A stretch of DNA of 64,000 bases, from positions 95,229 to 159,228 of the forward strand of contig CAWJEH010000017.1 of NCBI GenBank assembly GCA_963841675.1, written 5' to 3'. The stretch comes from Terriglobia bacterium (GTDB lineage: Bacteria > Acidobacteriota > Terriglobia > Bryobacterales > Bryobacteraceae). Positions 1 through 64,000 of this stretch are shown one piece after another. A program made the position numbers and the translations under genes. The notes below the pieces were generated by a model. The model searched no databases, had not been told where the DNA came from, and worked only from the letters and a program-made list of their open reading frames with translations. The stretch's first letter is position 1, and every line of letters starts with the position of its first letter.

Positions 1-1334
1 TTCACCTGGATATTGAATAGCGTTCCGTCCTTTCCGAGGACCGGCAACGAGCGATAGAAATCGTCGAAGTTCGTCTGCCTGGAAAGGAAGAGGAGGTAAT
101 GCACCATGAAGTCGGGCGTGAAATAAGCATTTCCGCCAGCACCATCGCTCTGTGCCGCAGCAGTGAGATCGAGCCCACCCTTTCTGAGGAAATCGTGCTC
201 AAGGTCAAAACCGGCCTGGCTGATGTCGTCGGTCTTTTTGGCGATAAGCGCACCGAGTAAATAGGGAGTAAGGCTAGCGTGCAGATTCTGGCTGACTTTT
301 AGAGTGACTTTCACCTCTTCTTTCAAGGGAGGCGAGACATGCTCGGCCACGACGTTTCCGAGTTGGTAGTTTGCGGCGAGGGCCTTGAAGTCCGGCTTAG
401 CTGAAGGCGGGGCCAGTGTCGCGGAAACACCAAGTTCTTTCAGCGCTTCCTGCAAAAGAGTGGCAGCGTAGCGACCCGGTTCAGGTACGTGGTAGGCCAT
501 CATTGCGGGGTGGGCGCCGAGTGGCAGGTTGCCCCTGAGGGTGACACTTCGTGTGCCGTCCGTATTGAGAACGTCGTCTCTATACTCCAGACTCGGTTTC
601 GATCCCGATCTAGCGGTGACGGCCTTATTGACAATTTTCACGTAAGAGGTAGTGGGGGCGATTTCAAGATTGACTGGCGCGTTTTCGGCCGCTCCGGCCG
701 AGGTAATCACGTCCACCAGGTTGTCGTTCACGACGATGGGCGAGAGGACAACGTCGGTGCCGAGTTCACGCTCGCCTTCAGGAAACAGACTCGTGTCGAT
801 CAAAACACGGCCAGTGATCCGTTTGATGCCCTTGGCGGCAACCTGTTTTGCAAGTTCACGAATGACGAGTAGGCGATCGCCTTGCAGTCCCTTGCTTTCA
901 GGCCCTCCATAAGAATGGTCTTCGTTTTCGAAAAGAAGAGTGCCGTCGGGCTGGATACGGTTCGATAGGTTCGGATCTCCGCTTGCGACCAGAACGAGGT
1001 CGCCATCCAGCGTGTCGCCTTTCACTGGACCAGTGCGATACACGCGGGTGTGGAAGCGGTAGTCCGGGCCGAAGAGCTCGAGAGCGGTACCTTCGGTCAA
1101 CAACTTGGTTGTCGAGCCTGGTACGAACAACTCCTGTTCGTTGAACGTGTAGACCGGGCTACCGGTGTCAACTGAATAGAACTCGATACCGAAGCGCGAA
1201 TGCGCGAATTCGGGTCGCGCCATGACAGCTTTGATTCTCTGATCGAGGGTGGGCGCCTGCTGCCCGTGCAACCCCACTGCGAAAAATCCTAAAGACAAGC
1301 AGAACGGTAGCCGTACGCTTTTGATAGGAAGCAT
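1..1334 (-). CDS. dacB: D-alanyl-D-alanine carboxypeptidase/endopeptidase, PBP4 (peptidase S13) family; 3' end runs off the window
   Basis: Absent from the ORF track because no stop lies inside the window. Reverse-strand translation from ATG 1334-1332 gives MLPIKSVRLPFCLSLGFFAVGLHGQQAPTLDQRIKAVMARPEFAHSRFGIEFYSV...FVPGSTTKLLTEGTAL. This shows a signal peptide and an SxxK motif (STTK). The frame stays open down to base 3. Confidence 0.8.
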   Translation of the reverse strand, partial: MLPIKSVRLPFCLSLGFFAVGLHGQQAPTLDQRIKAVMARPEFAHSRFGIEFYSVDTGSPVYTFNEQELFVPGSTTKLLTEGTALELFGPDYRFHTRVYRTGPVKGDTLDGDLVLVASGDPNLSNRIQPDGTLLFENEDHSYGGPESKGLQGDRLLVIRELAKQVAAKGIKRITGRVLIDTSLFPEGERELGTDVVLSPIVVNDNLVDVITSAGAAENAPVNLEIAPTTSYVKIVNKAVTARSGSKPSLEYRDDVLNTDGTRSVTLRGNLPLGAHPAMMAYHVPEPGRYAATLLQEALKELGVSATLAPPSAKPDFKALAANYQLGNVVAEHVSPPLKEEVKVTLKVSQNLHASLTPYLLGALIAKKTDDISQAGFDLEHDFLRKGGLDLTAAAQSDGAGGNAYFTPDFMVHYLLFLSRQTNFDDFYRSLPVLGKDGTLFNIQV

Positions 1335-1394
1335 AACTTGCGAGATTGTAGCAGCGAGTAAATTGAGCGGCGCGCGAGGCTTAGCCGTTCCGCA

Positions 1395-2192
1395 TCAGAA
1401 TTCGTCGAGCCGGAGCGAGAGACACTTGGTAGAGCCACCCGCCTTGATGAACTCTGACATTCGCGTCTGAATAACTTCGAAACCACGCGTTGCCAAGCTT
1501 CCAGCGAGCTCGGGTGTGGCGTAGTTCAGAATGACCTTCCTACCGATGTTCACGGCGTTGCACGCGAACTGAATGGCATCCTCTTCGCTGACGGCCAACC
1601 TGTGCTGGGCGGCAATACGAGCTTCTATCGCCGAGTTCGCTTGCGAGTCGAACGCGGCAGGGTAGTAAAGGAGATAACCTCCCTCGAGGGGGCAGAAGCA
1701 GGTATCTAGATGATAGAAGCGTGGATCGCACAGACGCAGCTCTTGGACTTCGACGTGAAGTGAATTCCGCAGATGAGATAGGGCATCGAGATTGGATCTG
1801 TGTCCATGCCCAAACCACAATAGCCCTTTATTTCCGCGATCGAACAACGCATCACCTGCTCCCTCGAACAAAGTTCCCGAAGGTAGTGTCTTCACGTCGA
1901 ACCCGTCCGTTGACAACCATTCGGCGTAGTGTTGCGCTTCGGGTTGCCGTTCTCTGCAACGGAAGCTGCTAAGCAGGGCAGTTTGGTTGTATACCAGGGC
2001 CGCATTAGCGGTGAATACAAGATCGGGCAAACCGCTGACAGCAGACATGAGCACCACATCGGCGTAATTGCTCATGAGCCCATGAAACTGCGTCCATTGC
2101 AAACATGCAAGCTCCTGGTCGGCAGCGTTTATCTGGCCCTGCATCCACGGGTTGATTACGTACTCAACCCCAAAGTGATGCGGAGGGCACAT
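1395..2192 (-). CDS. amidinotransferase / dimethylarginine dimethylaminohydrolase-superfamily (guanidino-group modifying fold) protein
   Basis: ORF 1395..2270. The N-terminal block FLMCPPHHFGVEYVINPWM and the C-terminal catalytic-Cys context GGSTKCLSL are typical of this fold. I moved the start to ATG 2192 (MCPPHHF). The 26 upstream codons to 2270 are possible but unsupported. Confidence 0.7.
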   Translation of the reverse strand: MCPPHHFGVEYVINPWMQGQINAADQELACLQWTQFHGLMSNYADVVLMSAVSGLPDLVFTANAALVYNQTALLSSFRCRERQPEAQHYAEWLSTDGFDVKTLPSGTLFEGAGDALFDRGNKGLLWFGHGHRSNLDALSHLRNSLHVEVQELRLCDPRFYHLDTCFCPLEGGYLLYYPAAFDSQANSAIEARIAAQHRLAVSEEDAIQFACNAVNIGRKVILNYATPELAGSLATRGFEVIQTRMSEFIKAGGSTKCLSLRLDEF

Positions 2193-2477
2193 CAGAAATC
2201 GAAATTCGTTCGTGGACCTCACCGATTCTCCTCCGACGGCTCCATCACATTCTCGGCGAGGTGAATGCATGGTGAAGTTATAGTCAGACGCGGACTGTTC
2301 TCACCAGGTGGACTGCCGTCTAAGATTAGAACAATTATCACCCGGGTCACGCACCTTCGTCCATACCCCCTCTCCGGGACCGAATACATACGGTCACAGC
2401 ATTGCTCCAAGCGTGATCCAGGTGTCGTATTACTTGCGCGGGATTAGAGTGGGCCGGACAGCAACCCGTTGAGACGG

Positions 2478-3740
2478 CTAGGCTTGTTTTTGCGCCTGTT
2501 CGAACAGAAACTGCAGTGTCTTCTCTGTTTGAATGTGTCCCGCGATTCGACCGATGGTGCCGTCCTTTTCGAGGCGAGCCCGGGTGACCGGCACTGCTTC
2601 GCGCTCCTGCCGAGCTATGCGCTGAATTTCGCGGTCCACTTCGTCTTTATTGGCAGAGATTCCTTCTCTTTCGGCGATCTTCTCGAGCAGCAGCGAAGCT
2701 CGCACATTGCGCAGCGCTTTATCGCGTTGAGACTCCTTGATCTTCTTCCAATCCAAATTCAGCTTGCCAGGATCGGCACCTTCTCCGGCCAGATTTCTCA
2801 GTTGCATACGGACCTGATTCTCAATCTGGCGATCGATATACGCTTCAGGAACGGCAAACTGATTCGCTTCAACCAAGTGATCGATTAACTCTTCCTTGGC
2901 TGCCTGTTGAGCCGCGTATTGTTTTTCCTGAAAAATGGATCTGCGAATAGCCTCTTTCAGTTCGTCAAGCGTCTGGTAGTCACCGAGGTCGCGGGCGAAC
3001 TCGTCGTCCAATTCGGGAAGCTCTTTTTTCCTGACAAACTTCGGCGTTAATTCGAACTTCACGGTTTTTCCCGCCAGACTCTCCTGTCCGTAATTTTCGG
3101 GATAGGTAACGCTGACTTCTTTGGTCTCTTCCGGATTCATGCCGATCAAGCTCTCGTTGAATTCGGGCAAGGTTTCTTCTCCGCCCACCTCAATCTGGAC
3201 GTCCTGATCGATCGTCTCTGCTAAACCCTCGAGGGATTTGAGATGCACCAGTACGAAATCTCCGCTCTCGACCGGCCGTGGGTCAAGATTCGGGTACTCG
3301 GCCTTGCTCTCGCGTAAGGACTCAAGACGTTTGCCGATCTCGTCATCTGAAACAGTCGGCTCTTCATACTTGGCAGGCAATCCGCGATATTCGGCGACTT
3401 CGAATTGGGGGGCGATTTCAAAATCTGCCTTGAAGCGGATAGGCTGACCGGCTTCGTATTTCAGATCGGAGATATCGGGAGTCCCGACTACTTTTAATTC
3501 ATCCTTCTCGACCCTCTGGCGAAAAGCCTGGGGGAGAAGCGTCTCCAGCACCTCACTGCGGATCTGGTTTTCGAAACGCGACTGAATCATGCTGAGCGGC
3601 GCTTTGCCGGGACGAAAACCCGGAAGTCGGGCGCGCTCTTTGAATGAATTGGTGACCCGCTCCTTGGCGCGTTCGACTTCCTCCAAGGGAATCTCGATTT
3701 CAAGAGACCGTTTGCAATCTGCTGCTTCAACTGTTGACAA
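2478..3740 (-). CDS. tig: trigger factor (ribosome-associated peptidyl-prolyl isomerase chaperone)
   Basis: 420 aa. The N-terminus reads LEIEIPLEEVERAKERVTNSFKERARLPGFRPGKAPLSMIQSRF, containing the GFRPGKAP ribosome-binding signature. Length and acidic composition are typical of Tig. Confidence 0.95.
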   Translation of the reverse strand: MSTVEAADCKRSLEIEIPLEEVERAKERVTNSFKERARLPGFRPGKAPLSMIQSRFENQIRSEVLETLLPQAFRQRVEKDELKVVGTPDISDLKYEAGQPIRFKADFEIAPQFEVAEYRGLPAKYEEPTVSDDEIGKRLESLRESKAEYPNLDPRPVESGDFVLVHLKSLEGLAETIDQDVQIEVGGEETLPEFNESLIGMNPEETKEVSVTYPENYGQESLAGKTVKFELTPKFVRKKELPELDDEFARDLGDYQTLDELKEAIRRSIFQEKQYAAQQAAKEELIDHLVEANQFAVPEAYIDRQIENQVRMQLRNLAGEGADPGKLNLDWKKIKESQRDKALRNVRASLLLEKIAEREGISANKDEVDREIQRIARQEREAVPVTRARLEKDGTIGRIAGHIQTEKTLQFLFEQAQKQA

Positions 3741-3863
3741 TGCTTTTGCTTCCTTACTGATTTTCGCAAAGCGCCGATCGAGGCTGTAGGCAGGCGTTCG
3801 AGTCAGACTGTCGGGATCGTCAATAGTGTACCGCCGAAGCGTGGTGATCTACGCCGGACAAAG

Positions 3864-5255
3864 TTGCCGGCTTGTGATCAGGGCGAACTACTCCAAACAG
3901 CATGCCGTCCAGTTGTTAGGATGTCCATATTCCTGCTCTGTCAGCCCTTTGGTAGGGCGATGGAAGAGGGGTGCTTCGGCGCCCGATTAAGCACCTCACA
4001 AGGACGACAATTGGGCCAACCACCTTTCTTCCCGATTGACATCTCGATCAAGCTATCGATCGCCATTGGGATCGGTATGCTCGTCGGCCTCGAGAGGGAG
4101 TGGTCCCAGAAAGAACTCGGGGCGCGTACCTTTGGGATCACCGCCATGGCGGGCGCGCTTAGTATTCTTGCCGGGTCCGCGGTTGCTTACATCACTTTCG
4201 CAGGTGTCATTCTGATCGTCGGATTAGCAGGGCTGCGGAATTTACGCGAGGGCAAGTCGGTCGAGAGTACAACTTCGGCTGCAGTGGTGGTGACATTCGT
4301 TTTGGGCATTCTGGTTGGGCAAGGCCACCACTATACGCCGATTGCGGCGGCTGTCGTGATGACCATGCTTCTGTCCCTCAAACCTGCGCTCACGCACTTC
4401 GCGGGCGGGCTAAAGGTGCAGGAGGTTCGCAGCGCAGTGCTGCTCGGATTGCTCGCATTTGTGATTTACCCGGTGCTACCCGACCGTCAAATCGATCCGT
4501 GGGGGATGATCAATCCGCGGGAGGCTTGGTTAACAGTAGTCGTGATAGCGGCACTCGGGTTTGTGAACTATGTACTCCTGAAGGTATATAGTTCACGCGG
4601 GCTGTACTACACGGCGGCGCTGGGCGGAATGGTGAATAGCACAGCAACGATAGCCGAGCTAGCGGGGTTTCTCGCAGGACAGAAAGAAAACACAACTTCT
4701 ATCGCGATCATTATCGATTTGTTGACTATTGTGGCGATGTTTGTTCGTAATCTGCTCATTCTGGCAATTTTTGCGCGCGCTGCGATAACAAGTGCGGCTG
4801 CACCATTGACGGTCATGACAGCGATGGCTGTTCTGTTCATATGGCAGCAGAGGAGGCACGGTCAGAATCGAATCGCCGACGTGAAGCTGGATTCGCCACT
4901 TTCCCTCTCGAAGGTTTTGAAATTCGGCGTCATTTTTCTTGTAATCGAGATGGTTGGCAGCATCGGACAACGCTATCTTGGTCATCTCGGCTTTTTGTTG
5001 GTTAGCGTAATCGGGGGCTTGGTGTCCAGTGCAAGTACCGCGGGTGCTGCCGCGACGCTCGCCGTGCACGGCAAAATCACGCCGCAAACAGCCGGACTCG
5101 CAACCGTGCTTACGTCCATGGCGAGCGCTCTATCGAATTTGCCGGTGCTTCATCACGAAATCCGGCAATGGACGACTACCCGTAGATTGACGATACTGTC
5201 GACGTGCATCGTCGCCGCGGGTATAGCCACGATGTCGCTATGCGCACGATTCTGA
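3864..5255 (+). CDS. MgtC/SapB-family N-terminal domain fused to DUF4010-type polytopic membrane protein
   Basis: The motif LSIAIGIGMLVGLEREWSQKELGARTFGITAMAGALS matches the MgtC-type GLERE motif and is followed by about 10 hydrophobic segments. The true start is probably downstream of 3864 (MSIFLL or MEEGCF); the first ~30 codons look non-native. Confidence 0.7.
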   Translation: MPACDQGELLQTACRPVVRMSIFLLCQPFGRAMEEGCFGARLSTSQGRQLGQPPFFPIDISIKLSIAIGIGMLVGLEREWSQKELGARTFGITAMAGALSILAGSAVAYITFAGVILIVGLAGLRNLREGKSVESTTSAAVVVTFVLGILVGQGHHYTPIAAAVVMTMLLSLKPALTHFAGGLKVQEVRSAVLLGLLAFVIYPVLPDRQIDPWGMINPREAWLTVVVIAALGFVNYVLLKVYSSRGLYYTAALGGMVNSTATIAELAGFLAGQKENTTSIAIIIDLLTIVAMFVRNLLILAIFARAAITSAAAPLTVMTAMAVLFIWQQRRHGQNRIADVKLDSPLSLSKVLKFGVIFLVIEMVGSIGQRYLGHLGFLLVSVIGGLVSSASTAGAAATLAVHGKITPQTAGLATVLTSMASALSNLPVLHHEIRQWTTTRRLTILSTCIVAAGIATMSLCARF

Positions 5256-5290
5256 TAACAGCAGCAACTCGGTTTGAGGCGGTTAGAGAT

Positions 5291-5635
5291 TCAATCAGAC
5301 GACAGATTGAGCTGATCTCCCCGTTCAGTTCCGGTTTGCTCGACGATCCCGGCCGGCAACTCCAGAACTGAGTGCGCTAACAAGCACATGGACAGGCGCC
5401 ACGGCCGCATAACTTTGCGGACCTTCCGGACTTTGTTCTTTCGATCGAGGTAGAGAACGTCAATTGAGAACTTCATGCCACACGTATGAACCCCTTCGCA
5501 AGGAACAATCCATAAAGCCTGTCCGTTTGGCAGGTTGTTGCGGCCAAGCAATCCGCGACGCCTCTTTGCGGCAGTATCAGCTATCTCGGCCGAATCGGCC
5601 AGGACGCTATTGCGCGTTTCGTTTCGAACTAGCAT
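5291..5635 (-). CDS. DUF192 (UPF0127/COG1430) family protein, copy 1, last gene of the cpaB-cpaC unit
   Basis: 114 aa. The blocks RRRGLLGR...GQALWIVPCEGVHTCGMKFSIDVLYLD...SVLELPAG fit the DUF192 pattern (RxxGLMxR, GMxFPIDxxFxD, xxLExxAG). It is a paralog of 13262..13705. Confidence 0.75.
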   Translation of the reverse strand: MLVRNETRNSVLADSAEIADTAAKRRRGLLGRNNLPNGQALWIVPCEGVHTCGMKFSIDVLYLDRKNKVRKVRKVMRPWRLSMCLLAHSVLELPAGIVEQTGTERGDQLNLSSD

Positions 5636-5705
5636 TGCTGCGAATGTACAGGTTTTCTCCTGGTCTGAAGAGAAAGGGAGTACGCAATCGAGTGAACTCA
5701 GACCA

Positions 5706-7316
5706 TTATGGGGGTGTTCCGGGCGATGCAGTTGCCGGGGCCGTGGTCGTTACAGGAGCGGGCGATTGCCCTGCTCCCGAGCTGACGCCACTGGAAGTGG
5801 AGGTGACCACGAGCGGCTTTTCCGAAAGGCTCTTGATCAAGGATTCAACGGGTATCGGCGGAGCTCCCGCAACGGGCACAGGGCCCGTGACATTTTGACC
5901 GGGAGTGGCCATTTCTGTTTTAGAGTTCGGGGGTAGAAACGGCACCGGGAAGTTGGGGTTGGCAATCTTCTGACCAGCGGGAACGGGACGGACAATTTGC
6001 GGCGTCACAATAACTATAAGTTCGGTGTTGTTTCTGGTCTTTGATCTTGACTGGAAGAACCTTCCCAGGATAGGAATGTCTCCGATGAACGGGATCTTGT
6101 TGAAAGTCTCGGTCTCTCCGTTATCGAGAAGACCGCCTATCGCAAAGCTCTGCCCCTCGGCTAGCTCGACTTCCGTGTTGACGTTTCGCACAGAAATACC
6201 GGGAACAGCGATTCCCTGGAGCGTAATCCCGCTGCTGTAGTCGAGCGCGCTGACTTCCGGCGCCACCTGCAGACGTATCGTTCCACGGGGCGTAATTGTC
6301 GGGATGAAATTGAGACGAACACCGAACTGCCGGAATTGGATCGTGATTGCAGTTGTCCCTCCCGTGTTACCACCCTGCACCACCGGATAAGGGAATTCTC
6401 CACCGGCGAGAAAGCTCGCTTGTTTCCCGTTTTCGGCCAAGACGTTCGGTTCGGCCAACGTCTCAACAACGCCCTTCGATTCCAGCGCCTGGATCGTTGC
6501 ACCCAAGTTCAGGTCGGGACGGAAGAAGAAGAGGTTGAGAGCGTCGCTGACGGTGGCGGTGACTCGGTTCCTGCCTGTGACGCCGCCACTGCTACTACCC
6601 GAGTTCGAATTGCTCACGGTGGGCGGAGGGAACTGTCCTGTGCTTATCGTTCCAAGCGTGTTCGTCGCGCCGGTGCTGAAGAGATTGATTCCGAGCTGCG
6701 AACTCAAGCTGCGATCGACACTGGCGAATCGCACCTTAAGCAGGATTTGTGCCTCAGGCGCGGGCACGGCTACATACAGCAGGTCCACCGGTTTCCCCAT
6801 CGCGGAGGCAATTGCCATTGCGCGATCGGCACTTGTGAGGTCGCTAGCTGTGCCGCGCAAGAAGATCAGATCGTTTTCAACGCTGACATCGATCTTTTGT
6901 CCCGGTAATTCCCTGGCAATTTGCTTGCGAAGGATGTCCGCGCGGCTGCTGTTTGCATAACGGCTGGGCTGTACGAGGATATCGAAGAAAAGCTTACCGC
7001 CGCCCTGCTGCCAGATGATAAGGCTCGTCTCCCCGGGCGCTTTTCCGTTGACAAGTACTTCGGTGGGTCCGACGGCGGTAGCTTCGGCGGCCTCGCCAAA
7101 ACCGACGGAGACTCGCTCGATCGGAACCGCACTATTTACGATGACGGACTTACCGACTGTTACGAAAAGCTCATTCGGAGATTCTTCCGAACTTTGTGGC
7201 ACCGGTGCTGCCGGAGGCTGCGCTTGCAACGCAATAGCGAAGGCCTCATTCGTTACCTGCATTAAACAAAAACAAACAACGACTGCCGTAATAGCGGATC
7301 TCCCGTATTTCTTCAA
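5706..7316 (-). CDS. cpaC: Tad pilus outer-membrane secretin CpaC/RcpA
   Basis: 536 aa with a signal peptide and a BON-like N-domain. The secretin core reads LAEPNVLAENGKQASFLAGGEFPYPVVQ...FRQFGVRLNFIPTI...IPILGRFFQSRS. A Pro/Thr/Ser-rich C-terminal tail follows. Confidence 0.9.
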   Translation of the reverse strand: MKKYGRSAITAVVVCFCLMQVTNEAFAIALQAQPPAAPVPQSSEESPNELFVTVGKSVIVNSAVPIERVSVGFGEAAEATAVGPTEVLVNGKAPGETSLIIWQQGGGKLFFDILVQPSRYANSSRADILRKQIARELPGQKIDVSVENDLIFLRGTASDLTSADRAMAIASAMGKPVDLLYVAVPAPEAQILLKVRFASVDRSLSSQLGINLFSTGATNTLGTISTGQFPPPTVSNSNSGSSSGGVTGRNRVTATVSDALNLFFFRPDLNLGATIQALESKGVVETLAEPNVLAENGKQASFLAGGEFPYPVVQGGNTGGTTAITIQFRQFGVRLNFIPTITPRGTIRLQVAPEVSALDYSSGITLQGIAVPGISVRNVNTEVELAEGQSFAIGGLLDNGETETFNKIPFIGDIPILGRFFQSRSKTRNNTELIVIVTPQIVRPVPAGQKIANPNFPVPFLPPNSKTEMATPGQNVTGPVPVAGAPPIPVESLIKSLSEKPLVVTSTSSGVSSGAGQSPAPVTTTAPATASPGTPP

Positions 7317-7352
7317 AACAGCCGCTCCCTGATGACCCTAAGCACTCCGCTG

Positions 7353-8204
7353 CTACTGGTGTGGTGCATCGGGAAACTTTTCTTCGGTGCGCTTTGCACC
7401 ATTGAAGACCTGCACCAGGTAAACACGGGGTGGCGCCTGTACCTGCGGAGCAGGTTTTTTGAAGACAACCTGTTTGGGCTTTGGAGGTGCGCTTCCTTCC
7501 GAGAAGACACTGTTCATTGCGATACTTGCCGTTTTAGGAGTTTCCGTATCCAGAGGATTGCGCAAGACCAACTGAATTTTGGTTTGGTTGCTCGCCAGAC
7601 TGAGGAGTTCCGCTTGCTCGGGCGTTACCAACAGATTTACAACCTGCACCGGCACGGCTTTGCCCTCGTTATCCTTCTGAATGTTGGTTCCGGCCGACAG
7701 AACCTCGATATTCTGCAGAAGCGTCTTGACCCGCGGACCCTCCGCTGCGGCCGCACCAGTTCCGTTCCCCGATACCAGGACATCAACCCGCATGCCGGGC
7801 GTGACGAATCCGGCGACACCGACGACATCATCGACCCTGACCGCACAGGCTCTCATGCCCTGGCGAATGGTAGCAGCCAACCCCCCTCCGGAACCGGGTG
7901 CCGCCAGACGGCTGTCGAGAACCGGCTCGCTCTGATAAATATCCGACACGACACCTCGCCCCACGGCTGCAGCTTTAGAGAAAATTGTACCCTTCGGCGG
8001 GGTACCCATCCATTCGGCTGTCGCCAAATCGGTGTCTTTGATTAGGCTGCCGACCTGGAGGTCTCTGGATGCCACGATGATCGTTGTCGTGTGCGGCGGG
8101 GGTGGCGGATGCAGCTGCTTACCGGCTATACGGTAAACAAAATAACTCGATATAGCGGCCACTACAAACGCAAGAAAAAGAATGGTCGACAGTCTTCGGT
8201 TCAT
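7353..8204 (-). CDS. cpaB: Flp pilus assembly protein CpaB/RcpC (SAF-domain periplasmic protein)
   Basis: 283 aa. It has an N-terminal TM (STILFLAFVVAAISSYFVY), the SAF-like block IIVASRDLQVGSLIKDTDL, and the RcpC beta-domain. It lies 37 nt upstream of cpaC. Confidence 0.9.
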   Translation of the reverse strand: MNRRLSTILFLAFVVAAISSYFVYRIAGKQLHPPPPPHTTTIIVASRDLQVGSLIKDTDLATAEWMGTPPKGTIFSKAAAVGRGVVSDIYQSEPVLDSRLAAPGSGGGLAATIRQGMRACAVRVDDVVGVAGFVTPGMRVDVLVSGNGTGAAAAEGPRVKTLLQNIEVLSAGTNIQKDNEGKAVPVQVVNLLVTPEQAELLSLASNQTKIQLVLRNPLDTETPKTASIAMNSVFSEGSAPPKPKQVVFKKPAPQVQAPPRVYLVQVFNGAKRTEEKFPDAPHQ

Positions 8205-8251
8205 TGAGTACTCGCTTCCGGTCCTTACGTAAGGGTTTGCCTATTTCTGGC

Positions 8252-8266
8252 GCAATCTGTTGGCCA
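8252..8266 (-). promoter_or_regulatory. sigma54 (-24/-12) promoter for cpaB-cpaC-DUF192
   Basis: The minus strand reads TGGCCAACAGATTGC (plus strand GCAATCTGTTGGCCA), which is the exact TGGC-N7-TTGC spacing. It is intergenic and oriented toward cpaB. The GC of the -12 element lies 48 nt from the cpaB ATG (8204). Confidence 0.6.
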
Positions 8267-8326
8267 CCACTATACAATGGGGGAAACGCTAAATCAGTGT
8301 CTTACGAAAACAGCTTACAACGCAAG

Positions 8327-8375
8327 TGTGCACACCTGTTTACAGATTTCCAGGAAAGGTGTAGCGCTGTAGACA
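8327..8375. promoter_or_regulatory. candidate enhancer (UAS) sites: three TGT-N2-ACA octamers upstream of the cpaB sigma54 promoter
   Basis: The octamers are TGTGCACA (8327-8334), TGTTTACA (8337-8344) and TGTAGACA (8368-8375). The first two are 10 nt apart. They lie about 60-110 nt upstream of the -24 element. Confidence 0.4.
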
Positions 8376-8445
8376 CCCAGCGGCTCTTTGGCGAAGAACA
8401 TATGCGCCCATTCTCTTTCGGGCATCTTATTGCAAGCTAAAAGTC

Positions 8446-10158
8446 TTGGCACAGAGCTCTCAAATGCTGGAGCATGAGACTTCCGCTCCAACGGCCCTCC
8501 ACGACAAACAGCCCAGTTTCTCGACACTGCTCTCAGCAGGTGCTCGTCGCGGGCCACGACGCGTGTCAGCGTTTTCCCTCTCTGTAATATTGCACACGCT
8601 TGCGATCGCGGTTATGACGTTGTGGTCTGTGGACGCACCCCAGGGTAAAGCTGTCTCTTCCCCTAAACGGAGGTACTCCGTCCGCTTTCTGCAGCTGGCG
8701 CCGCTTCAGGAAATTAAGCAACGCGCCCTTGCGGCCACGGCCGGTCAAGGCGCAGGAGCAATGAAATCCCGAGGATTACCGAATTTGCAAGCGCGCCTGA
8801 CGGAGCGAGCTCCGGGAAATCTGGCAGGTTCGGAGGGATCCGAAGCCAAGCCCGCGGCTGAAACAGCCAGACCGGAGCGCCGCCGTTTTCAATTGCCGCC
8901 GACTGCTCACGTAGATCCGGTGAAACAGAGTCTAGTCCAAATGGATCTGCCGCCCAACATCTTGATGAAGCAGGACATTCCACTTCCGACGGTGGTTCTG
9001 TGGACCGAAACCGGACCCGCGCCGCCGATGAAAAAGACGTTCGTCGCGCCACCCATCAAAGAAGTCCCTAAGGTGGTACAACATCTGCCTAGAGCGCCTA
9101 TACTCGAACGTCCGAACCTGGAAACCAACGTTGCAGATCTCAACATGGCCAGCACCGTTCTCACGGATACTCCTCACCTGGTTCGTCCGCCGGGGATAGC
9201 CCCTCCCATCTCGAGCAAAGGGCAGCAAGCGGCGAAAGAGATTCCCAAGATCAGGGTGGCCGATTCCACTCAACCAAGCGCGGCCAACGTAATTTCCCTG
9301 CCGGTCAATCCGTCGCAGACGTCCCGGTTGCTGGTTCTTCCGCCGGTAAACCAGGTTGCCCCTTCGGATGCAGGAAATGACGGCATTTCGACCGCCTCGG
9401 GCAGCGCAGGCGGGGCCGGGAGCTCCGGGACTGAGGGCCGGGGTCTGAGCGCCTCTTCGCAAGTCACCTCGGAAAGCGCCGGTCGAGGAATTGCGGGAGG
9501 CGGATCGGGAACCGCCGCAGGAGTCAACGGCAGCCCCGGCGGGTCTTCTAGCTCAGGCAAGACGCCCAATTCAGGAAACGGAATACCCAGATCCGGGGCC
9601 GGGGGCACGGGGACCGGTTCTTCGGGTAGCGCGGCGAGCGGTTCTGGGACAAGCGGATCGCTGGGAACGCTTGGGGATATGGCTGGCGTGACACGAATCA
9701 CACTGCCCAAGGACGGCAAGTTTGGTGTGGTTGTGCTCGGGTCTGCCGGTTCGACGCCGTATCCGGAGAGCGTGGGTGCACTAAGCGGCAAGGTTGTCTA
9801 CACGGTTTACATGAAAGTCGGGCTCCGCAAGAGCTGGATTTTGCAGTACTGCCTTCCCAAAGCGACAGGCCTAAATGCCGTGAATGGAACGAGCACGACA
9901 CCCCTAGTCGCGCCCTGGCCTTTTCTTATACTGCGTCCAGACCAGCTGGCCGATGCTGATACGGATTACATCATCGTGCACGGGATACTGAATTCCGCAG
10001 GACAATTCGATCAGCTGGCGATGGTCTTTCCCGCCGAGCTCAATAAGAAAGATTTGCTGCTGAAGTCGCTAAAGCTGTGGGCCTTCCGACCGGCGAGCCG
10101 GGACGGAGTGCCGGTAGCGGTTGAGGTTCTGCTGATTATTCCGAGAGAGGACGGATAG
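8446..10158 (+). CDS. membrane-anchored protein with long Pro-rich and Gly/Ser-rich linker and TonB-C-terminal-like domain
   Basis: 570 aa. The N-terminal anchor is RRVSAFSLSVILHTLAIAVMTLW. A ~300-aa Pro-rich then G/S-rich disordered region follows. The C-terminus DLLLKSLKLWAFRPASRDGVPVAVEVLLIIP resembles the TonB C-terminal motif (W.F.PA...G.PV). The start is uncertain: TTG 8446 or ATG 8464. Confidence 0.5.
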   Translation: MAQSSQMLEHETSAPTALHDKQPSFSTLLSAGARRGPRRVSAFSLSVILHTLAIAVMTLWSVDAPQGKAVSSPKRRYSVRFLQLAPLQEIKQRALAATAGQGAGAMKSRGLPNLQARLTERAPGNLAGSEGSEAKPAAETARPERRRFQLPPTAHVDPVKQSLVQMDLPPNILMKQDIPLPTVVLWTETGPAPPMKKTFVAPPIKEVPKVVQHLPRAPILERPNLETNVADLNMASTVLTDTPHLVRPPGIAPPISSKGQQAAKEIPKIRVADSTQPSAANVISLPVNPSQTSRLLVLPPVNQVAPSDAGNDGISTASGSAGGAGSSGTEGRGLSASSQVTSESAGRGIAGGGSGTAAGVNGSPGGSSSSGKTPNSGNGIPRSGAGGTGTGSSGSAASGSGTSGSLGTLGDMAGVTRITLPKDGKFGVVVLGSAGSTPYPESVGALSGKVVYTVYMKVGLRKSWILQYCLPKATGLNAVNGTSTTPLVAPWPFLILRPDQLADADTDYIIVHGILNSAGQFDQLAMVFPAELNKKDLLLKSLKLWAFRPASRDGVPVAVEVLLIIPREDG

Positions 10159-10302
10159 CGCAGGAGCAGTATTATTGCGAAATCACCATCTGGGAGGAGC
10201 TGCTCATCGTTAGCGTTCTGGAGAACACGAACGGATTGCTAGGGTGTAGTGATACGTTAGCCTGACTGAGACTGAAGTCTGAGGATTGTTGTTGTGTCAC
10301 GC

Positions 10303-10317
10303 TGGGGTCACAGTTGC
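10303..10317 (+). promoter_or_regulatory. possible sigma54-type promoter for tadG-tadE-tadE (weaker match)
   Basis: TGGGGTCACAGTTGC has correct GG-N10-GC spacing but G instead of C at the fourth position. It lies 88 nt upstream of ATG 10405. No TGT-N2-ACA sites were seen upstream. Confidence 0.3.
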
Positions 10318-10404
10318 CCACCGAATGATGGGCAAAAACGAACATCAACGAGTGCGGCTCTCACGCCATTCGGATCCTGGCGAGTTTTCGATCGTCGTAT
10401 TGAG

Positions 10405-11645
10405 ATGAGGTTTTCACGCTCCCGCAGGGAAGCTAGGCGAATATTCGGGGATGAGAGCGGGCAAACGTTAGTGTTTGTCGTTTTATCCATGACACTGCTG
10501 CTTGGTTTTCTTGGATTCGCGGCTGATGTGGGTACCCTGTTTTACGCGAAAAGGCAGATACAAACAGCTGCCGATGCCGCCGCGATCGCTGGAGCGGCGG
10601 AACTGAACTACGGAAACTGGTCGACGGCTGCCCAGGACGCGGCAGCGCAGAACCACGTTGCAAATGGAAGTGGCGGAAGCGTGGTTACGGTAAACAGTCC
10701 ACCGCTCTATGGGAACTACAACGGTCTCTCCGGATATGTGGAGGCCATCGTTTCGCAACCACAGTCAACGATCTTTATGGGTATGTTCGGTCGAGGTTCA
10801 GTTACAGTCACGGCTCGAGCGGTCGGCCACTGGGGATCGAGCCGGACCTGTATCGCAACGCTGGGCACCTCGGGCACCGGCATTTCAGTAACAACGAGCA
10901 GTTCTAATCCGACACTCAATGCCCCCTTGTGTGGAATTTCCGATAACTCGTCTCTCACGGTGACTTCCAGCGGTGCCTCCCATCCAATAGTTGCTAATTC
11001 AATAGGCGTGTCGGGAAGCTATTCCCATACCGGAGGAACCGTTTCTCCGGCGCCGGTGGTGGGCATCGTTCCGGTAAGCGACCCATTGGCTTACCTCGCG
11101 GCGCCTCCGAGCGGGCCATGCCTCTCGAATCTTACTATTGTTGCCAGCGGAGGAACAGTCAATATCCCTCAGGGGAACTACTGCAGCGGAATTTCTATCA
11201 CTGCTTCCGGAACCACCGTGAATTTCGCCCCTGGGACTTATACCATCAGCGGCGGGTTGAGCATCACCGGTAGCGGAATCACCATCAACGGAACCGACGT
11301 AACCTTTTACATTCAGAGCGGCGCTCTTAATGTCACTCCTTCTCTGGGAGTACATTCAACCTTAGCGCGCCTACGTCGGGTACATACAACGGGGTTTTAT
11401 TCGACCAGAGTTCAAGTGACACCTCGGGAGCGCAAATCACCGAAAGTGGCACCAATTCGACGTTTGAAGGGGTCCTCTATTTCCCCGACGCTTCATTCAC
11501 AATGACCGCGAGCGGGAGTACCGCCAATCTTTATTTGGCTTTCGTGGTCAAATCTCTTACCCTAACTACCTCGGGCAGTGCCATAAAGGATTATGCCTCA
11601 CTTTATGGAACATCCCCGATAGGAGCGGCCGCCCTGGCGGAGTAA
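10405..11645 (+). pseudogene. tadG: TadG-like Flp pilus assembly protein (Tad N-terminal pseudopilin-like domain), reading frame broken by a 1-nt frameshift near 11331-11347
   Basis: The N-terminus GDESGQTLVFVVLSMTLLLGFLGFAADVGTLFYAKRQIQTAADAAAIAGAAEL is the TadG-N signature. The frame from 10405 ends in nonsense-looking residues (GVHSTLARLRRVHTTGFY...). The adjacent frame, open from 11331, encodes GSTFNLSAPTSGTYNGVLFDQSSSDTSGAQITESGTNSTFEGVLYFPDASFTMTASGS...AALAE and stops at 11645, 2 nt before the tadE ATG. Confidence 0.75.
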
Positions 11646-11647
11646 TT

Positions 11648-12181
11648 ATGAAGATTATGACGAAGACACATGCACAGAATTGCGAAAAGCGGTGGCTTGG
11701 AAGGGTCATGTGCGGAATGGATCGGGACAGCGAAGCTGGGACCGCACTCGTTGAATTGGCGCTGACATTGCCAGTCCTCGTAGCCCTGCTGGCTGGAGCG
11801 GCTCAGTACGGGCGGCTCGCGTATCTTGCGATCGAAGTTGCCAATGCCGCACGAGCCGGTGTTGCATATGGCGCGCAAAACCACGCTACGGCGTCGGACA
11901 TTGCGAACATGAGACAGGCGGCGCTCAATGATGGTGCCGATGTAACAGGTTCCGATGTGACGACCGCGTTGAGCGCCACTGCATCGAACCTCTGCGCCTG
12001 CTCCAACGCTCTTACCTCTACTTCTGCCTGTAGTAGCACCTTCAGTTGTTCTGGAACCAATCGTATCGTCGAGTACGTTCAAGTAAACACCACAGCTGGC
12101 GTGACGTCTCAGATCTATGTCCCCGGCCTTTCAAGAACATTCACCTTGAATGGTCAAGCCATCATGAGGGTGGCCCAGTGA
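11648..12181 (+). CDS. tadE: TadE-like pseudopilin / pilus assembly protein
   Basis: The block SEAGTALVELALTLPVLVALLAGAAQYGRLAYLAIEVANAARAGV matches the TadE-family N-terminal hydrophobic segment with its conserved E. The functional start may be an internal Met (MCGMDRD). Confidence 0.8.
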   Translation: MKIMTKTHAQNCEKRWLGRVMCGMDRDSEAGTALVELALTLPVLVALLAGAAQYGRLAYLAIEVANAARAGVAYGAQNHATASDIANMRQAALNDGADVTGSDVTTALSATASNLCACSNALTSTSACSSTFSCSGTNRIVEYVQVNTTAGVTSQIYVPGLSRTFTLNGQAIMRVAQ

Positions 12182-12220
12182 TATACCTAAAGATCGCAGT
12201 CGGTCGGAACTGAGTCGAGC

Positions 12221-12712
12221 GTGATGGGACGATTTCACGATCAGCTGTCTCTGCGGGTCGCGAGTGCGCGCAGGCTTAGCGTTCGACTTCGCCCGACTCC
12301 GTGTCTTATCCGAAGTGAGCACGGCGCAACCCTCATCGAGACCGCTCTTTCGTTTGCGATTGTTTTAAGCATGACAATCGGCATCATGGAGATCGGCCTG
12401 GCGCTTTATAGCTATCACTTTGTGTCCGAGGCCGCGCGTGACGCAACTCGTTACGCCATGGTTCGGGGGTCGTCCTGCACCGCCACGGGTTGCCCAGCCA
12501 CAAACTCAAGCGTTCAGAGTTATATCACAGGGTTGGGCTATCCCGGAATCGATCCGAGCAAAATGAGTGTCAGCACAACATGGCCATCTACGAACGCCCC
12601 AGGAAATTCCGTAAAGGTGACCGCAACTTATCAGTTTCCACTGTCGGTCCCGTTTGTGACAATCAGCACGATCAACATGAGCAGCACGTCTGAGATGGTG
12701 ATTTCGCAGTGA
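12221..12712 (+). CDS. TadE/TadF-like pseudopilin
   Basis: The block SEHGATLIETALSFAIVLSMTIGIMEIGLALYSYHFVSEAARDATRYAMV is a TadE-family segment. This is the second copy in tandem. Confidence 0.8.
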   Translation: MMGRFHDQLSLRVASARRLSVRLRPTPCLIRSEHGATLIETALSFAIVLSMTIGIMEIGLALYSYHFVSEAARDATRYAMVRGSSCTATGCPATNSSVQSYITGLGYPGIDPSKMSVSTTWPSTNAPGNSVKVTATYQFPLSVPFVTISTINMSSTSEMVISQ

Positions 12713-12848
12713 GACACCTCAAGAGCACCTAGAATTCCCACTCCACATAGCATGCACCTGAGATCGACGCCCTGGCTATACAGCTACTCTCGTTGCCTAA
12801 TCGTTTCATGAGTGCCTCTCACTCACGCGTACCGGGAATCAGCGCACG

Positions 12849-13265
12849 TCACTGCGTACCCGCTTCTTTGCCGAGGATGTCGCGAATAAACCCCTTCAAA
12901 GCTTTTCGTTCTTGGCTTCCGCCCAACATAAATTTGACGCCAACCCCCCCATCGGCATCCTGGCGAATGACTTTGCAAGGAATCGACAGAAATAGTGGGG
13001 CAACTGCGGTTCCATTTTGCGTGGTTCTTTGCTGAAGCGTTATCGTAAGAATTGTTCCGACGTACCAACGTTCCGTCGCGTGTATATAAGCGCCCGTAAG
13101 GCTGATATCCCTCACAGCGCGTTCCTTTGGAGCGCCACCGTCCCAGTAATGAGCCACGATTCCGGTGATCGGATACCGCTGCGCGCGTTTTTTCCGAGAC
13201 GGGTTCTGTTCCCACCAGCTCAGAATCGGCATACGACTATCGCTCCAGCGAGCGTTTTCCTTCAT
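12849..13265 (-). CDS. PilZ-domain protein (putative c-di-GMP receptor)
   Basis: 138 aa. An RxxxR-like basic motif (RKKRAQRYP) is followed about 25 aa later by DISLTGAY (D-x-S-x-x-G). The start codon overlaps the stop of the upstream DUF192 gene (ATGA, 13262-13265). Confidence 0.7.
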   Translation of the reverse strand: MKENARWSDSRMPILSWWEQNPSRKKRAQRYPITGIVAHYWDGGAPKERAVRDISLTGAYIHATERWYVGTILTITLQQRTTQNGTAVAPLFLSIPCKVIRQDADGGVGVKFMLGGSQERKALKGFIRDILGKEAGTQ

Positions 13266-13705
13266 CCGGATGCCGACTTATGACTCACCTCAGTTTGGTT
13301 CTCCTTCAAATAGGTCTTCATCTCATCCGGCGAGCAGATCAGCAGTTCATCACCTACGGCTGTCTGCGAGGAGTAGATTGTGCGAGTCGGCAGTTCCAAA
13401 ACACTCGAACAATTCTTTCGGATGGGCCCGATCCGGAACGTTCCAAACGATTCAGCTAACTGTATGACACGGTTCTGAGAATCCAGATAGATCAAATCGA
13501 TCGCAAAGAGCACACCGATCGTATGAACTCCCTGCGAGGGAATCACCCAAATACCCTCGTCGGATTTGAGCCGAAGTCTCCCGACCAATCCCAACAGACG
13601 TTTGAGATGCGTATCGGCGGGCGCAACACTCAAGCTTAAAAACGACTCCCGCGTCTTGTTGAATACGCAGTAGCGTTGCTGCGATTTTTTCTTATCGCCG
13701 TTCAA
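13262..13705 (-). CDS. DUF192 (UPF0127/COG1430) family protein, copy 2
   Basis: 147 aa. The blocks LKRLLGLVGR...EGIWVIPSQGVHTIGVLFAIDLIYLD...SVLELPTRT parallel the blocks in 5291..5635. It is translationally coupled to the PilZ gene. Confidence 0.75.
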   Translation of the reverse strand: MNGDKKKSQQRYCVFNKTRESFLSLSVAPADTHLKRLLGLVGRLRLKSDEGIWVIPSQGVHTIGVLFAIDLIYLDSQNRVIQLAESFGTFRIGPIRKNCSSVLELPTRTIYSSQTAVGDELLICSPDEMKTYLKENQTEVSHKSASG

Positions 13706-13795
13706 TCCGTTACCCTATCCTTTAACTAACCCCACTCTATACCAGCCTGCAGAACGATCCGTACTAATCGACAACCTCTTGATCTCCCGTGTAAT

Positions 13796-13891
13796 TTATC
13801 TAACGCGGGTACGACGACGCTGGATCAAAATGACCAGCACTACGACGAACAAGACGCCAGCGATGATCCGGATCAGAGTTGTACTATCCAT
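13796..13891 (-). CDS. unlisted 31-aa single-pass membrane peptide (MDSTTLIRIIAGVLFVVVLVILIQRRRTRVR)
   Basis: It is below the ORF-track size cutoff. The ATG at 13891-13889 is preceded by AAAGGAGAATCAAGTT (AGGAG, 9-nt spacer). It lies 30 nt downstream of the tadC stop. The hydrophobic core plus polybasic tail gives a positive-inside topology. Confidence 0.5.
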   Translation of the reverse strand: MDSTTLIRIIAGVLFVVVLVILIQRRRTRVR

Positions 13892-13921
13892 AACTTGATT
13901 CTCCTTTCTGCCGGCATCCGG

Positions 13922-14836
13922 CTACTTGAAGTTCTTTTGAAAGGACTCCACCATGATAAGGATGGCCGGTCCGAGCGTCACAACGAAGATTGCCGGAAAG
14001 ATAAAGAGGACCAGCGGGAATACCAGCTTTACTGCCGTTTTCGCAGCAAGTTCTTCGACCCGCTGCCGCCGCTGTACTCGTAAGGTATCGGAGTAGGTGC
14101 GCAAGGTTTTTGCGATGCCGGTCCCGAACTGCTCTGCCTGAATCACCGCAGAGACAAGCGTACGCATGATATCGATATCGACCCGCTCCGCCAGATGCCT
14201 CCAGGCATCTACCCGCGGACGCCCGGCACGCTGTTCCAGCAAGACTAATCCCAGTTCATCGCTGAGCTCCGGTTGACTGCCGCGCAGTTCGTCTACCGAG
14301 CGGCTAAGCGCCTGATCAAGGCTCAAGCCCGCTTCGATGCAGACTACCATCAAATCTAGAATCTCCGGCAGCCCCAGCCGAATGTTCGATTGTCTTTTCG
14401 CAATCCGTCGCCCCAACCAGAAATCCGGGGCTAGATAGCCTAGAGCCAGACACAACACATAAACAAAAAAAGGGCTGAGATGACTAATTCCACTAGCAGC
14501 AGCGAGTATGCATAACCAGATAGGAACCAGGACTTTGGCGCCGTAGAGAATGCGTACATGAGCGTCTTCTCGATAGCCAGCCCGAATGAGACGTTGTTGG
14601 GCTATCGAGACCTCTTTCGGGCTCTTCGGCAGCACCTTGTCGAACGGTTGGACAGCCGCCTTGAGCGACTTTCCCGCGCGGCTAATCTTCAGCCGGCTCC
14701 ACCAACTCTCGTCTTCAGCATGGGGAGAAATCGCCACCGAAAGCCGGCGCATCATTCCGGCACGGTAGAAGATCAGGAGGCCGCCGCTGCCGATCAGTAG
14801 GAATATTGCAAAGAACGTGAAAAGAGCAAGGCTCAT
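13922..14836 (-). CDS. tadC: Tad pilus inner-membrane platform protein TadC (T2SS-F family)
   Basis: 304 aa with the T2SSF-domain block LPEILDLMVVCIEAGLSLDQALSRS and three TM segments. It lies 9 nt after tadB. Confidence 0.9.
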   Translation of the reverse strand: MSLALFTFFAIFLLIGSGGLLIFYRAGMMRRLSVAISPHAEDESWWSRLKISRAGKSLKAAVQPFDKVLPKSPKEVSIAQQRLIRAGYREDAHVRILYGAKVLVPIWLCILAAASGISHLSPFFVYVLCLALGYLAPDFWLGRRIAKRQSNIRLGLPEILDLMVVCIEAGLSLDQALSRSVDELRGSQPELSDELGLVLLEQRAGRPRVDAWRHLAERVDIDIMRTLVSAVIQAEQFGTGIAKTLRTYSDTLRVQRRQRVEELAAKTAVKLVFPLVLFIFPAIFVVTLGPAILIMVESFQKNFK

Positions 14837-14845
14837 GAAAATCCC

Positions 14846-15814
14846 TCAAACCCGAATGCGGATGATCTTTCGGATGGTCAGTGCTCCGATCACCATCATC
14901 ACCGCGGCGGTGTAAAGCATCTTCAGACCCATCGGCCGTGTCCAGAGCAGGCTAATGCCCTTCGGATTGACTATGAAAAGAAGGGTTCCAAGAACGATAG
15001 GAAGGAAGGTAAGAATCCATCCCGTGAGGCGGCCTTGAGCGGTTTTGATCTGGATTTCCTTCCGTAAGCGAAATCGCTCACGGATGACGTACGAGCACTT
15101 GTCCAGCACCTCGGCGAGATTTCCGCCCGTTTCCTTCTGAATAAGAATGGCTGTCATCATGATGCGCACATCCTGAATCGGGACTCGAACAGCCAGGTTT
15201 TCCATCGCGGTACGCAGTTCCAGGCCGTAGTTCTGCTCGTCAAAGCAGATGCGGAACTCCCGGCCAATCGGGTCCGGCATCTCACGGGCAACAAGACCGA
15301 GAGAAGCCACCAGGCTGTGCCCGCTCCGGAGGCCGCTGACCATAAGGTCAAGCGTCGGGGGCAGCCCCTCTTCGAACTTGGCGAAGCGCTTGGCCCGTTT
15401 GTGAAATACGTACACGAAGGGCACAGCGGCGGGGGCCAACCCAAGAATCATCGAGAACAAAAAAGCATTGGTCTTCAGATAGATCAGATAGGTGCCAAAG
15501 ACATAAACCGTGAAAGCCAGTAGCAACAATCCGCCGGGAGTCCATTTGACATCAGCCTGATACAGCAGCCGCCGCAATTTCGGAGTGGCTTCCAGGCGTA
15601 GAAGCAGACGATTCAGAAAGGGGATCGTACTGAGCAGTTCCTGCTTCCGAATGTCGATCAGCTCGTCTTTGATTGCGCCCGTTGCAGTCGCCAGGACAGC
15701 ATCGAGCCGGGCCAAAGTCTGCTTCTCCCGTTCCGAGGCACCTGTTCCACTCGCTGCGAGCAGAAGAGCAGCTATCACGAATACAGCTAGAAAAACGACC
15801 GACGCAAGCAGCAT
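14846..15814 (-). CDS. tadB: Tad pilus inner-membrane platform protein TadB (T2SS-F family)
   Basis: 322 aa with the block LPPTLDLMVSGLRSGHSLVASLGLVAREMPDPIGREF typical of TadB/GspF-like proteins. Confidence 0.9.
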   Translation of the reverse strand: MLLASVVFLAVFVIAALLLAASGTGASEREKQTLARLDAVLATATGAIKDELIDIRKQELLSTIPFLNRLLLRLEATPKLRRLLYQADVKWTPGGLLLLAFTVYVFGTYLIYLKTNAFLFSMILGLAPAAVPFVYVFHKRAKRFAKFEEGLPPTLDLMVSGLRSGHSLVASLGLVAREMPDPIGREFRICFDEQNYGLELRTAMENLAVRVPIQDVRIMMTAILIQKETGGNLAEVLDKCSYVIRERFRLRKEIQIKTAQGRLTGWILTFLPIVLGTLLFIVNPKGISLLWTRPMGLKMLYTAAVMMVIGALTIRKIIRIRV

Positions 15815-15833
15815 TATCTCTTCTCCACTATGC

Positions 15834-17114
15834 TCAGCTCACTTCCATGGTTTTTTCGAACAGCTCGCCCGGAAGCAGCACCCCGGCGACGCGTAAGCGC
15901 TCCAGAAATCTCGGGCGAATGCCGCTCGGACGAAATTCTCCGATCACGTTGCCGCTCGGTCCGATACCCTTCTTCACGAAAGTGAAGATGTCATGCATGC
16001 TGATCACGTTTTCATCCATTCCCGTGATCTCGGAGACATTCATCACTTTCCTGGTGCCATCGCTCATGCGCGCGCACTGTACCACAATGGTCAGGGCGGC
16101 GGCGATCTGGTGCCGCACGGTCCGCTCCGGGAGATTCAGGCTGCCCATCGCCACCATCGACTCGAGCCGCATGAGTGCGTCGCGCGGGCTGTTGGCGTGA
16201 ATGGTGGTCATCGAACCCTCGTGGCCGGTGTTCATCGCTTGTAGCATATCGAAGGCCTCCTCACCACGGACCTCACCGATGATAATGCGGTCCGGCCGCA
16301 TGCGGAGGCTATTGGTCAGCAGCTGGCGCTGCCGGATCGCTCCTTCGCCTTCCACGTTGGGAGGTCTGGTTTCGAGCCTTACTACGTTCTCCTGCGCAAG
16401 CTGTAACTCGGCGGCATCTTCGATGGTGACCAAGCGCTCGGTGGACGGAATATACTGCGAAAGCATATTCAAGAACGTCGTTTTACCGGCACCGGTACCG
16501 CCCGAGATCAAAATGCTGATACGGGCGCGAACGGCGGCTGAGAGAAGCTGCAGTATCTCGGGCGACGCACTTTTCAGACCCACCAGCGCATCGGCCGAAA
16601 GAGGACCTGTTCCAAAACGCCGGATGGATAATGCAGGACCGTCCAGGGCGAGCGGAGGGATAATGGCGTTTACACGGGAGCCATCCGGAAGCCGCGCGTC
16701 CACCATCGGCGAGGACTCGTCGACCCTTCTGCCTACCTGCGAGACGATTCGATCGATGATCTGAAGGAGATGGCGGTCATCCCGGAAAACCACATCGGTT
16801 TTTTGCAGAATACCGCCTCGCTCGATATAAACCAGGTTCTTGCTATTTACGAGGATGTCGGACACCTTCGAGTCGCGCAGCAGCCCTTCGAGGGGACCCA
16901 ACCCGAAAACCTCATCCAGCAAGTCCGACTGAATTTTCTCTTTTTCGGCAGCGCTCAGGGGCAGCTTGCCATCGGTGATGATCGTCTGAACAAGGTTTGC
17001 CACAGCCTGCCTCGCTTTCGCGGGCTGCACCGTCGCCAGCTTCTCCAGATCGACCTTGGAAATCAGCGTTCGATGGATTTCGGCCTTGAATTGCTCGAAA
17101 TTCAATTTTTCCAT
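15834..17114 (-). CDS. cpaF: Tad pilus secretion ATPase CpaF/TadA
   Basis: 426 aa. It carries Walker A ([14 protein letters not shown]), the Asp box and Walker B ([15 protein letters not shown]), and the His box ([12 protein letters not shown]). Confidence 0.95.
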
Positions 17115-17152
17115 TGCCTTACCTACGTGTGAAGATCAAGGTAGATGTCTGC

Positions 17153-18376
17153 CTAGCGGAAGAAGCCGAGCTTTTTCTTTTTCTCGGGATCCGGGGTCTG
17201 GCCGCACGCCTCGGCCGCCATTTGCGCAAAGGCGCGCGCCAGGTTATTTTTTTCCGTCGCGACCGGCATCCCGGTGTTTTGCGCCCGCCGAACCGCCACG
17301 AAGTCATTCGGCACCTTCCATTTTGCCGGCTTCGTCAAGGCTTTGGTGATGGCGCCGTCGTCGATCTCGATGTTTCGCACAAGATACCGGTTCAGGACGA
17401 TCTCCAGCTTTCCATCATCTCTCCCGCCAAAATAGCGTGCAACAAAACGATTGGAGTTACGCAGTTCGGCAACGCTCACCTGGGTCACCAAATAGACTGT
17501 GGAGGCTATTTCGACGAGCGCCTCGTACATGTCGATTGAATGCGATCCAGCGTCCACTACAACGTAGCCGAAGTCTTCCCGAGCAACACGCAACAGTTTC
17601 TCTATTCCATCCTGCGGCGGCTGGGCAGCAGGGATGCTGTCGGGAGCGCCCAGAACCGCGAGACCGGAACTATGCTTTGCCATCAGGACCGAGAGGAAAT
17701 CCGAATCGAGGCGGTTCACGCTCTCGAGCGCATCCACCGCAGTGAATTTAGTCGTAAGACCTAAGCTGAGAGCGGCATCGCCGAGCTGCAGGTCGAGGTC
17801 TATCAAAGCCACTTTACTGCTGGCCTGCTTGGCTAATGCGACGGCGAAATTACTTGCCACGGTGGTCACGCCCGAGCCGCCCTTGGCACCTACAAAGACC
17901 AACAATTTCCCCGTTGCGCGCCTGTGGCGGCGTACTTCGTCGCGGCGCACCGAAGCGCGAACCAACGCCTCGCCTACGGAGCCCGGCAGCACCGGTTCGG
18001 TCAGAAATTCGCGGGCACCGGCGCGCATACATCGAACAAGCAACTCAGAATCAGTGCTGCCCGAGTAGACCATCACGGTTACCGAGCTGTTCCTTCCGCA
18101 GAGATTCTCAACCACATCCAAGGCGTGCTCCGGATTGGGATCGAGATCGATGAGCACGACGTCATAATCCGCTTCAATGATCCCGGCGAGGTCGTCCACC
18201 TGCGGGTAGCGCGTGAGCTCGCGAACAATATTGGCCTGCGGCCCGGCCAGCGCCTTCGCTACGGCGCGGCGTCTCTCCTCATGCGGCCCGATCAGTATGA
18301 GAGAGAGCGCACTCATACTCAGCGACTCAGTATCGCGCATAAAGGTGGACATCACGCCAGTCCTGCTTTCGCCCAT
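17153..18376 (-). CDS. cpaE: CpaE/TadZ: receiver-like N-domain plus MinD/ParA-type ATPase
   Basis: 407 aa. The REC-like region is SLILIGPHEE...VVLIDLDPNPE...VMVYSG. The deviant Walker A is VFVGAKGGSGVTTVASN. The exact start is uncertain. Confidence 0.9.
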   Translation of the reverse strand: MGESRTGVMSTFMRDTESLSMSALSLILIGPHEERRRAVAKALAGPQANIVRELTRYPQVDDLAGIIEADYDVVLIDLDPNPEHALDVVENLCGRNSSVTVMVYSGSTDSELLVRCMRAGAREFLTEPVLPGSVGEALVRASVRRDEVRRHRRATGKLLVFVGAKGGSGVTTVASNFAVALAKQASSKVALIDLDLQLGDAALSLGLTTKFTAVDALESVNRLDSDFLSVLMAKHSSGLAVLGAPDSIPAAQPPQDGIEKLLRVAREDFGYVVVDAGSHSIDMYEALVEIASTVYLVTQVSVAELRNSNRFVARYFGGRDDGKLEIVLNRYLVRNIEIDDGAITKALTKPAKWKVPNDFVAVRRAQNTGMPVATEKNNLARAFAQMAAEACGQTPDPEKKKKLGFFR

Positions 18377-18434
18377 TGTTTGCTTTCCAAAATTAAACGT
18401 TTAACTAATCCGCTCAAGCTTAATATGCCGCTTC

Positions 18435-18953
18435 TCATGACACAGCAAAAAAAGAAAAGATTGTCCCTATCGCAATGGCCGGCGCATACGGCATTTTCCG
18501 GGCAGCGGCGTTCCCCGGCACCAGCGTTTCGTGCGCCCTGAGACCACGCTTCGCCATTCCGAAAATCAGGTCGCTCGTACCGCTCAACGATTCCTTCAGA
18601 AATCCGCCGCAGGTGGCCCAAATTACCGCCATAATACCCCCGGCGATTCCCATAATCACCATCGCCAGCAGGAGTTGGGACGGGCCAATCCACGCCCCGA
18701 TTGCAGCGCAGAGCTTCACGTCCCCCATCCCCATGCCTCCGAGCCAGTAAAAGAAACCCAATGCGAGTGAAGCAATCAACACGCCCAGAACGCTCTGCCC
18801 GAGTCCGCTCCACCCGCGAGTGGCGCTAGAAACGGCAATTCCTGCCGCCAAAAACGGGAACACCAGCCAGTTCGGAATTCGCCGGCTTCGAAGGTCCGAA
18901 ACCGTCGCCGCCGTGAGCACGATGAGAGTAGGCCACCAGGCGATGGAATGCAT
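18435..18953 (-). CDS. cpaA: Flp prepilin peptidase CpaA/TadV (A24 aspartic peptidase, no methyltransferase domain)
   Basis: 172 aa and polytopic. The two catalytic-Asp contexts are VSDLRSRRIPN and GMGMGDVKL. Confidence 0.9.
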   Translation of the reverse strand: MHSIAWWPTLIVLTAATVSDLRSRRIPNWLVFPFLAAGIAVSSATRGWSGLGQSVLGVLIASLALGFFYWLGGMGMGDVKLCAAIGAWIGPSQLLLAMVIMGIAGGIMAVIWATCGGFLKESLSGTSDLIFGMAKRGLRAHETLVPGNAAARKMPYAPAIAIGTIFSFFAVS

Positions 18954-19025
18954 ATGAAACCAGAATAGAACTTGCGCCCGCGTCTCGAATCTACTTAGTC
19001 TGACTATTTACTATCGCAATCCGGT

Positions 19026-19040
19026 AGCCATTCCCGGCCA
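19026..19040 (-). promoter_or_regulatory. sigma54 (-24/-12) promoter for cpaA-cpaE-cpaF-tadB-tadC operon
   Basis: The minus strand reads TGGCTACCGGATTGC (plus strand GCAATCCGGTAGCCA), with exact spacing. It sits in the 127-nt gap between the GT-C gene stop (19081) and the cpaA ATG (18953), 73 nt from the ATG. Confidence 0.6.
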
Positions 19041-19080
19041 TTGGAGTATCGTCCTTGCTTTGAGGAGTGCCGTTCAACTG

Positions 19081-20730
19081 TCAACGCCTGTACACAGAAG
19101 CAAACGCCCCGTCACGCCTTGTATACACGAGCGCCGGAGAACTCGCCACCACTGGGAGTAGCAGAGCCAGATCCGCGATCGGTCCAGTGATGAATTCGCA
19201 GCCTGCGACTGTTACCGCATGCAAATCTTGGGCCGGAAATTTCGCGCGCAACTCACTCAGCCCGCGCTGGTACTCGGCGCCCTCGGGCGGCAGAGGAAAT
19301 AAAACGAAGTTCGTGAACCCGCTCGTGTCGAGATGTCCAACCAGGCGGGTATCTCGATACTGCATAGTAAATGCCCGTTCTCCCGCGGGTGATTTAAATT
19401 CGGGATATTCCACCGTAACGTATTGGGGGAAATAGTATCCGGCATGTCGAAATCCGAGAAAATGAGAGTCCAATCCGACGATTAAGCTACTTCTTCGGGA
19501 ACCAACTCGCGGTAGTGCTTCTTCGACCCTTCCAAGTTGCGCCTCAAATCGCCGCACGCTCTGATAAGAGCAGTAAAGGGGCGCGTACAGAAAGACAGCT
19601 ATGTTTACGGCCGCAAAGAGGCCTGCTAATGCGGCTTTGAAAGAGTTATGTAGCCGTGTTCGCTCCCACCATTCCGATATCCAGCAAGCGAGCCAGATGC
19701 ACAACGGAGGGAAGATGACCAGAAGATATCCACTATTGATGACCCTAAAAAACACGAAAGTAAAGAACAGCAGGGCAGGCGCGATCCAAACCCATGTGAA
19801 CGTCTTCTGTCGCGATGCTTTCGTGGGCCCAGTACACAAAGGCCGGGCAAACAGCACGCTAGCTGGCCCGAAGCAAAGTACGACAAGGCCGCCGATCAGG
19901 AGTAATCGCGCAATTGAAAGGAGTAGGAATGAGCCGGACGCATTCTGGTGGCCTGGCGACATTCTCCACAGCAGAGAAAGAGAGGAGAAGTAGGCGGCCG
20001 GTCCCCCGCTCGCGTAGACCATCGGCAAGAACCAGGCGAGCAGGGCAATTAGCAACGCCGCAAGGCCGCCCAAAACTCTAGCAAGCGGAATACGGCTGAG
20101 GAACTGGCCCAAAGCGGAACGCCGCGGAAACCGGGGTTCCTCTCGTCGACCCGCGGCATTGCCCGCATCCCTCGCACTCGAAACTGAAAACATGAAGAGC
20201 GGACCAAGGAACTGAAGAGTTGAAGGACGTACGCCTGCGGCAAATCCGAGAATGAGCGCGCCCGGTACGAGCCATTTCTCAGAGCCGACGTAAATTCTCC
20301 AACAAACGTACCCGATCAGAGCAGAGAAGAACGCCTCCACAATGTAAGTCAGGGCGACTGTGCCGTGGAACCAGGCAAGCGGCGACACCAAAAAGAGAAG
20401 GCCAGCAAAACGGGCTGCCCGGGTTCCGAACCATTGGTCTGCGAGCGTATAGGTTACTACGACGGCTCCACAACTGGCAGCTATGCTCACTAAGACAAAC
20501 GCCGCGTTAGGGTCATGGAAGAACTCGTTTAGCAGCTTTCCCAGACACACGTAGAGGAAGTACCCCGGAGGCTGCGGTTGATGAACGGCAGGATCGAAGC
20601 GGCCGATCGCCAGCGCAAAATTCACTGAATCAACGTCATATAACCGATGACTGCGGAAAAAAAAGCGCGTGAGCCCGACCGCGACGACCAACACGCTGCG
20701 ATCCACGTCTTGCCGGGGGCTCACAGACAC
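19081..20730 (-). CDS. GT-C-fold membrane glycosyltransferase (PMT/ArnT/DUF2723-like)
   Basis: 549 aa with more than 10 hydrophobic segments. The first loop is RLYDVDSVNFALAIGRFDPAVHQPQPPGYFLY, an acidic DxD-type loop motif followed by PPGY. A ~150-aa soluble C-terminal domain follows. The N-terminus is uncertain because the putative promoter predicts a TSS near 20726; in-frame GTGs lie at 20724 and 20706. Confidence 0.7.
   Translation of the reverse strand: MSVSPRQDVDRSVLVVAVGLTRFFFRSHRLYDVDSVNFALAIGRFDPAVHQPQPPGYFLYVCLGKLLNEFFHDPNAAFVLVSIAASCGAVVVTYTLADQWFGTRAARFAGLLFLVSPLAWFHGTVALTYIVEAFFSALIGYVCWRIYVGSEKWLVPGALILGFAAGVRPSTLQFLGPLFMFSVSSARDAGNAAGRREEPRFPRRSALGQFLSRIPLARVLGGLAALLIALLAWFLPMVYASGGPAAYFSSLSLLWRMSPGHQNASGSFLLLSIARLLLIGGLVVLCFGPASVLFARPLCTGPTKASRQKTFTWVWIAPALLFFTFVFFRVINSGYLLVIFPPLCIWLACWISEWWERTRLHNSFKAALAGLFAAVNIAVFLYAPLYCSYQSVRRFEAQLGRVEEALPRVGSRRSSLIVGLDSHFLGFRHAGYYFPQYVTVEYPEFKSPAGERAFTMQYRDTRLVGHLDTSGFTNFVLFPLPPEGAEYQRGLSELRAKFPAQDLHAVTVAGCEFITGPIADLALLLPVVASSPALVYTRRDGAFASVYRR
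19089..19127. promoter_or_regulatory. candidate enhancer sites: two TGTA-Y-ACA octamers upstream of the cpaA sigma54 promoter
   Basis: TGTACACA (19089-19096) and TGTATACA (19120-19127) are 31 nt apart. They lie 50-90 nt upstream of the -24 element, inside the last codons of the GT-C gene. Confidence 0.35.
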
Positions 20731-20736
20731 CTGAAC

Positions 20737-20751
20737 GCAATCACGCAGCCA
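20737..20751 (-). promoter_or_regulatory. sigma54-type promoter facing the GT-C glycosyltransferase gene
   Basis: The minus strand reads TGGCTGCGTGATTGC (plus strand GCAATCACGCAGCCA), with exact spacing. It is divergent from the flp promoter. It lies only 7 nt from the annotated GTG start, so either the start is further downstream or the match is fortuitous. Confidence 0.45.
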
Positions 20752-20818
20752 CTCTTTGGGTGCTTAAGTATGCAGGAGCGCCTTAACCGCATACCTACGT
20801 TTCCTGGGATAGCGTGTT

Positions 20819-20836
20819 TGTATACGGCTGTGGACA
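20819..20836. promoter_or_regulatory. candidate enhancer sites between the divergent flp and GT-C sigma54 promoters
   Basis: TGTATACG (20819-20826, 7 of 8) and TGTGGACA (20829-20836) are 10 nt apart. This is the same pair geometry as at 8327/8337. Confidence 0.35.
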
Positions 20837-20843
20837 CTGCGAT

Positions 20844-20885
20844 AACTGCAGCAGACCGATGAAGAACTGCAGTAGACCGATGAAC
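20844..20885. repeat. perfectly abutting 21-bp tandem direct repeat (2 copies, 2 mismatches)
   Basis: AACTGCAGCAGACCGATGAAG (20844-20864) abuts AACTGCAGTAGACCGATGAAC (20865-20885). Each copy contains the CTGCAG palindrome. The repeat ends 37 nt upstream of the flp -24 GG. Confidence 0.85.
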
Positions 20886-20921
20886 CGCTTTCGTTTCAGT
20901 ACGTTCCGTGAGTGTGACGTT

Positions 20922-20936
20922 TGGCTCCCGAATTGC
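20922..20936 (+). promoter_or_regulatory. sigma54 (-24/-12) promoter for flp (and probably the downstream glycosylation genes)
   Basis: TGGCTCCCGAATTGC has the exact TGGC-N7-TTGC spacing. It lies 60 nt upstream of the flp ATG (20996), which has its own AGGAGA Shine-Dalgarno. Confidence 0.65.
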
Positions 20937-20995
20937 CGTAAGGAGAGTACGTAGCTTGTAATGCAAGTACGAACTTAAACCAGGAGACAAATTGG

Positions 20996-21202
20996 ATGCG
21001 AAATGCTTTTCTGAAACTCTACGTGAAGGCCGAGGTGATGCTGGCCGCGATTAAAAACGAAGAAGACGGACAGGATCTCATCGAGTACGCACTCGTAGTA
21101 GCCCTTATTGCCCTTGCCGCCACGGCCGGAATGAGTACTCTGGCCACCAGCATCAACAGTGCCTTTACATCCGTCGCTACCAAGCTCAACAGCTACGTCT
21201 AA
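20996..21202 (+). CDS. flp: Flp/Fap-family type IVc prepilin
   Basis: 68 aa: MRNAFLKLYVKAEVMLAAIKNEEDG|QDLIEYALVVALIALAATAGMSTLATSINSAFTSVATKLNSYV. The G-XXXX-EY processing motif is followed by a hydrophobic helix. The predicted mature pilin is 43 aa with a Ser/Thr-rich C-terminal half. Confidence 0.9.
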   Translation: MRNAFLKLYVKAEVMLAAIKNEEDGQDLIEYALVVALIALAATAGMSTLATSINSAFTSVATKLNSYV

Positions 21203-21324
21203 GGCTGCGGTCGAACGGGAGAGCGCGTCAATTAACGAGCCGTTTCTCCCTCGAGGCTATGCCGAATTGGACACAATAAATTAGAAATCAACAGTTCTAA
21301 CAACTCGCTCACTGGAGCGGACAG

Positions 21325-22392
21325 ATGCTGCTTTCCATTGTAATTCCCGTATTCAACGAGGCGGCGACCTTGGGCCTGATGATCGCCCGTCTGCGTGCTG
21401 TTCTTTCAGAGCTGAATTGGGAAGTCATTTTCGTGGACGACGGCAGCACGGACAGATCGCTCGAAGTAATTCGTCGAGCGGCACTAGATGATCCGCGAGT
21501 GAAGGCAATCGGCTTCAGCAGGAACTTCGGCCATCAGGCCGCGGTAACCGCAGGCCTGGACTTCGCGGAAGGTGATGCGGTCGTGGTCATGGACGCCGAC
21601 CTGCAGGACCCTCCTGAACTTCTACCTCAAATGGTGCAGCTGTTTGAGGATGGCTACGACGTGGTTTCACCGAGACGCGTGGCTCGCGATGGTGAAACGA
21701 TATTTAAGAGATCCACGGCCGCCCTGTTCTATCGGGGGATGGCGCGCATGGTGGATCGGCGGCTCACGGCAGACGTCGGGGATTTTCGTCTGTTCAGCAG
21801 GCGGGCGGTTTTAGGCATTCGCTCCTTCCGCGAACATCACAGGTTTATGCGCGGGCTGGTAGCTTGGCTTGGACTGAAGGAAGCGATTCTTCCTTTTGGA
21901 AGGCAAGCCCGGGCAGGCGGCGAAACTAAGTATTCGTTGTTCAAGATGGTACGATTTGCCTGGACGGCGGTTTCTTCGTTCTCGGCCCTTCCACTGCGCC
22001 TTAGCATGGCCGCGGGAACTATTCTTAGCTGCGCAGGTTTTGCCTATCTTCTGCGAGTGCTCTATCTGGCGTTCTGGACTCACAGGCTGGTCCAGGGCTG
22101 GGCGTCCATTGTCGTACTGCAGTGCATCTTTTCCGGGATGATTCTGCTTGCACTCGGAGTGATCGGCGAGTACGTAGCCAGAAGTTACGAAGAGAGTAAA
22201 GGCCGTCCGCTGTACGTGTTAACAAGCACTGTTAACACAGAACTGCCGCAATACGAGATACCTTGTGCCTCCATCCTGATTCGGCCCGAGATTTCTGAAA
22301 GCAATGTGATCACGCTCCCTCGCGCGAGCCGCTTCCCTGAAGCCGCAATCACAGGTTTCGAGCACAAAGCGACAGCCCGTATCCGGACATAG
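21325..22392 (+). CDS. GT2 polyprenyl-phosphate glycosyltransferase (GtrB/ArnC/DPM1-like)
   Basis: 355 aa. The blocks are [54 protein letters not shown] and DFRLFSRR. Two C-terminal TM helices contain [18 protein letters not shown]. This is the signature architecture of lipid-phosphate sugar-charging GT2 enzymes. Confidence 0.9.
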
Positions 22393-22414
22393 ACATCCGT
22401 CGCGGGCCCAATGT

Positions 22415-24193
22415 TTGAGAATGGCTACAGCCCCTTCTAACCCGCCGTCTATCCTACTGATCGAAGCCGCCCTGACTCTAATCACCATTGCGCTCGCGTT
22501 CTGCTGGCCGCAAAGCCGTTCCGGCGTTTTCCTCAAGCTGGAGCAGATGTTCGGAAGACTGGCACAGCGGCGAGCTTTATCCGCAGTGTTAGTAGGGACG
22601 GGAGCTTGCATACTGCGCCTGGTAATTCTTCCCTTCTCCCCCATTCCGCAGCCATTCCTTACCGACGATTTCAGCTATCTTCTCGCCGCAGATACATTTG
22701 CATCCGGACGGCTGACCAATCCGACTCACCCGATGTGGGTACATTTCGAAAGCTTTCACATCACGCAGATCCCGAGCTACATGTCGATGTATTTTCCCGC
22801 TCAAGGCATGCTGCTGGCGGCCGGGAAAATACTCGCGGGCCATCCCTGGTACGGCGTATGGGCGAGCGCAGGACTGATGTGCGCTGCCTTCTGCTGGATG
22901 TTGCAGGGCTGGCTGCCGCCGCGCTGGGCGCTGCTCGGGGGTTTACTAGCCGTTCTCCGGATCGCGCTGTTCAGCTATTGGGTCGATCAGTATTGGGGCG
23001 GTGCGTTGCCGGCGCTCGCGGGCGCCCTGGTGCTCGGGGCGGTTCCTCGAATTCGGCGCGGCTTCCGTACTCGAGACTTTCTCTGGATGGCCCTCGGCAT
23101 TGCCATTCTCGCGAACAGCCGTCCGTACGAAGGCCTGCTTGTAGCAACCCCAGCAATTGTTGCCGTGTGCTGGTGGATCGCCAGGAGGCCGCATCCCGCG
23201 GCATCCATTCTGGCGCGGCGCATAACTCCCGCCGCTGTACTGCTTCTGTTCACCCTGGGATTCATGGCTTATTACAACTACAGGGTGTTTGGAAACGCGT
23301 TCACACCTCCTTATCAAGCCAATCGAGCGGAATACGCCTCGGCGCCTCATTTCGTGTGGCAGTCGGCGAGACCCGAACCCGCGTACCGACACGAGGTCAT
23401 GCGCGAGTTCTATTCCGGTTGGGAATTGCGCTGGTTCGACGAGATGCGAACGCCCGGAGGTTTTATTAGAAAAACTCTCAAGAAACTGGGCATCGCTGTC
23501 CTTTTCTATTTCGGCGTGGTGCTGCTGATTCCCTTGGTGATGCTGCCGAAGGCGTTGGTTGACCGCCGCATCCGTTTTCTGGTAATTACCGGCGGCATTT
23601 TCGGAATCGGACTAGCGGTGGAGACCTGGCTGCTTCCCCACTACGTCGCACCCTTTGCGGCAGGTGTCTACGCGATTCTGCTACAGTGCATGCGTCACTT
23701 GCGGGCGCGGCGCCCACATGGGCAACCGGCAGGGTTGTTCCTGGTACGTGCGATCCCGGCGCTGTGCGTTCTGCTGGCCGTGCTCCGGTTATATGCGCAA
23801 CCACTGCACATCCAGCTCCCCAACGCGCTATCGTTTACGGCTTATGGAATGCCGCCGCTCGGGGCGCGGCGAGCGCACCTTTTGGAGGAACTGAAGAAAA
23901 TCCCCGGGAGACAGCTCGCCATCGTTCGGTATACGCCTGATCACGACATTGCTGACGAATGGGTATACAACGCTGCCGCGATCGATAAGGCAAAGGTGGT
24001 TTGGGCGCGGGCGATGGACCCAGCCAGCGATCAGAAATTGCTTCAATACTACAGAGACCGTAAGGCGTGGCTCGTGGAACCGGATTTCAATCCACCCAGG
24101 ATTTCGCCGTACCCCGATCGCGGGTTCGCGGGATTTGAAGGCGAGATGGTGTCTCGGGTTATCTCCGCGCCCGCAAGAACGTCGAGACCCTAG
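22415..24193 (+). CDS. large polytopic membrane protein, probable GT-C-type glycosyltransferase
   Basis: 592 aa with about 12 hydrophobic segments. The first extracytoplasmic loop, [31 protein letters not shown], carries an acidic DD motif. A soluble C-terminal region is present. It lies 22 nt after the GT2 gene. Confidence 0.6.
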
Positions 24194-24215
24194 ATGCGTC
24201 TCAGAAGATTGACTG

Positions 24216-25031
24216 ATGAATAGCGCGTCGCAAGAAGTACACGCGAAAGAATCGCTTTTTCATGATGCATGGGCGTCTGAGACGAATCTCGCTTCGGTGG
24301 ATGTCCGTTCCGTTTTCGAAGCGCCAACGGCCATGGAGAACCAATTCATTCTCGGATTGCTGGGACCGCTCGCGGGCAAACGGATACTGGACGTTGGTGC
24401 GGGTCTCGGCGAATCGTCGGCCTATTTCGCCCTGAAGGGAGCGGAAGTCACGTGCACTGATCTATCTCCGGCGATGGTTGCCTGCGCAGCCAGATTAGCG
24501 CGGCTCCATGGAGTGAACATCAAACCCGTTGTCAGTGCGGCAGAAGACCTGAACGTGCCGCCCGATCACTTCGACATTGCTTACATCGCCAATACCATTC
24601 ACCACGTAACCGATCAGAACGCTTTATTCGAACAGGTGCGTCGTGCGCTCAAGCCAGGCGGCATTTTCGTGTCCATCGATCCCTTACGCTACAACCCCCT
24701 TATTGAAGCGTATAGGCGGATGGCGACCAAGGTCCGGACCGACGATGAATCCCCGCTGGGATTTGAGATCCTCGACCTCGCCCGCCAATACTTTGTCAGC
24801 GTGCGACACCGCGAATTTTGGATCGCATCGCTCGCTCTGTTCTTGAGATATTTCGCGGTTGACAGGATTCATCCAAATCAGGATAGGTATTGGAAGCGCA
24901 TTTTTCGAGAATCTAAAAGCTCCCTAAGATGGTGGCTTCCATTGCGTGCCATGGACGAATGCCTGACACGATTGCCTTTAGTCCGCCGCCTGGCATGGAA
25001 TATTGTCATCTGGGGAAATAGGCCCGCGTGA
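24216..25031 (+). CDS. class I SAM-dependent methyltransferase
   Basis: 271 aa with motif I (ILDVGAGLGESSAYFA), an acidic post-I residue (VTCTDLS) and motif III (LKPGGIF). It lies 22 nt after the preceding gene. Confidence 0.85.
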   Translation: MNSASQEVHAKESLFHDAWASETNLASVDVRSVFEAPTAMENQFILGLLGPLAGKRILDVGAGLGESSAYFALKGAEVTCTDLSPAMVACAARLARLHGVNIKPVVSAAEDLNVPPDHFDIAYIANTIHHVTDQNALFEQVRRALKPGGIFVSIDPLRYNPLIEAYRRMATKVRTDDESPLGFEILDLARQYFVSVRHREFWIASLALFLRYFAVDRIHPNQDRYWKRIFRESKSSLRWWLPLRAMDECLTRLPLVRRLAWNIVIWGNRPA

Positions 25032-25086
25032 CATCCATCTTTGCGGCTCTGGATTCAGCTGCTGCGATCCTGTCCAAAAGCGTGCA

Positions 25087-26916
25087 ATGACCAAAGGGAT
25101 TGCAGCTGATTTCGACGACACACTCAAGCATCGTGCCGTTGAGCCAGACTTAACGGCGGCCATGGACCATATCCAAACGCGGCAGCAAGCAGCCTCGAAC
25201 GTACTCACAAACATCGGCCGTAAACTTTCCTCGTTTCCTGTACTTCTTTTAGCTATTCTCCTGGCCAGAGTTTATTGGACCTGCCGGGAGAACATCGCGG
25301 ACCCGGACATTTGGTGGCACATGCTCAATGCCCGATATCTTTTTGAGCATCTGCAGTTACCAAACGTGGACACATATTCTTTTACAGCACGAGGGGCGTC
25401 CTGGATCGATCACGACTGGTTATCGGAACTTTTTTACTACGGAGCCTTCAGCGCAGTGGGACTGAAAGGCGTCTTCATCCTTCTCACTGCGAGTTCAGCG
25501 GGTTTGGTCGCGATCATCTTTTCGCTTTCGATGAAAGAGTCCGGAGACCCTTTTACGGCTGCGATCGCCACAGCCTTCGGCAGTCTTCTGGCGATGGTTG
25601 GCTTTACTCCGCGTACTCAGAATTTCGGGTGGCTGTGTTTTGCCGGGATCTATGCGATTCTATTGCGCTTCCGGCGCACCAAGGATGGACCGTTGTGGCT
25701 CATTCCGATACTTTTCTGTGTTTGGATTAATTGCCATGCGAGCTGGCTCATGGGATTGGTCATCTACGCGATATTTTTAGCAGCTGGGTTGATTCGCCGG
25801 GACCTCGGACGGCTGGAGGCTGTACCTTGGTCCAGCAGCGAACTGAAAAAGCTGGTCGTGACTGGCTTCGCATCTCTTATTGCCCTGCTGATCAATCCGT
25901 TCGGGTATCGGCTCTTGCTCTATCCATTTGACATGGCAACCCGGCAAGGAATCAACGTGGGCAACGTAGAGGAGTGGTCTTCGGTGAACTTCAACGACTT
26001 CCGTGGAAAAATCGTGGCGGTGGTGCTAGCTGCTATTTTTGTCACCGCCTTGACCGGGCGTAAACGATGGAGGATCGACGATGCGCTGCTGACAGCTTTC
26101 GTGTTGTATTGCGGCCTGGCGCACATCCGGTTTCTGCTGCCGGCGGGAATTGTGCTGCCGGCTATCGTGGCTCCGCAGTTCGGCCGGATCAGCTCTTACG
26201 ACCCCCGACATGAGCGCCGGCTCCTGAATGCGGCGCTGCTCTCGCTTGTAGCGGGGGTGTGCGTGCTCGGCTTCCCGTCCGCGAAGATGCTCGATTCCCA
26301 GATCGCCGGATTCTTTCCGTCCGGCGCAGCTAAATTTTTACAGTTGCACCCACAGCGCGGGCGCATGTTCAACCTGTATCAATGGGGAGGGTATCTGGAA
26401 TGGACTCAGCCCAACACTCCCACCTTTATAGACAGCCGCACCGACATTTTCGAATACAAAGGAGTCCTAAAGGACTATCTGGCCGTGGTCACCGCGACCG
26501 ACTCGCTGGAGATACTCGACCGGTATCGCACAGAATACGTTGTTTACCCTTCCGGTACCGCGCTGACTTATCTCCTCGCGAAAAGCGGCCGTTGGGAAAA
26601 CATCTACAGCGACACCCAAGCCACTATTTTTCGTAAGCTGCCGAATCAGGAGGGATTTCGCACGCCGCCGAAACCTGCTCCTCAGCCGGTTACGCTTCTC
26701 TCGCGGTCATCCATCAGCGGCCACAGCGATAGGCTCGCGCATAGCTATTCGCCAAAAGAGGCTGTTTTTTCCAGATCCAGCTTTTGCCATCGGCCCAGAC
26801 CCGATCAGTGTCCTTCGCGATCAGAGCGTTTATCGAGAGATTCGTACAAATTTTATCTATATCCACCATCTCAGCTATTCGGGGTGTTTCAAACAGATCA
26901 TCTATGGGACGGATGA
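25087..26916 (+). CDS. polytopic membrane protein, GT-C-like candidate; paralog of 28933..30477
   Basis: It shares N-terminal loop motifs with its paralog: ADPDIWWHMLNARYLFEHLQLPNVDTYSFTARGASWIDHDWLSE versus SDPDLWWHLKLGELIWNTHRIPRVDLFSYTAAGHSWIPQEWLSQ. It also shares the C-terminal blocks FNLYQWGGYLEW / FNEYVYGGYLIW. I placed the start at ATG 25087; the track ORF begins at 25003, inside the methyltransferase gene. The last ~92 codons have no counterpart in the paralog. Confidence 0.65.
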   Translation: MTKGIAADFDDTLKHRAVEPDLTAAMDHIQTRQQAASNVLTNIGRKLSSFPVLLLAILLARVYWTCRENIADPDIWWHMLNARYLFEHLQLPNVDTYSFTARGASWIDHDWLSELFYYGAFSAVGLKGVFILLTASSAGLVAIIFSLSMKESGDPFTAAIATAFGSLLAMVGFTPRTQNFGWLCFAGIYAILLRFRRTKDGPLWLIPILFCVWINCHASWLMGLVIYAIFLAAGLIRRDLGRLEAVPWSSSELKKLVVTGFASLIALLINPFGYRLLLYPFDMATRQGINVGNVEEWSSVNFNDFRGKIVAVVLAAIFVTALTGRKRWRIDDALLTAFVLYCGLAHIRFLLPAGIVLPAIVAPQFGRISSYDPRHERRLLNAALLSLVAGVCVLGFPSAKMLDSQIAGFFPSGAAKFLQLHPQRGRMFNLYQWGGYLEWTQPNTPTFIDSRTDIFEYKGVLKDYLAVVTATDSLEILDRYRTEYVVYPSGTALTYLLAKSGRWENIYSDTQATIFRKLPNQEGFRTPPKPAPQPVTLLSRSSISGHSDRLAHSYSPKEAVFSRSSFCHRPRPDQCPSRSERLSRDSYKFYLYPPSQLFGVFQTDHLWDG

Positions 26917-28843
26917 TCCGCGCACAGGAAGCGGGATCTCCGCCGAACACGGTGCCGCAGCCTAAAGTTTCAGCGGCGAGTTGGCGGTCCGCATACAACC
27001 CAAAGGGTAGGTCTCCCGGATCGGTATTGGGGTTGTGCTGTATGATGGCGCTCCGAGGGAGCTTCTCTTTCAGAGCTTCATAGAACTGCCGAAGAGCGTA
27101 AGTACGACGGCCAAGATTACGGTCGGGAGATATCCACTTCGCATCGGGGGCATCAGTGGCATCGGCCAGAATCGCGAACGACCTGAGGACCAAAAGTTCA
27201 TAGAGTGTCCCAGCAAAGCCGAGCACAAGCATGGCAATTATGAGGGTTCTTCTATCTCGTGGGCGTACGATGTCGGATCCGTCGGTTGCGGTGGGTCGCT
27301 TAGACAGCCACCCTTCGCTCAGGAACTCTGCACCCCAAAGCAAAAGGACGAACTGCGCAACCATGATTCCCCTCATTCCGAGATCGTTGATGGTGATCAC
27401 TCCCGAGCGAATGAATGTGCAGAAGAGGATGGCGGTGGCGGCCATAATAACCGCGCATAGTTCTCGAGACCTGAAGAAGGTGTTGCCGGCGCGCATTCTT
27501 CGCCATTGCTCCAGCGCAACGAGAAAGAAAAAACCGAATTCGAGCAAGTAATTCAGCGGCAATAGAAGAGTGTTAAGAGCGGGAATTAGCCAGGGATAGC
27601 TCGATTGTAACGGCAACAGCGGGATCTCGGTAAACAAGAACGACCGTATCGCTAATTGCAACAGATGCCCACCGCCAGCAGCTTGCGCAGCATGCCCTCC
27701 GGTGGACTCAAGGAAATAAGGGAGAGATACAAGGAGCGAAACGAACCCTGCAGCAGATAACATTGCGGCTTGGCGTAATTGTTTCGTGACCGCCACTACG
27801 AAGATCCAAACTGATACAAAGGCTGCAAAGACGACCGTGACGTAGACCGATAAACCCAGGGCGCTCGCGAACGCCGTTCCCGCTGCAACAGTTGTTGCTA
27901 GGTTGAGCCCTAAGCCTGGAAGTCCGCGGCGGTACCAAATAAGGAGGAAGCCTGTCAGGCACGCAATCAGAGCTGCCACGTGATGCGGCGCCCACAGCAC
28001 GGCTCCGATCCAAGCCGCGACCGGAGTGTTCCACATCTCGATAGTCGGAATGATGCGCCGCGTGACGATATCCAGAAGAGCGACTGGCAAAATGTCGAGG
28101 CCAGTTACCAGCAACAAGGCCAAACCGATTATCATTCTTCTTTCGAGGTTGACCGCTCCTTTGGGCTGGAAGAACCGGAGGTAAAGCGGAATCAAGGCGA
28201 TCAAGCCCATTCCCGACCAGACCGTGCCCGCTAACATGGCTTGGCGAGGACTTACCAGGGCGGCCCCAATCTGGCTCACCAGACTACACAGAATGAACCA
28301 GAAATAGTGATATCGAAGAACAACGGGATGCCCGGGGAAGAAGTAGGGATTATGCGGCGGAATGCCAGAGCGCGTCAACGAAGCAGTTATGGCCGTACGC
28401 AGAGTGTAGTCATGCGCCAAGAACGAGAAATAGAGTCGGTTACCGAACTGCAGATCTATCACACTCAAAGTACCTAACGCGATCCAGCCCGCTGTAACCG
28501 CCAGGAACCCGATCCGTCCCTTGGAGGGTAGCGTGCGGGACAGCCACCGCCGGCGCTCAAAGAAGAGCAGGCCGAGGAAACCGATCCATACGATTCCGAA
28601 TCCCGCCCACACCGCCATGAGAGACCAGCGCCACAGGAGATAAGCCGATATTGGCGAAATCCCGATAGAAAGAGGAATCGATATAGCGAAGCGTGCGAGA
28701 AGCATGCGCTTGCGAAATCCGAGCGCGTCCAGAAACCAACCACAGACGTATCCCGGCAGAAGAACGAACAGTGGGAATAACAGGAAAGCCACTGCTGTAC
28801 CGACCAGGTCCGCGACCATGAAATTCGCAATTACCGGGTGCAT
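26714..28843 (-). CDS. 709-aa polytopic membrane protein, possible GT-C/polymerase-like enzyme
   Basis: It has more than 14 hydrophobic segments plus a ~200-aa C-terminal soluble domain. I recognised no named motif. It is the last gene of the EBP-paralog-709aa unit. Confidence 0.6.
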   Translation of the reverse strand: MHPVIANFMVADLVGTAVAFLLFPLFVLLPGYVCGWFLDALGFRKRMLLARFAISIPLSIGISPISAYLLWRWSLMAVWAGFGIVWIGFLGLLFFERRRWLSRTLPSKGRIGFLAVTAGWIALGTLSVIDLQFGNRLYFSFLAHDYTLRTAITASLTRSGIPPHNPYFFPGHPVVLRYHYFWFILCSLVSQIGAALVSPRQAMLAGTVWSGMGLIALIPLYLRFFQPKGAVNLERRMIIGLALLLVTGLDILPVALLDIVTRRIIPTIEMWNTPVAAWIGAVLWAPHHVAALIACLTGFLLIWYRRGLPGLGLNLATTVAAGTAFASALGLSVYVTVVFAAFVSVWIFVVAVTKQLRQAAMLSAAGFVSLLVSLPYFLESTGGHAAQAAGGGHLLQLAIRSFLFTEIPLLPLQSSYPWLIPALNTLLLPLNYLLEFGFFFLVALEQWRRMRAGNTFFRSRELCAVIMAATAILFCTFIRSGVITINDLGMRGIMVAQFVLLLWGAEFLSEGWLSKRPTATDGSDIVRPRDRRTLIIAMLVLGFAGTLYELLVLRSFAILADATDAPDAKWISPDRNLGRRTYALRQFYEALKEKLPRSAIIQHNPNTDPGDLPFGLYADRQLAAETLGCGTVFGGDPASCARIIRPIDDLFETPRIAEMVDIDKICTNLSINALIAKDTDRVWADGKSWIWKKQPLLANSYARAYRCGR

Positions 28844-28932
28844 GTACGAAGTTATTGGCTTACGATTCCAAGCGGACAGACAGAGTATGCGATTTCGTTG
28901 CGGCGGATACTACGCCGCGATTATGTGAGCCG

Positions 28933-30477
28933 CTAGCTCTTCCGAACACGGGCGCCAGACCTAGCGAAAACAACGGACGAATCGTCGAAGTAGATCTTTG
29001 TCCATCCGGGCAAGAGGGGCAAAGCATTGACGAGAGGCGCGCCCCTGGACAGCACGCAAAAATCCACACGATACTTCTCAAGAAGAGGCCTCGGATCAGC
29101 TTGAACTGTGATCAGCTTTCCGTAGTCCGCGAGAACACCGGTCCACTCGAATACATCGCCACGGCCGTCGACGAAAACTTTATGCTGCGGGGCCGCCCAG
29201 ATCAAATAACCGCCGTAGACGTACTCGTTGAACATTCTGCCCGCGAGTCCCGAACGATTGATAAAGTCGACCGCTTTTACGGGATTGCCTCGTTCCACTT
29301 GCCAACTGAGCAGATGCCGGCTCGGAAAACCCAAAACGAGAGCCCCCACGGAAACTGCCAATAATGCCGCGTTCGGAAGCGGCCGGTCGCGATCCGGCTC
29401 ATACTGATCCCAAGCGGTTGCCAGCAACCGGCACAGGATGGGCGCTGAAAGTATGCCGAAGAGGAATAACATTCGCTCGTGCTGGACAGCAAGCCCGAAT
29501 CCGATAGCTGTGAAAAGCAGTTCCTGAAAGGTTAGCTCGATACGGCGAAGTAGAGGGATCAGCAGAATCAGGAGGGCTACCGTTAACACCGCCAGTGACC
29601 GCATATTGTTGAACTGGGGAGGCTGCCATTCGGAGATCTGAGTCGTGTTGAGACGTAGTTTCAACATTACGTCGAGCGGATACCAGATCAACTTCGGCCC
29701 AATCGGATTCGCGAACAGAGCGATCAAAGACAGGGCGAACGAAGCCGTAAGGATCATTCGGGTCCGCCGCTCCAAGCGCTGAGAAACAAGGAGTCCAAGG
29801 CGGAACTCGCAAAACGAGCAGAAGAGCACCACCACGAATACAATCAGCCCGAAAATGAACGAACTGTGTAGATTAATCCAGAAGGCGAACAAGGGCGGAA
29901 GCACTAAGAAGTAGCGGGAGTCGCGCGAACTGCCCAGATGAAGAATGAACAGTTGACACGAAAGCAGGAGAAAGCCGATTAACTGCGGCCGAATGGCCAG
30001 ACCGACGGTCGAGAAGAGCCAGAACGCCAGCCCTCCGACGAATGCGACTTTAGGGTTTCCAGAATAGACAGCGCATAGAGCATACGTCGCAATGGCAAGC
30101 GCGGAAACGAGTACGCAGAACCAGAGCATCAAGCCCGTGTACCCACCGCCGAAATATGCCGCATAGATCGTTACTTGCGAAAGCCATTCTTGCGGAATCC
30201 ATGAATGCCCAGCGGCGGTGTACGAGAACAGATCGACCCGCGGAATACGATGAGTGTTCCAGATGAGCTCACCGAGCTTGAGATGCCACCACAGATCGGG
30301 ATCACTAAAGCGCGAGCGAACCGTGAGGCACATCAAGGCTACAAGCAGCCCGGCGATTGCCGCGGGAAAAGAGAAAACAATGCGCAAGAAAGTGCGCTGC
30401 CGAATTTCAGGAAACTCGCCTGTTATCGGCGCAGCCGGTACTTCAAGCTGCATCGATGGCGTCGACACCCTCCTCAA
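28933..30477 (-). CDS. polytopic membrane protein, GT-C-like candidate; paralog of 25087..26916
   Basis: 514 aa; see the paralog motifs listed for 25087..26916. The start is uncertain: TTG 30477 or ATG 30453. Either one overlaps the 3' end of the sigma54 activator gene. Confidence 0.65.
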   Translation of the reverse strand: MRRVSTPSMQLEVPAAPITGEFPEIRQRTFLRIVFSFPAAIAGLLVALMCLTVRSRFSDPDLWWHLKLGELIWNTHRIPRVDLFSYTAAGHSWIPQEWLSQVTIYAAYFGGGYTGLMLWFCVLVSALAIATYALCAVYSGNPKVAFVGGLAFWLFSTVGLAIRPQLIGFLLLSCQLFILHLGSSRDSRYFLVLPPLFAFWINLHSSFIFGLIVFVVVLFCSFCEFRLGLLVSQRLERRTRMILTASFALSLIALFANPIGPKLIWYPLDVMLKLRLNTTQISEWQPPQFNNMRSLAVLTVALLILLIPLLRRIELTFQELLFTAIGFGLAVQHERMLFLFGILSAPILCRLLATAWDQYEPDRDRPLPNAALLAVSVGALVLGFPSRHLLSWQVERGNPVKAVDFINRSGLAGRMFNEYVYGGYLIWAAPQHKVFVDGRGDVFEWTGVLADYGKLITVQADPRPLLEKYRVDFCVLSRGAPLVNALPLLPGWTKIYFDDSSVVFARSGARVRKS

Positions 30478-31852
30478 CGCGGATCAAACGATGGAGGTAA
30501 GCGCGTGAAATATTGAGACTGCGCGCTGCCAGCGTCTTATTGCCTTTGCAATCTTCGATCGCCTTCATCGCGATCTTGAGCTTGAAGTCACGGAGGAGTC
30601 TTTCGAAGGATCCGATTTGCGGCAGATCCATATCATCTGAAACCGTCGTTTGCTGAAAGCGCTCCGGCAAATCGATCGCCTGAATCGCTTCCGTGTCGGC
30701 GCGAATGATGGCACTCTGAATTACGTTTTCCATCTCCCGAACGTTGCCGGGCCATTCATAGTCCTGAAGCGCTGCCAGTGCACCCGCAGTGACATGGGTT
30801 ACCCGTTTGTTGTAGAGCTCCGAGTAGCGTTTTACGAAAGATTTGGCCAGGGCCGGGATATCCTCAGGATGATCGGCCAAAGCTGGGGCCTTGATCGTCA
30901 TCACATTGATACGGTAGAACAGGTCGAGGCGAAATGTGCCCTCTGTAATCATGCGCTCGAGATCCCTGTGGGTGGAGAAAAGCACGCGAGCCTTCAGTGG
31001 AATCGCCCGACCGCTGCCTAGACGGGTAAACTCTCTCTGCTGAAGCACGCGCAATAACTTCACTTGTGTCTGGAGACTCAACTCTCCGATTTCATCTAGC
31101 AAAAGCGTGCCGCTTCCAGCCTGTTCGAAGTAGCCGGTTCGAATGCCGGTTGTGCCGGTGAAGGCACCCTTTTCGTGACCGAAGAGCTCGGATTCGATGA
31201 GGGTTTCCGGGATCGCGCCACATGAAACAGCCACGAAAGGAGCTTTTGCCCGATCGCCTAGATTGTGAATGGCGCGAGCTATGAGCTCTTTGCCAGTCCC
31301 GCTCTCCCCGGTTATGAGGACCGAAGCGTTGAGGTTGGCGACGCGGCGAACGAGATCATATACAGCACACATTTCGGAGCTGGACCCGATCAGGCCATCG
31401 CACCCAAGCGGTTCGGCTTCTGATTGTGCAAAATCAGATGTCCGCTTTCCTTCGAGCTCCCTCTTCATCGCGGTGTGCTCGTAAGCTTTGCGAATCGTGG
31501 CCTTCAGTTCACGCAAGGCGGGAGGCTTCCGACAATAGCTGTGAGCGCCACGCTGCACCAGCTCGAGGGCTGTCGCGCGGGAAGGGTCGTCGGTCATTAC
31601 AATAACAGCCACATCCGACTCGGCAACTTGGTTGTAAAGTTCAATCTGCTCCTCGTTATTCCCGGATTCGGCATCGAGGTCCAGGAGCAGAACATCGAGC
31701 GAGCCATCCTCTGTCATCCTGTGAACGTCGTCCCGACTGAGTTCGGTGAAGACTTGAGAGTCTTTCCCCAAGCCGGGTGCAAGCAGAGGGGGTAACTTCA
31801 GATCCTGCGAATACAGACCAACACGGATCGCATGCGGGATTGTAGACATCAT
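30443..31852 (-). CDS. sigma54-dependent transcriptional activator (NtrC-family bEBP) with atypical receiver domain
   Basis: The AAA+ sigma54-interaction domain shows GESGTGKELIARAIH, ESELFGHEKGAFTGT (GAFTGA loop variant), LLLDEIGEL and RVLQQREFTRLG. The C-terminal Fis-type HTH reads GNKTLAARSLNISRAYLHRLI. The N-terminal REC-like fold keeps LLLDLD, VIVMTDD and RKP but lacks the usual acidic pair after beta1. I placed the start at ATG 31852/31849 (AAGGAAGG upstream); the track ORF extends to TTG 31912. Confidence 0.9.
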   Translation of the reverse strand: MMSTIPHAIRVGLYSQDLKLPPLLAPGLGKDSQVFTELSRDDVHRMTEDGSLDVLLLDLDAESGNNEEQIELYNQVAESDVAVIVMTDDPSRATALELVQRGAHSYCRKPPALRELKATIRKAYEHTAMKRELEGKRTSDFAQSEAEPLGCDGLIGSSSEMCAVYDLVRRVANLNASVLITGESGTGKELIARAIHNLGDRAKAPFVAVSCGAIPETLIESELFGHEKGAFTGTTGIRTGYFEQAGSGTLLLDEIGELSLQTQVKLLRVLQQREFTRLGSGRAIPLKARVLFSTHRDLERMITEGTFRLDLFYRINVMTIKAPALADHPEDIPALAKSFVKRYSELYNKRVTHVTAGALAALQDYEWPGNVREMENVIQSAIIRADTEAIQAIDLPERFQQTTVSDDMDLPQIGSFERLLRDFKLKIAMKAIEDCKGNKTLAARSLNISRAYLHRLIRVEEGVDAIDAA

Positions 31853-32023
31853 CCTTCCTTGTGTTCGACTGTCCGGAGACTTGAGAATACTGGCTATTAG
31901 GACTCTAATCAAGCCCTCAGTGAGTACTACCCTTTAGTCCCCGTAATAGTACCGATTCATCACTTAAGGGTAATACCGCTGTCGGGCGGCAAGCCCCTTT
32001 AACGCTTTGCAGTTTGCAGTCCA

Positions 32024-32374
32024 TTAGGGAAAACTTGCTGGTCTGAGTGCGAAAAAGATCACAGCATTCCATGCAACTACCGCCAGGTAAAGAACGTTCG
32101 CAAATTGCAGTATGCGCCTTCGACGATTCAGCAGCAAAACGAGTGACAGCATTGTAGCCTTACTAAAGATAATCGCAAGTAAGCGACCGGTCCACGGCAT
32201 CAAACTGCGTATGATTGGATTCAGTTCGACGCCTCCGCGTGAGAAAACTGCCAACGTCGTAATCAAATCGAGAAACTGCAACGCGATGAAAAGGGCCGTT
32301 GCGAATCCCGTCGCCCTGCCTGGGCCGAGTGCCTCGCCCGCCGAGAGCTTCTCGCGGGTTGCCTCAACTTCCAT
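32024..32374 (-). CDS. DUF5658-family small membrane protein
   Basis: 116 aa with four hydrophobic segments. The block LQFLDLITTLAVFSRGGVELNPIIRSL is characteristic of that family. Confidence 0.65.
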   Translation of the reverse strand: MEVEATREKLSAGEALGPGRATGFATALFIALQFLDLITTLAVFSRGGVELNPIIRSLMPWTGRLLAIIFSKATMLSLVLLLNRRRRILQFANVLYLAVVAWNAVIFFALRPASFP

Positions 32375-32620
32375 GGGGATCGTCGCTCACACTCATTCGA
32401 CTCATGGCAGTCGAATCGGCTCCGCTTGGAATGCGACACAGCGGTAAGCCCTGTACGGAGAATCCTCGTTCAATTCTTTCGACAGAAATTTTCGTGCAGC
32501 TAAGGCTTCTTCTCAACTTCGATCCTGTTTCTATGCTCTCGTTCACAGAACGCACATCAGTACGTTCGGCCGCCTCCCGGTTCGACGACCGAAGACGTAG
32601 TGGTTTCATTGAGGAGCGGC

Positions 32621-33103
32621 TTACTGTGATGTGCTTTCCGCTGAGACGATTACACCGTTTTCCAATGTTGCCACGGTAAGTTGCGTACGATCATTGTTGA
32701 AATAGTAGTAATGCTCAAAAACGTGGCCGCCACGCATCTCGGTTGTGCGGGCAGTTGGTTCGCCGTATCGAGCGCGAATCTGAGCGCCGGTGGCACCACG
32801 AGGAAAGTCCGTACGCACAGGGAATTTGGGCATTGGCACGTCCACTTCGGTCTCCGATACGGGGAAACCTGTAAAGGCGAGGTCGCTCGTTGCTGAGGCA
32901 GAGGATCCTCGACCGAATCCTCGCTTCGCGCGTGCGCGCGAGGCCTTGCCCGCTCGATCCGTCGGCGAGCCGCCACTCGTATCGGAGGGAGCGTAAATGA
33001 TGGCCTCGGGACCCCACCCAGGCAGCCATTGCCGCGCATTCCAGACGCCAACCGCGATCAATCCGATGAAGCCGGCCATTAAGAGGACCTCGATGCCTCG
33101 CAT
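32621..33103 (-). CDS. membrane-anchored hypothetical protein with BamE/SmpA-OmlA-like C-terminal domain
   Basis: 160 aa. An N-terminal TM (VLLMAGFIGLIAVGVW) and a basic/Ser-rich linker lead to the C-terminal block GATGAQIRARYGEPTARTTEMRGGHVFEHYYYF...LTVATLENGVIV. Competing overlapping ORFs have Arg-rich nonsense composition. Confidence 0.5.
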   Translation of the reverse strand: MRGIEVLLMAGFIGLIAVGVWNARQWLPGWGPEAIIYAPSDTSGGSPTDRAGKASRARAKRGFGRGSSASATSDLAFTGFPVSETEVDVPMPKFPVRTDFPRGATGAQIRARYGEPTARTTEMRGGHVFEHYYYFNNDRTQLTVATLENGVIVSAESTSQ

Positions 33104-33755
33104 GTTGAAACTGTTCCTCGATCCATTTACGATGCACTCGCGCAGCTACCAAAGCAGAGTTTGGGACCGTGCAGCGCGATCTTACCACGAACGGTTGCAT
33201 TTCCGGGGCCATTCGGGTACGGAAATCACAGAAACGATTGGAAGTGCGCATGCTCTGGAAAGAGTCGCAATTCTCATTTCTGAATCGCCGCTACTTTCCC
33301 GGTTCCAATCCAGCCCGGCGTGGCGGCAGGAACATTGCCGCCCGGCGGACGATAGTTTCTCGTTTACCGGATCTTAAAGCAATCAAATGAATTAGCTCAT
33401 CGCCAAGAACCAGTGTGGGGAGGGTTGCCGGCCAGATCGCCGACCTCGTTTAGGAGGATGTTAACGCCTGTATACACAGCGCACACCCAAGTCTACGCGT
33501 GTATCCACCCGTTTGTTCCCGGCGAGCGATCGAATGTTTCTATCCTTTCGCTTAAGTTCGCAAGCTTTTACAGCACGAGGCACGCGTTGATAAACAAACC
33601 TTATCCTTGCACGCCGTCCACGAGATCTGTGCTAATAGTGCATTCCGGAGCGGGACGTCGATAGTTTCGTGGGGTTCAAGAGAATTTCGAGGATTAGATG
33701 GCAGCGACGAGGGATTGGAATTTACATGCTGAACCAAGAGCGAGAGGCAATGCAC

Positions 33756-34226
33756 TTATTCGTTCTTTTGAAAATCCAGGCCGTCCTCCATTTCGGCAAC
33801 CAATCTAGCTAAGCGCGTCCGGAACTCTTGGATCTGTTGCCGATGCCTCTCGATGAGTGTGTGGGTTCGCCCGCCGGAGTTGGAATCCCCGGCATCGATG
33901 TATGCAACTTCTGCGGACTCTTCGCCGCTTTTACAGGATTTCAGTATGGCCGCGGCGGAGTGACCAGTGAAAGCCGATTTGATGTCGAGGAAGCCACGAT
34001 GGAGCGCTTCGCCAAGAGTTCCTGATCCCGAGAAAGTACCGCCTAGGCGTTCGACCTCCTGCTGTATCTCCGCCGCGAACTTCGCGTGCTGTTGCGCATA
34101 CCGGCTGAAGAGCGTTCCGAGCTCCGAGTTTTTTGCCGCGTCGGCTGCCGTGTGAAATCCGGCTTCGGCGTCTTTGTTGATGCTTATTAGGTGATTCAAA
34201 TGATCGATCGTCTTGTCGTCAGCCAT
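33756..34226 (-). CDS. PA2169/DUF2383-family four-helix-bundle (ferritin-like) protein
   Basis: 156 aa. The blocks LNHLISINKDAEAGFHTAADAAKNSELGTLFSRYAQQHAKFAAEIQQEVERLGG and SCKSGEESAEVAY are typical of the family. Confidence 0.75.
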   Translation of the reverse strand: MADDKTIDHLNHLISINKDAEAGFHTAADAAKNSELGTLFSRYAQQHAKFAAEIQQEVERLGGTFSGSGTLGEALHRGFLDIKSAFTGHSAAAILKSCKSGEESAEVAYIDAGDSNSGGRTHTLIERHRQQIQEFRTRLARLVAEMEDGLDFQKNE

Positions 34227-34249
34227 GATAGGTCCAGAAACTTAGGCGC

Positions 34250-35914
34250 TCATGCATCGCTCTGTTTGGGGATATAAGTCAAACCGCCTGCGCGATACCA
34301 GCGATAACCATAGGACTCCAGCAGAATGCGATGCTTACCCGATTCATCTGCAACGCTGTGATCTGCGGATAGAACGTTCACAAGCTGCACATTCTCTCGA
34401 CCCTTCAAACCGACGCTGAGCCGGACCTCACACGGATTGAGGCTGAGATTGTGCACAATCATTACGGAATTGTCTCGCCAGTCATAGCGGATCGCCAGGA
34501 TCTCGGGCGTGCCAGTGCGAAGTATATCGAAATCACCCCAACCGATCTCCGGAACCTCCTTACGCATGCGAATAATTCGCTCCATCCAATTCAAAAGCGA
34601 GTTCGGATTACGACGCTGGTCGGCAACGTTAACGTGCTCATAGCTATAAGGGCCATTACTGATCACCGGCAAAAGCGGTTTGCCGCTGGTTGAGAAACCT
34701 CCCTGTAAATCGGTGGACCATTGCATTGGCGTGCGCGCGGACTGTCGTTCGGGAAGGTCCAGATCGTCTCCCATCCCAATTTCATCTCCATACCGGATAA
34801 CCGGAGTACCTGGCAGCGTCATCATGAGACTGTAGGAGAGTTCGAGCTTCCTCCTGTCACCCTGCAGCATAGGAGCAAGTCGTCGGCGAATGCCCCGTTC
34901 GTATAGCTGCATATTGCTGTCCGGCGCGAACGCATCGAAGACCGCCTGGCGTTCCTCCTGCCTCAGACGTCCGAGATCCAGCTCGTCATGATTCCGAAGG
35001 AATTGACCCCATTGTGCCGTCGCAGGGCGAGGCTTAGTAGCCTTCAGGGCCTTGATCAAGGGGCGTGTATCGGCCGTAGCGAGCGCGTAGAAGAGATTCT
35101 GGTTCACTTGAAAATTGAACATCATCTGCAGCCGTTCGCCGTTGACTCCGAAGTAATCCATGTCCGTATCGGCCAGGACGTTGGCCTCTCCGAGCACAAT
35201 TGCCTCTCCTTCACGCCAGCTCAGGAATTCTCTCAGCTCGCGTAGCATCTCGTATTGTTCCAGCGGCTGGATAACGTCAGCGCCCTTTTTAGCAATCACA
35301 AAAGGTACCGCATCCATGCGGAATCCGGACACTCCGAGCTGAAGCCAAAAGCCCATGATCTTCAGAATTTCCGCCTGCACTTCCGGGTTGCTTGTGTTGA
35401 GGTCAGGTTGGAAGTCGTAGAAGCGGTGGAAGTACCAGCATTTCGCAACATCGTCGTGGCTCCAGGTCGACTTCTGCACACCGGGAAAAACGACGCCATC
35501 TTTCGCATGTCTGGGCTTCTTCTTTGACCAGACGTACCAATCCCGGTACTTAGATTCGGGGTCGCGCCGAGCTTCCCGAAACCAGGGGTGCTCGTTGGAG
35601 GTGTGATTCACCACAAGATCGATCAGGACCCGCATGCCCCGTTGCTTGCATCCATGTGTGAACTCGACGAAATCGCCAAGAGTGCCATACCTGGGGTCAA
35701 CATTGTAATAGTCCGCGACGTCGTAGCCGCCGTCGCGGCCCGGGGATGGCTGAAAGGGCATCAGCCAGAGCGCGGTTACTCCGAGTCCCTGCAGGTAATC
35801 CAGTCTTCCTATGAGCCCTTTGAAGTCTCCAGTTCCATCGCCGTCTGCATCCATATAGGTAGCGACTGAGAGGCAGTACACGATCGCGTTCTTGTACCAG
35901 AGGTCGTTGATCAT
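34250..35914 (-). CDS. treS: GH13 alpha-amylase-family enzyme, trehalose synthase-like (maltose alpha-D-glucosyltransferase)
   Basis: The N-terminus WYKNAIVYCLSVATYMDADGDGTGDFKGLIGRLDYLQGLGVTALWLMPFQPSPGRDGGYDVADYY is followed by DLVVNHTS, GFRMDAV, EANV and NHDE catalytic blocks. I placed the start at ATG 35914 (MINDLWYKN); the track ORF extends to 36127 and would overlap the upstream peptidase gene. Confidence 0.75.
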   Translation of the reverse strand: MINDLWYKNAIVYCLSVATYMDADGDGTGDFKGLIGRLDYLQGLGVTALWLMPFQPSPGRDGGYDVADYYNVDPRYGTLGDFVEFTHGCKQRGMRVLIDLVVNHTSNEHPWFREARRDPESKYRDWYVWSKKKPRHAKDGVVFPGVQKSTWSHDDVAKCWYFHRFYDFQPDLNTSNPEVQAEILKIMGFWLQLGVSGFRMDAVPFVIAKKGADVIQPLEQYEMLRELREFLSWREGEAIVLGEANVLADTDMDYFGVNGERLQMMFNFQVNQNLFYALATADTRPLIKALKATKPRPATAQWGQFLRNHDELDLGRLRQEERQAVFDAFAPDSNMQLYERGIRRRLAPMLQGDRRKLELSYSLMMTLPGTPVIRYGDEIGMGDDLDLPERQSARTPMQWSTDLQGGFSTSGKPLLPVISNGPYSYEHVNVADQRRNPNSLLNWMERIIRMRKEVPEIGWGDFDILRTGTPEILAIRYDWRDNSVMIVHNLSLNPCEVRLSVGLKGRENVQLVNVLSADHSVADESGKHRILLESYGYRWYRAGGLTYIPKQSDA

Positions 35915-36002
35915 TTGCGTTCTCCCACAGGTTAGTATTCCGGCGCGGATCCACTCATATAGAAGTGAGCTACTGCGCACGCCAGGTCTGAGTGGGACAA
36001 GT

Positions 36003-37301
36003 TCAGCCGAAAGGGTGGTCGAGGGACGGGCTCGGTGGGGTGAAGAGTTCGGCTCGGGTAGCTGTGATGTGCATATCGTCTTCGAGACGTATACCGAATT
36101 CGCCGGGAATATAGATTCCGGGTTCATCGCTAAAGGTCATGTTGGCCTCAAGGGGGAGTTTATTTCCGCGCACAAGATAGGGCCACTCATGACCATCCAT
36201 ACCGATGCCGTGACCAAGGCGGTGAGTGAAGAACTTGTAGTCCGGCCCGTATCCGGCGTCTGAGATCACTTTTCGGGCGGCCGCATCCACCGCCTGGCAC
36301 TCGGCTCCAGGATGTGCTGAATCGAGAGCTGTTTTCTGCGCCAGACGAACAATATCGAAGACCCGCATCATTTTGTCGGTAGGTTTACCGAGCACGAAAG
36401 TTCGTGTGATGTCGGATTGATAGCCTTCCACAACGCAGCCGTCATCGATCATGACAACGGTATTTTCGCGGATCGCCTGAGCTGCAATTGAGCCGTGAGG
36501 GTTTGCGCTGTATGGGCCAACTTCGACGCTCGCTTCGCCAGGAAAGCCGACACGGCCATATGCGGCAGCGATTAGGTGGGACGCATCGACCTCCGTCATG
36601 CCGGGTTGGAGAGCCCGATAAACGGCTTGATATACCTTGAGCGTCGCTTTATTCGCTATGTGCATCAGTTCCAGTTCATGCGCGCTCTTTATCATCCGGC
36701 AACCGGCTGTAACGGGGGTAGCGGATGTCAGGTGAAGACCTGGGGCGCTCTGGGCGATCCCGTCGCTAAACACCCACGGTGTTTTTTCGTCGATGCCAAG
36801 TGTCCCGGTGGATCTGACGAGCGCGCGGAGGCCGGCCGCTATCAGGCTGTATGGACTCTGATCTTCGTGCCAGATGAGCACGTCCACACTTTCAAGAGGA
36901 CCGCGATTCAACTGTTCGCGTGCGCGGTCTTCTTCAAATGAGGGGCAGACGAAGAAAGCTTTGCCGCTGGCCGGAATGACAGCGGCGAAAAGGCGCTCGC
37001 TGTTGCCCCAGCGCACTCCCGTGAAGTAGAGCATCGAAGTTCCACCAGCAAGCAAGATGGCGTCGATCTGGTTCCGCGCCATCAGTTCTTGGGCTTTCGC
37101 AATGCGGGCGCGTCGCTCGTCGATCGTGATTGGTCTGACCTGTGCGCGCATCGATTGGAGGGCAGCGATCGAAGGCGGCAAAGAGGTTTGTATCGAACTC
37201 TCTAGGGCCGCTAGCGAAGGACCCCGAAGGAGGGAGAAGAGGCTTGTCCTCGCAGCAATTCTAATAAAACTTCGGCGCGAGGTCGTATCGCCCTCGATCA
37301 T
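36003..37301 (-). CDS. M24-family Xaa-Pro peptidase with twin-arginine (Tat) signal
   Basis: 432 aa. The N-terminus TSRRSFIRIAARTSLFSLL is a Tat-type SRRxF motif. The creatinase-like N-domain and M24 pita-bread metal ligand contexts are VMIDDGCVVEGYQSDITRT, HRLGHGIG, FSDEPGIY and IRLED. Confidence 0.85.
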   Translation of the reverse strand: MIEGDTTSRRSFIRIAARTSLFSLLRGPSLAALESSIQTSLPPSIAALQSMRAQVRPITIDERRARIAKAQELMARNQIDAILLAGGTSMLYFTGVRWGNSERLFAAVIPASGKAFFVCPSFEEDRAREQLNRGPLESVDVLIWHEDQSPYSLIAAGLRALVRSTGTLGIDEKTPWVFSDGIAQSAPGLHLTSATPVTAGCRMIKSAHELELMHIANKATLKVYQAVYRALQPGMTEVDASHLIAAAYGRVGFPGEASVEVGPYSANPHGSIAAQAIRENTVVMIDDGCVVEGYQSDITRTFVLGKPTDKMMRVFDIVRLAQKTALDSAHPGAECQAVDAAARKVISDAGYGPDYKFFTHRLGHGIGMDGHEWPYLVRGNKLPLEANMTFSDEPGIYIPGEFGIRLEDDMHITATRAELFTPPSPSLDHPFG

Positions 37302-37312
37302 TTAAATGCGAC

Positions 37313-38116
37313 TCAGCGTTTCTCAAGCGAAAACCGGATCACTGCAGTGCCGACGTGAATTTCATCACCAGAGTGGAGCAGCGTGCCTCGGGAACTTCGA
37401 TGAACGGGGTAACTGAGGCCATCTCTTACAATCCACAATCCGCAATTACTCTCGCCCCGGTAGCTGCGGTCATTGAACAATCGGTACTCTCCCTTGGCGG
37501 ACGATCTAGTGATGTGCGCGTGCTCGCGGGAAACGGTTTTGCCAACTTCATCCTCATCGAGGAAGACGAGATCGTTGCGACGCGAAGGCCCGGCAGTCTT
37601 AAATACTTCTGCTGTTCGCCCTATATTTGTGCGCGCTTTTTTTAGGGCGACTTTCATCTGATTCGCCGAGCCGTTGAGAACGGTCAAGCTAGCGGTGGCC
37701 GACGCTTGCACCGGAAGATCGACGACGCGAGACCGCATTGAGCTTTCAACCGAGAGCCAGGACTCACCCTTCTCAGGGAGTCTGGACGAAGTTTGAAACT
37801 CGACCGTCAAGTCGCCTGGAAACCGATAGCTCGAACGAGAGAGCGCTCGCTTAAGCTCCTCGGCAAAGTAGTTCGTAACAAACTCGCTTTGAAACACAGC
37901 CTTCTGATCGTCAGGTATCCCAAGCAGCTCGATTCGAATCAGGTCATGAGGGAAGACATGCTTGCCGCTCAACCGATGACTTCTGGCTTTGATGGTGTCG
38001 AGCGCCGCGAGACGGATTTCGGCTAACTCCGGAGCGTCCTTGGCCAGCCGGTTCGCACCGAATGGAGACTCGAAAACCGCGCGTCCAAGTTTCTCCAGAA
38101 CGTTAGATATCGCCAT
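37313..38116 (-). CDS. FhaA-like protein: DUF3662-type N-domain plus C-terminal FHA domain
   Basis: I placed the start at ATG 38116 (MAISNVLEKLGRAVFESPFG), 4 nt after the stop of the SEDS-PBP gene. The FHA block is NIGRTAE...NDLVFLDEDEVGKTVSREHAHI...YRLFNDRS...GLWIV...GDEIHVG. The track ORF to 38380 would overlap the upstream gene. Confidence 0.85.
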   Translation of the reverse strand: MAISNVLEKLGRAVFESPFGANRLAKDAPELAEIRLAALDTIKARSHRLSGKHVFPHDLIRIELLGIPDDQKAVFQSEFVTNYFAEELKRALSRSSYRFPGDLTVEFQTSSRLPEKGESWLSVESSMRSRVVDLPVQASATASLTVLNGSANQMKVALKKARTNIGRTAEVFKTAGPSRRNDLVFLDEDEVGKTVSREHAHITRSSAKGEYRLFNDRSYRGESNCGLWIVRDGLSYPVHRSSRGTLLHSGDEIHVGTAVIRFSLEKR

Positions 38117-38120
38117 CGAC

Positions 38121-41100
38121 TTACCTCTTATCAGAACCTTGTATGATGCCCAGGCTGGCGGCCGCTTCGACCAGCTCACGAGCAACTGGCGCGGCAATCT
38201 TTGCTCCATAGCCTCCGTGCTCCACGACGACCGCGAAAGCGATTTGTTCTCGTGGAGGAGCATTATACGGAGCAAATCCGGCAAACCAGGAATGAGGCTG
38301 ACCTTCATCCAGTTGCGCAGTGCCAGTTTTGCCGGCGATCGGAATATTCGAAGCTGCCATGGCTGTGCGCGCCGTCCCATTGGTTACTACCTCGCGCATC
38401 GCTGTGGCGAGAAACGCGGCGGAGCCCTGTGGAAATACACTGACCGGGGCCGCTGTTCGCCCGTCGCTGCCATCGAGAACCCAACGTCCCTCCGGCATCA
38501 TCCCGCCAGAGGCGACGGTCGCGGCAACACGCGCCATCTTCATGGGCGTAGTTACCACCGCTCCTTGGCCGTAGGCGGCGAACGGAAGCATCTCTTTCAC
38601 TTGAGCGAGACTGCCTGCGTCGATTCCAAGTAAACGAGCTGTATCCCGCAAACTCTGAGCGCCAACAGCATAGACACCGAGCTGTGCAAAGTAGGCGTTA
38701 CACGAAACCGTAATCGCCTGGCTCAGATTCAGCTTGCCGTGAACCCGGTCGCCAATGTCGTCGCGGATGGGCCGACGCCAACCTGGTATTACCGTCCCAA
38801 CGCGTCCATCGCTGAGACGCTTGCAGGAGAAGGTCCGGTTCTGGGCATCCGGATCCAGCTTGAGAGCAGCAATGGCCGTGACCAGCTTGAAGGTAGAGCC
38901 GGGAGGATATTCGGCATAACGGGCACGGTCCAATAGTTCGTCGTCACTTCCTTCGGTGCCGGCCGGCGTCGGCCAACTTACGAGAGCGAGTACGTCTCCG
39001 GTCTGGGCGTTCATGATCAGCGCTGCGCCCTTATGGGAGCTTTTTACCAAATGGCTCTTTAGGATGTCGATTGCCTTAAGCTGCAATCTGACGTCGAGCG
39101 TGGTCCGTACATCGCGCTCGCGATGCAGCAGAGCTTGGAGAGCAGGATTATTGCGCTGGTGGCGGTAACGCACGACAGCAGCCAGATCACCATAATCGCT
39201 GTAGCCCTGCAGCTTTCGATTAGAATCGTGCTCCACGAGCGAGGCATTGGTGGCATGAAAACGCTCGCCAGTGCGCAGGTCGCCAAGCAAGTGAAGCGTG
39301 GCCGAACCAAACGGATAGTGCCTGCTATCGCTGGGTGAGCCAAGTTGATCGGCAGGTACGCCGAGGCTCTCATATTCGCCACGACGCCGCTCGATCTCGG
39401 CCCAGTTGCTGGATGCCAATAGAATGCCGTTTCGATCATAGATATTGCCGCGCGGAATGGATGCCGCTAGCAGATTGAGACGAGGATTGCGCTCAGGACG
39501 CTTGACCCCATCGCTCGCGAAAACGAGAGTGTCTCTGGCGAGTAGATCCTGGTCGTGCCAGATCTGGAGGTAAGCGGCCTTGCCGGCAAGAGCAAGGGCA
39601 CACAAAGCTAGCACCACCGAAACTATTTTGAGCGGCTTGGCAAAAAGATCGGCAAACCGGGGATCTGCCTGTTGAGGCGCGCGATTCAGAACACGGACAC
39701 TAGCAACTTCGGCGCGTGCGGATTGATTTGAGATACCCAGCAGAATAGCGAAAACCAGGAAATTGCATATCATCGCCGTGTTGCCGGAGCTCAAGAAGGG
39801 TGACACAACTCCCGAGAGCGGAATAGCACCCAAGGCTCCGCCCGAGATCAAGAGCATTTCGAGCGCGATGAGAGTACCGCAGCCGGCCGCAAGAAATAAT
39901 CCATACTCGCTGGTTGCGCGAAGCGCAATGCGGAACGAGCGGGCAACCAGAACCGCAAAGAGAAGACAAATAGCGGCCACTCCAGGGAAACCCCACTCTT
40001 CAGCAATCGCCGGGAGAACCAGATCCGTGTGGCCCGCAGGAATGACGCCAGGATCACCCCAGCCCGGCCCAGATCCCCAGGCGCCACCAGTGGCAAAAGC
40101 CCAGAGCGAGTGCGCGAGCTGATCGCCGCCGTGCACATCGTTGTTCCAGGGCGAGAGCCACATCGATACACGCTCAACTACGGTATGAGGCGAACCCAAG
40201 CGATACCCTATGACGACACCAGTGACCAGCAGAGCAATCCCAAGAAGGGCAAGACCCGCTCGCCGCCGCGCCACGGCGAAAACTATCAGAAAGAGGATGC
40301 CGGTGACTAGCGCCGGTCCCATATCTTTCAGCACGAAAAACAAAATGAGCGCGCACGCCACCCCGTTCATTACCGGTAAGGCGTGACCAACCCTCGGCAG
40401 TTCGAGCCAAGCGAACCAGCGAGGCACAAATTTTCTTTGCCGCAGTTCTCGAAGCCGCTCCCAATTATGCGAGAAATAGCCGGCCAGGAAAAACACGAGT
40501 AAGAGTTTGATCAATTCAACTGGCTGGAAAGGGCCTAGGTTAACTCGAGCATCGCTTCCGGTAGGGCCCGATCCGAAGCGCAGGAGCGCTACAAAGAGCA
40601 CCAGGGCGGCAAAGAGCGGTGTGTAGGTCCAGCGCGCGAAATTGTTGTAATCGAATGCTTTGAAGAGCGGCAGCAGAAGCATGACGCAGCCGGCGAGTAC
40701 GCCCCAGGCAAATTTGTGGAATTCGAGGGTATCGCGTAGGGGGTCACGGAGACTGATCATGAGAATGAGGCCAATGCCGGTGAGCAGGTGCAGCCCCGGC
40801 AGAATGGCCGGATCACCGCGAAACTTTCGCCAGCGCCAAGTCAAATGTACGATCCAAAACGCAGCCAAGTAAAGGAACGCCCAAAGCGCACATACGCGCA
40901 GAAATTCCCGAGGAGTGCGAACGACGAGCAGGGGCTTTAGCTTAGGCAAAGGGAGAAGCGAAATGCTCGTTGAGGCTTTTCCGGAACCGGACAGTCTTGT
41001 ACGCCAGGCGGCCCATTGCGGATCGCCTTCTATCTGGTTCCGGCTCAAGCGCAGACGCGCCAGCGCCCCTATATTCGCTAAGGGCCGGTTTCTTGCAAGA

Positions 41101-41408
41101 AAGTCTTCAATACGATCCGTAACAAGCTCCCTGTTCTGCGAGGTGCTCAATACGGTCCGCAGAATGGAGGTGACTTGCTCGGGCGAGTGATCGGAATTTA
41201 TGTTCAGCAGTTCGCCGGAATGCAGCTTTGCCTGAAGTTCGGGGAAATCCTGTGTTTTAGCGGTAACCACGAGCAAGAGACCGCTGGCGACGAGCATCGA
41301 TGCTCCAAGAAGCCACCAAAACTCAGTGCGGCGTTCGGGAGGAGTACTACCACCGGAAATTTCCAACTGCAGCACGAGGCTGCTTTCACTGCTCCTGGTT
41401 ACCGCCAT
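38121..41408 (-). CDS. single-polypeptide fusion of SEDS glycosyltransferase (FtsW/RodA family) and class B penicillin-binding transpeptidase
   Basis: 1095 aa. An N-terminal ~165-aa extension has one TM. The SEDS core reads FQPVELIKLLLVFFLAGYF...GGDQLAHSLWAFATGG...PAGHTDLVLPAIAEEWGF...SPFLSSGNTAM. A TM follows, then a bPBP with the pedestal and the transpeptidase motifs STFK, SCN and KTGT. Confidence 0.9.
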   Translation of the reverse strand: MAVTRSSESSLVLQLEISGGSTPPERRTEFWWLLGASMLVASGLLLVVTAKTQDFPELQAKLHSGELLNINSDHSPEQVTSILRTVLSTSQNRELVTDRIEDFLARNRPLANIGALARLRLSRNQIEGDPQWAAWRTRLSGSGKASTSISLLPLPKLKPLLVVRTPREFLRVCALWAFLYLAAFWIVHLTWRWRKFRGDPAILPGLHLLTGIGLILMISLRDPLRDTLEFHKFAWGVLAGCVMLLLPLFKAFDYNNFARWTYTPLFAALVLFVALLRFGSGPTGSDARVNLGPFQPVELIKLLLVFFLAGYFSHNWERLRELRQRKFVPRWFAWLELPRVGHALPVMNGVACALILFFVLKDMGPALVTGILFLIVFAVARRRAGLALLGIALLVTGVVIGYRLGSPHTVVERVSMWLSPWNNDVHGGDQLAHSLWAFATGGAWGSGPGWGDPGVIPAGHTDLVLPAIAEEWGFPGVAAICLLFAVLVARSFRIALRATSEYGLFLAAGCGTLIALEMLLISGGALGAIPLSGVVSPFLSSGNTAMICNFLVFAILLGISNQSARAEVASVRVLNRAPQQADPRFADLFAKPLKIVSVVLALCALALAGKAAYLQIWHDQDLLARDTLVFASDGVKRPERNPRLNLLAASIPRGNIYDRNGILLASSNWAEIERRRGEYESLGVPADQLGSPSDSRHYPFGSATLHLLGDLRTGERFHATNASLVEHDSNRKLQGYSDYGDLAAVVRYRHQRNNPALQALLHRERDVRTTLDVRLQLKAIDILKSHLVKSSHKGAALIMNAQTGDVLALVSWPTPAGTEGSDDELLDRARYAEYPPGSTFKLVTAIAALKLDPDAQNRTFSCKRLSDGRVGTVIPGWRRPIRDDIGDRVHGKLNLSQAITVSCNAYFAQLGVYAVGAQSLRDTARLLGIDAGSLAQVKEMLPFAAYGQGAVVTTPMKMARVAATVASGGMMPEGRWVLDGSDGRTAAPVSVFPQGSAAFLATAMREVVTNGTARTAMAASNIPIAGKTGTAQLDEGQPHSWFAGFAPYNAPPREQIAFAVVVEHGGYGAKIAAPVARELVEAAASLGIIQGSDKR

Positions 41409-43312
41409 CGAAAAGAAATCGCTCGCTTCACGAAACGCGCCTTGAGCAAGATCAGATGCGGTTTCGGCGTGGGAGTGAAAAGCGCCTGCTCCAGCTTCGC
41501 CTGATCATTTTGATCCCGGTAAACTTGCTCCAAGCTTACTTCGACGTGGCTGAAGCCGGTGATAGGCTCATATAAATTCTGGGCACGATCCATGTCGCCC
41601 CGAGCCAGACGAAGCCACCTGGCGGCCTCGTCCTTAGCCTCCGCCGGAGTGCGCCTGGCCACATTGAGCTCCGTTTCACCACGCAGCAGGTATCCATCGG
41701 CTTCCTGCTCTCTTTCCCGCGGGCCAAGGGTGTAGCCGAGCTGCGCGGCCTGGTGGAACTCCGCCAGCGCCATTCCAACGTTCTGGACACGATATATATA
41801 GGCGCGCGCCAGTCCAAGGTGGGGATCGGGCGATCGAGGCATAAGGGCGGACGCACGACGAAAAGCCTGAATCGTGTAAGAAACGGCCGTTTGGCGGGGA
41901 TCCTCAACACCCAGATAGCCGTCGCACAGGTGCAATTGTCCCCGGGCCCGAGTGTTCAAAGAATCAATCTCAAGAGCATAGAGCAGGCATAGGCGAGCAC
42001 GGGACCAGTCGAAATTAGCTGGCTGGTCGTCTGAACTACGCCGGAAGCGGCCAATCAGATTGTTGGCCGAATCGAGGAGATTTGCCCGGAAGCCATCCTC
42101 GATGTCATCGTTGGGCGACAATCGCGGCCACCAGAAGTTACGATGCTTGGCACTCTGGTAATTTTGCCAGTCCGCCGCGAGGACCGAAGGGGGGAGCAAC
42201 ACGTAATCCTTGCGCTGCGCCAAACTCCGCCGAATCTCCTGGAGCTGGAAGTATCGTGTGGCCGGAAGAAAAAGCACGAGTCCGCATAGAACGCCGGCTA
42301 AAAGCGCGATCGCAAGATTCGTTATGTCCGGCGGAGCGTTCTTCATGAACCGCACCCGTACTCGCTTAGAGGGCGCAGCTTCCACAAGTTTTGGGGCGGC
42401 CGGGGCTGCATACCGAAAAATTGTGGTATTAGCCTTCCTGTGTTGAACGCTCTCCTCTGCTGCTTGTGTGACTCGATTCTCGAGAAAAGCCAGCAGATCC
42501 GCTTCGAAGGCTTCGGCCGATGAGTAACGGCAACTCAGGTCACGTGCTAAGGCCTTCACGACGATCTGAGCCAACTCGGCCGGGCAATCATCCGGGAGAG
42601 CCGGCACAGGTCTTCGCGATTTGATCAAATCTTCCAGCTTGCGCGTGTCCTGTGCCTCGAACGGCGCCGAACCGGCGATCATTTCGTAGAGGCACACACC
42701 TGTTGCCCAGATATCCGCATGCACGTCAACCTGGGAATCACGCAGTCGCTCCGGTGAGCAGTAGCCGGGGCTTCCCAGCTGATGTCTCGTCAGATCGCGG
42801 CCGGAGGTAATGAATTTGGCAATGCCGAAATCAAGTATTCTGAGTTGATCATTCGCCCCGATCTGGATGTTAGATGGTTTTATGTCGCCGTGCACTACGG
42901 CCGTCTTGCGACCATCTTTCTGGGAAACGAATTCATGCAGGATGCGCAACTGGCTGCAGATTTCGGCTGTATAACGTGCAGCGCGTCTAGGTTCGAGCCG
43001 TCGTTCCGTACCTAGTATCTCGGCCAATGTGCGACCGGGATAATACTCCAGAACTGTATAGAAAATGCCATCCTGCTCGCCCGATTCGTATACATCGAGT
43101 ATGTGCTCGCATCCGGCAAGCTGCCGCTGGATGTGGACACCCCGTTTCTCGGCTTCGATGACGAGCTGCGTCGAGACATCATCCGAAATCTTTATGATCT
43201 TGAGGACTACCGGACGGCCGAGAACTGAGTCCCGGGCAAGGTAGACATCTGACATGCCGCCGCCAAGCTTTCGGATAATCTCGTATCTGCCGAATCGCTC
43301 TTTTTCAGTCAC
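41399..43312 (-). CDS. Hanks-type Ser/Thr protein kinase with one TM and a non-PASTA extracytoplasmic domain
   Basis: 637 aa. Kinase motifs are the GGGMSDVY Gly-loop, VVLK, HGDIKPSN (non-RD catalytic loop), DFG and SPGYCSPE. The TM spans aa 331-351 (TNLAIALLAGVLCGLVLFLPA). A ~285-aa helical, TPR-like-looking ectodomain follows. The gene overlaps the SEDS-PBP start by 10 nt. Confidence 0.9.
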   Translation of the reverse strand: MTEKERFGRYEIIRKLGGGMSDVYLARDSVLGRPVVLKIIKISDDVSTQLVIEAEKRGVHIQRQLAGCEHILDVYESGEQDGIFYTVLEYYPGRTLAEILGTERRLEPRRAARYTAEICSQLRILHEFVSQKDGRKTAVVHGDIKPSNIQIGANDQLRILDFGIAKFITSGRDLTRHQLGSPGYCSPERLRDSQVDVHADIWATGVCLYEMIAGSAPFEAQDTRKLEDLIKSRRPVPALPDDCPAELAQIVVKALARDLSCRYSSAEAFEADLLAFLENRVTQAAEESVQHRKANTTIFRYAAPAAPKLVEAAPSKRVRVRFMKNAPPDITNLAIALLAGVLCGLVLFLPATRYFQLQEIRRSLAQRKDYVLLPPSVLAADWQNYQSAKHRNFWWPRLSPNDDIEDGFRANLLDSANNLIGRFRRSSDDQPANFDWSRARLCLLYALEIDSLNTRARGQLHLCDGYLGVEDPRQTAVSYTIQAFRRASALMPRSPDPHLGLARAYIYRVQNVGMALAEFHQAAQLGYTLGPREREQEADGYLLRGETELNVARRTPAEAKDEAARWLRLARGDMDRAQNLYEPITGFSHVEVSLEQVYRDQNDQAKLEQALFTPTPKPHLILLKARFVKRAISFRWR

Positions 43313-43323
43313 TCCGGCACCTC

Positions 43324-44298
43324 TTACTTGCGATCAGAGCTGGAATGCTGACCCACCAGCAAAGTGGAGCATTTCGACAGGAGAGCCGCTCTTTGCTCCC
43401 AGCCGACAACCAGAAACATGCCCAGAACGAGTCCGAGCAGTAGCCATACAAGGCTTCGGAATGCAGGAAAAACTCGTGGGCTGGGTGTCCGTACGCGGGT
43501 AATCGCAAACCGCGAAACGGTAGGATTCGACGACGCGTCGCCGAATCCCACAAAGTCGGGGCCGGCGATGAAAACGACGCTCACATTGTCCTCTCCGCTT
43601 CGTTCTATAGCAGTAGCCACCAACTCGTTAGCTGTCTTTTCTGGGTCGTCTTTGAACCGTCCGGCGATAGCCGTGATCTCGGCCGCTGTCAAAGCGTCAC
43701 TGATACCGTCCGTGCACAGCAGCAGCGCCTTATCAGGAAGAAATGTCTGGCTCTCTATTTCCACGAAGTCCGGATCGTCATGGCGACGCCAGAGAGAACC
43801 AACATCCCGAAAGACCTCGTGCCGGCGCGGGTGGCGCATCGCCTCGTATTCGTCGAGCGATCCAAGATCCTCCTGCTCGCCAACGGGAGAGTGGTCAGCA
43901 GTGAGCTTCCGGAGGAGTCCATCTTCGAGCAGATAAAGCCGCGAATCGCCTACATGGCCCCACGTCACGCAATCGTTTCGGACCACCGCGACGGTTAGCA
44001 CACAGGACATGCCCTGCAAAGTGGGATCCTTCCGAGCCATCGATAAGATGAGGTTGTTCGCTTCCGTGATGGCGCAGCGAATGGCACCAGATAGGTCGTC
44101 TTGCCGCGTCAGCAGCGCGTGGTGGATTGCGTTCAGGGCAGTTTCGGCGGCAGTGGCTCCGGCGGCGTGTCCACCCATGCCGTCCACCACTAGAAAAATG
44201 CCGTTCGCTACATCCGCGAGCACGCGATCTTCATTTGTATCCCGTCGCAGCCCGACGTGGGTTGCGGTCGCTGCTCGAAGAGCCGTGGCGGTATTCAC
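43324..44298 (-). CDS. PP2C-family Ser/Thr phosphatase with C-terminal membrane anchor (PstP-like)
   Basis: 324 aa. PP2C blocks are GLRRDTNEDR, FLVVDGMGGHAAG, GDSRLYL and LLCTDGISD. The C-terminal TM is LVWLLLGLVLGMFLVVGW. Confidence 0.9.
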   Translation of the reverse strand: MNTATALRAATATHVGLRRDTNEDRVLADVANGIFLVVDGMGGHAAGATAAETALNAIHHALLTRQDDLSGAIRCAITEANNLILSMARKDPTLQGMSCVLTVAVVRNDCVTWGHVGDSRLYLLEDGLLRKLTADHSPVGEQEDLGSLDEYEAMRHPRRHEVFRDVGSLWRRHDDPDFVEIESQTFLPDKALLLCTDGISDALTAAEITAIAGRFKDDPEKTANELVATAIERSGEDNVSVVFIAGPDFVGFGDASSNPTVSRFAITRVRTPSPRVFPAFRSLVWLLLGLVLGMFLVVGWEQRAALLSKCSTLLVGQHSSSDRK

Positions 44299-44391
44299 GC
44301 TATCTCCTTTTAGCTAAATTGGTCCAAGCGAAGCCTGCCACGAAGAGCAAGAACAAAGCTACAAACGGGACGTGTGCCAAATAGAAAAGCT

Positions 44392-45210
44392 TCATGCGCT
44401 TACTTCGAAAGCCAAATTGACCACTTCACCGAGACCGATGCGAGCACGCCCGGGCAGAGGGTCCTCTACTCCCTTGCGTAACCGTTTACCATTCAGCCAA
44501 GTGCCGTTGGTACTTGCATCCACAATCGAGAAGGCTCCCGTCGCCGGATCACGACGAATGATTACATGCTCGCGAGAAATCTCGTCCGTTGTGTGGAGCG
44601 CGAGCTCAACCGGCTGCCCGTCGCCGCCCCGCCCGATCCGAACCTGGTTTCTCGTGACGAGATAAGTCTGGGGACCTGAGTCATCCTGGTAATGGATAAC
44701 TGCATATACGGGCTCCGCCAAGTGATGCTGAGCTTTGCGGCGTTCGGTTATGCGCTGGGTTGCGGACGGTTCACGACCGATCAAAGTTGTTTTCGTGCCG
44801 CGGAAGCCCGGCGGCGGAGCTTCGTTCAGTTCCGAATGGATCTCTACGTCACCGGGCGGCACTTCAGGATCCGGTAGAAAATCGATATCCCACTCCCGGC
44901 AGGCGATTTTATGTTCTTTGGCAACCCCGGCACGACGACGCCGCGCGAAAGGAACCGATGCGTGGTTCAATTCAGCCACCCGAGCCCGCAGCGCTTTGCG
45001 GGCGTCCTCAATAACAAGGTCCAACACTCCACTAAGCGTTGAAAAATCGGTAGGGTTCAGGTAGACGGTAAAAACGCAGGGCAAGAGAACGGCGTAGGCC
45101 ATCTCAAATCGGCCCACTTCCATGTTCCGGATCAGTTCACTGACAACAATATTGCCGTTTAATCTGGGCGGCCCGATATGCTCGTCGAGACTACTGTTGC
45201 CTTGCGCCAA
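44392..45210 (-). CDS. FhaA-like protein: DUF3662-type N-domain plus FHA domain (first gene of the operon)
   Basis: 272 aa with a TTG start. The N-domain reads FEMAYAVLLPCVFTVYLNPTDF. The C-terminal FHA reads VRIGRGGDGQPVELALHTTDEISREHVIIRRDPATGAFSIVDASTNGTWLNGKRL. Confidence 0.85.
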   Translation of the reverse strand: MAQGNSSLDEHIGPPRLNGNIVVSELIRNMEVGRFEMAYAVLLPCVFTVYLNPTDFSTLSGVLDLVIEDARKALRARVAELNHASVPFARRRRAGVAKEHKIACREWDIDFLPDPEVPPGDVEIHSELNEAPPPGFRGTKTTLIGREPSATQRITERRKAQHHLAEPVYAVIHYQDDSGPQTYLVTRNQVRIGRGGDGQPVELALHTTDEISREHVIIRRDPATGAFSIVDASTNGTWLNGKRLRKGVEDPLPGRARIGLGEVVNLAFEVSA

Positions 45211-45411
45211 GCATTGTTCCTTTCTTTGAAGTCTATCGCTGAGACGCTGCTAGTGACCGTGGACAAATCGTACCTCAGTTTACGCGAGCCGGAAATTTGG
45301 GTTCATTCGGCCTAGGACGCGACCGAGTGTGAGGCACTTGACAGCGTTGTTAGACTGGCTACTTGGGAGGCTGTGGAGCCGGTTTTTTTACTTTTGGCTC
45401 CGCGTTTTTAG

Positions 45412-45708
45412 GTGTACGATACGGATTCAGCATCTCGCAGCATGATTGGCCGTGACGAGTTCGATCCGCTAGCTCCACAGAGGGAGGCAGCGATCTTTTA
45501 CGGCCTCTTTTTGCGCGGCCACTCAGCCGAGGATTTGCGCCGGGATATAGACGTGCCGCGGCCATTGCTGAACAAATGGCTGCATCCGCGGCGTTACGAA
45601 GCGGGCTTTAGAAACTCCCTACGCCAGATGTACACGTATCGAAAGAGAGTATTAGCAATCTTCGACGAGCTCGTACTCAAAGAAAAGTTCCGCCCGCGCG
45701 TCAACTAG
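45412..45708 (+). CDS. hypothetical small protein (weak call)
   Basis: 98-aa ORF with a GTG start (internal ATG at 45442). Its composition is plausible (DEFDPLAPQREAAIFYGLFLRGHSAEDLRRDIDVPRPLLNKWL, possibly HTH-like). I recognised no family. It is divergent from the FHA operon. Confidence 0.35.
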   Translation: MYDTDSASRSMIGRDEFDPLAPQREAAIFYGLFLRGHSAEDLRRDIDVPRPLLNKWLHPRRYEAGFRNSLRQMYTYRKRVLAIFDELVLKEKFRPRVN

Positions 45709-46206
45709 GTTCCGACCGCGTCTAGCAAGTCTCTCACCCACAGCTGCCTTTGCACACCGCAACGGTTCCAAATCCGTAAAGCGTAGGGGCTATTTCCCGC
45801 ATGGCTGTGCTATGTTGCTGCCGAACCGCGGAAAATATGCAGTCCAGACTTTACCGGGCGACGTTACATTTTTTCCAGCTTTTGTTGAGAATTTCGGTCT
45901 CTGAAGCAACCTACACACAGCAGGAGGCCAGAAAGTAAGTTTGGGGCTTGAATTGCTAAGCGAATGTGTTATGATTCGGAAATCCGAAAAGCGTCGGCTT
46001 ATCGGAAGAGAGCTATCTGGCGTAAGAAACTCGCTTCCCGGCTCGTGCGTCGCAGAGTCTTACGTGCCAGCAATTACTTTCACCCGGCCCGTTACGACAG
46101 GTACTATACCGCCGCTGACAAGTGGTGAGTTGTTTGTGAGATCGGTCATGAACCTTTTGGTGGGACGCTACGTCTAAACGGGTGACATGGCCATTCCGAA
46201 TTTGTT

Positions 46207-46629
46207 TTGAGTGGGCAAAAGATGGCCGATAAGAAGGAGATGGAAATGACGAAGAACGAAATGAACAAATTTAAAAAGATCCTGGAGGCGAAGCAGGACG
46301 AGCTGGAGCGCATAGTTCGGAATCGCGATGCAATCGCCATCGAAAAGAGTGCAGACGCGCTCGACGAAGTGCAGCACGCTTCCGAGCGTGAACTCGCGAT
46401 TCGAAATCTCGACCGCGAGTCGAACCTTCTGAGGAATGTGCGTTCAGCGCTCCGTCGTATAGAGGACGGATCGTTTGGCACTTGTCTTCACTGCGAAGAG
46501 GAAATTAGTCCCAAGCGACTAGCGGCAGTGCCGTGGGCGCCGTACTGTATTCAGTGCCAAGAGCAAGCTGATCGTCGTCAATCCGAAGGTGAAGAAACGT
46601 TCGACGATATTCTCGTCAACGCCGCTTAA
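46207..46629 (+). CDS. DksA/TraR-family C4 zinc-finger protein
   Basis: A coiled-coil N-half is followed by the zinc-finger block GSFGTCLHCEEEISPKRLAAVPWAPYCIQCQE. The start is probably ATG 46222 (MADKKEM) rather than TTG 46207. Confidence 0.85.
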   Translation: MSGQKMADKKEMEMTKNEMNKFKKILEAKQDELERIVRNRDAIAIEKSADALDEVQHASERELAIRNLDRESNLLRNVRSALRRIEDGSFGTCLHCEEEISPKRLAAVPWAPYCIQCQEQADRRQSEGEETFDDILVNAA

Positions 46630-46654
46630 TTTCCACTTCTTACAAACCACTCAC

Positions 46655-46692
46655 AAGGCGCAAGCGCTTCGCTTGCGCCTTCTTTTATTCTT
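46655..46692 (+). terminator. Rho-independent terminator downstream of the DksA/TraR gene
   Basis: A perfect 12-bp stem, AAGGCGCAAGCG - CTT - CGCTTGCGCCTT, is followed by CTTTTATTCTT. Confidence 0.8.
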
Positions 46693-46772
46693 AGAGTCGA
46701 ATCCCGTAACTTCAGACTAATCTTCTGCGCCCTGCACAGAGAGGCTCACGAGTTTGGGCTTCGGGAACTTCC

Positions 46773-47948
46773 ATGGCCAATCTATTTTTCGGACTGGCAT
46801 TTGGCGGTGTAGCTCTTTGTGCCATAGCCGTCGCGCAGAGTCCTCAGGCAGCACCCGCCAAACCCACCGAGCACCTAATCGGTACCGTAGTCTCTGCTAA
46901 TCCCGGTGCACACACGATTACCGTTAAAGATGACAAATCGGGGGCAGAGACAGTCATCTTATTGGCGGAGACGAAGACGCTCCTGAAGGTTCCTCCGGGG
47001 GCCAAGGATCTCAAGAGCGCCATGCGTATCACTTCCGATCAGCTCGCCACAGGAGACCGGGTCGACATCCGCGGGTTCAAAGCTACTGATGATCCTAATA
47101 AGGTCGCGGCGCGAAGCGTGGTTCTGATGTCAGCGCGCGAACTGCAGGTCGCTCACGAGGCTCAAGCGGCCGAGTGGCAGCATGCCACAAGTGGTGTGGT
47201 CACCGAAATCGACTCCGCGTCAGGGAAAATCACAATTCGTGAGCGAACTCCGCAGGGCCCGGCGCAGGCGATTCTGCAGATTTCTCCCCAGACGGAATTT
47301 TCCCGCTACTCACCCGAAGCTCCAGGCAAGACATCTTCTTCCAATCTCTCCCAAATCGAGCCGGGAGATCAGGTTCAGGTGATCGGCGATAAGAGTCAGG
47401 ACGGTACGGCTATTTCTGCCCGAAAGATTTATTCAGCCGCCTTCCGAACTGTCAACGGAACCGTGATCTCGATCGGGAGCGATGGGAAACAACTTACTCT
47501 AAAAGATCTCGCCACTAAAAAGCCAATGGAGATTGAGCTTGCGGACGACACAAAAATTCATAGATTGCCTCCGGAACTGGCGATGCGGTTGGCGAGACGT
47601 TTGAACCCGTCGGCCCGGCAAGAAGTACCACCTGCCGGAAGCGCCGGCCAGCGCGCGCCAGCACCGAATGGCACAGGTGCTCCCGCTGGAGAAGGCATGC
47701 GCGGCCCTCGTAATGGCGATATCTCTCAGATGATCGAACGACTGCCAAAGATTAATCTGGCGGATCTGAAACCCGGCGACGCTGTTGTTGTCTCGGGAAT
47801 CGCGACCGGCGGAAATCATGGCCAGCTCGATGCGACCAACATCATCGCCGGGGTCGAGCCCATCCTGCAGTCTGCGCCCGCGCGCCGGGGCGGAGAAGCC
47901 CTGGGAGGGGACTGGGGACTCAGTGAAATGGAAGCTCCGCAACAGTAG
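46773..47948 (+). CDS. secreted protein with three tandem ~90-aa beta-rich repeats (DUF5666-like)
   Basis: The signal peptide is MANLFFGLAFGGVALCAIAVAQS. The repeats begin GTVVSANPGAHTITVKDD..., SGVVTEIDSASGKITIRE... and NGTVISIGSDGKQLTLKD..., each ending with a GD.V.V/I motif. Confidence 0.7.
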   Translation: MANLFFGLAFGGVALCAIAVAQSPQAAPAKPTEHLIGTVVSANPGAHTITVKDDKSGAETVILLAETKTLLKVPPGAKDLKSAMRITSDQLATGDRVDIRGFKATDDPNKVAARSVVLMSARELQVAHEAQAAEWQHATSGVVTEIDSASGKITIRERTPQGPAQAILQISPQTEFSRYSPEAPGKTSSSNLSQIEPGDQVQVIGDKSQDGTAISARKIYSAAFRTVNGTVISIGSDGKQLTLKDLATKKPMEIELADDTKIHRLPPELAMRLARRLNPSARQEVPPAGSAGQRAPAPNGTGAPAGEGMRGPRNGDISQMIERLPKINLADLKPGDAVVVSGIATGGNHGQLDATNIIAGVEPILQSAPARRGGEALGGDWGLSEMEAPQQ

Positions 47949-47995
47949 TGACAGGCAGGAATCCTCCAGAAAAAATTTCGATTAACAGGAGTGGT

Positions 47996-50900
47996 ATGGG
48001 TTTTAGCAGTATCAGTGTGCTGATTCTTGGATTGATTTTTTCAGGCTTTCTTGACGCACAGAGCAATCCACCGCAGACGGGACGGCCAACTCAGACCGCC
48101 GGAACACGTTCGCAAGCCTCGGGTAACGGCGTGATCAGAGGCACCGTAAAGGACGCTACCGGGGCTATTATACCGGGAGCTCAAGTCACACTAACGGACG
48201 CCAATAACACAACTCAGGTAACGACAACGCGAGGCGATGGAGGCTACATCTTCAGGGGTGTGGCTCCGGGCGTCTACAGTATCAGCACTACTTTTACTGG
48301 AATGCAGCAGCAAACTCCAATAGCCGTCAGTGTGGCAGATGGGCAGTCGGCATCAGCGAATATTGTCATGAACGTTCAGACACAGAAACAGGAAGTTACG
48401 GTCACCGACACAAATACCAACGTGATCAGCACTGAAGCTGCAAATAACGCAAGTGCGCTCGTGTTGAAACCTGAAGATCTGGATGCCCTGCCCGACGACC
48501 CCGACGATCTCCAAGCGGACTTGACGGCGCTTGCAGGTCCATCCGCTGGCCCGGGCGGGAATCAGATATACATAGATGGTTTCACTGGCGGCCGCCTGCC
48601 GCCTAAGGAATCAATCCGGGAGATCCGCATCAATTCCAATCCTTTTTCCGCCGAATTCGACAAGCTTGGTTATGGCCGTATTCAGATTTTCACCAAGCCT
48701 GGTTCGGATAAATTCCATGGCCAAGGCTATTACACAATCAGCGATGGAGTCTGGAACTCTCGCAATCCGTTTCTGACAGTGAACCCGCCATTCAAAACGC
48801 AGCTTTTTGGCGGCAACGTAAGCGGACCCATCACCAAGCACGCGAGCTTCTTCCTGGATGTCGAGCGGCGCAACATCGACGACAACGGCATCATCACGGC
48901 AACCATTCCCACGCCTGATTTGTTCGGCCACTATTCTTATCAGAGCTACTACTCGACACCTCAGCGCCGCACGACGGTCAGCCCACGCATCGACTATCAG
49001 CTTGGCGCCAACAATACCTTGAGCTTTCGCTATGGCTATCTCGCCAACGACCATATCGTCACCGGAATCGGCGCGTTCGATTTGCCAGCGCTGACTGTGG
49101 GCACCCTTAATTATCCGAGCGCCGGGTACAGTTCATCGAACCCCGAGCAAACGTTCCAAGCCGTCGATACTGCCGTCCTCAACGCGAAAACTGTCAACGA
49201 AACGCACTTCCACTACGATCGGGAGTCAATGTCATACGCAAGTGAAAGCACGGCCCCACAACTATCGGTCGCGCAGTCGTTTACGGCGGGCGGCTCCGGT
49301 TACAGCGCAGTCACCCCGAACGGCACTTACGCGGGCAGTTACGACGTACAAAATGGCTACGAACTGCAGAATTATACGTCGGTGATATGGGGCGCGCATA
49401 CAACCAAATTCGGTATCAGGATCAGAGCCGACAATCTTTCTGATTCCAGCCCCAAAGGTTTCAACGGCACATACTTCTTCAACGGCGGAACATTCCCGGA
49501 ACTCGACCCGAATACGCTTACTCCGATTCCCGGTAAGACCGTCCAATTGCAATCTATCGATCAATATCTGCTGACAGTTCAGCTCCTGAACAAGGGCATT
49601 CCTAGCGCAATGGTTACGGCGATGGGGTATGGGCCATCCAAATACACCGTGAATGCCGGTAATCCGTATCTCAGCTTTTATCAGATGGACTTTGGTCCAT
49701 TCGTACAAGATGACTGGAAAGTCCGTCCGAATCTCACGTTGAGCGTAGGACTGCGCTGGGAAGCTCAGAACAACATCAACGATAAGAACGATTGGGCGCC
49801 GCGCTTCGGCTTCGCGTGGTCTCCGGATGCAAAAGGCGGTCGCGGAAGAGCGAAGACTGTGATCCGTGGGGGATGGGGCTATTTCTACGACCGTTTCGCC
49901 ATTACCAACGTCGAGACAGCCTACCGTTACAACCAGCAGGTAGGTGGGCAAACATCATACACGCAGAACTTTCCGGCAATCTACAACGCCGCGTTCGACA
50001 CGATGGTCCCCATGGCCGATTTGACGGCCGAGACGGCTCAGCGGTACCAGATTGACCGCTCGCTCAAAGCGCCGCGATTGATGCAGACTGCTGTGTCCGT
50101 CGAGCGCCAACTATTCAGCCATACCACTTTCAATGCGAATTACGTCAGCTCGCGCGGCACACATGAATTGCGCACAGTCGATATCAACGCTCCAATTCCG
50201 GTACCGGGTGAACTTCCACCCGGAGCGCCGGGCTCACTTGTGCCGATCGTGAGGCCTTACGGCAACATTGGAGACATTTACAATTTCGAATCCGATGGCA
50301 TCTATAAGCAGACACAAGTAATTCTGGGCGTTAACAGCCAGGTGGGCAAATGGCTCACGCTGTTCAGCCGCTACACCTATGCCAACGCGCACAGCGATAC
50401 CGATGGCCTCTCGACATTACCCGCCAATCCCTACAATTTCGCGGAAGACTGGGGGCGTTCGTCACTGAACATCCGACAGAACCTATTTTTTGGCGGTTCC
50501 CTCCGGGCGCGATGGGGACTTCGCTTTTCACCGTTCCTTGTGATGCACAGCGGCATCCCGTATAACATCACGACCGGCACGGATTTGTTTTTGCAGGGAT
50601 CGGGAACGCCGACCGCCCGTCCTGAAATCGTGAACTACGTAACTCCCTACGACACGCCGTTTGGCTATTTGAATCCCGACCCGGTTGTAGCGGCACCGGG
50701 AACATCAAACCTGATCGAACGAAATTCTGCAATCGGGCCAGGCTTCATTGGATTGAACCTGCGCGTCAGTAAGACCTGGGGTTTCGGCACAACAAAATTC
50801 TCGGGGCCATCCGGAGGAGCACGCGCTGGCGGTCACGGTTATGGCCGCGGCGGATTCGGAGGGGGCGAGACAACCGAACACCGCTACAACCTCACACTCG

Positions 50901-51067
50901 GCGTTAACGCCCGTAACATTCTGAATCATGAAAACCTGAATACTCCAAACGGCGCTCTGACATCGCCCTACTTCATGCAATCAACCGGAATCACTGGAGG
51001 TTACGGCGCGGAGTCGACGGCCAGTAATCAACGGCGGCTGGACCTGCAGCTTCGCTTTTCGTTCTAA
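47996..51067 (+). CDS. TonB-dependent receptor-like outer-membrane protein with N-terminal carboxypeptidase-regulatory-like domain
   Basis: The start is ATG 47996 (AGGAG upstream) with signal peptide MGFSSISVLILGLIFSGFLDAQS. The CarboxypepD_reg block is GVIRGTVKDATGAIIPGAQVTLTDANNTTQVTTTRGDGGYIFRGVAPGVYSIS. The plug-like block is IYIDGF. A long beta-barrel ends in the terminal LDLQLRFSF. Confidence 0.85.
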   Translation: MGFSSISVLILGLIFSGFLDAQSNPPQTGRPTQTAGTRSQASGNGVIRGTVKDATGAIIPGAQVTLTDANNTTQVTTTRGDGGYIFRGVAPGVYSISTTFTGMQQQTPIAVSVADGQSASANIVMNVQTQKQEVTVTDTNTNVISTEAANNASALVLKPEDLDALPDDPDDLQADLTALAGPSAGPGGNQIYIDGFTGGRLPPKESIREIRINSNPFSAEFDKLGYGRIQIFTKPGSDKFHGQGYYTISDGVWNSRNPFLTVNPPFKTQLFGGNVSGPITKHASFFLDVERRNIDDNGIITATIPTPDLFGHYSYQSYYSTPQRRTTVSPRIDYQLGANNTLSFRYGYLANDHIVTGIGAFDLPALTVGTLNYPSAGYSSSNPEQTFQAVDTAVLNAKTVNETHFHYDRESMSYASESTAPQLSVAQSFTAGGSGYSAVTPNGTYAGSYDVQNGYELQNYTSVIWGAHTTKFGIRIRADNLSDSSPKGFNGTYFFNGGTFPELDPNTLTPIPGKTVQLQSIDQYLLTVQLLNKGIPSAMVTAMGYGPSKYTVNAGNPYLSFYQMDFGPFVQDDWKVRPNLTLSVGLRWEAQNNINDKNDWAPRFGFAWSPDAKGGRGRAKTVIRGGWGYFYDRFAITNVETAYRYNQQVGGQTSYTQNFPAIYNAAFDTMVPMADLTAETAQRYQIDRSLKAPRLMQTAVSVERQLFSHTTFNANYVSSRGTHELRTVDINAPIPVPGELPPGAPGSLVPIVRPYGNIGDIYNFESDGIYKQTQVILGVNSQVGKWLTLFSRYTYANAHSDTDGLSTLPANPYNFAEDWGRSSLNIRQNLFFGGSLRARWGLRFSPFLVMHSGIPYNITTGTDLFLQGSGTPTARPEIVNYVTPYDTPFGYLNPDPVVAAPGTSNLIERNSAIGPGFIGLNLRVSKTWGFGTTKFSGPSGGARAGGHGYGRGGFGGGETTEHRYNLTLGVNARNILNHENLNTPNGALTSPYFMQSTGITGGYGAESTASNQRRLDLQLRFSF

Positions 51068-51085
51068 CGACCGGATGAGCGCAAA

Positions 51086-52087
51086 CTAAGCACTCGGGTG
51101 CGCCATTCGAATTAGAGCGAAGATTGCGGCAGAGACGAGCGCGGCGGCCGGTATTGTCAAAATCCAGGCAATGATGATATTCTGCGCGACCTGCCAACGC
51201 ACCGCTCGTACTCGCTGTATGGAACCTACACCAGCAATTGACCCAGCTACCACATGAGTGGTTGAAACGGGCAGTTTGAGCCAAGTGGCGAGCATAATGG
51301 AAATAGCGGCTCCGGTCTCCGCGCAGAATCCGCTACGCGGTTTCAGGCGAGTGAGCCTGGTTCCCAAAGTACGCACTACGCGCCAGCCGCCGCTAAGAGT
51401 TCCTAAACCCATAGCCGCGGCGGACGCGAGAATCACCCAATCTGGCACGTGAAAGCCACGCTGAAACCCACCCGCCACCAGAACCGCGGTGATTATGCCC
51501 ATGGTTTTCTGTGCATCGTTGGTGCCGTGCGCGCAGCTTAGCAGAGAAGCGGAAAAGAGTTGCGCGTGACGGAACAGGCGGTCCAAGCGCGCCGGCGTGG
51601 CTCGGCGAAAGGTCCAGTAAACGATCACCATTAAGAGATAGCCGAACAGGAACCCGAGCAAAGGTGCAAGTACGATGAACAAGACCGTGTTCGGCCATTT
51701 CCCGACAATCAGCGCGTGCTTGCCTGCTTTCGCGAGAGCCGCTCCGGCATATCCTCCGATCAAGGCATGAGAAGAGCTGACAGGCAGCCCAAGAAACCAA
51801 GTCACCAGGTTCCAGATGATGGCGCCGAGTAAACCGGCCAGGATGACGTAGGGCGTAACAATGCGTGGGTTCACAAATCCTTCGCCGACGGTCGCCGCGA
51901 CGCCGGTGCCAAGGAAGAAAGCCGCCAGAAAATTGAATACCGCCGCCAGGGCAACCGCCGCCAGGGGCGTTAAGACGCGCGTGGCCACAACTGTCGCCAC
52001 GGAATTTGCAGCGTCATGAAATCCATTCACAAAATCGAAGACGAGGGCTACACAAACTATGAGAACCACCAGTGCGGGAACGGACAT
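51086..52087 (-). CDS. pit: inorganic phosphate transporter, PiT family
   Basis: 333 aa. It begins FDFVNGFHDAANSVATVV and carries the second PiT repeat, CAHGTNDAQKTMGII. Confidence 0.9.
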   Translation of the reverse strand: MSVPALVVLIVCVALVFDFVNGFHDAANSVATVVATRVLTPLAAVALAAVFNFLAAFFLGTGVAATVGEGFVNPRIVTPYVILAGLLGAIIWNLVTWFLGLPVSSSHALIGGYAGAALAKAGKHALIVGKWPNTVLFIVLAPLLGFLFGYLLMVIVYWTFRRATPARLDRLFRHAQLFSASLLSCAHGTNDAQKTMGIITAVLVAGGFQRGFHVPDWVILASAAAMGLGTLSGGWRVVRTLGTRLTRLKPRSGFCAETGAAISIMLATWLKLPVSTTHVVAGSIAGVGSIQRVRAVRWQVAQNIIIAWILTIPAAALVSAAIFALIRMAHPSA

Positions 52088-52090
52088 GGA

Positions 52091-52705
52091 CTAGCTGTTT
52101 TTCACAGCTACGTTCTGTATCACGTCGGCAACGTCTTCGGAAAGATCGGTAGCATGCTCAAGAATCTCGATAATTTCCTTCTGCTTGATCAGCGTGATCG
52201 GATCTATATTCGAACTGAAGAGCTGGGCCACCAGGGTTCGTTCGATCACATCGGCTTCGTTTTCCAAACGATTCACCTCGATGCAATCTTCGAGCACGGG
52301 TCTCTTTTCACGTAGCGCTCGCAGCGCTCTGGCGAGCGCCTTAGTCGAGTTATCGATCATTTCACTTAGGCGGGCGGCGGCTTCAGGGATCGGATCTAGC
52401 CGGTACGCGACAATGCGGAAAGTAGCGTCTTCAATGGTGTCGAGAACGTTATCGAGACTCGTTGCCAACGTCTGAATGTCTTCCGGATCGAAAGGTGTTA
52501 TGAACGTAGTCTGAAGTTTGCGAAATATCTGATGAATGATTTCGTCAGCGGCTCGTTCGAGCGTCTCGATCTGTTTCGAGACGCCGGATACTCCCTCGTA
52601 GCCACCCTGCAAGCCGGCTCTTAGGAGTTCCGAGGCCTGGCAGAGAATGTTGACATGCTGCCCAAACAAGTCAAAGAACATCCCATCTTTTGGAAGAAGA
52701 TTCAT
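52091..52705 (-). CDS. DUF47-family (PhoU-like) protein associated with PiT
   Basis: I placed the start at ATG 52705 (MNLLPKDGMFFDLFGQH), which is typical for the family. It lies 3 nt upstream of the PiT gene. Confidence 0.85.
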   Translation of the reverse strand: MNLLPKDGMFFDLFGQHVNILCQASELLRAGLQGGYEGVSGVSKQIETLERAADEIIHQIFRKLQTTFITPFDPEDIQTLATSLDNVLDTIEDATFRIVAYRLDPIPEAAARLSEMIDNSTKALARALRALREKRPVLEDCIEVNRLENEADVIERTLVAQLFSSNIDPITLIKQKEIIEILEHATDLSEDVADVIQNVAVKNS

Positions 52706-52784
52706 ATCGCCGCGTTCCAGCATATCGCGCGGCCCAGGCGAAAGACCCGGCACATGCCACAACTTTGTGGTGTAGTCTTCAAAT

Positions 52785-53456
52785 ATGTATAAGCGTCTTG
52801 CACTGTTGCTGCTGACTGGAACATTGCTGGCGGCTGCCGCCTCCGGGGCCGAATGGAAACAGTTGTTTAACGGGAAGAATCTGGACGGCTGGAAGCATGT
52901 GGGTCCGGGCGGAATGACGGTAGAGAACGGAGTGATCCGTACGCATGGAGGAATGGGACTACTCTACTGGGCCGGCGGGAAACTGGGCGACTGCGTGATT
53001 CGGGTAGTATACAGAATGCGCGACGAGAACGATAATTCGGGCGTTTTTATTCGTATTCCGAGCGCACCTACCGAGCCTTGGATGCCGGTCAATAAGGGCT
53101 ATGAGGTACAGATCGACAACCATCCGGAGCGCGGCGGCGAAGACGAATATCACGTCACCGGTACACTCTACTCGCTCACTAAACCTCTCGCCAAACCGGG
53201 AAAGCCCGGCCCCGAGTGGAACACCATGGACATCACGCTAGACGGACCCCACACGATTGTCGAAGTCAACGGTCAGAAGGTCACTGACTATACCGAGGGT
53301 CAGCCAGTGCCGGCCAAGAAATTCGACTTCGAACCGAATCGCGGACGGCGACCCGATACGGGATACTTCGGCCTGCAGAATCACAGCGACAACGACATAG
53401 TGTTCTTCAAAGAAGTAGCTATCCGGCCGCTCAAAGCGGGCGCTTCGAGCGAATAG
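52785..53456 (+). CDS. DUF1080-family (3-keto-disaccharide hydrolase-like, concanavalin fold) secreted protein
   Basis: It has a signal peptide, then WKQLFNGKNLDGWKHVG...GLLYW...NSGVFIR...YEVQIDN...GLQNHS...VFFKEV. Confidence 0.85.
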   Translation: MYKRLALLLLTGTLLAAAASGAEWKQLFNGKNLDGWKHVGPGGMTVENGVIRTHGGMGLLYWAGGKLGDCVIRVVYRMRDENDNSGVFIRIPSAPTEPWMPVNKGYEVQIDNHPERGGEDEYHVTGTLYSLTKPLAKPGKPGPEWNTMDITLDGPHTIVEVNGQKVTDYTEGQPVPAKKFDFEPNRGRRPDTGYFGLQNHSDNDIVFFKEVAIRPLKAGASSE

Positions 53457-54866
53457 TTGCAGATACCCGAGCCTTCCGGAGAACCGGCAGATTCGCTTTC
53501 CGGGGGGCCAGCTACGATTCGCCTCGAAAGAGGCATGGGTCTCTTCCCTGCCTTGGCGGCCAACATGCTGCAGATGGTGGGAGTCGGTCCATTCCTCACG
53601 ATCCCGCTGATCCTCTCCACGATGCACGGGCCACAGGCGCTAGCCGGCTGGGTGCTAGGTGGTTTGATCGCGGCGTGTGATGGCTTGGTGTGGGCGGAAC
53701 TCGGTGCGGCTATGCCCGGTAGCGGCGGTTCCTACGAATATTTGCAGCAGGCGTTTGGGCCGCATTCGCTCGGCCGGCTAATGGGCTTCTTATTTCTTTG
53801 GCAGGTGATGTTGTCTGCTCCATTGACCGCGGCTTCCGGAGGGGTTGGTTTTGCCGATTATGCGCGGTATCTTTTCCCTGGCATGACTGATTTGGAGCAT
53901 AAATTGGTAGCGGTAGCGGTTTGTCTGGCCGCAACGGTCCTGCTTTATCGAAACATCCGCTCGATCGGAAAAATCTCGACCGTTCTCTGGATAGGATTGA
54001 TGTTCGCCATGGGCATCATTATCTGGAGTGGGGCTGGGCATTTTCAGCCGAAACTTGCGTTTAACTTCCCGCCCGGCGCGTTTCATTTTTCCAGCGCTTT
54101 CCTTGTGGGCCTGGGCGCGGCAACCCTGCTGAGCATGTATGATTACAGCGGCTATTTCACGGTTTGCCTGATCGGCGGCGAGATCGAGAATCCGAGTGTC
54201 ACAATCCCGAGGAGCATTCTGCTCTCGATCGGCATACTGGTAGTGCTCTACATTGCTATGAGCCTCTCCATCATTGGCGTGATTCCCTGGCAGGAAGCGG
54301 CCCGGTCGCAGGCCGTTGTTTCTAATTTCATGGAACGCATCTACGGGACCAAGGCGGCGTCAGCAATGACGGTATTGATCCTCTGGGTCGCATTCGCATC
54401 CGTGTTTTGCGTTCTTCTGGGCTATACGCGCGTGCCTTTTGCCGCCGCTAGCGAAGGGCGCTTCTTCTCGGCGTTTGCTCGAGTGCATCCTACCCAGCAT
54501 TTTCCAGCTTTCTCGGTCCTGTTTATGGGTGTTCTATCCGCCCTTGCCTGTCTGCTGACCCTCGAACAGCTCATCAAAGAACTCATCATTCTGCAGATCA
54601 TGACGCAGTTTGCTGCGCAATGTGTCGCTGTCATCCTGATACGGCGCCTGCGCAAGAACATTATCCGGCCGTTCTCAATGCCGCTTTATCCTTTGCCAGT
54701 GTTGGTCGCGCTGGCTGGTTGGCTATACATCCTTTTCTTCAGCGAGAAAGGCTATGTGCTCACAGGACTGGCTTTGCTTATCTTTGGAATCACGGCGTAC
54801 TTATGGCGGGCGCGCCGTCTCAACGAGTGGCCCTGGATCAACGCGGCCGGATCACCGATTGCCTGA
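53457..54866 (+). CDS. APC-superfamily amino acid/polyamine permease
   Basis: 469 aa with 12 TM. The N-terminal block is ANMLQMVGVGPFLTIP...WVLGGLIAACDGLVWAELGAAMPGSGGSYEY. The start codon is uncertain (TTG 53457). Confidence 0.85.
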   Translation: MQIPEPSGEPADSLSGGPATIRLERGMGLFPALAANMLQMVGVGPFLTIPLILSTMHGPQALAGWVLGGLIAACDGLVWAELGAAMPGSGGSYEYLQQAFGPHSLGRLMGFLFLWQVMLSAPLTAASGGVGFADYARYLFPGMTDLEHKLVAVAVCLAATVLLYRNIRSIGKISTVLWIGLMFAMGIIIWSGAGHFQPKLAFNFPPGAFHFSSAFLVGLGAATLLSMYDYSGYFTVCLIGGEIENPSVTIPRSILLSIGILVVLYIAMSLSIIGVIPWQEAARSQAVVSNFMERIYGTKAASAMTVLILWVAFASVFCVLLGYTRVPFAAASEGRFFSAFARVHPTQHFPAFSVLFMGVLSALACLLTLEQLIKELIILQIMTQFAAQCVAVILIRRLRKNIIRPFSMPLYPLPVLVALAGWLYILFFSEKGYVLTGLALLIFGITAYLWRARRLNEWPWINAAGSPIA

Positions 54867-54882
54867 CGGGCCGAGCACCATC

Positions 54883-56211
54883 TCAAGCGATTCCGAACTT
54901 CTTCTGCATATCCTCGAGGGAGATGCCCTTCGTCTCAGGGAAGAAGAACAATACTACGAAGAACTGCAGAACCATCATGGCCGCAAAGAATATAAACGGA
55001 GCGCCTCTTGAATGACTGGCCATGATAGGGAACGTCCAGGAGATCGCGGCATTCATAAACCAGTGAGTGAAGCTGCCTAGACTCTGCCCATTGGCCCGGA
55101 CGCGCGTAGGGAAAACCTCGCTGATGAAGACCCAGATGACTGCGCCCTGCGAGAAGGAAAAGAACGCGATGAATCCCACCAACAACCACACCAGCCAGTT
55201 CTCATGGCTGGAACTCAGGAATACGCCGGCCACCCCTGCCAAACAAATAGCACAGCCTACAGAGCCGATCAGGAGCAGCGTCTTTCTTCCGACTCGATCT
55301 ATGATCGACATGGCAATGATGACAGCCACCAGGTTGGTGAAGCCGATCAGAACGGCCTGCAAATCGCCTGACACTTTGCTGTAGCCCGCGCGGGCAAAGA
55401 TGTCATTCAGATAATAGAGAATCGCGTTGATCCCGGATAACTGATTGAACATCGCGACCGCAACAGCCAGGAAGATAGGAAGCCGGTATTTCCACTGGAA
55501 GAGGGGCTCCGCGCCGTGTCCGTGCTCAACATCGATCGAAGCGACGATATCTTGCAACTCCGACTCGACGTTTTCTTCACCGATGAGAACCAACACAGAA
55601 CGAGCTTCCTCGACCCGCGCCTTCTGTGCGAGCCAGCGCGGACTTCGGGGAATGGTGAAAAGCATGATGAAAAAAAACAGCGCGGGTATTCCGGATACGC
55701 CAAGCATCCAACGCCATTCGCCGACTCCCAACTCAGCCCGGCCGATCAGGTAATTGGATAAGTATGCGACCAGAATGCCGGCGACGATATTGAATTGGAA
55801 GAACCCCACCAACCTCCCCCGCATTTTTGCCGGTGCGATCTCGGCTATGTACATCGGACCCAACACCGAGGAACCGCCTATAGCCAAGCCTCCGATGAAC
55901 CGAAAAAATACCAGTGAATACCAATCCCAGGCAAACGCACAACCGATGGCAGAGACGAGATAGAGAATTGCCATGACGCGAAGGCTGTCCCGGCGTCCAT
56001 ACCGGTCGCCTGGGATTCCGGCAAGCATCGATCCGATGACGGTTCCAACCAGGGCGATGGCAACAGTCAGACCGAGCGTGGAGGGAGTTAAGGCAAATGC
56101 GGTAGTAAGTCCAGCAGTTGTACCCGCGATGACCGCAGTGTCAAAACCAAAAAGCAGGCCTCCCAGGGCCGCGACAACAGTACTCTTGAGGAGCGCTGCA
56201 CTGAGCTTCAT
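54883..56211 (-). CDS. MFS sugar porter-family transporter
   Basis: I placed the start at ATG 56211 (MKLSAALLKSTVVAALGGLLFGFDTAVIAG). Motifs are GDRYGRR, PRSPRWL and PETKG. Its ATG overlaps the ROK gene stop (ATGA). Confidence 0.9.
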   Translation of the reverse strand: MKLSAALLKSTVVAALGGLLFGFDTAVIAGTTAGLTTAFALTPSTLGLTVAIALVGTVIGSMLAGIPGDRYGRRDSLRVMAILYLVSAIGCAFAWDWYSLVFFRFIGGLAIGGSSVLGPMYIAEIAPAKMRGRLVGFFQFNIVAGILVAYLSNYLIGRAELGVGEWRWMLGVSGIPALFFFIMLFTIPRSPRWLAQKARVEEARSVLVLIGEENVESELQDIVASIDVEHGHGAEPLFQWKYRLPIFLAVAVAMFNQLSGINAILYYLNDIFARAGYSKVSGDLQAVLIGFTNLVAVIIAMSIIDRVGRKTLLLIGSVGCAICLAGVAGVFLSSSHENWLVWLLVGFIAFFSFSQGAVIWVFISEVFPTRVRANGQSLGSFTHWFMNAAISWTFPIMASHSRGAPFIFFAAMMVLQFFVVLFFFPETKGISLEDMQKKFGIA

Positions 56212-57158
56212 GCGCGAACCCTGACGGCAGATCTTGCCGGGCTTTCGGGCATAGTAGCCGTCGCGCGTTCGGCAAGAACCAGGGCGCCCAGAATGCCTGC
56301 ATGCCCGCCGAGTTGCGGGGGTTGAATGAATTCGTCGAGCCGATCCGTCAATTGCGGGTGCCTCACATAGCCGTTGAGCAATTGCGAGAATTCCCTGCGA
56401 ATCAGAGTAAAAAGATGAGCCTGCTGCATAACACCACCGCCCAGCAAAATACGCTGGGGGGACAGGGTGACTGCCAGATTGTTGAGACCGTACGCGATGT
56501 ACTGCGCCTCCAAAGCCCACGCTGGATGTTCGGGCGGCAGCGTCAGGGCAAGCGCATTCCAGCGCGCTCCAATAGCGGGTCCGCAGGCAAGTCCTTCGAA
56601 GCAGTCTCCGTGAAATGGACAGAGCCCTGCGAATGGATCGCGCACCCGATCATGGGGAATTCTCAAGTGACCCATCTCCGGATGCACTAAGCCGTGTGCC
56701 ACTTGTCCGCCCACCAGCGCGCCCCCACCGATGCCGGTGCCGATCGTCAGATAGATGGCGTCGGAAAGTCCCCGCGCAGCACCCCAGCGCGCCTCTCCGA
56801 GAATCGCTGCATTGACATCGGTGTCAAATGCTATCGGAACGTCGATTGCGGCCTTCAACGTTCCAACCAAATCGAAATTCACCCAGGCCGCCTTGGGAGT
56901 GGAGGTAATGTGGCCAAACGCCGACGATTCCGGGTGCAGATCGATGGGACCGAAAGAACCAATCCCGATCCCCTCCAAACCAGCCGTTGCATTCTGGAAG
57001 AAGCGAATAACCTGCGTGAGGGTGACTTCGGGCGAAGACGTCGGGAACTGTTCGATGTGTAGATCTCCGGGCCCCGTTCCAATTCCGCAAATAAATTTCG
57101 TCCCGCCCGCTTCAATGCCGCCAAGCATGCATTTGAGTATATGCAAGTGGCGATTCAT
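56208..57158 (-). CDS. ROK-family sugar kinase (fructokinase-like)
   Basis: The N-terminus is MLGGIEAGGTKFICGIG. The ROK zinc/Cys block is GHLRIPHD...CPFHGDCFEGLACG. The start is probably ATG 57128. Confidence 0.85.
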   Translation of the reverse strand: MNRHLHILKCMLGGIEAGGTKFICGIGTGPGDLHIEQFPTSSPEVTLTQVIRFFQNATAGLEGIGIGSFGPIDLHPESSAFGHITSTPKAAWVNFDLVGTLKAAIDVPIAFDTDVNAAILGEARWGAARGLSDAIYLTIGTGIGGGALVGGQVAHGLVHPEMGHLRIPHDRVRDPFAGLCPFHGDCFEGLACGPAIGARWNALALTLPPEHPAWALEAQYIAYGLNNLAVTLSPQRILLGGGVMQQAHLFTLIRREFSQLLNGYVRHPQLTDRLDEFIQPPQLGGHAGILGALVLAERATATMPESPARSAVRVRA

Positions 57159-57293
57159 CCCGGTTACTTGTTCAGCGAGGCATGGTGAGTTTACGCAGAG
57201 ACTTCAGCTCCAGGGGCTGTCACCATAAGCTGGCGCCTGAACAAACGTCTTGGAGCCGGGGCTCGCCCGCATGCTTTCAATTGCCGGGTGGGG

Positions 57294-57449
57294 ATGGCAC
57301 ATGGGCGAGATGATACCCTTGTTCCTCGCACGAATCGACGTGGTGTTGACAGCATTTACGAAGTGATTGAAGCAGCCGGTTGCTCACTGTTGCCGGCTGA
57401 TTTCGAAAAGATTACACATGGCAATGCGGAACGGCTCCTGAGACTGTAA
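57294..57449 (+). pseudogene. possible C-terminal remnant of an amidohydrolase-family gene (weak)
   Basis: The frame ending at TAA 57447-57449 encodes ...SIYEVIEAAGCSLLPADFEKITHGNAERLLRL. This resembles the conserved C-terminal ending (I..GNA.RLL.L) of metal-dependent amidohydrolases. Nothing resembling the upstream TIM-barrel sequence is present. Confidence 0.25.
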
Positions 57450-57546
57450 ATACAGGTAATGTATGGCTTGGTAAGCGATTCAGTTGAGGAACCGCTCCTA
57501 GTGTGAACAAAGCCGTGCGAGCCTTCGTATTTCATGACGGACACCT

Positions 57547-57972
57547 ATGGCGCAAGCAACAGCTTCTCCTCTCGGCCAGATTCACGAGCTATTAGCCAGA
57601 AAGCGGTACTCGGTCAGCGAATCCGGCGATAATGTGCTGCGAATTCAAGAAGTTGAAAGCGGCGTTTCGCTTCAGGCCGTTCTCGAAGGTGACATTCTTT
57701 TCTTATCAGTACTGTGCATGGTCGTTCCGGCAGCCAAAATCACGCCCTCGCTCATGCGCAAAATGCTTGCCGCGGAGAACGGGATTTCGACCTCTTATTT
57801 CCAGCTCTATGACAGTAAGGATGGGCAGATCGCCATCGCTCTGAACAACTTCTGTAAATTGCAGGAACTTGGGCCGGATGACGAAGACGACATCCTCTCG
57901 TGCGTCAGTTTTCTTCTGGCGGATGTAGTACACGCCAGGGATCTCATCGGTCCGGACCTCCAGTCAGCTTAG
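57547..57972 (+). CDS. small cytoplasmic protein, YjfI/DUF2170-like (YbjN-type fold) partner of PspA
   Basis: 141 aa, acidic. The block LRIQEVESGVSLQAVLEGDILFLSVLCMVV...MLAAENGISTSYFQL fits the pattern of the DUF2170 proteins that precede yjfJ-type pspA genes. The family assignment is tentative. Confidence 0.55.
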   Translation: MAQATASPLGQIHELLARKRYSVSESGDNVLRIQEVESGVSLQAVLEGDILFLSVLCMVVPAAKITPSLMRKMLAAENGISTSYFQLYDSKDGQIAIALNNFCKLQELGPDDEDDILSCVSFLLADVVHARDLIGPDLQSA

Positions 57973-58010
57973 TTGGAAGCGACAGCGCGAAAATCATCAG
58001 GGGGAACCAA

Positions 58011-58763
58011 ATGGGATTTTTTTCAGACATCTTCAACCGGGCAGGACGGGTGGCACGCGGCCAAGCCAACCAGGGGATGGGAGCCATAGAGGATGCCACC
58101 TTTGCCACCACCGTTCGTCAAACCGTCGCCGACATGAAGACGGAGCTCAATAAGGTGATTCAGTCATCGGCAATGGCCATGAGCAACTACAACCGCCTCG
58201 ATGCCGAGTATCAGAAGTACGTCCGACAATCGCAGGAATGGAAGGATCGAGCCGGTCTGGCGCTCGATGCCGGTAACGAAGACCTCGCCAAAAAAGCCTT
58301 GGCAAAGAAAGCCGAGAGCGATAAACAGGTCGCATCGCTGCAGGCAGCCATCGAGTCCGCCCGCCAGGCAAGTGAATCGCTAAAAGCACAGGTCTCAGAC
58401 CTCAAGCACAAGATCGAGGAGGGAGAGCGGACCGCAACTACATTGGTAGCCCGCAAAAACGCTGCGATGGCACAGCGTAAGGTCTCCGAAGCCTTGGCTG
58501 GGGTCGGCAAGGCCGATAACGCTTTCGCGCAGTTGTCGCATTTCGAAGAATCGGTCGCGAAGGAAGAAGCTACCGCCAAGGCATTCGACCAGCTCGCCAG
58601 CGCGGGCAGGGATACAAATCTGGAGGCGGAATTCGCGCAGCTTCAGGGCCACACCGTCGACGCCGAACTCGAAGCTCTGAAGCGCGAACGCCTCGGTATA
58701 GGAGCCGGTAGAAAGCCAACTGTAGAACTTCCCAAAGAGCTACCCTCACCTGGCCGGCAATAA
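58011..58763 (+). CDS. PspA/IM30/Vipp1-family protein (YjfJ-like)
   Basis: The start is ATG 58011 (AGGGGGA upstream): MGFFSDIFNRAGRVARGQANQGMGAIEDATFATTVRQTVADMKTELNKV... The rest is a continuous coiled coil of 250 aa. Confidence 0.85.
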   Translation: MGFFSDIFNRAGRVARGQANQGMGAIEDATFATTVRQTVADMKTELNKVIQSSAMAMSNYNRLDAEYQKYVRQSQEWKDRAGLALDAGNEDLAKKALAKKAESDKQVASLQAAIESARQASESLKAQVSDLKHKIEEGERTATTLVARKNAAMAQRKVSEALAGVGKADNAFAQLSHFEESVAKEEATAKAFDQLASAGRDTNLEAEFAQLQGHTVDAELEALKRERLGIGAGRKPTVELPKELPSPGRQ

Positions 58764-58765
58764 TT

Positions 58766-59329
58766 ATGTTTTTTGATCGCAAACCGGCGACCGGTCCACA
58801 GGAGGATCTTGCGAATCTCAACGTGAGCGAGGCTCGCGTGGGTGACGCACTCTCCATTTCCGGCGCCGCTCCGGATTTCAGTGATCTTGATTTCACCGTC
58901 GATCGCCGCGATAACTACGAAGCGGGCAATCGTCAGTGGATCGAACTAAGCGGCATGTGGCGCGATCAGCGCGTCTACCTCGAGATTCACAACGACGATG
59001 CCATTCGGATCTTAGGGAGCTTTGATGGTCGCATCATGACGCTCGACCAACTAGGCCTAAATGAAGACGATCTTGGCCAGATGGACCAGCGGCAGAACCC
59101 ATCCGATTTCTTCGACTATGACGGTAAGTTCTGGCTTTATCGCTTCAGCCGCGAAGTAGGCGTGTTCAGCTGGGGCGCTACCACGGGACGTGGATTTTAC
59201 TGCTGGCAGTTTCAGGAGCAGGATTCGAAACGCTTCATGAGTATCCGGAAGTTCGAAGGCGAGCCTTTCAGCGCGAAGATCTGGAACCAACTCGACCCGG
59301 CAGATGTGACGGTCTATCGGAGTGCGTAA
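58766..59329 (+). CDS. DUF4178-like protein (YjfK C-terminal-domain-like)
   Basis: 187 aa, starting 2 nt after the pspA-like stop. The blocks VGDALSISG...DFTVDRRDNYEAGNRQWIELSGMW...YLEI and FDYDGKFWLYRFS resemble DUF4178. This is a tentative family call. Confidence 0.55.
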   Translation: MFFDRKPATGPQEDLANLNVSEARVGDALSISGAAPDFSDLDFTVDRRDNYEAGNRQWIELSGMWRDQRVYLEIHNDDAIRILGSFDGRIMTLDQLGLNEDDLGQMDQRQNPSDFFDYDGKFWLYRFSREVGVFSWGATTGRGFYCWQFQEQDSKRFMSIRKFEGEPFSAKIWNQLDPADVTVYRSA

Positions 59330-60820
59330 TGAAATCGCCGAAGTTTACTTTGCCGGTCGCTGCCGCCGTACTGCTCGTCGCCTGTATGGGGGGGCTGCCG
59401 TCCTTCGCTCCGCCAGGATATCGCGGACGAACATCAAAGACTACTTAACGGCGCGCAAGAGATTCAGCGTTCTCAGCAGAGGGTTAACCAAGAAGTCGCC
59501 GCCGATCCGGATCTGTTTCGCAACACGCCGGCTCCAGCCGGCTGGACGTCGGAGTTTCAACGTGCCAGTGAAATACTGCATACCGCGGAAGAGACCGACC
59601 GAGATCTGAATCAGCTCGCCGCCCGTAATCGCCCGGGAGATCGCGGGAGGGCTGAGAGTTTGCTTGCAAGCGAGCGAGCACTGCGTCGAAAGGCGCTCGA
59701 TCAATCTCAGGCAGTCGTTTCTGCAGCAAGCCACTGGGTAAATTTCCGTCACGACCTGCCGGCAAACCTTGACGCGATGAAGCAGGAGTTTACGACGGTT
59801 CACTCGGTCGATCTTGGTCCACTTACAAAGACAGTGGCTCAGGCCGAAAATGACTGGCCAGGCAAAAAAGATGTCTTGGAAACACGCCTGAACAGTATTC
59901 ACGCAATCCAAGGTAATGCCGAAACACTTTGGGACAAAACGGCAGACGAGCGTCAGGAAGCAACCGCCAACAATATCACCGAACCACAGCTGGCCCAGCT
60001 GATCACAGCAAGCGATGCACTCACACAAGACGCCCACGAGATCGACAAGCAGTCAACCGATTTGCGGGCTGCGAGCGGCGAGCTCTATGATTCGTGGGAC
60101 AAGATCCTGGTGGACCTCGGTAAAGATGGCGACCACGGTCCGTATCGAGAACGTATAAAGACGGTTCGCTCCCATTTGACCGATGTAGCGGGGAAAAAGA
60201 GCGAGACATCCAGCTCAGAACAGTGGGTAGCGGTCTCAGAGCCGGCCTTTCAGGCTGTGGAGAACGACATAGGGATGTCGCTTGCCCACAAGAACGCCGG
60301 ATTATTCGATTCGGAGGCGGTGACTGTACCGCAGCCTGCCGGCTTTGCTTACATCGCGCCTGAATCGCAAGGCTCGAATCAGTACGGATATTGGACACAC
60401 GACAGCGGTCACAGCGTCTGGACCTGGCTGCCGCAGTATCTCATCCTGCGTGAACTGCTTTGGAATCATTCATACCGGCCGGTGGTGCTTGACGAGTATC
60501 GCGGCTATCGAACGGCTGAGCAGATCGGCCGCACCTATTACGGTCGCGAGACGCCTACCAGCCCGCCGAAATATGGCACGCACGGCAGTTTCACAAAGAC
60601 GAGCTACGCCAGCAGCCGATACGTGCAATCGGGTGGGTTCCGAGGTTCTGCATACGCGTCCCATGGGTCGTCTAACGAGGCTCATGCTGAATCGCACAAG
60701 GACGGATTTTTCGGGGACAGAAGTAGCGGTCACCGCTTCGGGACGGGTGCTCGTCCCTCCTCAGGACGACACTTTGGCGGCTCGCGAGGTTTCGGCCGCA
60801 GCTTCGGGCGACATCGCTGA
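59329..60820 (+). pseudogene. lipoprotein of the PspA cluster, reading frame broken at a G7 homopolymer just after the lipobox
   Basis: The ATG at 59329 overlaps the upstream TAA. It encodes MKSPKFTLPVAAAVLLVAC (lipobox LVAC), then MGG, and hits TAA at 59446. The next frame is open from 59333 to 60820 and encodes QDIADEHQRLLNGAQEIQRSQQRV... through a Gly/Arg-rich tail (GGSRGFGRSFGRHR). Removing one G from GGGGGGG (59388-59394) joins the two frames. Confidence 0.7.
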
Positions 60821-60851
60821 AAAGGGTAATAACCCCGCTAAGTATAAGAGT

Positions 60852-62042
60852 CTATAGGAAGTCGCTGGGGTTTTTACCGCCTATAAAAAAGGGAACGGTA
60901 AGAAGGCTTCTGTGTAGAATTCTATATACGCTGGTTACGCAGGCATCCAGTAGCGAAGATGCGCCAATATGCGCTTTGAGCAATGATGCGAAGACGTCGG
61001 GATGCGCTTGGAGAACCGATAAGCTGCGCCGCTGTAACTCGCTATTCAGGTCCAGGCTGAGCAGTATCCGCTGCATTGTGCGCGGCCCGCGCATGATGGC
61101 TGCGTGTTCTCGCCGGTATTCGTTAACATGTCCATGCTTTAGCGCGCGGGCCAGGGCGAGGCTCTGCCTGAAGCTCAGAGACAGACCCTCGCCTGTGATA
61201 GCGTCGACCGAGCCGGCTGCGTCGCCGATCAGCGCCCTAGGGCCACGGCAGACGCTCCGCAGCTTTCGCGATACAGATAAACCGCCCTTTTCCGCCGTAA
61301 CCGGTTCACCTTTGGCAAGCCGATGCTGCAATTCCGGAAAGTGAAGCAGCGCGTCGCTCAACCGTATTCCGCTTTTTGAAATCACGGCCAGACAGACCTC
61401 GTCTTCGGCGGTAGGCGTTACATAGATCTGACATCCATGGCGCCAATGCACTTCGACGTAAGGAGACCACGGCTCGACACGATAGTGCCTACGAAAGCCG
61501 ATGCGACGGCTCACGCGCATTCCACGGTGAAGACCGATCTCGCGCCTCATTCCCGAGTTTTGCCCATCCGCACCCACCACAAACTGAGCGGCGACGAACC
61601 TGCCGTCAACTTGCACACCTGTTTTGCTCAAAAGGACGTGCTTGGCACCCCAAAGGAGGTTGACACCGCAGCTTTGCGCTTTCGAAATCAGCAGCTCATG
61701 AAGAAGAGTCCGGCGCAGCGCGAGTGCCGGAGCACCCGGGAAATCCGCGGACACTGTGGAATGCTCCCAACAAAAACGAATACCTTGGAACTGCCTCCCC
61801 ATCGCAGGTGGAAGGTCGACGCCGAGCGAGAGCAGCGCCTGTATACCTGCAGGCATCAGTCCTTCCCCACAAGCTTTGTCGATCGGAGGAGTCGCACAAT
61901 CTATGGTTGTTACGTGGTAGCCCTGCCGGCTGAGAGCGATCGCCGCCGCGAGACCTGCCGGGCCCGCACCCACGACGCAGATATCCTCAATCGACTCGCG
62001 TGTCACGCTTTTCCAGCTCAGCGACGCGGCGTTCGAGTGCAT
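60852..62042 (-). CDS. FAD-dependent oxidoreductase (geranylgeranyl reductase / aromatic-ring hydroxylase-like)
   Basis: The dinucleotide fold reads DICVVGAGPAGLAAAIALSRQGYHVTTID and the later GD motif reads LIGDAAGSVDAITGEGL. The start may instead be GTG 62006. Either start overlaps the lpxD 3' end. Confidence 0.8.
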   Translation of the reverse strand: MHSNAASLSWKSVTRESIEDICVVGAGPAGLAAAIALSRQGYHVTTIDCATPPIDKACGEGLMPAGIQALLSLGVDLPPAMGRQFQGIRFCWEHSTVSADFPGAPALALRRTLLHELLISKAQSCGVNLLWGAKHVLLSKTGVQVDGRFVAAQFVVGADGQNSGMRREIGLHRGMRVSRRIGFRRHYRVEPWSPYVEVHWRHGCQIYVTPTAEDEVCLAVISKSGIRLSDALLHFPELQHRLAKGEPVTAEKGGLSVSRKLRSVCRGPRALIGDAAGSVDAITGEGLSLSFRQSLALARALKHGHVNEYRREHAAIMRGPRTMQRILLSLDLNSELQRRSLSVLQAHPDVFASLLKAHIGASSLLDACVTSVYRILHRSLLTVPFFIGGKNPSDFL

Positions 62043-63030
62043 GCAGAGTTTTCATCAGCTCCGGCAACTTCGGATAAACGGCCGAGGAGCGAAGCCAATC
62101 CGCCGAATCGAATGCCGGATATCCGCTAACGATCGTGCCTTCCGCCACATCGCGATTGAGTCCGGATTGGGCCCAGACGATAGCGTTTTTGTGGATGGTA
62201 AGGTGACCCGCCGAGCCCGTCTGGCCGGCCATGATTACGTTTTCCTCGAGGGTCGTGCTACCGGCCAGACCGGTTTGCCCGCAGATGATGTTGTCCTCGC
62301 CTACGAGGCAAGAGTGCCCGATCTGGCAGAGACTGTCTATCTTAGCGCCGCGCTTGACGCGCGTTTCACCGAGTGTAGCCCGGTCGATAGAAGTCAGCGT
62401 CTGCACCTCCACATCATCTTCGAGTACCGTGCAGCCCGACTGCGGAATCTTGTTCTGCCTTCCCTTGTGGTCTTTGGCGAAACCGAATCCGTCGCCTCCG
62501 ATCACTACCCCGTTGTGGAGGGTCACACGATGGCCGATGCGCGAAAACTCACGCACGGAGACATGGGAGTGAGCCGTGAAATCGTCACCGATTACACAAC
62601 CCTCGTAAATCACCGCATGTGGATGCAGCACAGCATTCGCCCCGATCGTGGTCTTCTCCCCAACCACGGCGTACGCGCCAATGGCGGCATTAGGACCAAC
62701 AGCCGCGTTCGCCGCGACGAGCGCGGTGGGATGTATGCCGGAAGGCGGTCTGGGCGGCTGGTAAAAGAGAGCCAACGCGCGCGCGAAATCCAGGTAAGGA
62801 TTGGTAGAAACGAGCGTTGCGGCTACCGTATTTCTGAGCGGCTCGGACGCGATGATCGCCGCTGCTCGCGTTTGCCTGACCTTACTGGCATATTTGGCGT
62901 TGGTCAGGAAGCTCACTTCACGGGAGCCGGCGGTTTCGAGGGTCGCAATCCCGATAATCTCGGCCGACGCATTGCCGGTAAGCTGACAGCCTAGTTGCTC
63001 CGCAATCTGTCCGAGAGTAAACGACGGCAT
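61987..63030 (-). CDS. lpxD: UDP-3-O-(3-hydroxyacyl)glucosamine N-acyltransferase
   Basis: 347 aa. The N-terminus is FTLGQIAEQLGCQLTGNASAEIIGIATLETAGSREVSFLTNAKY. Long left-handed beta-helix hexapeptide repeats follow, then the C-terminal helix. Confidence 0.9.
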   Translation of the reverse strand: MPSFTLGQIAEQLGCQLTGNASAEIIGIATLETAGSREVSFLTNAKYASKVRQTRAAAIIASEPLRNTVAATLVSTNPYLDFARALALFYQPPRPPSGIHPTALVAANAAVGPNAAIGAYAVVGEKTTIGANAVLHPHAVIYEGCVIGDDFTAHSHVSVREFSRIGHRVTLHNGVVIGGDGFGFAKDHKGRQNKIPQSGCTVLEDDVEVQTLTSIDRATLGETRVKRGAKIDSLCQIGHSCLVGEDNIICGQTGLAGSTTLEENVIMAGQTGSAGHLTIHKNAIVWAQSGLNRDVAEGTIVSGYPAFDSADWLRSSAVYPKLPELMKTLHALERRVAELEKRDTRVD

Positions 63031-63036
63031 GACTGT

Positions 63037-63891
63037 TTACACTTCAGCAACAATCGGGTTGCGGAGTTCGCCGATGCCTGGAATTTTAATGACCACTTCT
63101 TCTCCAGCGCGTAGGAAGCGCGGAGGGGTGCGAGTGAATCCCACGCCGGCCGGCGTACCGGTAGAGACGATGTCTCCCGGTTCGAGGGTAAATACACTCG
63201 ACAGGAAGGCGATCAGATCAGGAATCTTGAAGATCAGCTCGCGGGTATTCGACTTTTGCAACACTTCGCCGTTGATATCAAGCTGAATATCGAGCGCATG
63301 CGGATCATGAATTTCGTCGGCTGTGACGATCCACGGGCCAAGAGGCGCGAAGGTATCGAAGGTCTTGCCCATCAACCATTGCGAGGTAGCGCGTTGGTAA
63401 TCCCGTGCCGAAACGTCATTCATGATCGTGTACCCGAAGACGTGGCCCGCCCAATCGTGCGCCGCAATGTGGCGGCCACCGCGTCCAATTACGAAAGCCA
63501 GTTCGGCCTCATAATCAGGAGCTTTTGAGACCTTGGGCAGAACGATGTTGTCTCCGGGGCCAATGACAGAGGTCGCGAACTTGTTGAAGATCGTCGGAAC
63601 CTTCGGAACCTCTGCGCCGGTTTCCTTCGCATGATCGAGGTAGTTTAGCCCCACGCAAATCAGTTTTCGTGGCTGTGGAAGGGGAGCAAGCAACTTGACC
63701 TCGCTAAGCCGGTACCTGGCGTTTAGGGGAGCCTCCGCGATGAGTTTTTCAAGCTGGGACTGTCCAACTACACTGTGTTTGATAAGGTCAAGAACAGTAG
63801 AGAATCCGGCGGCTCTAAGATCGAGCACGAAATCCCCGGAAATGACACCCGGATGGCTTTGACCACCTGCTTCGAAGGTAACAATGCGCAT
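63037..63891 (-). CDS. fumarylacetoacetate hydrolase (FAH)-family protein
   Basis: 284 aa with blocks KLICVGLNYLDHA, YEAELAFVIG, NDVSARD and PGDIVSTGTPAGVG. Confidence 0.9.
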   Translation of the reverse strand: MRIVTFEAGGQSHPGVISGDFVLDLRAAGFSTVLDLIKHSVVGQSQLEKLIAEAPLNARYRLSEVKLLAPLPQPRKLICVGLNYLDHAKETGAEVPKVPTIFNKFATSVIGPGDNIVLPKVSKAPDYEAELAFVIGRGGRHIAAHDWAGHVFGYTIMNDVSARDYQRATSQWLMGKTFDTFAPLGPWIVTADEIHDPHALDIQLDINGEVLQKSNTRELIFKIPDLIAFLSSVFTLEPGDIVSTGTPAGVGFTRTPPRFLRAGEEVVIKIPGIGELRNPIVAEV

Positions 63892-63975
63892 GCTTGCATC
63901 TTAAGCTGTTGCTCTTTCTGCTAACCGCGCATTGAGCCGTGCGTCTAAAGGGCGGCTCGCGCCAGGAGTTTGCAT

Positions 63976-64000
63976 ATGCTGAATCGTCTCGCCCTCTCTT
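63976..64000 (+). CDS. possible 5' end of a gene running off the window (MLNRLALS...)
   Basis: ATG 63976 is preceded by AGGAG with an 8-nt spacer. Only 8 codons are visible, so the call is weak. Confidence 0.25.

Follow-up and report, generated by a model that had tools for sequence, protein, structure and literature searches.

Control of a Tad-type locus by sigma-54 is already known from Desulfovibrio vulgaris Hildenborough, in which the upstream DNA of Flp-type pilin genes, with cpa/tad genes following, is a binding target of the sigma-54 response regulator DVU2114 (Rajeev et al. 2011, PMC3333781; Kazakov et al. 2015, PMC4641369). A first-pass annotation of the DNA analysed here had stated that Tad loci studied so far are not known to be wholly RpoN-driven; this holds for Aggregatibacter, Caulobacter and Pseudomonas, but overlooks DVU2114. 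According to work cited in PMC3333781 and PMC2725144, PilS/PilR and sigma-54 control pilA in Pseudomonas aeruginosa, Myxococcus xanthus and Geobacter sulfurreducens, and the former also cites PprB as a Tad regulator of P. aeruginosa (Bernard et al. 2009). In Pectobacterium a two-component regulator acts on flp/tad, and the sigma-54 activator VasH, when tested, exerted no flp/tad control (PMC3767616).

Here, we analysed a 64-kb stretch of DNA (the window) from a soil acidobacterium (Acidobacteriaceae genome), the Tad/Flp pilus locus of which very probably forms a single enhancer-dependent sigma-54 regulon. Sigma-54 promoters with one conserved activator-binding site appear to turn on the genes for this adhesive pilus jointly. 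Such a circuit is ordinary in type, but is hardly described for Tad/Flp pili and undescribed for the phylum of Acidobacteria. The first-pass annotation had proposed one RpoN regulon for flp, cpaA-tadZ-cpaF-tadB-tadC, cpaB-cpaC and a GT-C gene, and this proposal is supported by a common 18-bp enhancer beside every promoter, by enhancer-promoter modules kept at orthologous positions in relatives, and by the activator gene remaining linked to the tad locus in relatives.

Promoters and enhancers of the pilus locus

Pfam confirms the gene identities (Flp_Fap, Peptidase_A24, TadZ-like REC+ParA, T2SSE, two T2SSF, RcpC, Secretin, Tad/TadE and a Sigma54_activat enhancer-binding protein, EBP) in the following features.

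5706..8204, minus strand: cpaB (RcpC) and cpaC (secretin), by Pfam; cpaB ATG 8204
8446..12712, plus strand: orf570, tadG and two tadE genes in the same orientation; true tadG start ATG 10405
12849..18953, minus strand: cpaA, tadZ, cpaF, tadB, tadC, DUF192, PilZ gene string, by Pfam; cpaA ATG 18953
19081..20724, minus strand: GT-C-type glycosyltransferase gene; polytopic, TMEM260/DUF2723/PMT_2-like, YDVDS motif in first loop
20996..21202, plus strand: flp pilin gene; 68 aa, processing motif G-QDLI-EY, Flp_Fap PF04964
30443..31852, minus strand: NtrC-class EBP gene (receiver, AAA+, Fis-type HTH; GAFTGT loop), the proposed regulon activator

The GT-C protein, which the public annotation starts at GTG 20724 (P0001, 547 aa), is sub-threshold in Pfam (PMT_2 21.7 bits, TMEM260-like 21.6 bits), and most of its homologues at 50-73% identity carry PF11028 or PF13231. 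The orf570 product is single-pass and Ser/Gly-rich, with no Pfam family.

The four 15-mers originally quoted as promoters are all present on the strands stated; the cpaA site had been placed at 19026-19040, 10 nt too far right. A fifth site had gone unseen.

20922..20936, plus strand: flp sigma-54 -24/-12 promoter, TGGCTCCCGAATTGC; predicted transcription start near 20948
20737..20751, minus strand: GT-C gene sigma-54 promoter, TGGCTGCGTGATTGC; predicted transcription start near 20725, at GTG 20724
8252..8266, minus strand: cpaB-cpaC sigma-54 promoter, TGGCCAACAGATTGC; predicted transcription start near 8240
19016..19030, minus strand: cpaA-tadZ-cpaF-tadB-tadC-DUF192-PilZ sigma-54 promoter, TGGCTACCGGATTGC; predicted transcription start near 19004
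8419..8433, plus strand: fifth sigma-54-type promoter, CGGGCATCTTATTGC; exact GG-N10-GC spacing

The four quoted sites are intergenic and oriented toward their genes, as had been claimed, while the gaps of 7-73 nt given for them are corrected to 59 nt for flp (ATG 20996), 62 nt for cpaA, 47 nt for cpaB and either 6 nt (GTG 20730) or 12 nt (GTG 20724) for the GT-C gene. Their shared extended form is TGGCY-N5-ATTGC; the N6 version given with them retrieves two unrelated matches. The basic pattern TGGC-N7-TTGC occurs 7 times in the window against 2.93 expected, a count reached by 5 of 100 shuffles, and this enrichment is weak as standalone evidence. For the extended form, 5 occurrences compare with 0.31 expected, and none of 100 shuffles reach 5. 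Its fifth match (63464-63478, minus strand) lies inside a fumarylacetoacetate-hydrolase gene, has no enhancer and was taken as chance; the remaining basic-pattern matches lie inside cpaC (6914) and tadE (11757). Approximately 4% of strand-specific positions lie no more than 100 nt ahead of a start codon, which gives an estimated 0.12 correctly placed matches expected against 4 seen. The -24 elements read TGGCY, compared with the canonical TGGCAC, and a generic sigma-54 matrix leaves the four sites indistinct from background. A clade matrix ranks them highest, with flp at the top (22.3 bits), but was partly built from the same sites. No sigma-70-like consensus was found in the three intergenic regions.

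Beside these promoters lies a near-palindrome, TGTnnAC-N4-GTnnACA, with the consensus TGTAAACAG/CTGTTTACA.

20819..20836, unstranded: flp/GT-C enhancer, 18-bp near-palindrome, TGTATACGGCTGTGGACA, between the divergent promoters
20844..20884, plus strand: window-specific 21-bp tandem duplication, AACTGCAGYAGACCGATGAA x2, between enhancer and flp promoter
19079..19096, unstranded: cpaA enhancer, minus-strand sequence TGTGTACAGGCGTTGACA; -24 element lies 48 nt downstream
8327..8344, unstranded: enhancer site a, minus-strand sequence TGTAAACAGGTGTGCACA; cpaB -24 element lies 60 nt downstream
8358..8375, unstranded: enhancer site b (second, weaker dyad), minus-strand sequence TGTCTACAGCGCTACACC; orf570 side of site a, 13 nt away
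33459..33476, unstranded: fourth enhancer copy, TGTTAACGCCTGTATACA, 23.2 bits; upstream of the minus-strand string orf160, DUF5658, EBP, orf514

The pattern TGTNNACNNNYGTNNACA matches four sites in the window, with 0.00 expected; only the fourth is an independent test, because the pattern was derived from the other three. The four dyads score 22-26 bits, compared with 10.6 for the next best site in the window. Dyad and promoter are separated by 48-85 nt for the four quoted promoters and by 38-85 nt when orf570 is included. Two enhancer regions (flp/GT-C and cpaB/orf570) lie between divergent promoters and therefore face both ways. The distance from the former to the -24 element is 85 nt for flp and 67 nt for the GT-C gene; the 21-bp duplication, which is missing from L083-L085 in alignment A3, stretches the enhancer-flp promoter spacing from 64-67 nt to 85 nt. 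The cpaA enhancer overlaps the 3' end of the GT-C ORF, and its spacing to the -24 element is 59-64 nt in relatives. For the fourth dyad we found no convincing promoter partner, the best being a weak site at 33197-33211 on the minus strand (TGGCCCCGGAAATGC, 7.4 bits). As this dyad sits upstream of the activator's own gene string, autoregulation is suggested.

The promoter at 8419-8433 has a non-canonical -24 element (CGGGCA, compared with TGGCAC) and would serve orf570 and possibly tadG-tadE-tadE. The candidate previously put forward for tadG (TGGGGTCACAGTTGC, 10303-10317, plus strand) is intergenic but lacks support, scoring 0.1 bits on the clade matrix with no enhancer nearby, and the alignment of relatives carries no information on it either way. 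It seems more likely that tadG rides on the conserved orf570 promoter.

Conservation in relatives and the candidate activator

Conservation of the motif upstream of tad/flp orthologues had been proposed as a check, and the enhancer-promoter module indeed recurs before cpaA, flp and cpaB in approximately 20 related Acidobacteriaceae loci, usually with a spacing of 60-64 nt and with the remaining intergenic DNA diverged; as related loci share ancestry, these counts are not independent events. Such a spacing to the -24 element would put the dyad centre near -96, a typical enhancer position. Among nine genomes aligned upstream of cpaA (A2, mean identity 50%), the dyad, TGG and ATTGC form the invariant columns, and the promoter 15-mer is identical in L083 and L084. 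The flp/GT-C and cpaB/orf570 alignments carry the same footprint of dyad and promoter elements. The flp promoter is kept in L083-L086, L088 and L089, as well as in L004, L006, L009 and L012, and its enhancer in all four genomes of alignment A3. In L090-L093 the cpaB promoter reads TGGCC-N5-GATTGC and site a has zero mismatches at 59-60 nt spacing; this promoter is also present in L005, L009 and L011. Site b is kept in 5/5 genomes examined, as is the TTCGGGCAT...TTGC block of the 8419-8433 promoter, 38-43 nt from site b, and related sites aim at orf570 in L001 and L005.

Conservation of the GT-C promoter is confined to the closest clade, in which 6/7 genomes keep it; the promoter is intact in L084, L085, L086 and L088, has a weaker -12 element in L089, is mutated in L083 and is absent from L009 and L010. 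The conserved GT-C start codon lies 13-14 nt past the -12 C, implying a leaderless mRNA; the GT-C and possibly the orf570 mRNAs would be leaderless, with the predicted start falling on the conserved start codon.

At a threshold of at least 11 bits, the generic sigma-54 matrix finds sites upstream of 10/49 cpaA and 10/29 flp genes, compared with 0 of approximately 78 each for the controls tadZ, cpaF and tadB. Upstream of flp, sites occur in 15/74 cases on the sense strand and 3/74 on the antisense strand (Fisher p = 0.002). Of 28 dyads in 14 close loci (303 kb), 21 are paired with a TGG-N8-YTGC pointing away, at a modal spacing of 60-64 nt; in distant loci (1.19 Mb) this is true of only 4/30, with scattered spacing.

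The sigma-54 activator gene reported at 30443-31852, 10 kb from flp, is confirmed by Sigma54_activat, AAA_lid_14 and HTH_8 domains plus a receiver. The nearest solved structures of its product are Aquifex NtrC1 and NtrC4, and FlbD, FlgR and FleQ are among its sequence relatives. It falls below every NCBIfam equivalog cutoff, with no named specificity. Its receiver lacks one of two N-terminal acidic residues kept in relatives, and no histidine kinase lies nearby. In five relatives (L001, L003, L005, L008 and L054) the orthologous gene adjoins cpaA, from which it is immediately divergent, with a dyad in the common intergenic DNA. GAFTGT and the recognition helix GNKTLAARSLNISRAYLHRLIR are common to the activator and its orthologues; more distant homologues have a different helix and no dyad. 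From this synteny and co-variation we infer that the activator is linked to the dyad. There is no rpoN within the 64-kb window; the presence of a sigma-54 activator gene implies that the genome has one.

Sequence and comparison thus place a -24/-12 promoter before each of five targets: flp, the GT-C gene, the cpaA operon, cpaB-cpaC and orf570. We propose that dimers of the 30443-31852 activator would bind the dyads. A kinase would activate the receiver and the activator would assemble as an AAA+ ring, which DNA looping could bring into contact with promoter-bound sigma-54 holoenzyme. ATP hydrolysis would then open the promoter, with transcription predicted to start approximately 12 nt past the C of TTGC. 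If true, pilin, inner-membrane motor, secretin, glycosyltransferase and probably the minor pilins are co-produced, and only on signal.

Alternative explanations

That a short GC-rich pattern has simply matched by chance, the tad genes using housekeeping promoters, is very unlikely. Enrichment of the basic 8-base pattern amounts to only about 2.4-fold, with 5/100 shuffles matching the observed count, and the generic matrix fails to separate the sites from background; against this stand the extended motif (5 against 0.31 expected, 0/100 shuffles), the correct orientation of four intergenic sites paired with a dyad of approximately zero chance expectation, and conservation at orthologous positions in approximately 20 loci. 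It is somewhat less improbable, but still unlikely, that the promoters are genuine and the dyad is bound by another regulator, with an EBP encoded elsewhere driving transcription. TGT-N-ACA dyads serve many regulators (the NifA site, for example, is TGT-N10-ACA), and the activator gene lies 10 kb from flp, with its product under every equivalog cutoff. However, the orthologue is immediately divergent from cpaA in five relatives with the dyad in between, recognition helix and dyad are conserved together and both altered in more distant loci, the activator's own gene string has a dyad upstream as well, and a dyad centre near -96 is where enhancer sites typically lie.

A real, though minority, chance attaches to a smaller regulon, in which only flp, cpaA and cpaB are sigma-54-driven and the GT-C and orf570 sites are non-productive or relics, these genes using other promoters. 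A predicted start on the start codon leaves no leader and no ribosome-binding site, and several genomes start with GTG or TTG, codons that according to work cited in PMC3616915 serve leaderless translation poorly in E. coli. The GT-C promoter is mutated in L083 and missing from L009 and L010, the orf570 -24 element departs from TGGCAC, and non-productive or intragenic sigma-54 sites are described as common in E. coli (PMC4591121). Yet the GT-C site (6/7) and the orf570 site (5/5) are kept while surrounding DNA has diverged, and no sigma-70-like site occurs in these regions. Functional coupling is also argued by the conserved 13-14 nt between -12 C and start codon, which is ATG in four genomes.

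Comparison with known systems

In Caulobacter, Tad regulation is by CtrA. The present locus resembles the PprB, CtrA and Pectobacterium systems in having a dedicated response regulator for flp and tad operons together, but those regulators act with sigma-70-type promoters. In E. coli, pspF diverges from pspABCDE, the sigma-54 operon that it targets, and PspF has no receiver domain. The layout of L001, L003, L005, L008 and L054 is similar, with activator divergent from target operon and sites between, and permits autoregulation, whereas the window activator is split from cpaA by approximately 11 kb of flp and glycosylation genes. As in the flagellar sigma-54 regulons (FlrC, FleR, FlbD, FlgR), one EBP would serve several surface-appendage operons; those regulons build another machine in a multi-tier hierarchy, and the activator falls below the family cutoffs.

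With PilS/PilR the locus shares an NtrC-class regulator, upstream sites and a -24/-12 promoter before the major pilin gene. In PilS/PilR systems, however, sigma-54 dependence is limited to the pilin gene, the assembly genes being independent; the pilus is type IVa rather than Tad/IVc, the cognate kinase PilS is adjacent where none is seen here, and the activator matches no PilR model among its top NCBIfam hits.

A close likeness is to DVU2114, a sigma-54-dependent two-component regulator also encoded beside a Flp/Cpa/Tad-type locus whose pilus operons have predicted sigma-54 promoters. The phylum differs, and DVU2114 has DAP-chip binding data, while our case is purely comparative. DVU2114 has two reported target operons, neither with a glycosyltransferase, whereas the regulon proposed here would have five promoters and two bidirectional enhancers and would include the GT-C gene.

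Gene map and -24/-12 elements of the tad locus

Pfam searches revealed a Tad/Flp (type IVc) pilus set, comprising Flp, an A24 prepilin peptidase, TadZ, the CpaF/TadA ATPase, the TadB/C platform, RcpC/CpaB, a secretin and the TadE/G minor pilins. An Rfam scan of the window gave no match. The Pfam-assigned genes are listed below.

5706-7316, minus strand: cpaC
7353-8204, minus strand: cpaB
Plus strand: tadG and two tadE genes
13922-18953, minus strand: tadC, tadB, cpaF, tadZ and cpaA
19081-20730, minus strand: membrane protein, weakly PMT_2/TMEM260-like (GT-C)
20996-21202, plus strand: flp
30443-31912, minus strand (longest ORF; likely start ATG 31852): receiver-AAA+-HTH sigma-54 activator

The genes that follow tadC in the same orientation, at 12849-13705, encode a DUF192 and a PilZ-domain protein, an arrangement shared with two related loci (L083 and L084); these neighbours hint that c-di-GMP may feed into the working of the Tad machine. 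Elsewhere, a cell-wall signalling cluster occupies 38121-45210 (minus strand), in which a single 1095-aa ORF combining FtsW/RodA and transpeptidase domains precedes genes for a Ser/Thr protein kinase, a PP2C phosphatase and an FHA-domain protein.

The first-pass annotation had proposed sigma-54 (RpoN) promoters for flp, cpaA, cpaB and the GT-C gene. All four of its 15-mers are present in the window on the strands given, and the Pfam-confirmed gene map places them in intergenic DNA, aimed at the adjoining gene, with promoter-to-start gaps of 59 nt (flp), 62 nt (cpaA), 47 nt (cpaB) and 6-12 nt (GT-C). Two details required correction: the cpaA element lies at 19016-19030 rather than 19026-19040, and the shared extended form is TGGCY-N5-ATTGC, the N6 version originally described having only two unrelated matches. 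A fifth predicted promoter, CGGGCAT-N4-xTTGC at 8419-8433 (plus strand), is aimed at orf570, an ORF upstream of tadG and opposite cpaB; its -24 half is non-canonical, and the GG-N10-GC spacing is exact.

How far these elements could be chance matches depends on the pattern used. For the basic form TGGC-N7-TTGC, about two chance matches had been estimated; we calculate 2.93 against 7 observed, a number reached in 5 of 100 shuffles, so that the enrichment is only modest. The matches at 6914 and 11757 fall within cpaC and tadE. The extended form occurs 5 times in the window against 0.31 expected, and none of 100 shuffles reached 5. Its fifth exact copy, at 63464-63478 (minus strand), falls inside a fumarylacetoacetate-hydrolase gene, with no enhancer, and is probably a chance match or a non-productive intragenic sigma-54 site. 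The GG and GC doublets are exactly 10 bp apart in all five promoters and invariant in the alignments of the cpaA, flp/GT-C and cpaB/orf570 upstream regions. Of the extended consensus TGGCAC-N5-TTGCW, the -12 half is well matched by ATTGC, and the -24 half reads TGGCY (CGGGCA at orf570) in place of the canonical TGGCAC. No sigma-70-like consensus was found in the three tad intergenic regions, and rpoN is not among the genes of the 64-kb window.

With a generic sigma-54 matrix the flp site scored 10.7 bits, the cpaA, cpaB and GT-C sites fell below the 9-bit listing cut-off, and none of the window sites could be separated from background. Comparative analysis was therefore used instead. The clade-specific consensus, tTGG(c/a)-N6-(A/G)ATTGC, is clear, and a clade matrix ranks the window sites first, having been built partly from those same sites. 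On this matrix a further sigma-54-like site, tTGGGGCTTGAATTGCt, scores 14.1 bits at 45942-45956 (plus strand). The intergenic region around it spans 1 kb, and the gene 250 nt downstream (46207-46629) encodes a DksA/TraR zinc-finger protein. No tad-type dyad is nearby, and the site may be part of the regulon of a different activator or be the promoter of a small RNA.

The 18-bp dyad and its candidate activator

An 18-bp near-palindrome was spotted on lining up the DNA upstream of the promoters. Its consensus is TGTAAACAG/CTGTTTACA, and the pattern TGTNNACNNNYGTNNACA matches the window four times, with 0.00 matches expected. As the pattern was derived from the first three, only the fourth copy is a fair test within the window.

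8327-8344: dyad, 60 nt from the cpaB -24 element
19079-19096: dyad, 48 nt from the cpaA -24 element
20819-20836: dyad flanked by two divergent promoters, flp at 85 nt and GT-C at 67 nt
33459-33476: independent fourth dyad, 23.2 bits

With a symmetric matrix from the window and relatives, these four score 22-26 bits and the next best site in the 64 kb scores 10.6 bits. A second, weaker dyad at 8358-8375 lies between the cpaB dyad and the orf570 promoter, which is on the other side of the cpaB dyad from cpaB itself. Each of the five -24 elements has an 18-bp dyad 38-85 nt away, and two of the enhancer regions, flp/GT-C and cpaB/orf570, are bidirectional. The dyad centre falls at about -96 relative to the predicted transcription start, a usual position for the sites of enhancer-binding proteins.

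Between the enhancer and the flp promoter, 20844-20884 holds a 21-bp tandem duplication (AACTGCAGCAGACCGATGAA / AACTGCAGTAGACCGATGAA), which extends the usual enhancer-flp spacing of 64-67 nt to 85 nt. As the added length equals two helical turns, phasing would be kept. We considered this direct repeat as a common regulator site and ruled it out: it occurs at flp only, is specific to the window and is not found in the three nearest relatives.

The fourth dyad lies upstream of a minus-strand gene string, orf160, a DUF5658 gene, the activator and orf514, and this position suggests that the activator may be autoregulated through it. No convincing -24/-12 partner was found; the best, at 33197-33211 (minus strand), is 247 nt away and scores 7.4 bits. 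At 33402-33405 (minus strand), 53 nt from the dyad, there is a TGGC, but the nearest ATTGC is 12 nt too distant. There was likewise no promoter partner on the plus strand, no informative sigma-70 match and no homologous context in the related locus L090.

The proposal of a sigma-54 activator at 30443-31852 was borne out by a sigma-54 interaction AAA+ domain (PF00158, E = 1.4e-66). Its Pfam domains are Response_reg (weak, E = 3e-4), Sigma54_activat, AAA_lid_14 and a Fis-type HTH_8, and the nearest solved structures are Aquifex NtrC1 and NtrC4, with a full-length match to NtrC4 (4l4u). The translation contains a candidate phospho-acceptor Asp within DVLLLDLD, and its sigma-54 contact loop is GAFTGT rather than GAFTGA; both stretches are conserved in orthologues. 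The protein represents an unnamed NtrC-class subfamily: all named NCBIfam equivalogs (NtrC, AtoC, PilR, FlbD and others) scored far below cutoff, the best being AtoC with 348.6 against 714 bits.

In five related loci (L001, L003, L005, L008 and L054) cpaA and the orthologue (50-58% identity) are direct neighbours transcribed divergently, the dyad lies between them, and an orf514 homologue adjoins the orthologue. In the window, flp and glycosylation-type genes separate the activator and orf514 from cpaA. The recognition helix GNKTLAARSLNISRAYLHRLIR is common to the orthologues; in more distant homologues the helix differs and the dyad is absent from the locus. From this synteny and co-variation we infer that the activator pairs with the dyad. 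In relatives, a search for a sigma-54 promoter of the activator gene found none, so that its transcription in those genomes probably depends on sigma-70.

Conservation in related genomes

A CpaF scan with one genome per species gave 80 loci, the nearest of which (70-79% identity) belong to Acidobacteriaceae/Terriglobia MAGs and Terriglobus albidus. All of these loci share ancestry, and the conservation counts are accordingly non-independent samples. The exact dyad pattern is present in 8 of the 80, seven of them within the twelve closest loci, where it lies upstream of cpaA, flp or cpaB. In a close set of 14 loci (303 kb including the window) there are 28 dyads with at most one mismatch, and 21 of the 28 have an outward-pointing TGG-N8-YTGC, with dyad-to-promoter spacing clustering at 60-64 nt. 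The distant loci (1.19 Mb) contain 30 dyad-like sites, four of which are partnered, at scattered distances, a share close to the 11% expected by chance.

The first-pass annotation had suggested looking for the motif at tad/flp orthologues. With the generic matrix, which is independent of the window sites, sites of at least 11 bits were found upstream of 10 of 49 cpaA and 10 of 29 flp genes, and upstream of none of the roughly 78 copies each of the operon-internal tadZ, cpaF and tadB. Around 74 flp genes recognised by their G-x4-EY signature, strong sites were in sense orientation at 15 and antisense at 3 (Fisher p = 0.002). These counts and the strand bias point to sigma-54-type flp promoters that are recurrent, not universal, in Acidobacteriota. 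A distant member, L072, has several tandem flp genes at 1693-3903, at least three of them with a near-identical CTGGCAA-N6-CTTGCT 66-117 nt upstream, suggesting that sigma-54-driven flp reaches beyond the dyad-sharing clade.

Closer genomes, retrieved via the GT-C and CpaB proteins, keep the window layout of flp, GT-C, sometimes a second flp, and cpaA. Across six of them (L083-L086, L088 and L089) the flp promoter is present in all, as are the cpaA promoter and its dyad. The flp/GT-C dyad was found in every one of the six except L088, with a single mismatch in L089 and exactly in the other four. Upstream of cpaA, nine genomes have a mean identity of 50%, with invariance confined to the dyad, TGG and ATTGC; the cpaA 15-mers of L083 and L084 are identical to that of the window. 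All four of L090-L093 have the cpaB promoter (TGGCC-N5-GATTGC) with its dyad, 59-60 nt apart. A second flp sits between the cpaA-operon promoter and cpaA in L085 (9715-9906), L086 (4698-4892), L088 (4694-4885) and L089 (4710-4904). The window has no second flp, and its enhancer-promoter spacing at cpaA is 48 nt instead of 59-60 nt.

The orf570 promoter element is present in five of five genomes, 38-43 nt from the second dyad, and L001 and L005 (Terriglobus albidus DSM 26559) have better-matching sites aimed at orf570 homologues. A weaker candidate proposed for tadG at 10303-10317 fared poorly, with 0.1 bits on the clade matrix and no dyad nearby; the relatives' upstream alignment is too diverged to judge it. 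As orf570, tadG (true start ATG 10405) and the two tadE genes lie on one strand, they may form a single transcript.

The GT-C promoter is the least widely conserved of the original four. It is kept within the nearest clade, and no equivalent was found in the more distant L009 and L010.

GT-C promoter sites in the nearest relatives
L084: TGGCTCCTGGATTGC
L085: TGGCTGCTCGATTGC
L086: TGGTTCCTGGATTGC
L088: TGGCGTGGAGATTGC
L089: TGGTTTTTGGAGTGC, weaker -12
L083: both elements mutated

Start-codon promoters, proposed circuit and known systems

The conserved N-terminus of the GT-C protein, M-(S/P/L)-(P/S)-R-Q-, places its start codon at GTG 20724 in the window (also the start in the public annotation) and at ATG in four relatives, always 13-14 nt after the C of the -12 TTGC (6 genomes). 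Since sigma-54 transcription starts about 12 nt after this C in standard numbering, the leader would be 1-2 nt and the GT-C mRNA effectively leaderless, which would explain the oddly short promoter-to-start distance in the first-pass annotation. At orf570, TTG 8446 is kept in four of five genomes, 13-14 nt after the -12 C (distance in 4-5 genomes), and by eye the window and L090 reading frames agree from this codon onward. A canonical -24-like TTGGCAC directly follows the orf570 promoter at 8446-8452 and contains this candidate start codon; similar motifs occur in L090, L091 and L092 (exact only in L090), without a -12 partner. Both bidirectional enhancers pair a leadered promoter (flp, cpaB) with a divergent promoter 13-14 nt from a start codon. 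On these distances we tentatively propose, as a possibility we would rate below even, that GT-C and orf570 have leaderless sigma-54 mRNAs and that a shared enhancer couples pilin synthesis to a pilin- or pilus-modifying glycosyltransferase. A limited literature search found no description of sigma-54-dependent leaderless genes. The fold of the flp 5' leader was no better than shuffles (z = -0.8).

The GT-C protein scores below Pfam gathering thresholds; most close homologues carry PF11028 or PF13231. It has at least eight hydrophobic segments and a conserved YD(V/I/L)DS motif, and a metagenome scan with it gave two distant loci only, at 29% identity. Between flp and the activator, 21325-30477 holds a glycosylation-type block consisting of a GT2 glycosyltransferase, a methyltransferase and four large polytopic membrane proteins without a Pfam family (orf592, orf637, orf709 and orf514), of which orf514 and orf637 are paralogous and share a DPD(L/I)WWH motif. 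PDB sequence searches with orf514 and GT-C gave no hits, and exact look-ups of Flp and of the annotated GT-C protein found no entry. In tblastn searches of the fetched loci, homologues of the block lay near flp or the activator in many related Acidobacteriota, and it may be a pilin or pilus glycosylation module.

At the level of DNA and protein sequence, the analysis establishes five exactly spaced predicted -24/-12 elements, a conserved dyad at constrained distance from each, two putative bidirectional enhancers and, linked to the locus, a candidate NtrC-class activator whose DNA-binding helix co-varies with the dyad. The predicted transcription starts are at or near 20948 (flp), 20725 (GT-C), 19004 (cpaA), 8240 (cpaB) and 8445 (orf570). 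By analogy with known sigma-54 systems, the activator would be switched on through its receiver domain by a kinase, bind the dyads, form an AAA+ ring, loop to the closed sigma-54 holoenzyme complex and drive open-complex formation. Pilin, motor, secretin, the putative glycosyltransferase and probably the minor pilins would then be expressed together in a tight, all-or-none manner.

Acidobacteria are among the most abundant soil bacteria and, to our knowledge, almost nothing is known of how their surface structures are regulated. The locus offers a compact, testable circuit of a candidate activator, an 18-bp site and five promoters with predicted starts, and the cultivable Terriglobus albidus has the dyad and sigma-54 modules as well, at cpaA and cpaB. 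In such a circuit pilin expression would be tied to a putative glycosyltransferase, and sigma-54 promoters might, unusually, give rise to leaderless transcripts. The enhancer-promoter pairs, with their conserved 60-64 nt spacing, are possible regulatory parts for Acidobacteriota genetics.

Control of the type IVa pilin gene by sigma-54 and a PilR-type activator is long established, and model Tad systems are regulated by PprB, CtrA or others. For the three models it names (Aggregatibacter, Caulobacter and Pseudomonas), the first-pass statement that Tad loci are not described as wholly RpoN-driven holds, but it overlooks a precedent in Desulfovibrio vulgaris. There the DNA upstream of Flp-type pilin genes, which are followed by cpa/tad, is bound by DVU2114, a sigma-54 response regulator (PMC3333781), whose targets are listed with sigma-54 promoters (PMC4641369). 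Our full-text literature search found no other such precedent for a Tad-type pilus. In Pectobacterium a sigma-54 activator was tested for Tad control and excluded (PMC3767616), papers on Burkholderia, P. fluorescens, Ralstonia and Pectobacterium gave no sigma-54-Tad link, and two broad sigma-54 surveys (Francke 2011, PMC3162934; a 2025 survey, PMC12316311) mention neither Flp/Tad nor Acidobacteria. What is new here is the phylum, the completeness of the predicted sigma-54 control over the locus, the defined enhancer and the bidirectional layout, and possibly also the leaderless transcripts. Whereas in type IVa pili sigma-54 controls the pilin gene alone, here its predicted control extends to the whole Tad machine.

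Follow-up and report, generated by a model that had tools for sequence, protein, structure and literature searches.

The locus described here raises the question of whether a Tad pilus can be sugar-coated by enzymes encoded beside its own pilin. The window, meaning the whole 64,000-nt stretch of DNA that was analysed, derives from a soil acidobacterium of the class Terriglobia. A preliminary description had placed the flp pilin gene within a glycosylation module. Its open reading frame coordinates and strands were all borne out when the window was re-read, but the embedding was found to be the reverse: the glycosylation module sits inside a complete Tad/Flp pilus locus, which spans 5.7-32 kb of the window and holds all of the module genes. 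Overall, the observation was confirmed and its interpretation supported, no computed result having refuted it. The reading favored here, with a probability of about 0.6, is that the Tad/Flp locus encodes an O-glycosylation system of its own, which works in the periplasm and depends on a lipid carrier.

Pfam searches identified the Tad set around the module. The minus strand carries the secretin gene rcpA/cpaC (5706..7316; Secretin, E 1.2e-46, with T2SS-T3SS_pil_N and BON) and rcpC/cpaB (7353..8204; RcpC, E 9e-27), upstream of which a motif scan found a sigma54-like motif (8266-8252). A tadG-like gene (10294-11505) and two tadE/F-like pseudopilin genes (11648-12181 and 12221-12712) lie together on the plus strand (10294..12712; Tad, E 9.4e-12; TadE, E 6.3e-9 and 1.3e-9). 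The core machinery operon, tadC, tadB, tadA, tadZ, and tadV, the last encoding the prepilin peptidase, occupies 13922..18953 on the minus strand (T2SSF twice; T2SSE, E 4.7e-59; AAA_31/CbiA/Response_reg; Peptidase_A24, E 8.8e-21). Directly after tadC, on the same strand, is a conserved 31-residue single-pass membrane peptide (13796..13891; MDSTTLIRIIAGVLFVVVLVILIQRRRTRVR), with near-identical called genes in four related loci (L001, L086, L087, and L088). Also downstream of tadC (12849..13705, minus strand) are a DUF192 gene (13262-13705; E 2.7e-11) and a PilZ-domain gene (12849-13265; E 6.8e-9), both of which recur in six related loci (L001-L003 and L086-L088).

The gene at 21325..22392 (plus strand) was described as a GtrB/ArnC-like polyprenyl-phosphate glycosyltransferase of family GT2, and this was upheld. 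GtrB and ArnC are its closest solved relatives (PDB 5EKP, E 1e-72 over the full length, and E 6e-43, respectively), and the protein matches Glycos_transf_2 (E 1.3e-37), contains DDGS and DADLQ motifs, and ends in two transmembrane helices. The top NCBIfam match is PgfS (E 3.7e-80), but the score of 269 bits falls under the model's cut-off of 500, so the enzyme is not a PgfS orthologue. The predicted methyltransferase at 24216..25031 (plus strand) is indeed a SAM-dependent enzyme of class I (Methyltransf_11, E 1e-21); neither a signal peptide nor a transmembrane segment was found in it, and its PDB relatives are generic only. It recurs beside GtrB, p592, or p637 (see below) in L001/L005, L016, L032, L084, L086, and L088. 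In 80 loci centred on the glycosyltransferase gene 19081, GtrB lies within 10 kb in four and the methyltransferase in three; both are variable extras of these loci.

Four of the five polytopic proteins of the module (19081, p592, p514, and p637) are GT-C enzymes. The gene 19081 (19081..20730, minus strand), which heads the tad operon and probably starts a few codons downstream of 20730, had been called PMT/ArnT/DUF2723-like. With 21.6 and 21.7 bits, the single protein falls slightly short of the Pfam thresholds, whereas at the family level the assignment to TMEM260/PMT_2-like (DUF2723) GT-C enzymes holds by sequence comparison: 21 of 21 members match TMEM260-like (best E 3.9e-10), 18 of 21 match PMT_2, and a YDxDS motif past the first transmembrane helix is invariant (D32 and D34 in 21/21). 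The proteins p592, p514, and p637 represent two families lacking a Pfam model. For p514 (28933..30477, minus strand), an AlphaFold2 model (pLDDT 84.8, pTM 0.84) was compared with the PDB using Foldseek, and the best 20 matches were all GT-C enzymes, STT3 (E 1.6e-6, TM 0.60), DPY19, PglB, AglB, AftD, and ArnT among them; the motif D59-P-D61-x-W-W-H is invariant in the family (D59 and D61 in 26/26). Its paralogue p637 (25087..26916, plus strand; 32% identity over 480 residues, E 1e-74) retains DPDIWWH, has orthologues in L084 and L086, and ends in a non-conserved tail of about 90 residues that overlaps the 3′ end of p709. The flp-linked p592 (22415..24193, plus strand) has more than 7900 homologues, not one of them named. 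Its model is of moderate confidence only (pLDDT 69, pTM 0.72), and the best 22 Foldseek matches were again all GT-C enzymes, including Pmt4, AglB, ArnT, ALG12, STT3, and AftA; following the first transmembrane helix, D84 is kept in 22/26 homologues and D/E85 in 26/26. The p592 and p514 models thus resemble GT-C structures only, and a GT-C rather than a transporter fold is predicted for these two and the 19081 family, and for p637 by paralogy. The fifth protein, p709 (26714..28843, minus strand; 1193 homologues), has 13 transmembrane segments and a Cys-containing C-terminal domain, and found no match in Pfam, PDB, or hhalign comparisons.

No curated enzyme family matched p514, p592, or p709, and Terriglobia is the only class represented among the sampled loci. 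This would fit GT-C-like proteins that have lost catalysis and serve the Tad machinery structurally or as chaperones, or an adjacency that is inherited synteny devoid of function. Either is very improbable, given that the acidic motifs where GT-C enzymes have their catalytic residues show little or no variation in the 19081, p514, and p592 families, that a GtrB donor synthase is present, and that the linkage survives at least three gene orders and replacement by non-homologous GT-C families.

The linkage to pilus genes is conserved, with counts that overstate independence, the loci being phylogenetically related and drawn from Terriglobia. Of 80 species of the class, 77 have tad genes (tadV-Z-A-B-C) no more than 10 kb from their 19081 orthologue, in several gene orders; in 60 of the 80 the orthologue immediately precedes the tad genes in the same orientation and in 14 it is divergent, indicating that the linkage has outlived rearrangement. 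Since 52 of these 80 loci have no flp within 10 kb, 19081 is tied to the operon of the tad machinery and not to flp. The gene for p592 behaves differently: both it and flp are present in 24 of the 80 loci, flp alone in four, p592 alone in none, and neither in 52, and two loci that lack 19081 (L087 and L088) nevertheless keep the order flp-flp-(GtrB)-p592.

The association of 19081 with tadV-tadC might instead mean that a Tad-dedicated system modifies TadE/F/G-like pseudopilins or orf8446, not the major pilin. The membrane-anchored orf8446 (8446..10158, plus strand), for which no Pfam family was matched, is a candidate acceptor: its translation shows a disordered Ser/Gly/Thr-rich region and a conserved C-terminal domain, and 42 related loci have homologues of it, with 20-32 Ser/Thr per 100 residues, at the corresponding end of the tad genes. 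The TadG-like protein is likewise Ser/Thr-rich, and streptococcal GtrB and PgtC2 glycosylate Ser/Thr-rich disordered regions (PMC12041528). Such a choice of acceptor is nevertheless unlikely, as p592, GT87, PMT_2, and PMT-type genes directly follow flp, often on contigs with no other tad gene nearby, and p592 is missing from the Terriglobia loci whenever flp is.

Among 27 flp arrays on metagenomic contigs sampled around flp, 18 have GtrB, a large polytopic protein, or both encoded next to them downstream in the same orientation. GT-C-type proteins of at least four families account for 17 of the 18: p592 in five, GtrB and then a PMT_2-type protein or p592 in five, GT87 in five, PMT_2 (slightly under the cut-off) in one, and PMT with TPR repeats in one. 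The remaining case is unassigned or p709-like, and nine of the 27 arrays have no GT-C-like neighbor. Large polytopic frames reach 0.43 per 1.5 kb immediately after flp, about ten times their density at distances beyond 6 kb on the same contigs (0.04 per 1.5 kb). The proposed conservation of adjacency thus stood for 19081 and tad, flp and p592, and flp and GT-C genes (17/27), whereas flp and GtrB adjoin in a minority of loci. Because non-orthologous GT-C families displace one another in the slot after flp, Flp is, judged from gene context, the most likely acceptor.

Lipid A, polysaccharides, and teichoic acids are further acceptors of GT-C enzymes. The target here might be a glycoconjugate other than a protein, such as LPS/lipid A, a glycolipid, an exopolysaccharide, or an adhesin polysaccharide, that is co-regulated with Tad pili for attachment to surfaces; the linkage would then reflect a common sigma54 regulon and not a common substrate. 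ArnT, Emb/Aft, and PimE-type GT87 enzymes, which act on glycans or lipids, are represented among the structural matches, several GT-C paralogues per locus look like periplasmic polymer assembly, and an 8.65-Mb contig carries sugar-nucleotide genes (NTP_transferase, epimerase, and DegT) beside its activator-p514 pair, at roughly 12 to 34 kb from the tad genes. This possibility is considered quite unlikely: the module in the window has no genes for polysaccharide export, a polymerase, or an initiating phosphoglycosyltransferase, and co-regulation alone does not readily explain why varied GT-C families fill the post-flp slot on contigs bearing flp only.

Motif counts point to shared regulation. 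A search for TGGC-N7-TTGC gave seven matches in the window, compared with 2.9 expected. Sigma54-type -24/-12 motifs precede tadV (19016..19030, minus strand; TGGCTACCGGATTGC), 19081 (20737..20751, minus strand; TGGCTGCGTGATTGC), and flp, 60 nt from its ATG (20922..20936, plus strand; TGGCTCCCGAATTGC). The motif before the GT-C gene is conserved in position in 49 of 83 related loci (about 6 expected), that before flp is enriched among relatives (14/47 versus 2.3 expected), and L086 has back-to-back motifs between GT-C and GtrB. The gene at 30443..31912 (minus strand; Sigma54_activat, E 1.4e-66; HTH_8) overlaps that of p514 by 35 nt and encodes a sigma54 enhancer-binding protein whose receiver domain is weak; 70 of 80 related loci also have such an activator gene as a neighbor, and in 48 of the 80 it adjoins p514. 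These counts support the suggested sigma54 co-regulation.

The flp gene itself (20996..21202, plus strand; Flp_Fap, 33.8 bits, over the cut-off of 32.2) encodes a prepilin with a 25-residue leader, and the processing motif G/QDLIEY gives a 43-residue mature pilin. Its last 24 residues contain nine Ser/Thr, as had been counted, but this content is a weak argument for glycosylation. The C-terminus of the Caulobacter Tad pilin is likewise Ser/Thr-rich. Cryo-EM of the Caulobacter Tad pilus revealed no glycan density (PMC10710030), so that glycosylation is not general among Tad pili and Ser/Thr richness proves little; Flp1 of A. actinomycetemcomitans is reported to be glycosylated (PMC6182317, citing Inoue 2000).

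The gaps from flp through GT2 and p592 to the methyltransferase measure exactly 122, 22, and 22 nt, as described, and 55 nt separate the methyltransferase from the start at 25087. As to the claim that no terminator follows flp, a consensus scan of the window after the gene found none, but a hairpin of -14.4 kcal/mol with no U tract begins 14 nt past the stop codon (21217..21250, plus strand). GGGAGA...TCTCCC-type hairpins follow flp in ten related loci (L002, L005, L007, L016, L032, L053, L059, L075, L077, and L080), some of them running into T runs. The hairpin is a candidate attenuator or stabilizer of the mRNA 3′ end and, because it is conserved, the co-transcription of flp with the downstream genes is unproven.

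The analysis shows the gene identities, the GT-C folds, and the conservation of linkage and promoter motifs; for acceptor, sugar, transfer order, and methyltransferase role, the following scheme is inferred from the characterized enzyme families. On the cytoplasmic face, the GtrB-type enzyme would charge undecaprenyl phosphate with a single sugar taken from a nucleotide-sugar donor, and the soluble methyltransferase probably acts on this sugar or on a precursor of it. Once flipped across the membrane, the lipid-linked sugar would be transferred on the periplasmic face by p592, 19081, and p514/p637, likely to Ser/Thr in the C-terminal segment of about 20 residues of membrane-anchored Flp and possibly also to TadE/F/G pseudopilins, before TadA-driven assembly. 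The additional GT-C paralogues may lengthen the glycan or act at further sites or on other pilins. The sigma54 promoters, presumably activated by the adjacent enhancer-binding protein, itself co-transcribed with p514, would drive flp, the GT-C/tad operon and, in relatives, the GtrB operon.

Loading of undecaprenyl phosphate by a GT2 enzyme, flipping, and GT-C transfer outside the cytoplasm would be shared with GtrA/GtrB/Gtr(type), ArnC/ArnT, and CsbB/YfhO, whose acceptors are O-antigen, lipid A, and teichoic acids; here the genes belong to a pilus locus, and no GtrA-like flippase gene was seen within the module. In streptococci, GtrB with PgtC2 and the Pgf system (PgfS/PgfM1/PgfE/PgfM2) similarly combine a GtrB-type Und-P-sugar synthase with polytopic glycosyltransferases and O-glycosylate Ser/Thr-rich extracytoplasmic segments of membrane-anchored proteins (PMC12041528, PMC5856776). 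Those systems are general, have no pilus link, and use other GT-C families; in the present diderm organism, the periplasm would be the site of the reaction. The 19081 family also resembles the protein O-mannosyltransferases TMEM260 and PMT/POMT of eukaryotes and Pmt of actinobacteria: its first loop outside the cytoplasm bears an Asp motif, comparable to D52 in TMEM260 and D77 in PMT1 (PMC10214176), but the similarity is confined to the N-terminal GT-C module (E 1e-10 at best), and its C-terminal domain is unrelated and has no TPR repeats.

The polytopic GT-C TfpW, encoded beside the pilin gene of P. aeruginosa group IV, arabinosylates T4a pilin on Ser/Thr in the periplasm, using a polyprenyl-phosphate monosaccharide of cytoplasmic origin (bioRxiv 10.1101/2020.04.19.049825). 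Pilin-dedicated GT-C glycosylation is thus already known as a kind. The present locus differs in that its pilin is the 43-residue Flp of a Tad (type IVc) system and not the globular T4a pilin, its donor synthase is of the GtrB type and not DprE1/2, and it contains four or five GT-C-like genes and is sigma54-regulated. The Flp pili of this organism are probably sugar-coated by a dedicated and so far undescribed system.

The flp gene of the window (20996-21202, + strand) was matched by the Pfam Flp_Fap model at 33.8 bits (cut-off, 32.2; E 3e-8), and its product carries the Flp prepilin processing motif G/XXXXEY, in the form EDG/QDLIEYALVVALIAL, followed by a hydrophobic helix. Processing at G/QDLIEY leaves a mature protein of 43 residues, with nine Ser/Thr among the last 24, and the product is predicted to be a Flp/Fap pilin of the Tad (type IVc) class. 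An AFTxxxxKL-type C-terminus appears to be general among Flp pilins. Pfam searches placed the tadV peptidase gene and tadZ, tadA, tadB, and tadC next to flp, and assigned the rcpA secretin gene, rcpC, a TadG-like gene, two TadE-like genes, and PilZ and DUF192 genes to the same locus. A gene for a large membrane protein (19081-20730, - strand; 19081 hereafter) immediately precedes tadV, in the same orientation. Downstream of flp, genes for a GtrB-type glycosyltransferase, the polytopic protein p592, a methyltransferase, and the polytopic protein p637 are separated by gaps of 22, 22, and 55 nt, respectively. All of the open reading frames named in the preliminary description were recovered at the positions given there. 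Its view that flp is embedded in a glycosylation module was, however, reversed by the Pfam contents: since a complete Tad locus surrounds the module, it is the glycosylation genes that are embedded in the pilus locus, and not vice versa.

Two further genes of the locus deserve mention. Immediately behind tadC (13796-13891, - strand) lies a gene for a 31-aa peptide that spans the membrane once, MDSTTLIRIIAGVLFVVVLVILIQRRRTRVR. Near-identical called genes occupy the same position in four related loci (L001, L086, L087, and L088), and the peptide is a possible small component of the Tad system that has so far gone unrecognised. A 570-aa protein (8446-10158, + strand), for which no Pfam family was matched, has one transmembrane helix bearing a TonB-like S-x3-H motif. 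It also contains a disordered Ser/Gly/Thr-rich segment (about 110 aa) and a C-terminal domain that is conserved, and in 42 related loci its homologues occupy that same end of the tad locus.

The glycosyltransferase encoded after flp (21325-22392, + strand) is related over its full length to Synechocystis GtrB, the structure of which is solved (5EKP; E 1e-72, residues 3-302), and also matched ArnC (E 6e-43). The GT2 motifs VDDGS and DADLQ are present in the GT-A domain, and two transmembrane helices are found at the C-terminus (hydropathy peaks at 232-250 and 262-280). The best NCBIfam match, streptococcal PgfS (E 3.7e-80), fell under the cut-off of that model. With these features, the protein is predicted to be a polyprenyl-phosphate glycosyltransferase of the GtrB/ArnC type. 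No GtrA-like small flippase gene was found among the flp-to-p637 genes, where the intergenic spacing (22 to 122 nt) is too small for such an open reading frame; in this respect the operon differs from the three-component Gtr-type systems, in which a GtrA-like flippase accompanies GtrB and a GT-C enzyme. The class I SAM methyltransferase encoded after p592 (24216-25031) has generic relatives only (phosphoethanolamine N-methyltransferases and O-methyltransferases), which were matched over the SAM-binding core and point to no particular substrate. No signal peptide was found on this protein, which puts the periplasmic part of the pilin out of its reach. A connection of the methyltransferase with phosphocholine on Flp1 (PMC6182317) was weighed and set aside for want of support.

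Of the five polytopic proteins, four (19081, p592, p514, and p637) are assigned to the GT-C enzymes, through family-level Pfam matches, fold matches, or paralogy; p709 matched nothing in the sequence and profile searches. The window protein 19081 scored just under two Pfam cut-offs, at 21.6 for TMEM260-like (DUF2723; cut-off, 24.2) and 21.7 for PMT_2 (cut-off, 26.1). Among the aligned members of its family, TMEM260-like was matched by 21 of 21 (best E 3.9e-10), and PMT_2 by 18 of 21. The polytopic N-terminal module contains at least eight hydrophobic segments, and a Y-D-x-D-S motif after the first membrane helix, in which D32 and D34 are invariant (21/21), occupies the same position as the catalytic Asp of PMT1 and TMEM260 (PMC10214176). 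At the family level, 19081 is thus a predicted member of the GT-C superfamily, of the TMEM260-like/PMT_2 type.

For p514 (28933-30477, - strand), an AlphaFold model was obtained with a pLDDT of 84.8 and a pTM of 0.84. The best 20 PDB matches of the model were all GT-C enzymes (STT3, DPY19, PglB, AglB, AftD, and ArnT; E 1.6e-6 to 3e-3), with STT3 (8age; E 1.6e-6) giving the highest TM score, 0.60, and transporters appearing solely at E >0.1. A D59-P-D61-x-W-W-H motif is invariant in the family, which comprises more than 1,100 homologues, every one labelled "hypothetical". No described GT-C sequence family was matched in Pfam or NCBIfam by the protein and 26 family members, nor in PDB profile searches. 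The p637 protein, whose start is most likely at 25087, is a paralogue of p514 (32% identity over 480 residues, E 1e-74), and the two represent a new sequence family within what is modelled as the GT-C fold. The p637 (+) and p709 (-) genes are convergent, and their 3′ ends share 203 nt (26714-26916). The last ~90 residues of p637 are of low complexity and lie outside the region common to p637 and p514, which may reflect loss of a stop codon, or a frameshift.

The model of p592 (22415-24193) is of moderate confidence (pLDDT 69.3, pTM 0.72), and its best 22 PDB matches were again all GT-C enzymes (Pmt4 at E 5e-5, AglB, ArnT, ALG12 with a TM score of 0.53, STT3, AftA, and PglB), which points to a GT-C fold. 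The fold comparisons of p514 and p592 hence favor GT-C enzymes over transporters, the distinction on which the preliminary description had made its proposal depend. The p592 family, with more than 7,900 homologues and no Pfam model, carries a D-[DE]-F-S motif after an early transmembrane helix (D84 in 22 of 26 members, D/E85 in 26 of 26, F86 invariant). The p709 protein (26714-28843, - strand) has 13 transmembrane segments, invariant D12, D130, D145, and D250, and 1,193 homologues; searches against Pfam and the PDB and hhalign profile-profile comparison returned no match. No NCBIfam model matched any polytopic protein of the window, and PDB sequence and profile searches with the 19081, p514, p592, and p709 families gave nothing usable. 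No similarity among these families was detected by hhalign, indicating that the four are not detectable paralogues of one another, the p514/p637 pair excepted. Two of the GT-C families, p592 and p514/p637, are new at the sequence level and lack a Pfam model.

The closest relatives of the window are Terriglobia (Acidobacteriota) metagenome-assembled genomes. A scan of one genome per species gave 155 relatives of 19081, of which 80 loci were kept and their open reading frames labelled by similarity to the window proteins. All 80 are from Terriglobia (Acidobacteriaceae, Bryobacteraceae, Terracidiphilus, Edaphobacter, and Granulicella). At least two tad genes were found within 10 kb of the 19081 orthologue in 77 loci; of the three exceptions, at least one is accounted for by the small size of its contig (L020, 3.5 kb). 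In 60 loci, the orthologue immediately precedes the tad genes, in the same orientation, and in 14 it is divergent from them. The sigma54 activator gene is present in 70 of the 80, p514 in 48, p592 in 24, and either p514 or p592 in 64, with lower counts for flp (28), GtrB (4), the methyltransferase (3), and p709 (2). At least three gene orders occur (GTC, the 19081 orthologue; EBP, the activator): p514< EBP< GTC> tadV...tadC>; tadC<...tadV< flp< GTC> p592> EBP<; and that of the window. A fourth is seen in L086, where tadC<...rcpC< flp< flp< GTC< is followed by GtrB> p592> X> MT> (MT, methyltransferase). Among cultured strains, Acidobacteriaceae bacterium KBS 96 (L016) carries the activator, p514, methyltransferase, GtrB, flp, GT-C, and tadV genes, and KBS 89 and Edaphobacter aggregans DSM 19364 show the layout that lacks flp. 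The adjacency anticipated for relatives is therefore conserved, and a linkage that outlasts such rearrangement argues for function over inherited synteny. No short pilin was detected within 10 kb of 19081 in 52 loci by Flp HMM and motif searches, which found TadE/F-like pseudopilins only; the partner of the 19081 family is therefore the machinery operon, and not flp. On one 8.65-Mb contig (L002 and L084, about 12-34 kb apart), the tad/GT-C locus runs on into a larger glyco-region with three tandem p709 paralogues, two p592 copies, a methyltransferase-p637 pair, and sugar-nucleotide genes (NTP_transferase, epimerase/dehydratase, and DegT aminotransferase).

Both flp and p592 are present in 24 of the 80 loci, flp alone in four, p592 alone in none, and neither in 52. 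Two loci found through p592 (L087 and L088) lack 19081 and yet retain tadV< followed by flp> flp> (GtrB>) p592>. Scanning of metagenome contigs with a Flp alignment yielded 27 loci with at least 2.5 kb past the last flp copy, in which the next same-strand gene is p592 (5 loci), GtrB (5), another large polytopic protein (8), something else (8), or nothing (1). Where GtrB follows flp, a PMT_2-type protein or p592 comes next; the proteins after GtrB in L123, L136, and L141 matched PMT_2 at 31 to 35 bits (cut-off, 26.1). The other polytopic proteins were assigned by Pfam to GT87 in five loci (26.6 to 51 bits; cut-off, 25), to PMT_2 slightly under the cut-off in L103 (24 bits), and to PMT, PMT_2, and TPR in L114, while L162 contains a polytopic pair whose second member was labelled p709-like. 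In 18 of the 27 arrays altogether, what follows flp is a lipid-sugar synthase, a large polytopic protein, or both, and 17 of these 18 are of GT-C type, from at least four unrelated families. Large polytopic open reading frames start at a density of 0.43 per 1.5 kb within 1.5 kb downstream of flp, compared with 0.04 per 1.5 kb at more than 6 kb from flp on the same contigs, an approximately tenfold local enrichment. Across relatives, pilin and GT-C genes are thus genetically coupled, in a TfpW-like manner, and the co-occurrence of flp with GT-C genes that had been proposed as a check is upheld in these loci. In this clade, flp genes often form tandem arrays of two to five copies (L093, L097, L104, L120, L153, and many others in L089-L168), on contigs that frequently have no tad machinery genes nearby.

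The strongest evidence here for the pilin or pilus as the substrate is that one GT-C family takes the place of another at a constant position with respect to flp, and Flp or the pilus is considered the acceptor with a probability of about 0.6. The same displacement, together with the invariant acidic motifs, weighs against the suggestion that the GT-C-like proteins are non-catalytic, or that their adjacency reflects hitch-hiking synteny. The acceptor might instead be another protein of the Tad locus, as the Ser/Gly/Thr-rich membrane protein encoded at 8446-10158 is conserved in 42 related loci, and TadG-like proteins are Ser/Thr-rich as well; a co-regulated polysaccharide or lipid would be a further candidate. 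Both alternatives are disfavored by the flp-adjacent displacement and the acidic motifs.

Co-regulation was suggested by TGGC-N7-TTGC motifs located 60 nt before flp, immediately before the GT-C open reading frame, before tadV, and before rcpC. The sigma54 motifs described earlier for flp and the GT-C gene were found again, and are enriched in relatives: a motif precedes the GT-C gene at a conserved position in 49 of 83 loci (about 6 expected), and flp in 14 of 47 (2.3 expected). The window as a whole contains 7 matches versus 2.9 expected. A sigma54 enhancer-binding protein is encoded at 30443-31912 (- strand; Pfam E 1.4e-66) and, as noted, accompanies 70 of the 80 loci. The -24 GG/-12 GC elements, their spacing and conservation, and the activator together define a predicted sigma54-dependent regulon. 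In L086, back-to-back motifs face the GT-C gene and GtrB, respectively, indicating that the GtrB operon, when not behind flp, can have its own sigma54 promoter. The activator and p514 genes overlap by 35 nt (30443-30477, - strand), and the pair is kept in 48 of 80 species; the receiver domain of the activator is weakly recognisable (E 3e-4), and no histidine kinase was found among the open reading frames scanned with Pfam. Within 20724-20751 (- strand), only ~6 nt separate the end of the -12 element from the GTG listed as the start of the GT-C gene; in relatives (L004-L083, near position 9965-9980), the distance from this element to the conserved coding region is about 10 to 25 nt. A motif nearly touching the coding region implies that the GT-C start is downstream of 20730, probably a few codons in, with a very short or absent leader. 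The public protein P0001 has 547 aa, compared with 549 aa for the GT-C open reading frame.

The preliminary description had also held that no terminator follows flp. A consensus scan of the window indeed returned none; folding and comparison, however, revealed a conserved hairpin, and the statement was not accepted. The hairpin (21217-21250, + strand; -14.4 kcal/mol) begins 14 nt past the flp stop codon. GC-rich hairpins 10 to 20 nt past the stop, in which the structure is kept and the sequence varies, were found in L002, L005, L007, L016, L032, L053, L059, L075, L077, and L080; a T run follows the hairpin in some loci, and none does in the window. The element is probably the 3′ end of the pilin mRNA or an attenuator, and co-transcription of flp with GtrB-p637 is therefore possible only as read-through of this conserved hairpin.

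By analogy with characterised families, GtrB would make an Und-P-monosaccharide on the cytoplasmic face of the membrane, and the soluble methyltransferase would probably methylate the sugar or its precursor. The lipid-linked sugar would then be flipped, in a module without a GtrA-like gene, and, ahead of pilus assembly, the GT-C enzymes would attach sugars to Ser/Thr in the C-terminal, periplasmic part of Flp while it is anchored in the membrane. Additional GT-C paralogues may extend the glycan or serve other pilins. The logic of a lipid-sugar synthase, a GT-C enzyme, and a pilin is already known; what is new is its application to Flp pili, the Terriglobia-wide conservation, the predicted control by sigma54, and two GT-C families that lack a Pfam model. 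TfpW provides the precedent for glycosylation of type IVa pilins (bioRxiv 10.1101/2020.04.19.049825), and in streptococci Ser/Thr-rich segments are glycosylated by GtrB with PgtC2 and by the Pgf system (PMC12041528, PMC5856776). A single, long-standing report describes a glycosylated Flp, the Flp1 of A. actinomycetemcomitans (PMC6182317), and the sources consulted name no enzyme for it. In the Caulobacter Tad pilus, no extra or glycan density was observed (PMC10710030), indicating that Flp glycosylation is lineage-specific at best, and the Ser/Thr richness of Flp, used earlier as an argument for modification, is weak evidence when taken alone. Literature searches on a Tad/Flp-dedicated glycosyltransferase, the function of bacterial DUF2723 proteins, and Acidobacteria Tad systems with sigma54 found no such system described.

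Terriglobia are a dominant soil lineage, few adhesion organelles of bacteria are as widespread as Tad/Flp pili, and the tiny Flp pilins are mostly regarded as unmodified. A broader proposal is given even odds: throughout the Terriglobia, Tad/Flp pilins would receive O-linked sugars, which may be methylated, from GT-C enzymes that can stand in for one another and whose genes directly follow flp or open the tad operon. If true, type IVc pili would gain their first dedicated glycosylation system, a sigma54-controlled one, and pilin-specific GT-C glycosylation would extend beyond type IVa pili. The modifications of Flp pilins that have been reported without explanation would then have genetic candidates, and two large uncharacterised membrane-protein families (more than 1,100 and 7,900 homologues) would have functions. 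Because the GT-C gene comes after flp, the arrangement offers a clean genetic handle on protein O-glycosylation systems in uncultured bacteria. It would also suggest that Acidobacteria tune the surface chemistry of their pili, and with it adhesion, hydration, and resistance to proteases and phages, in soil and peat.
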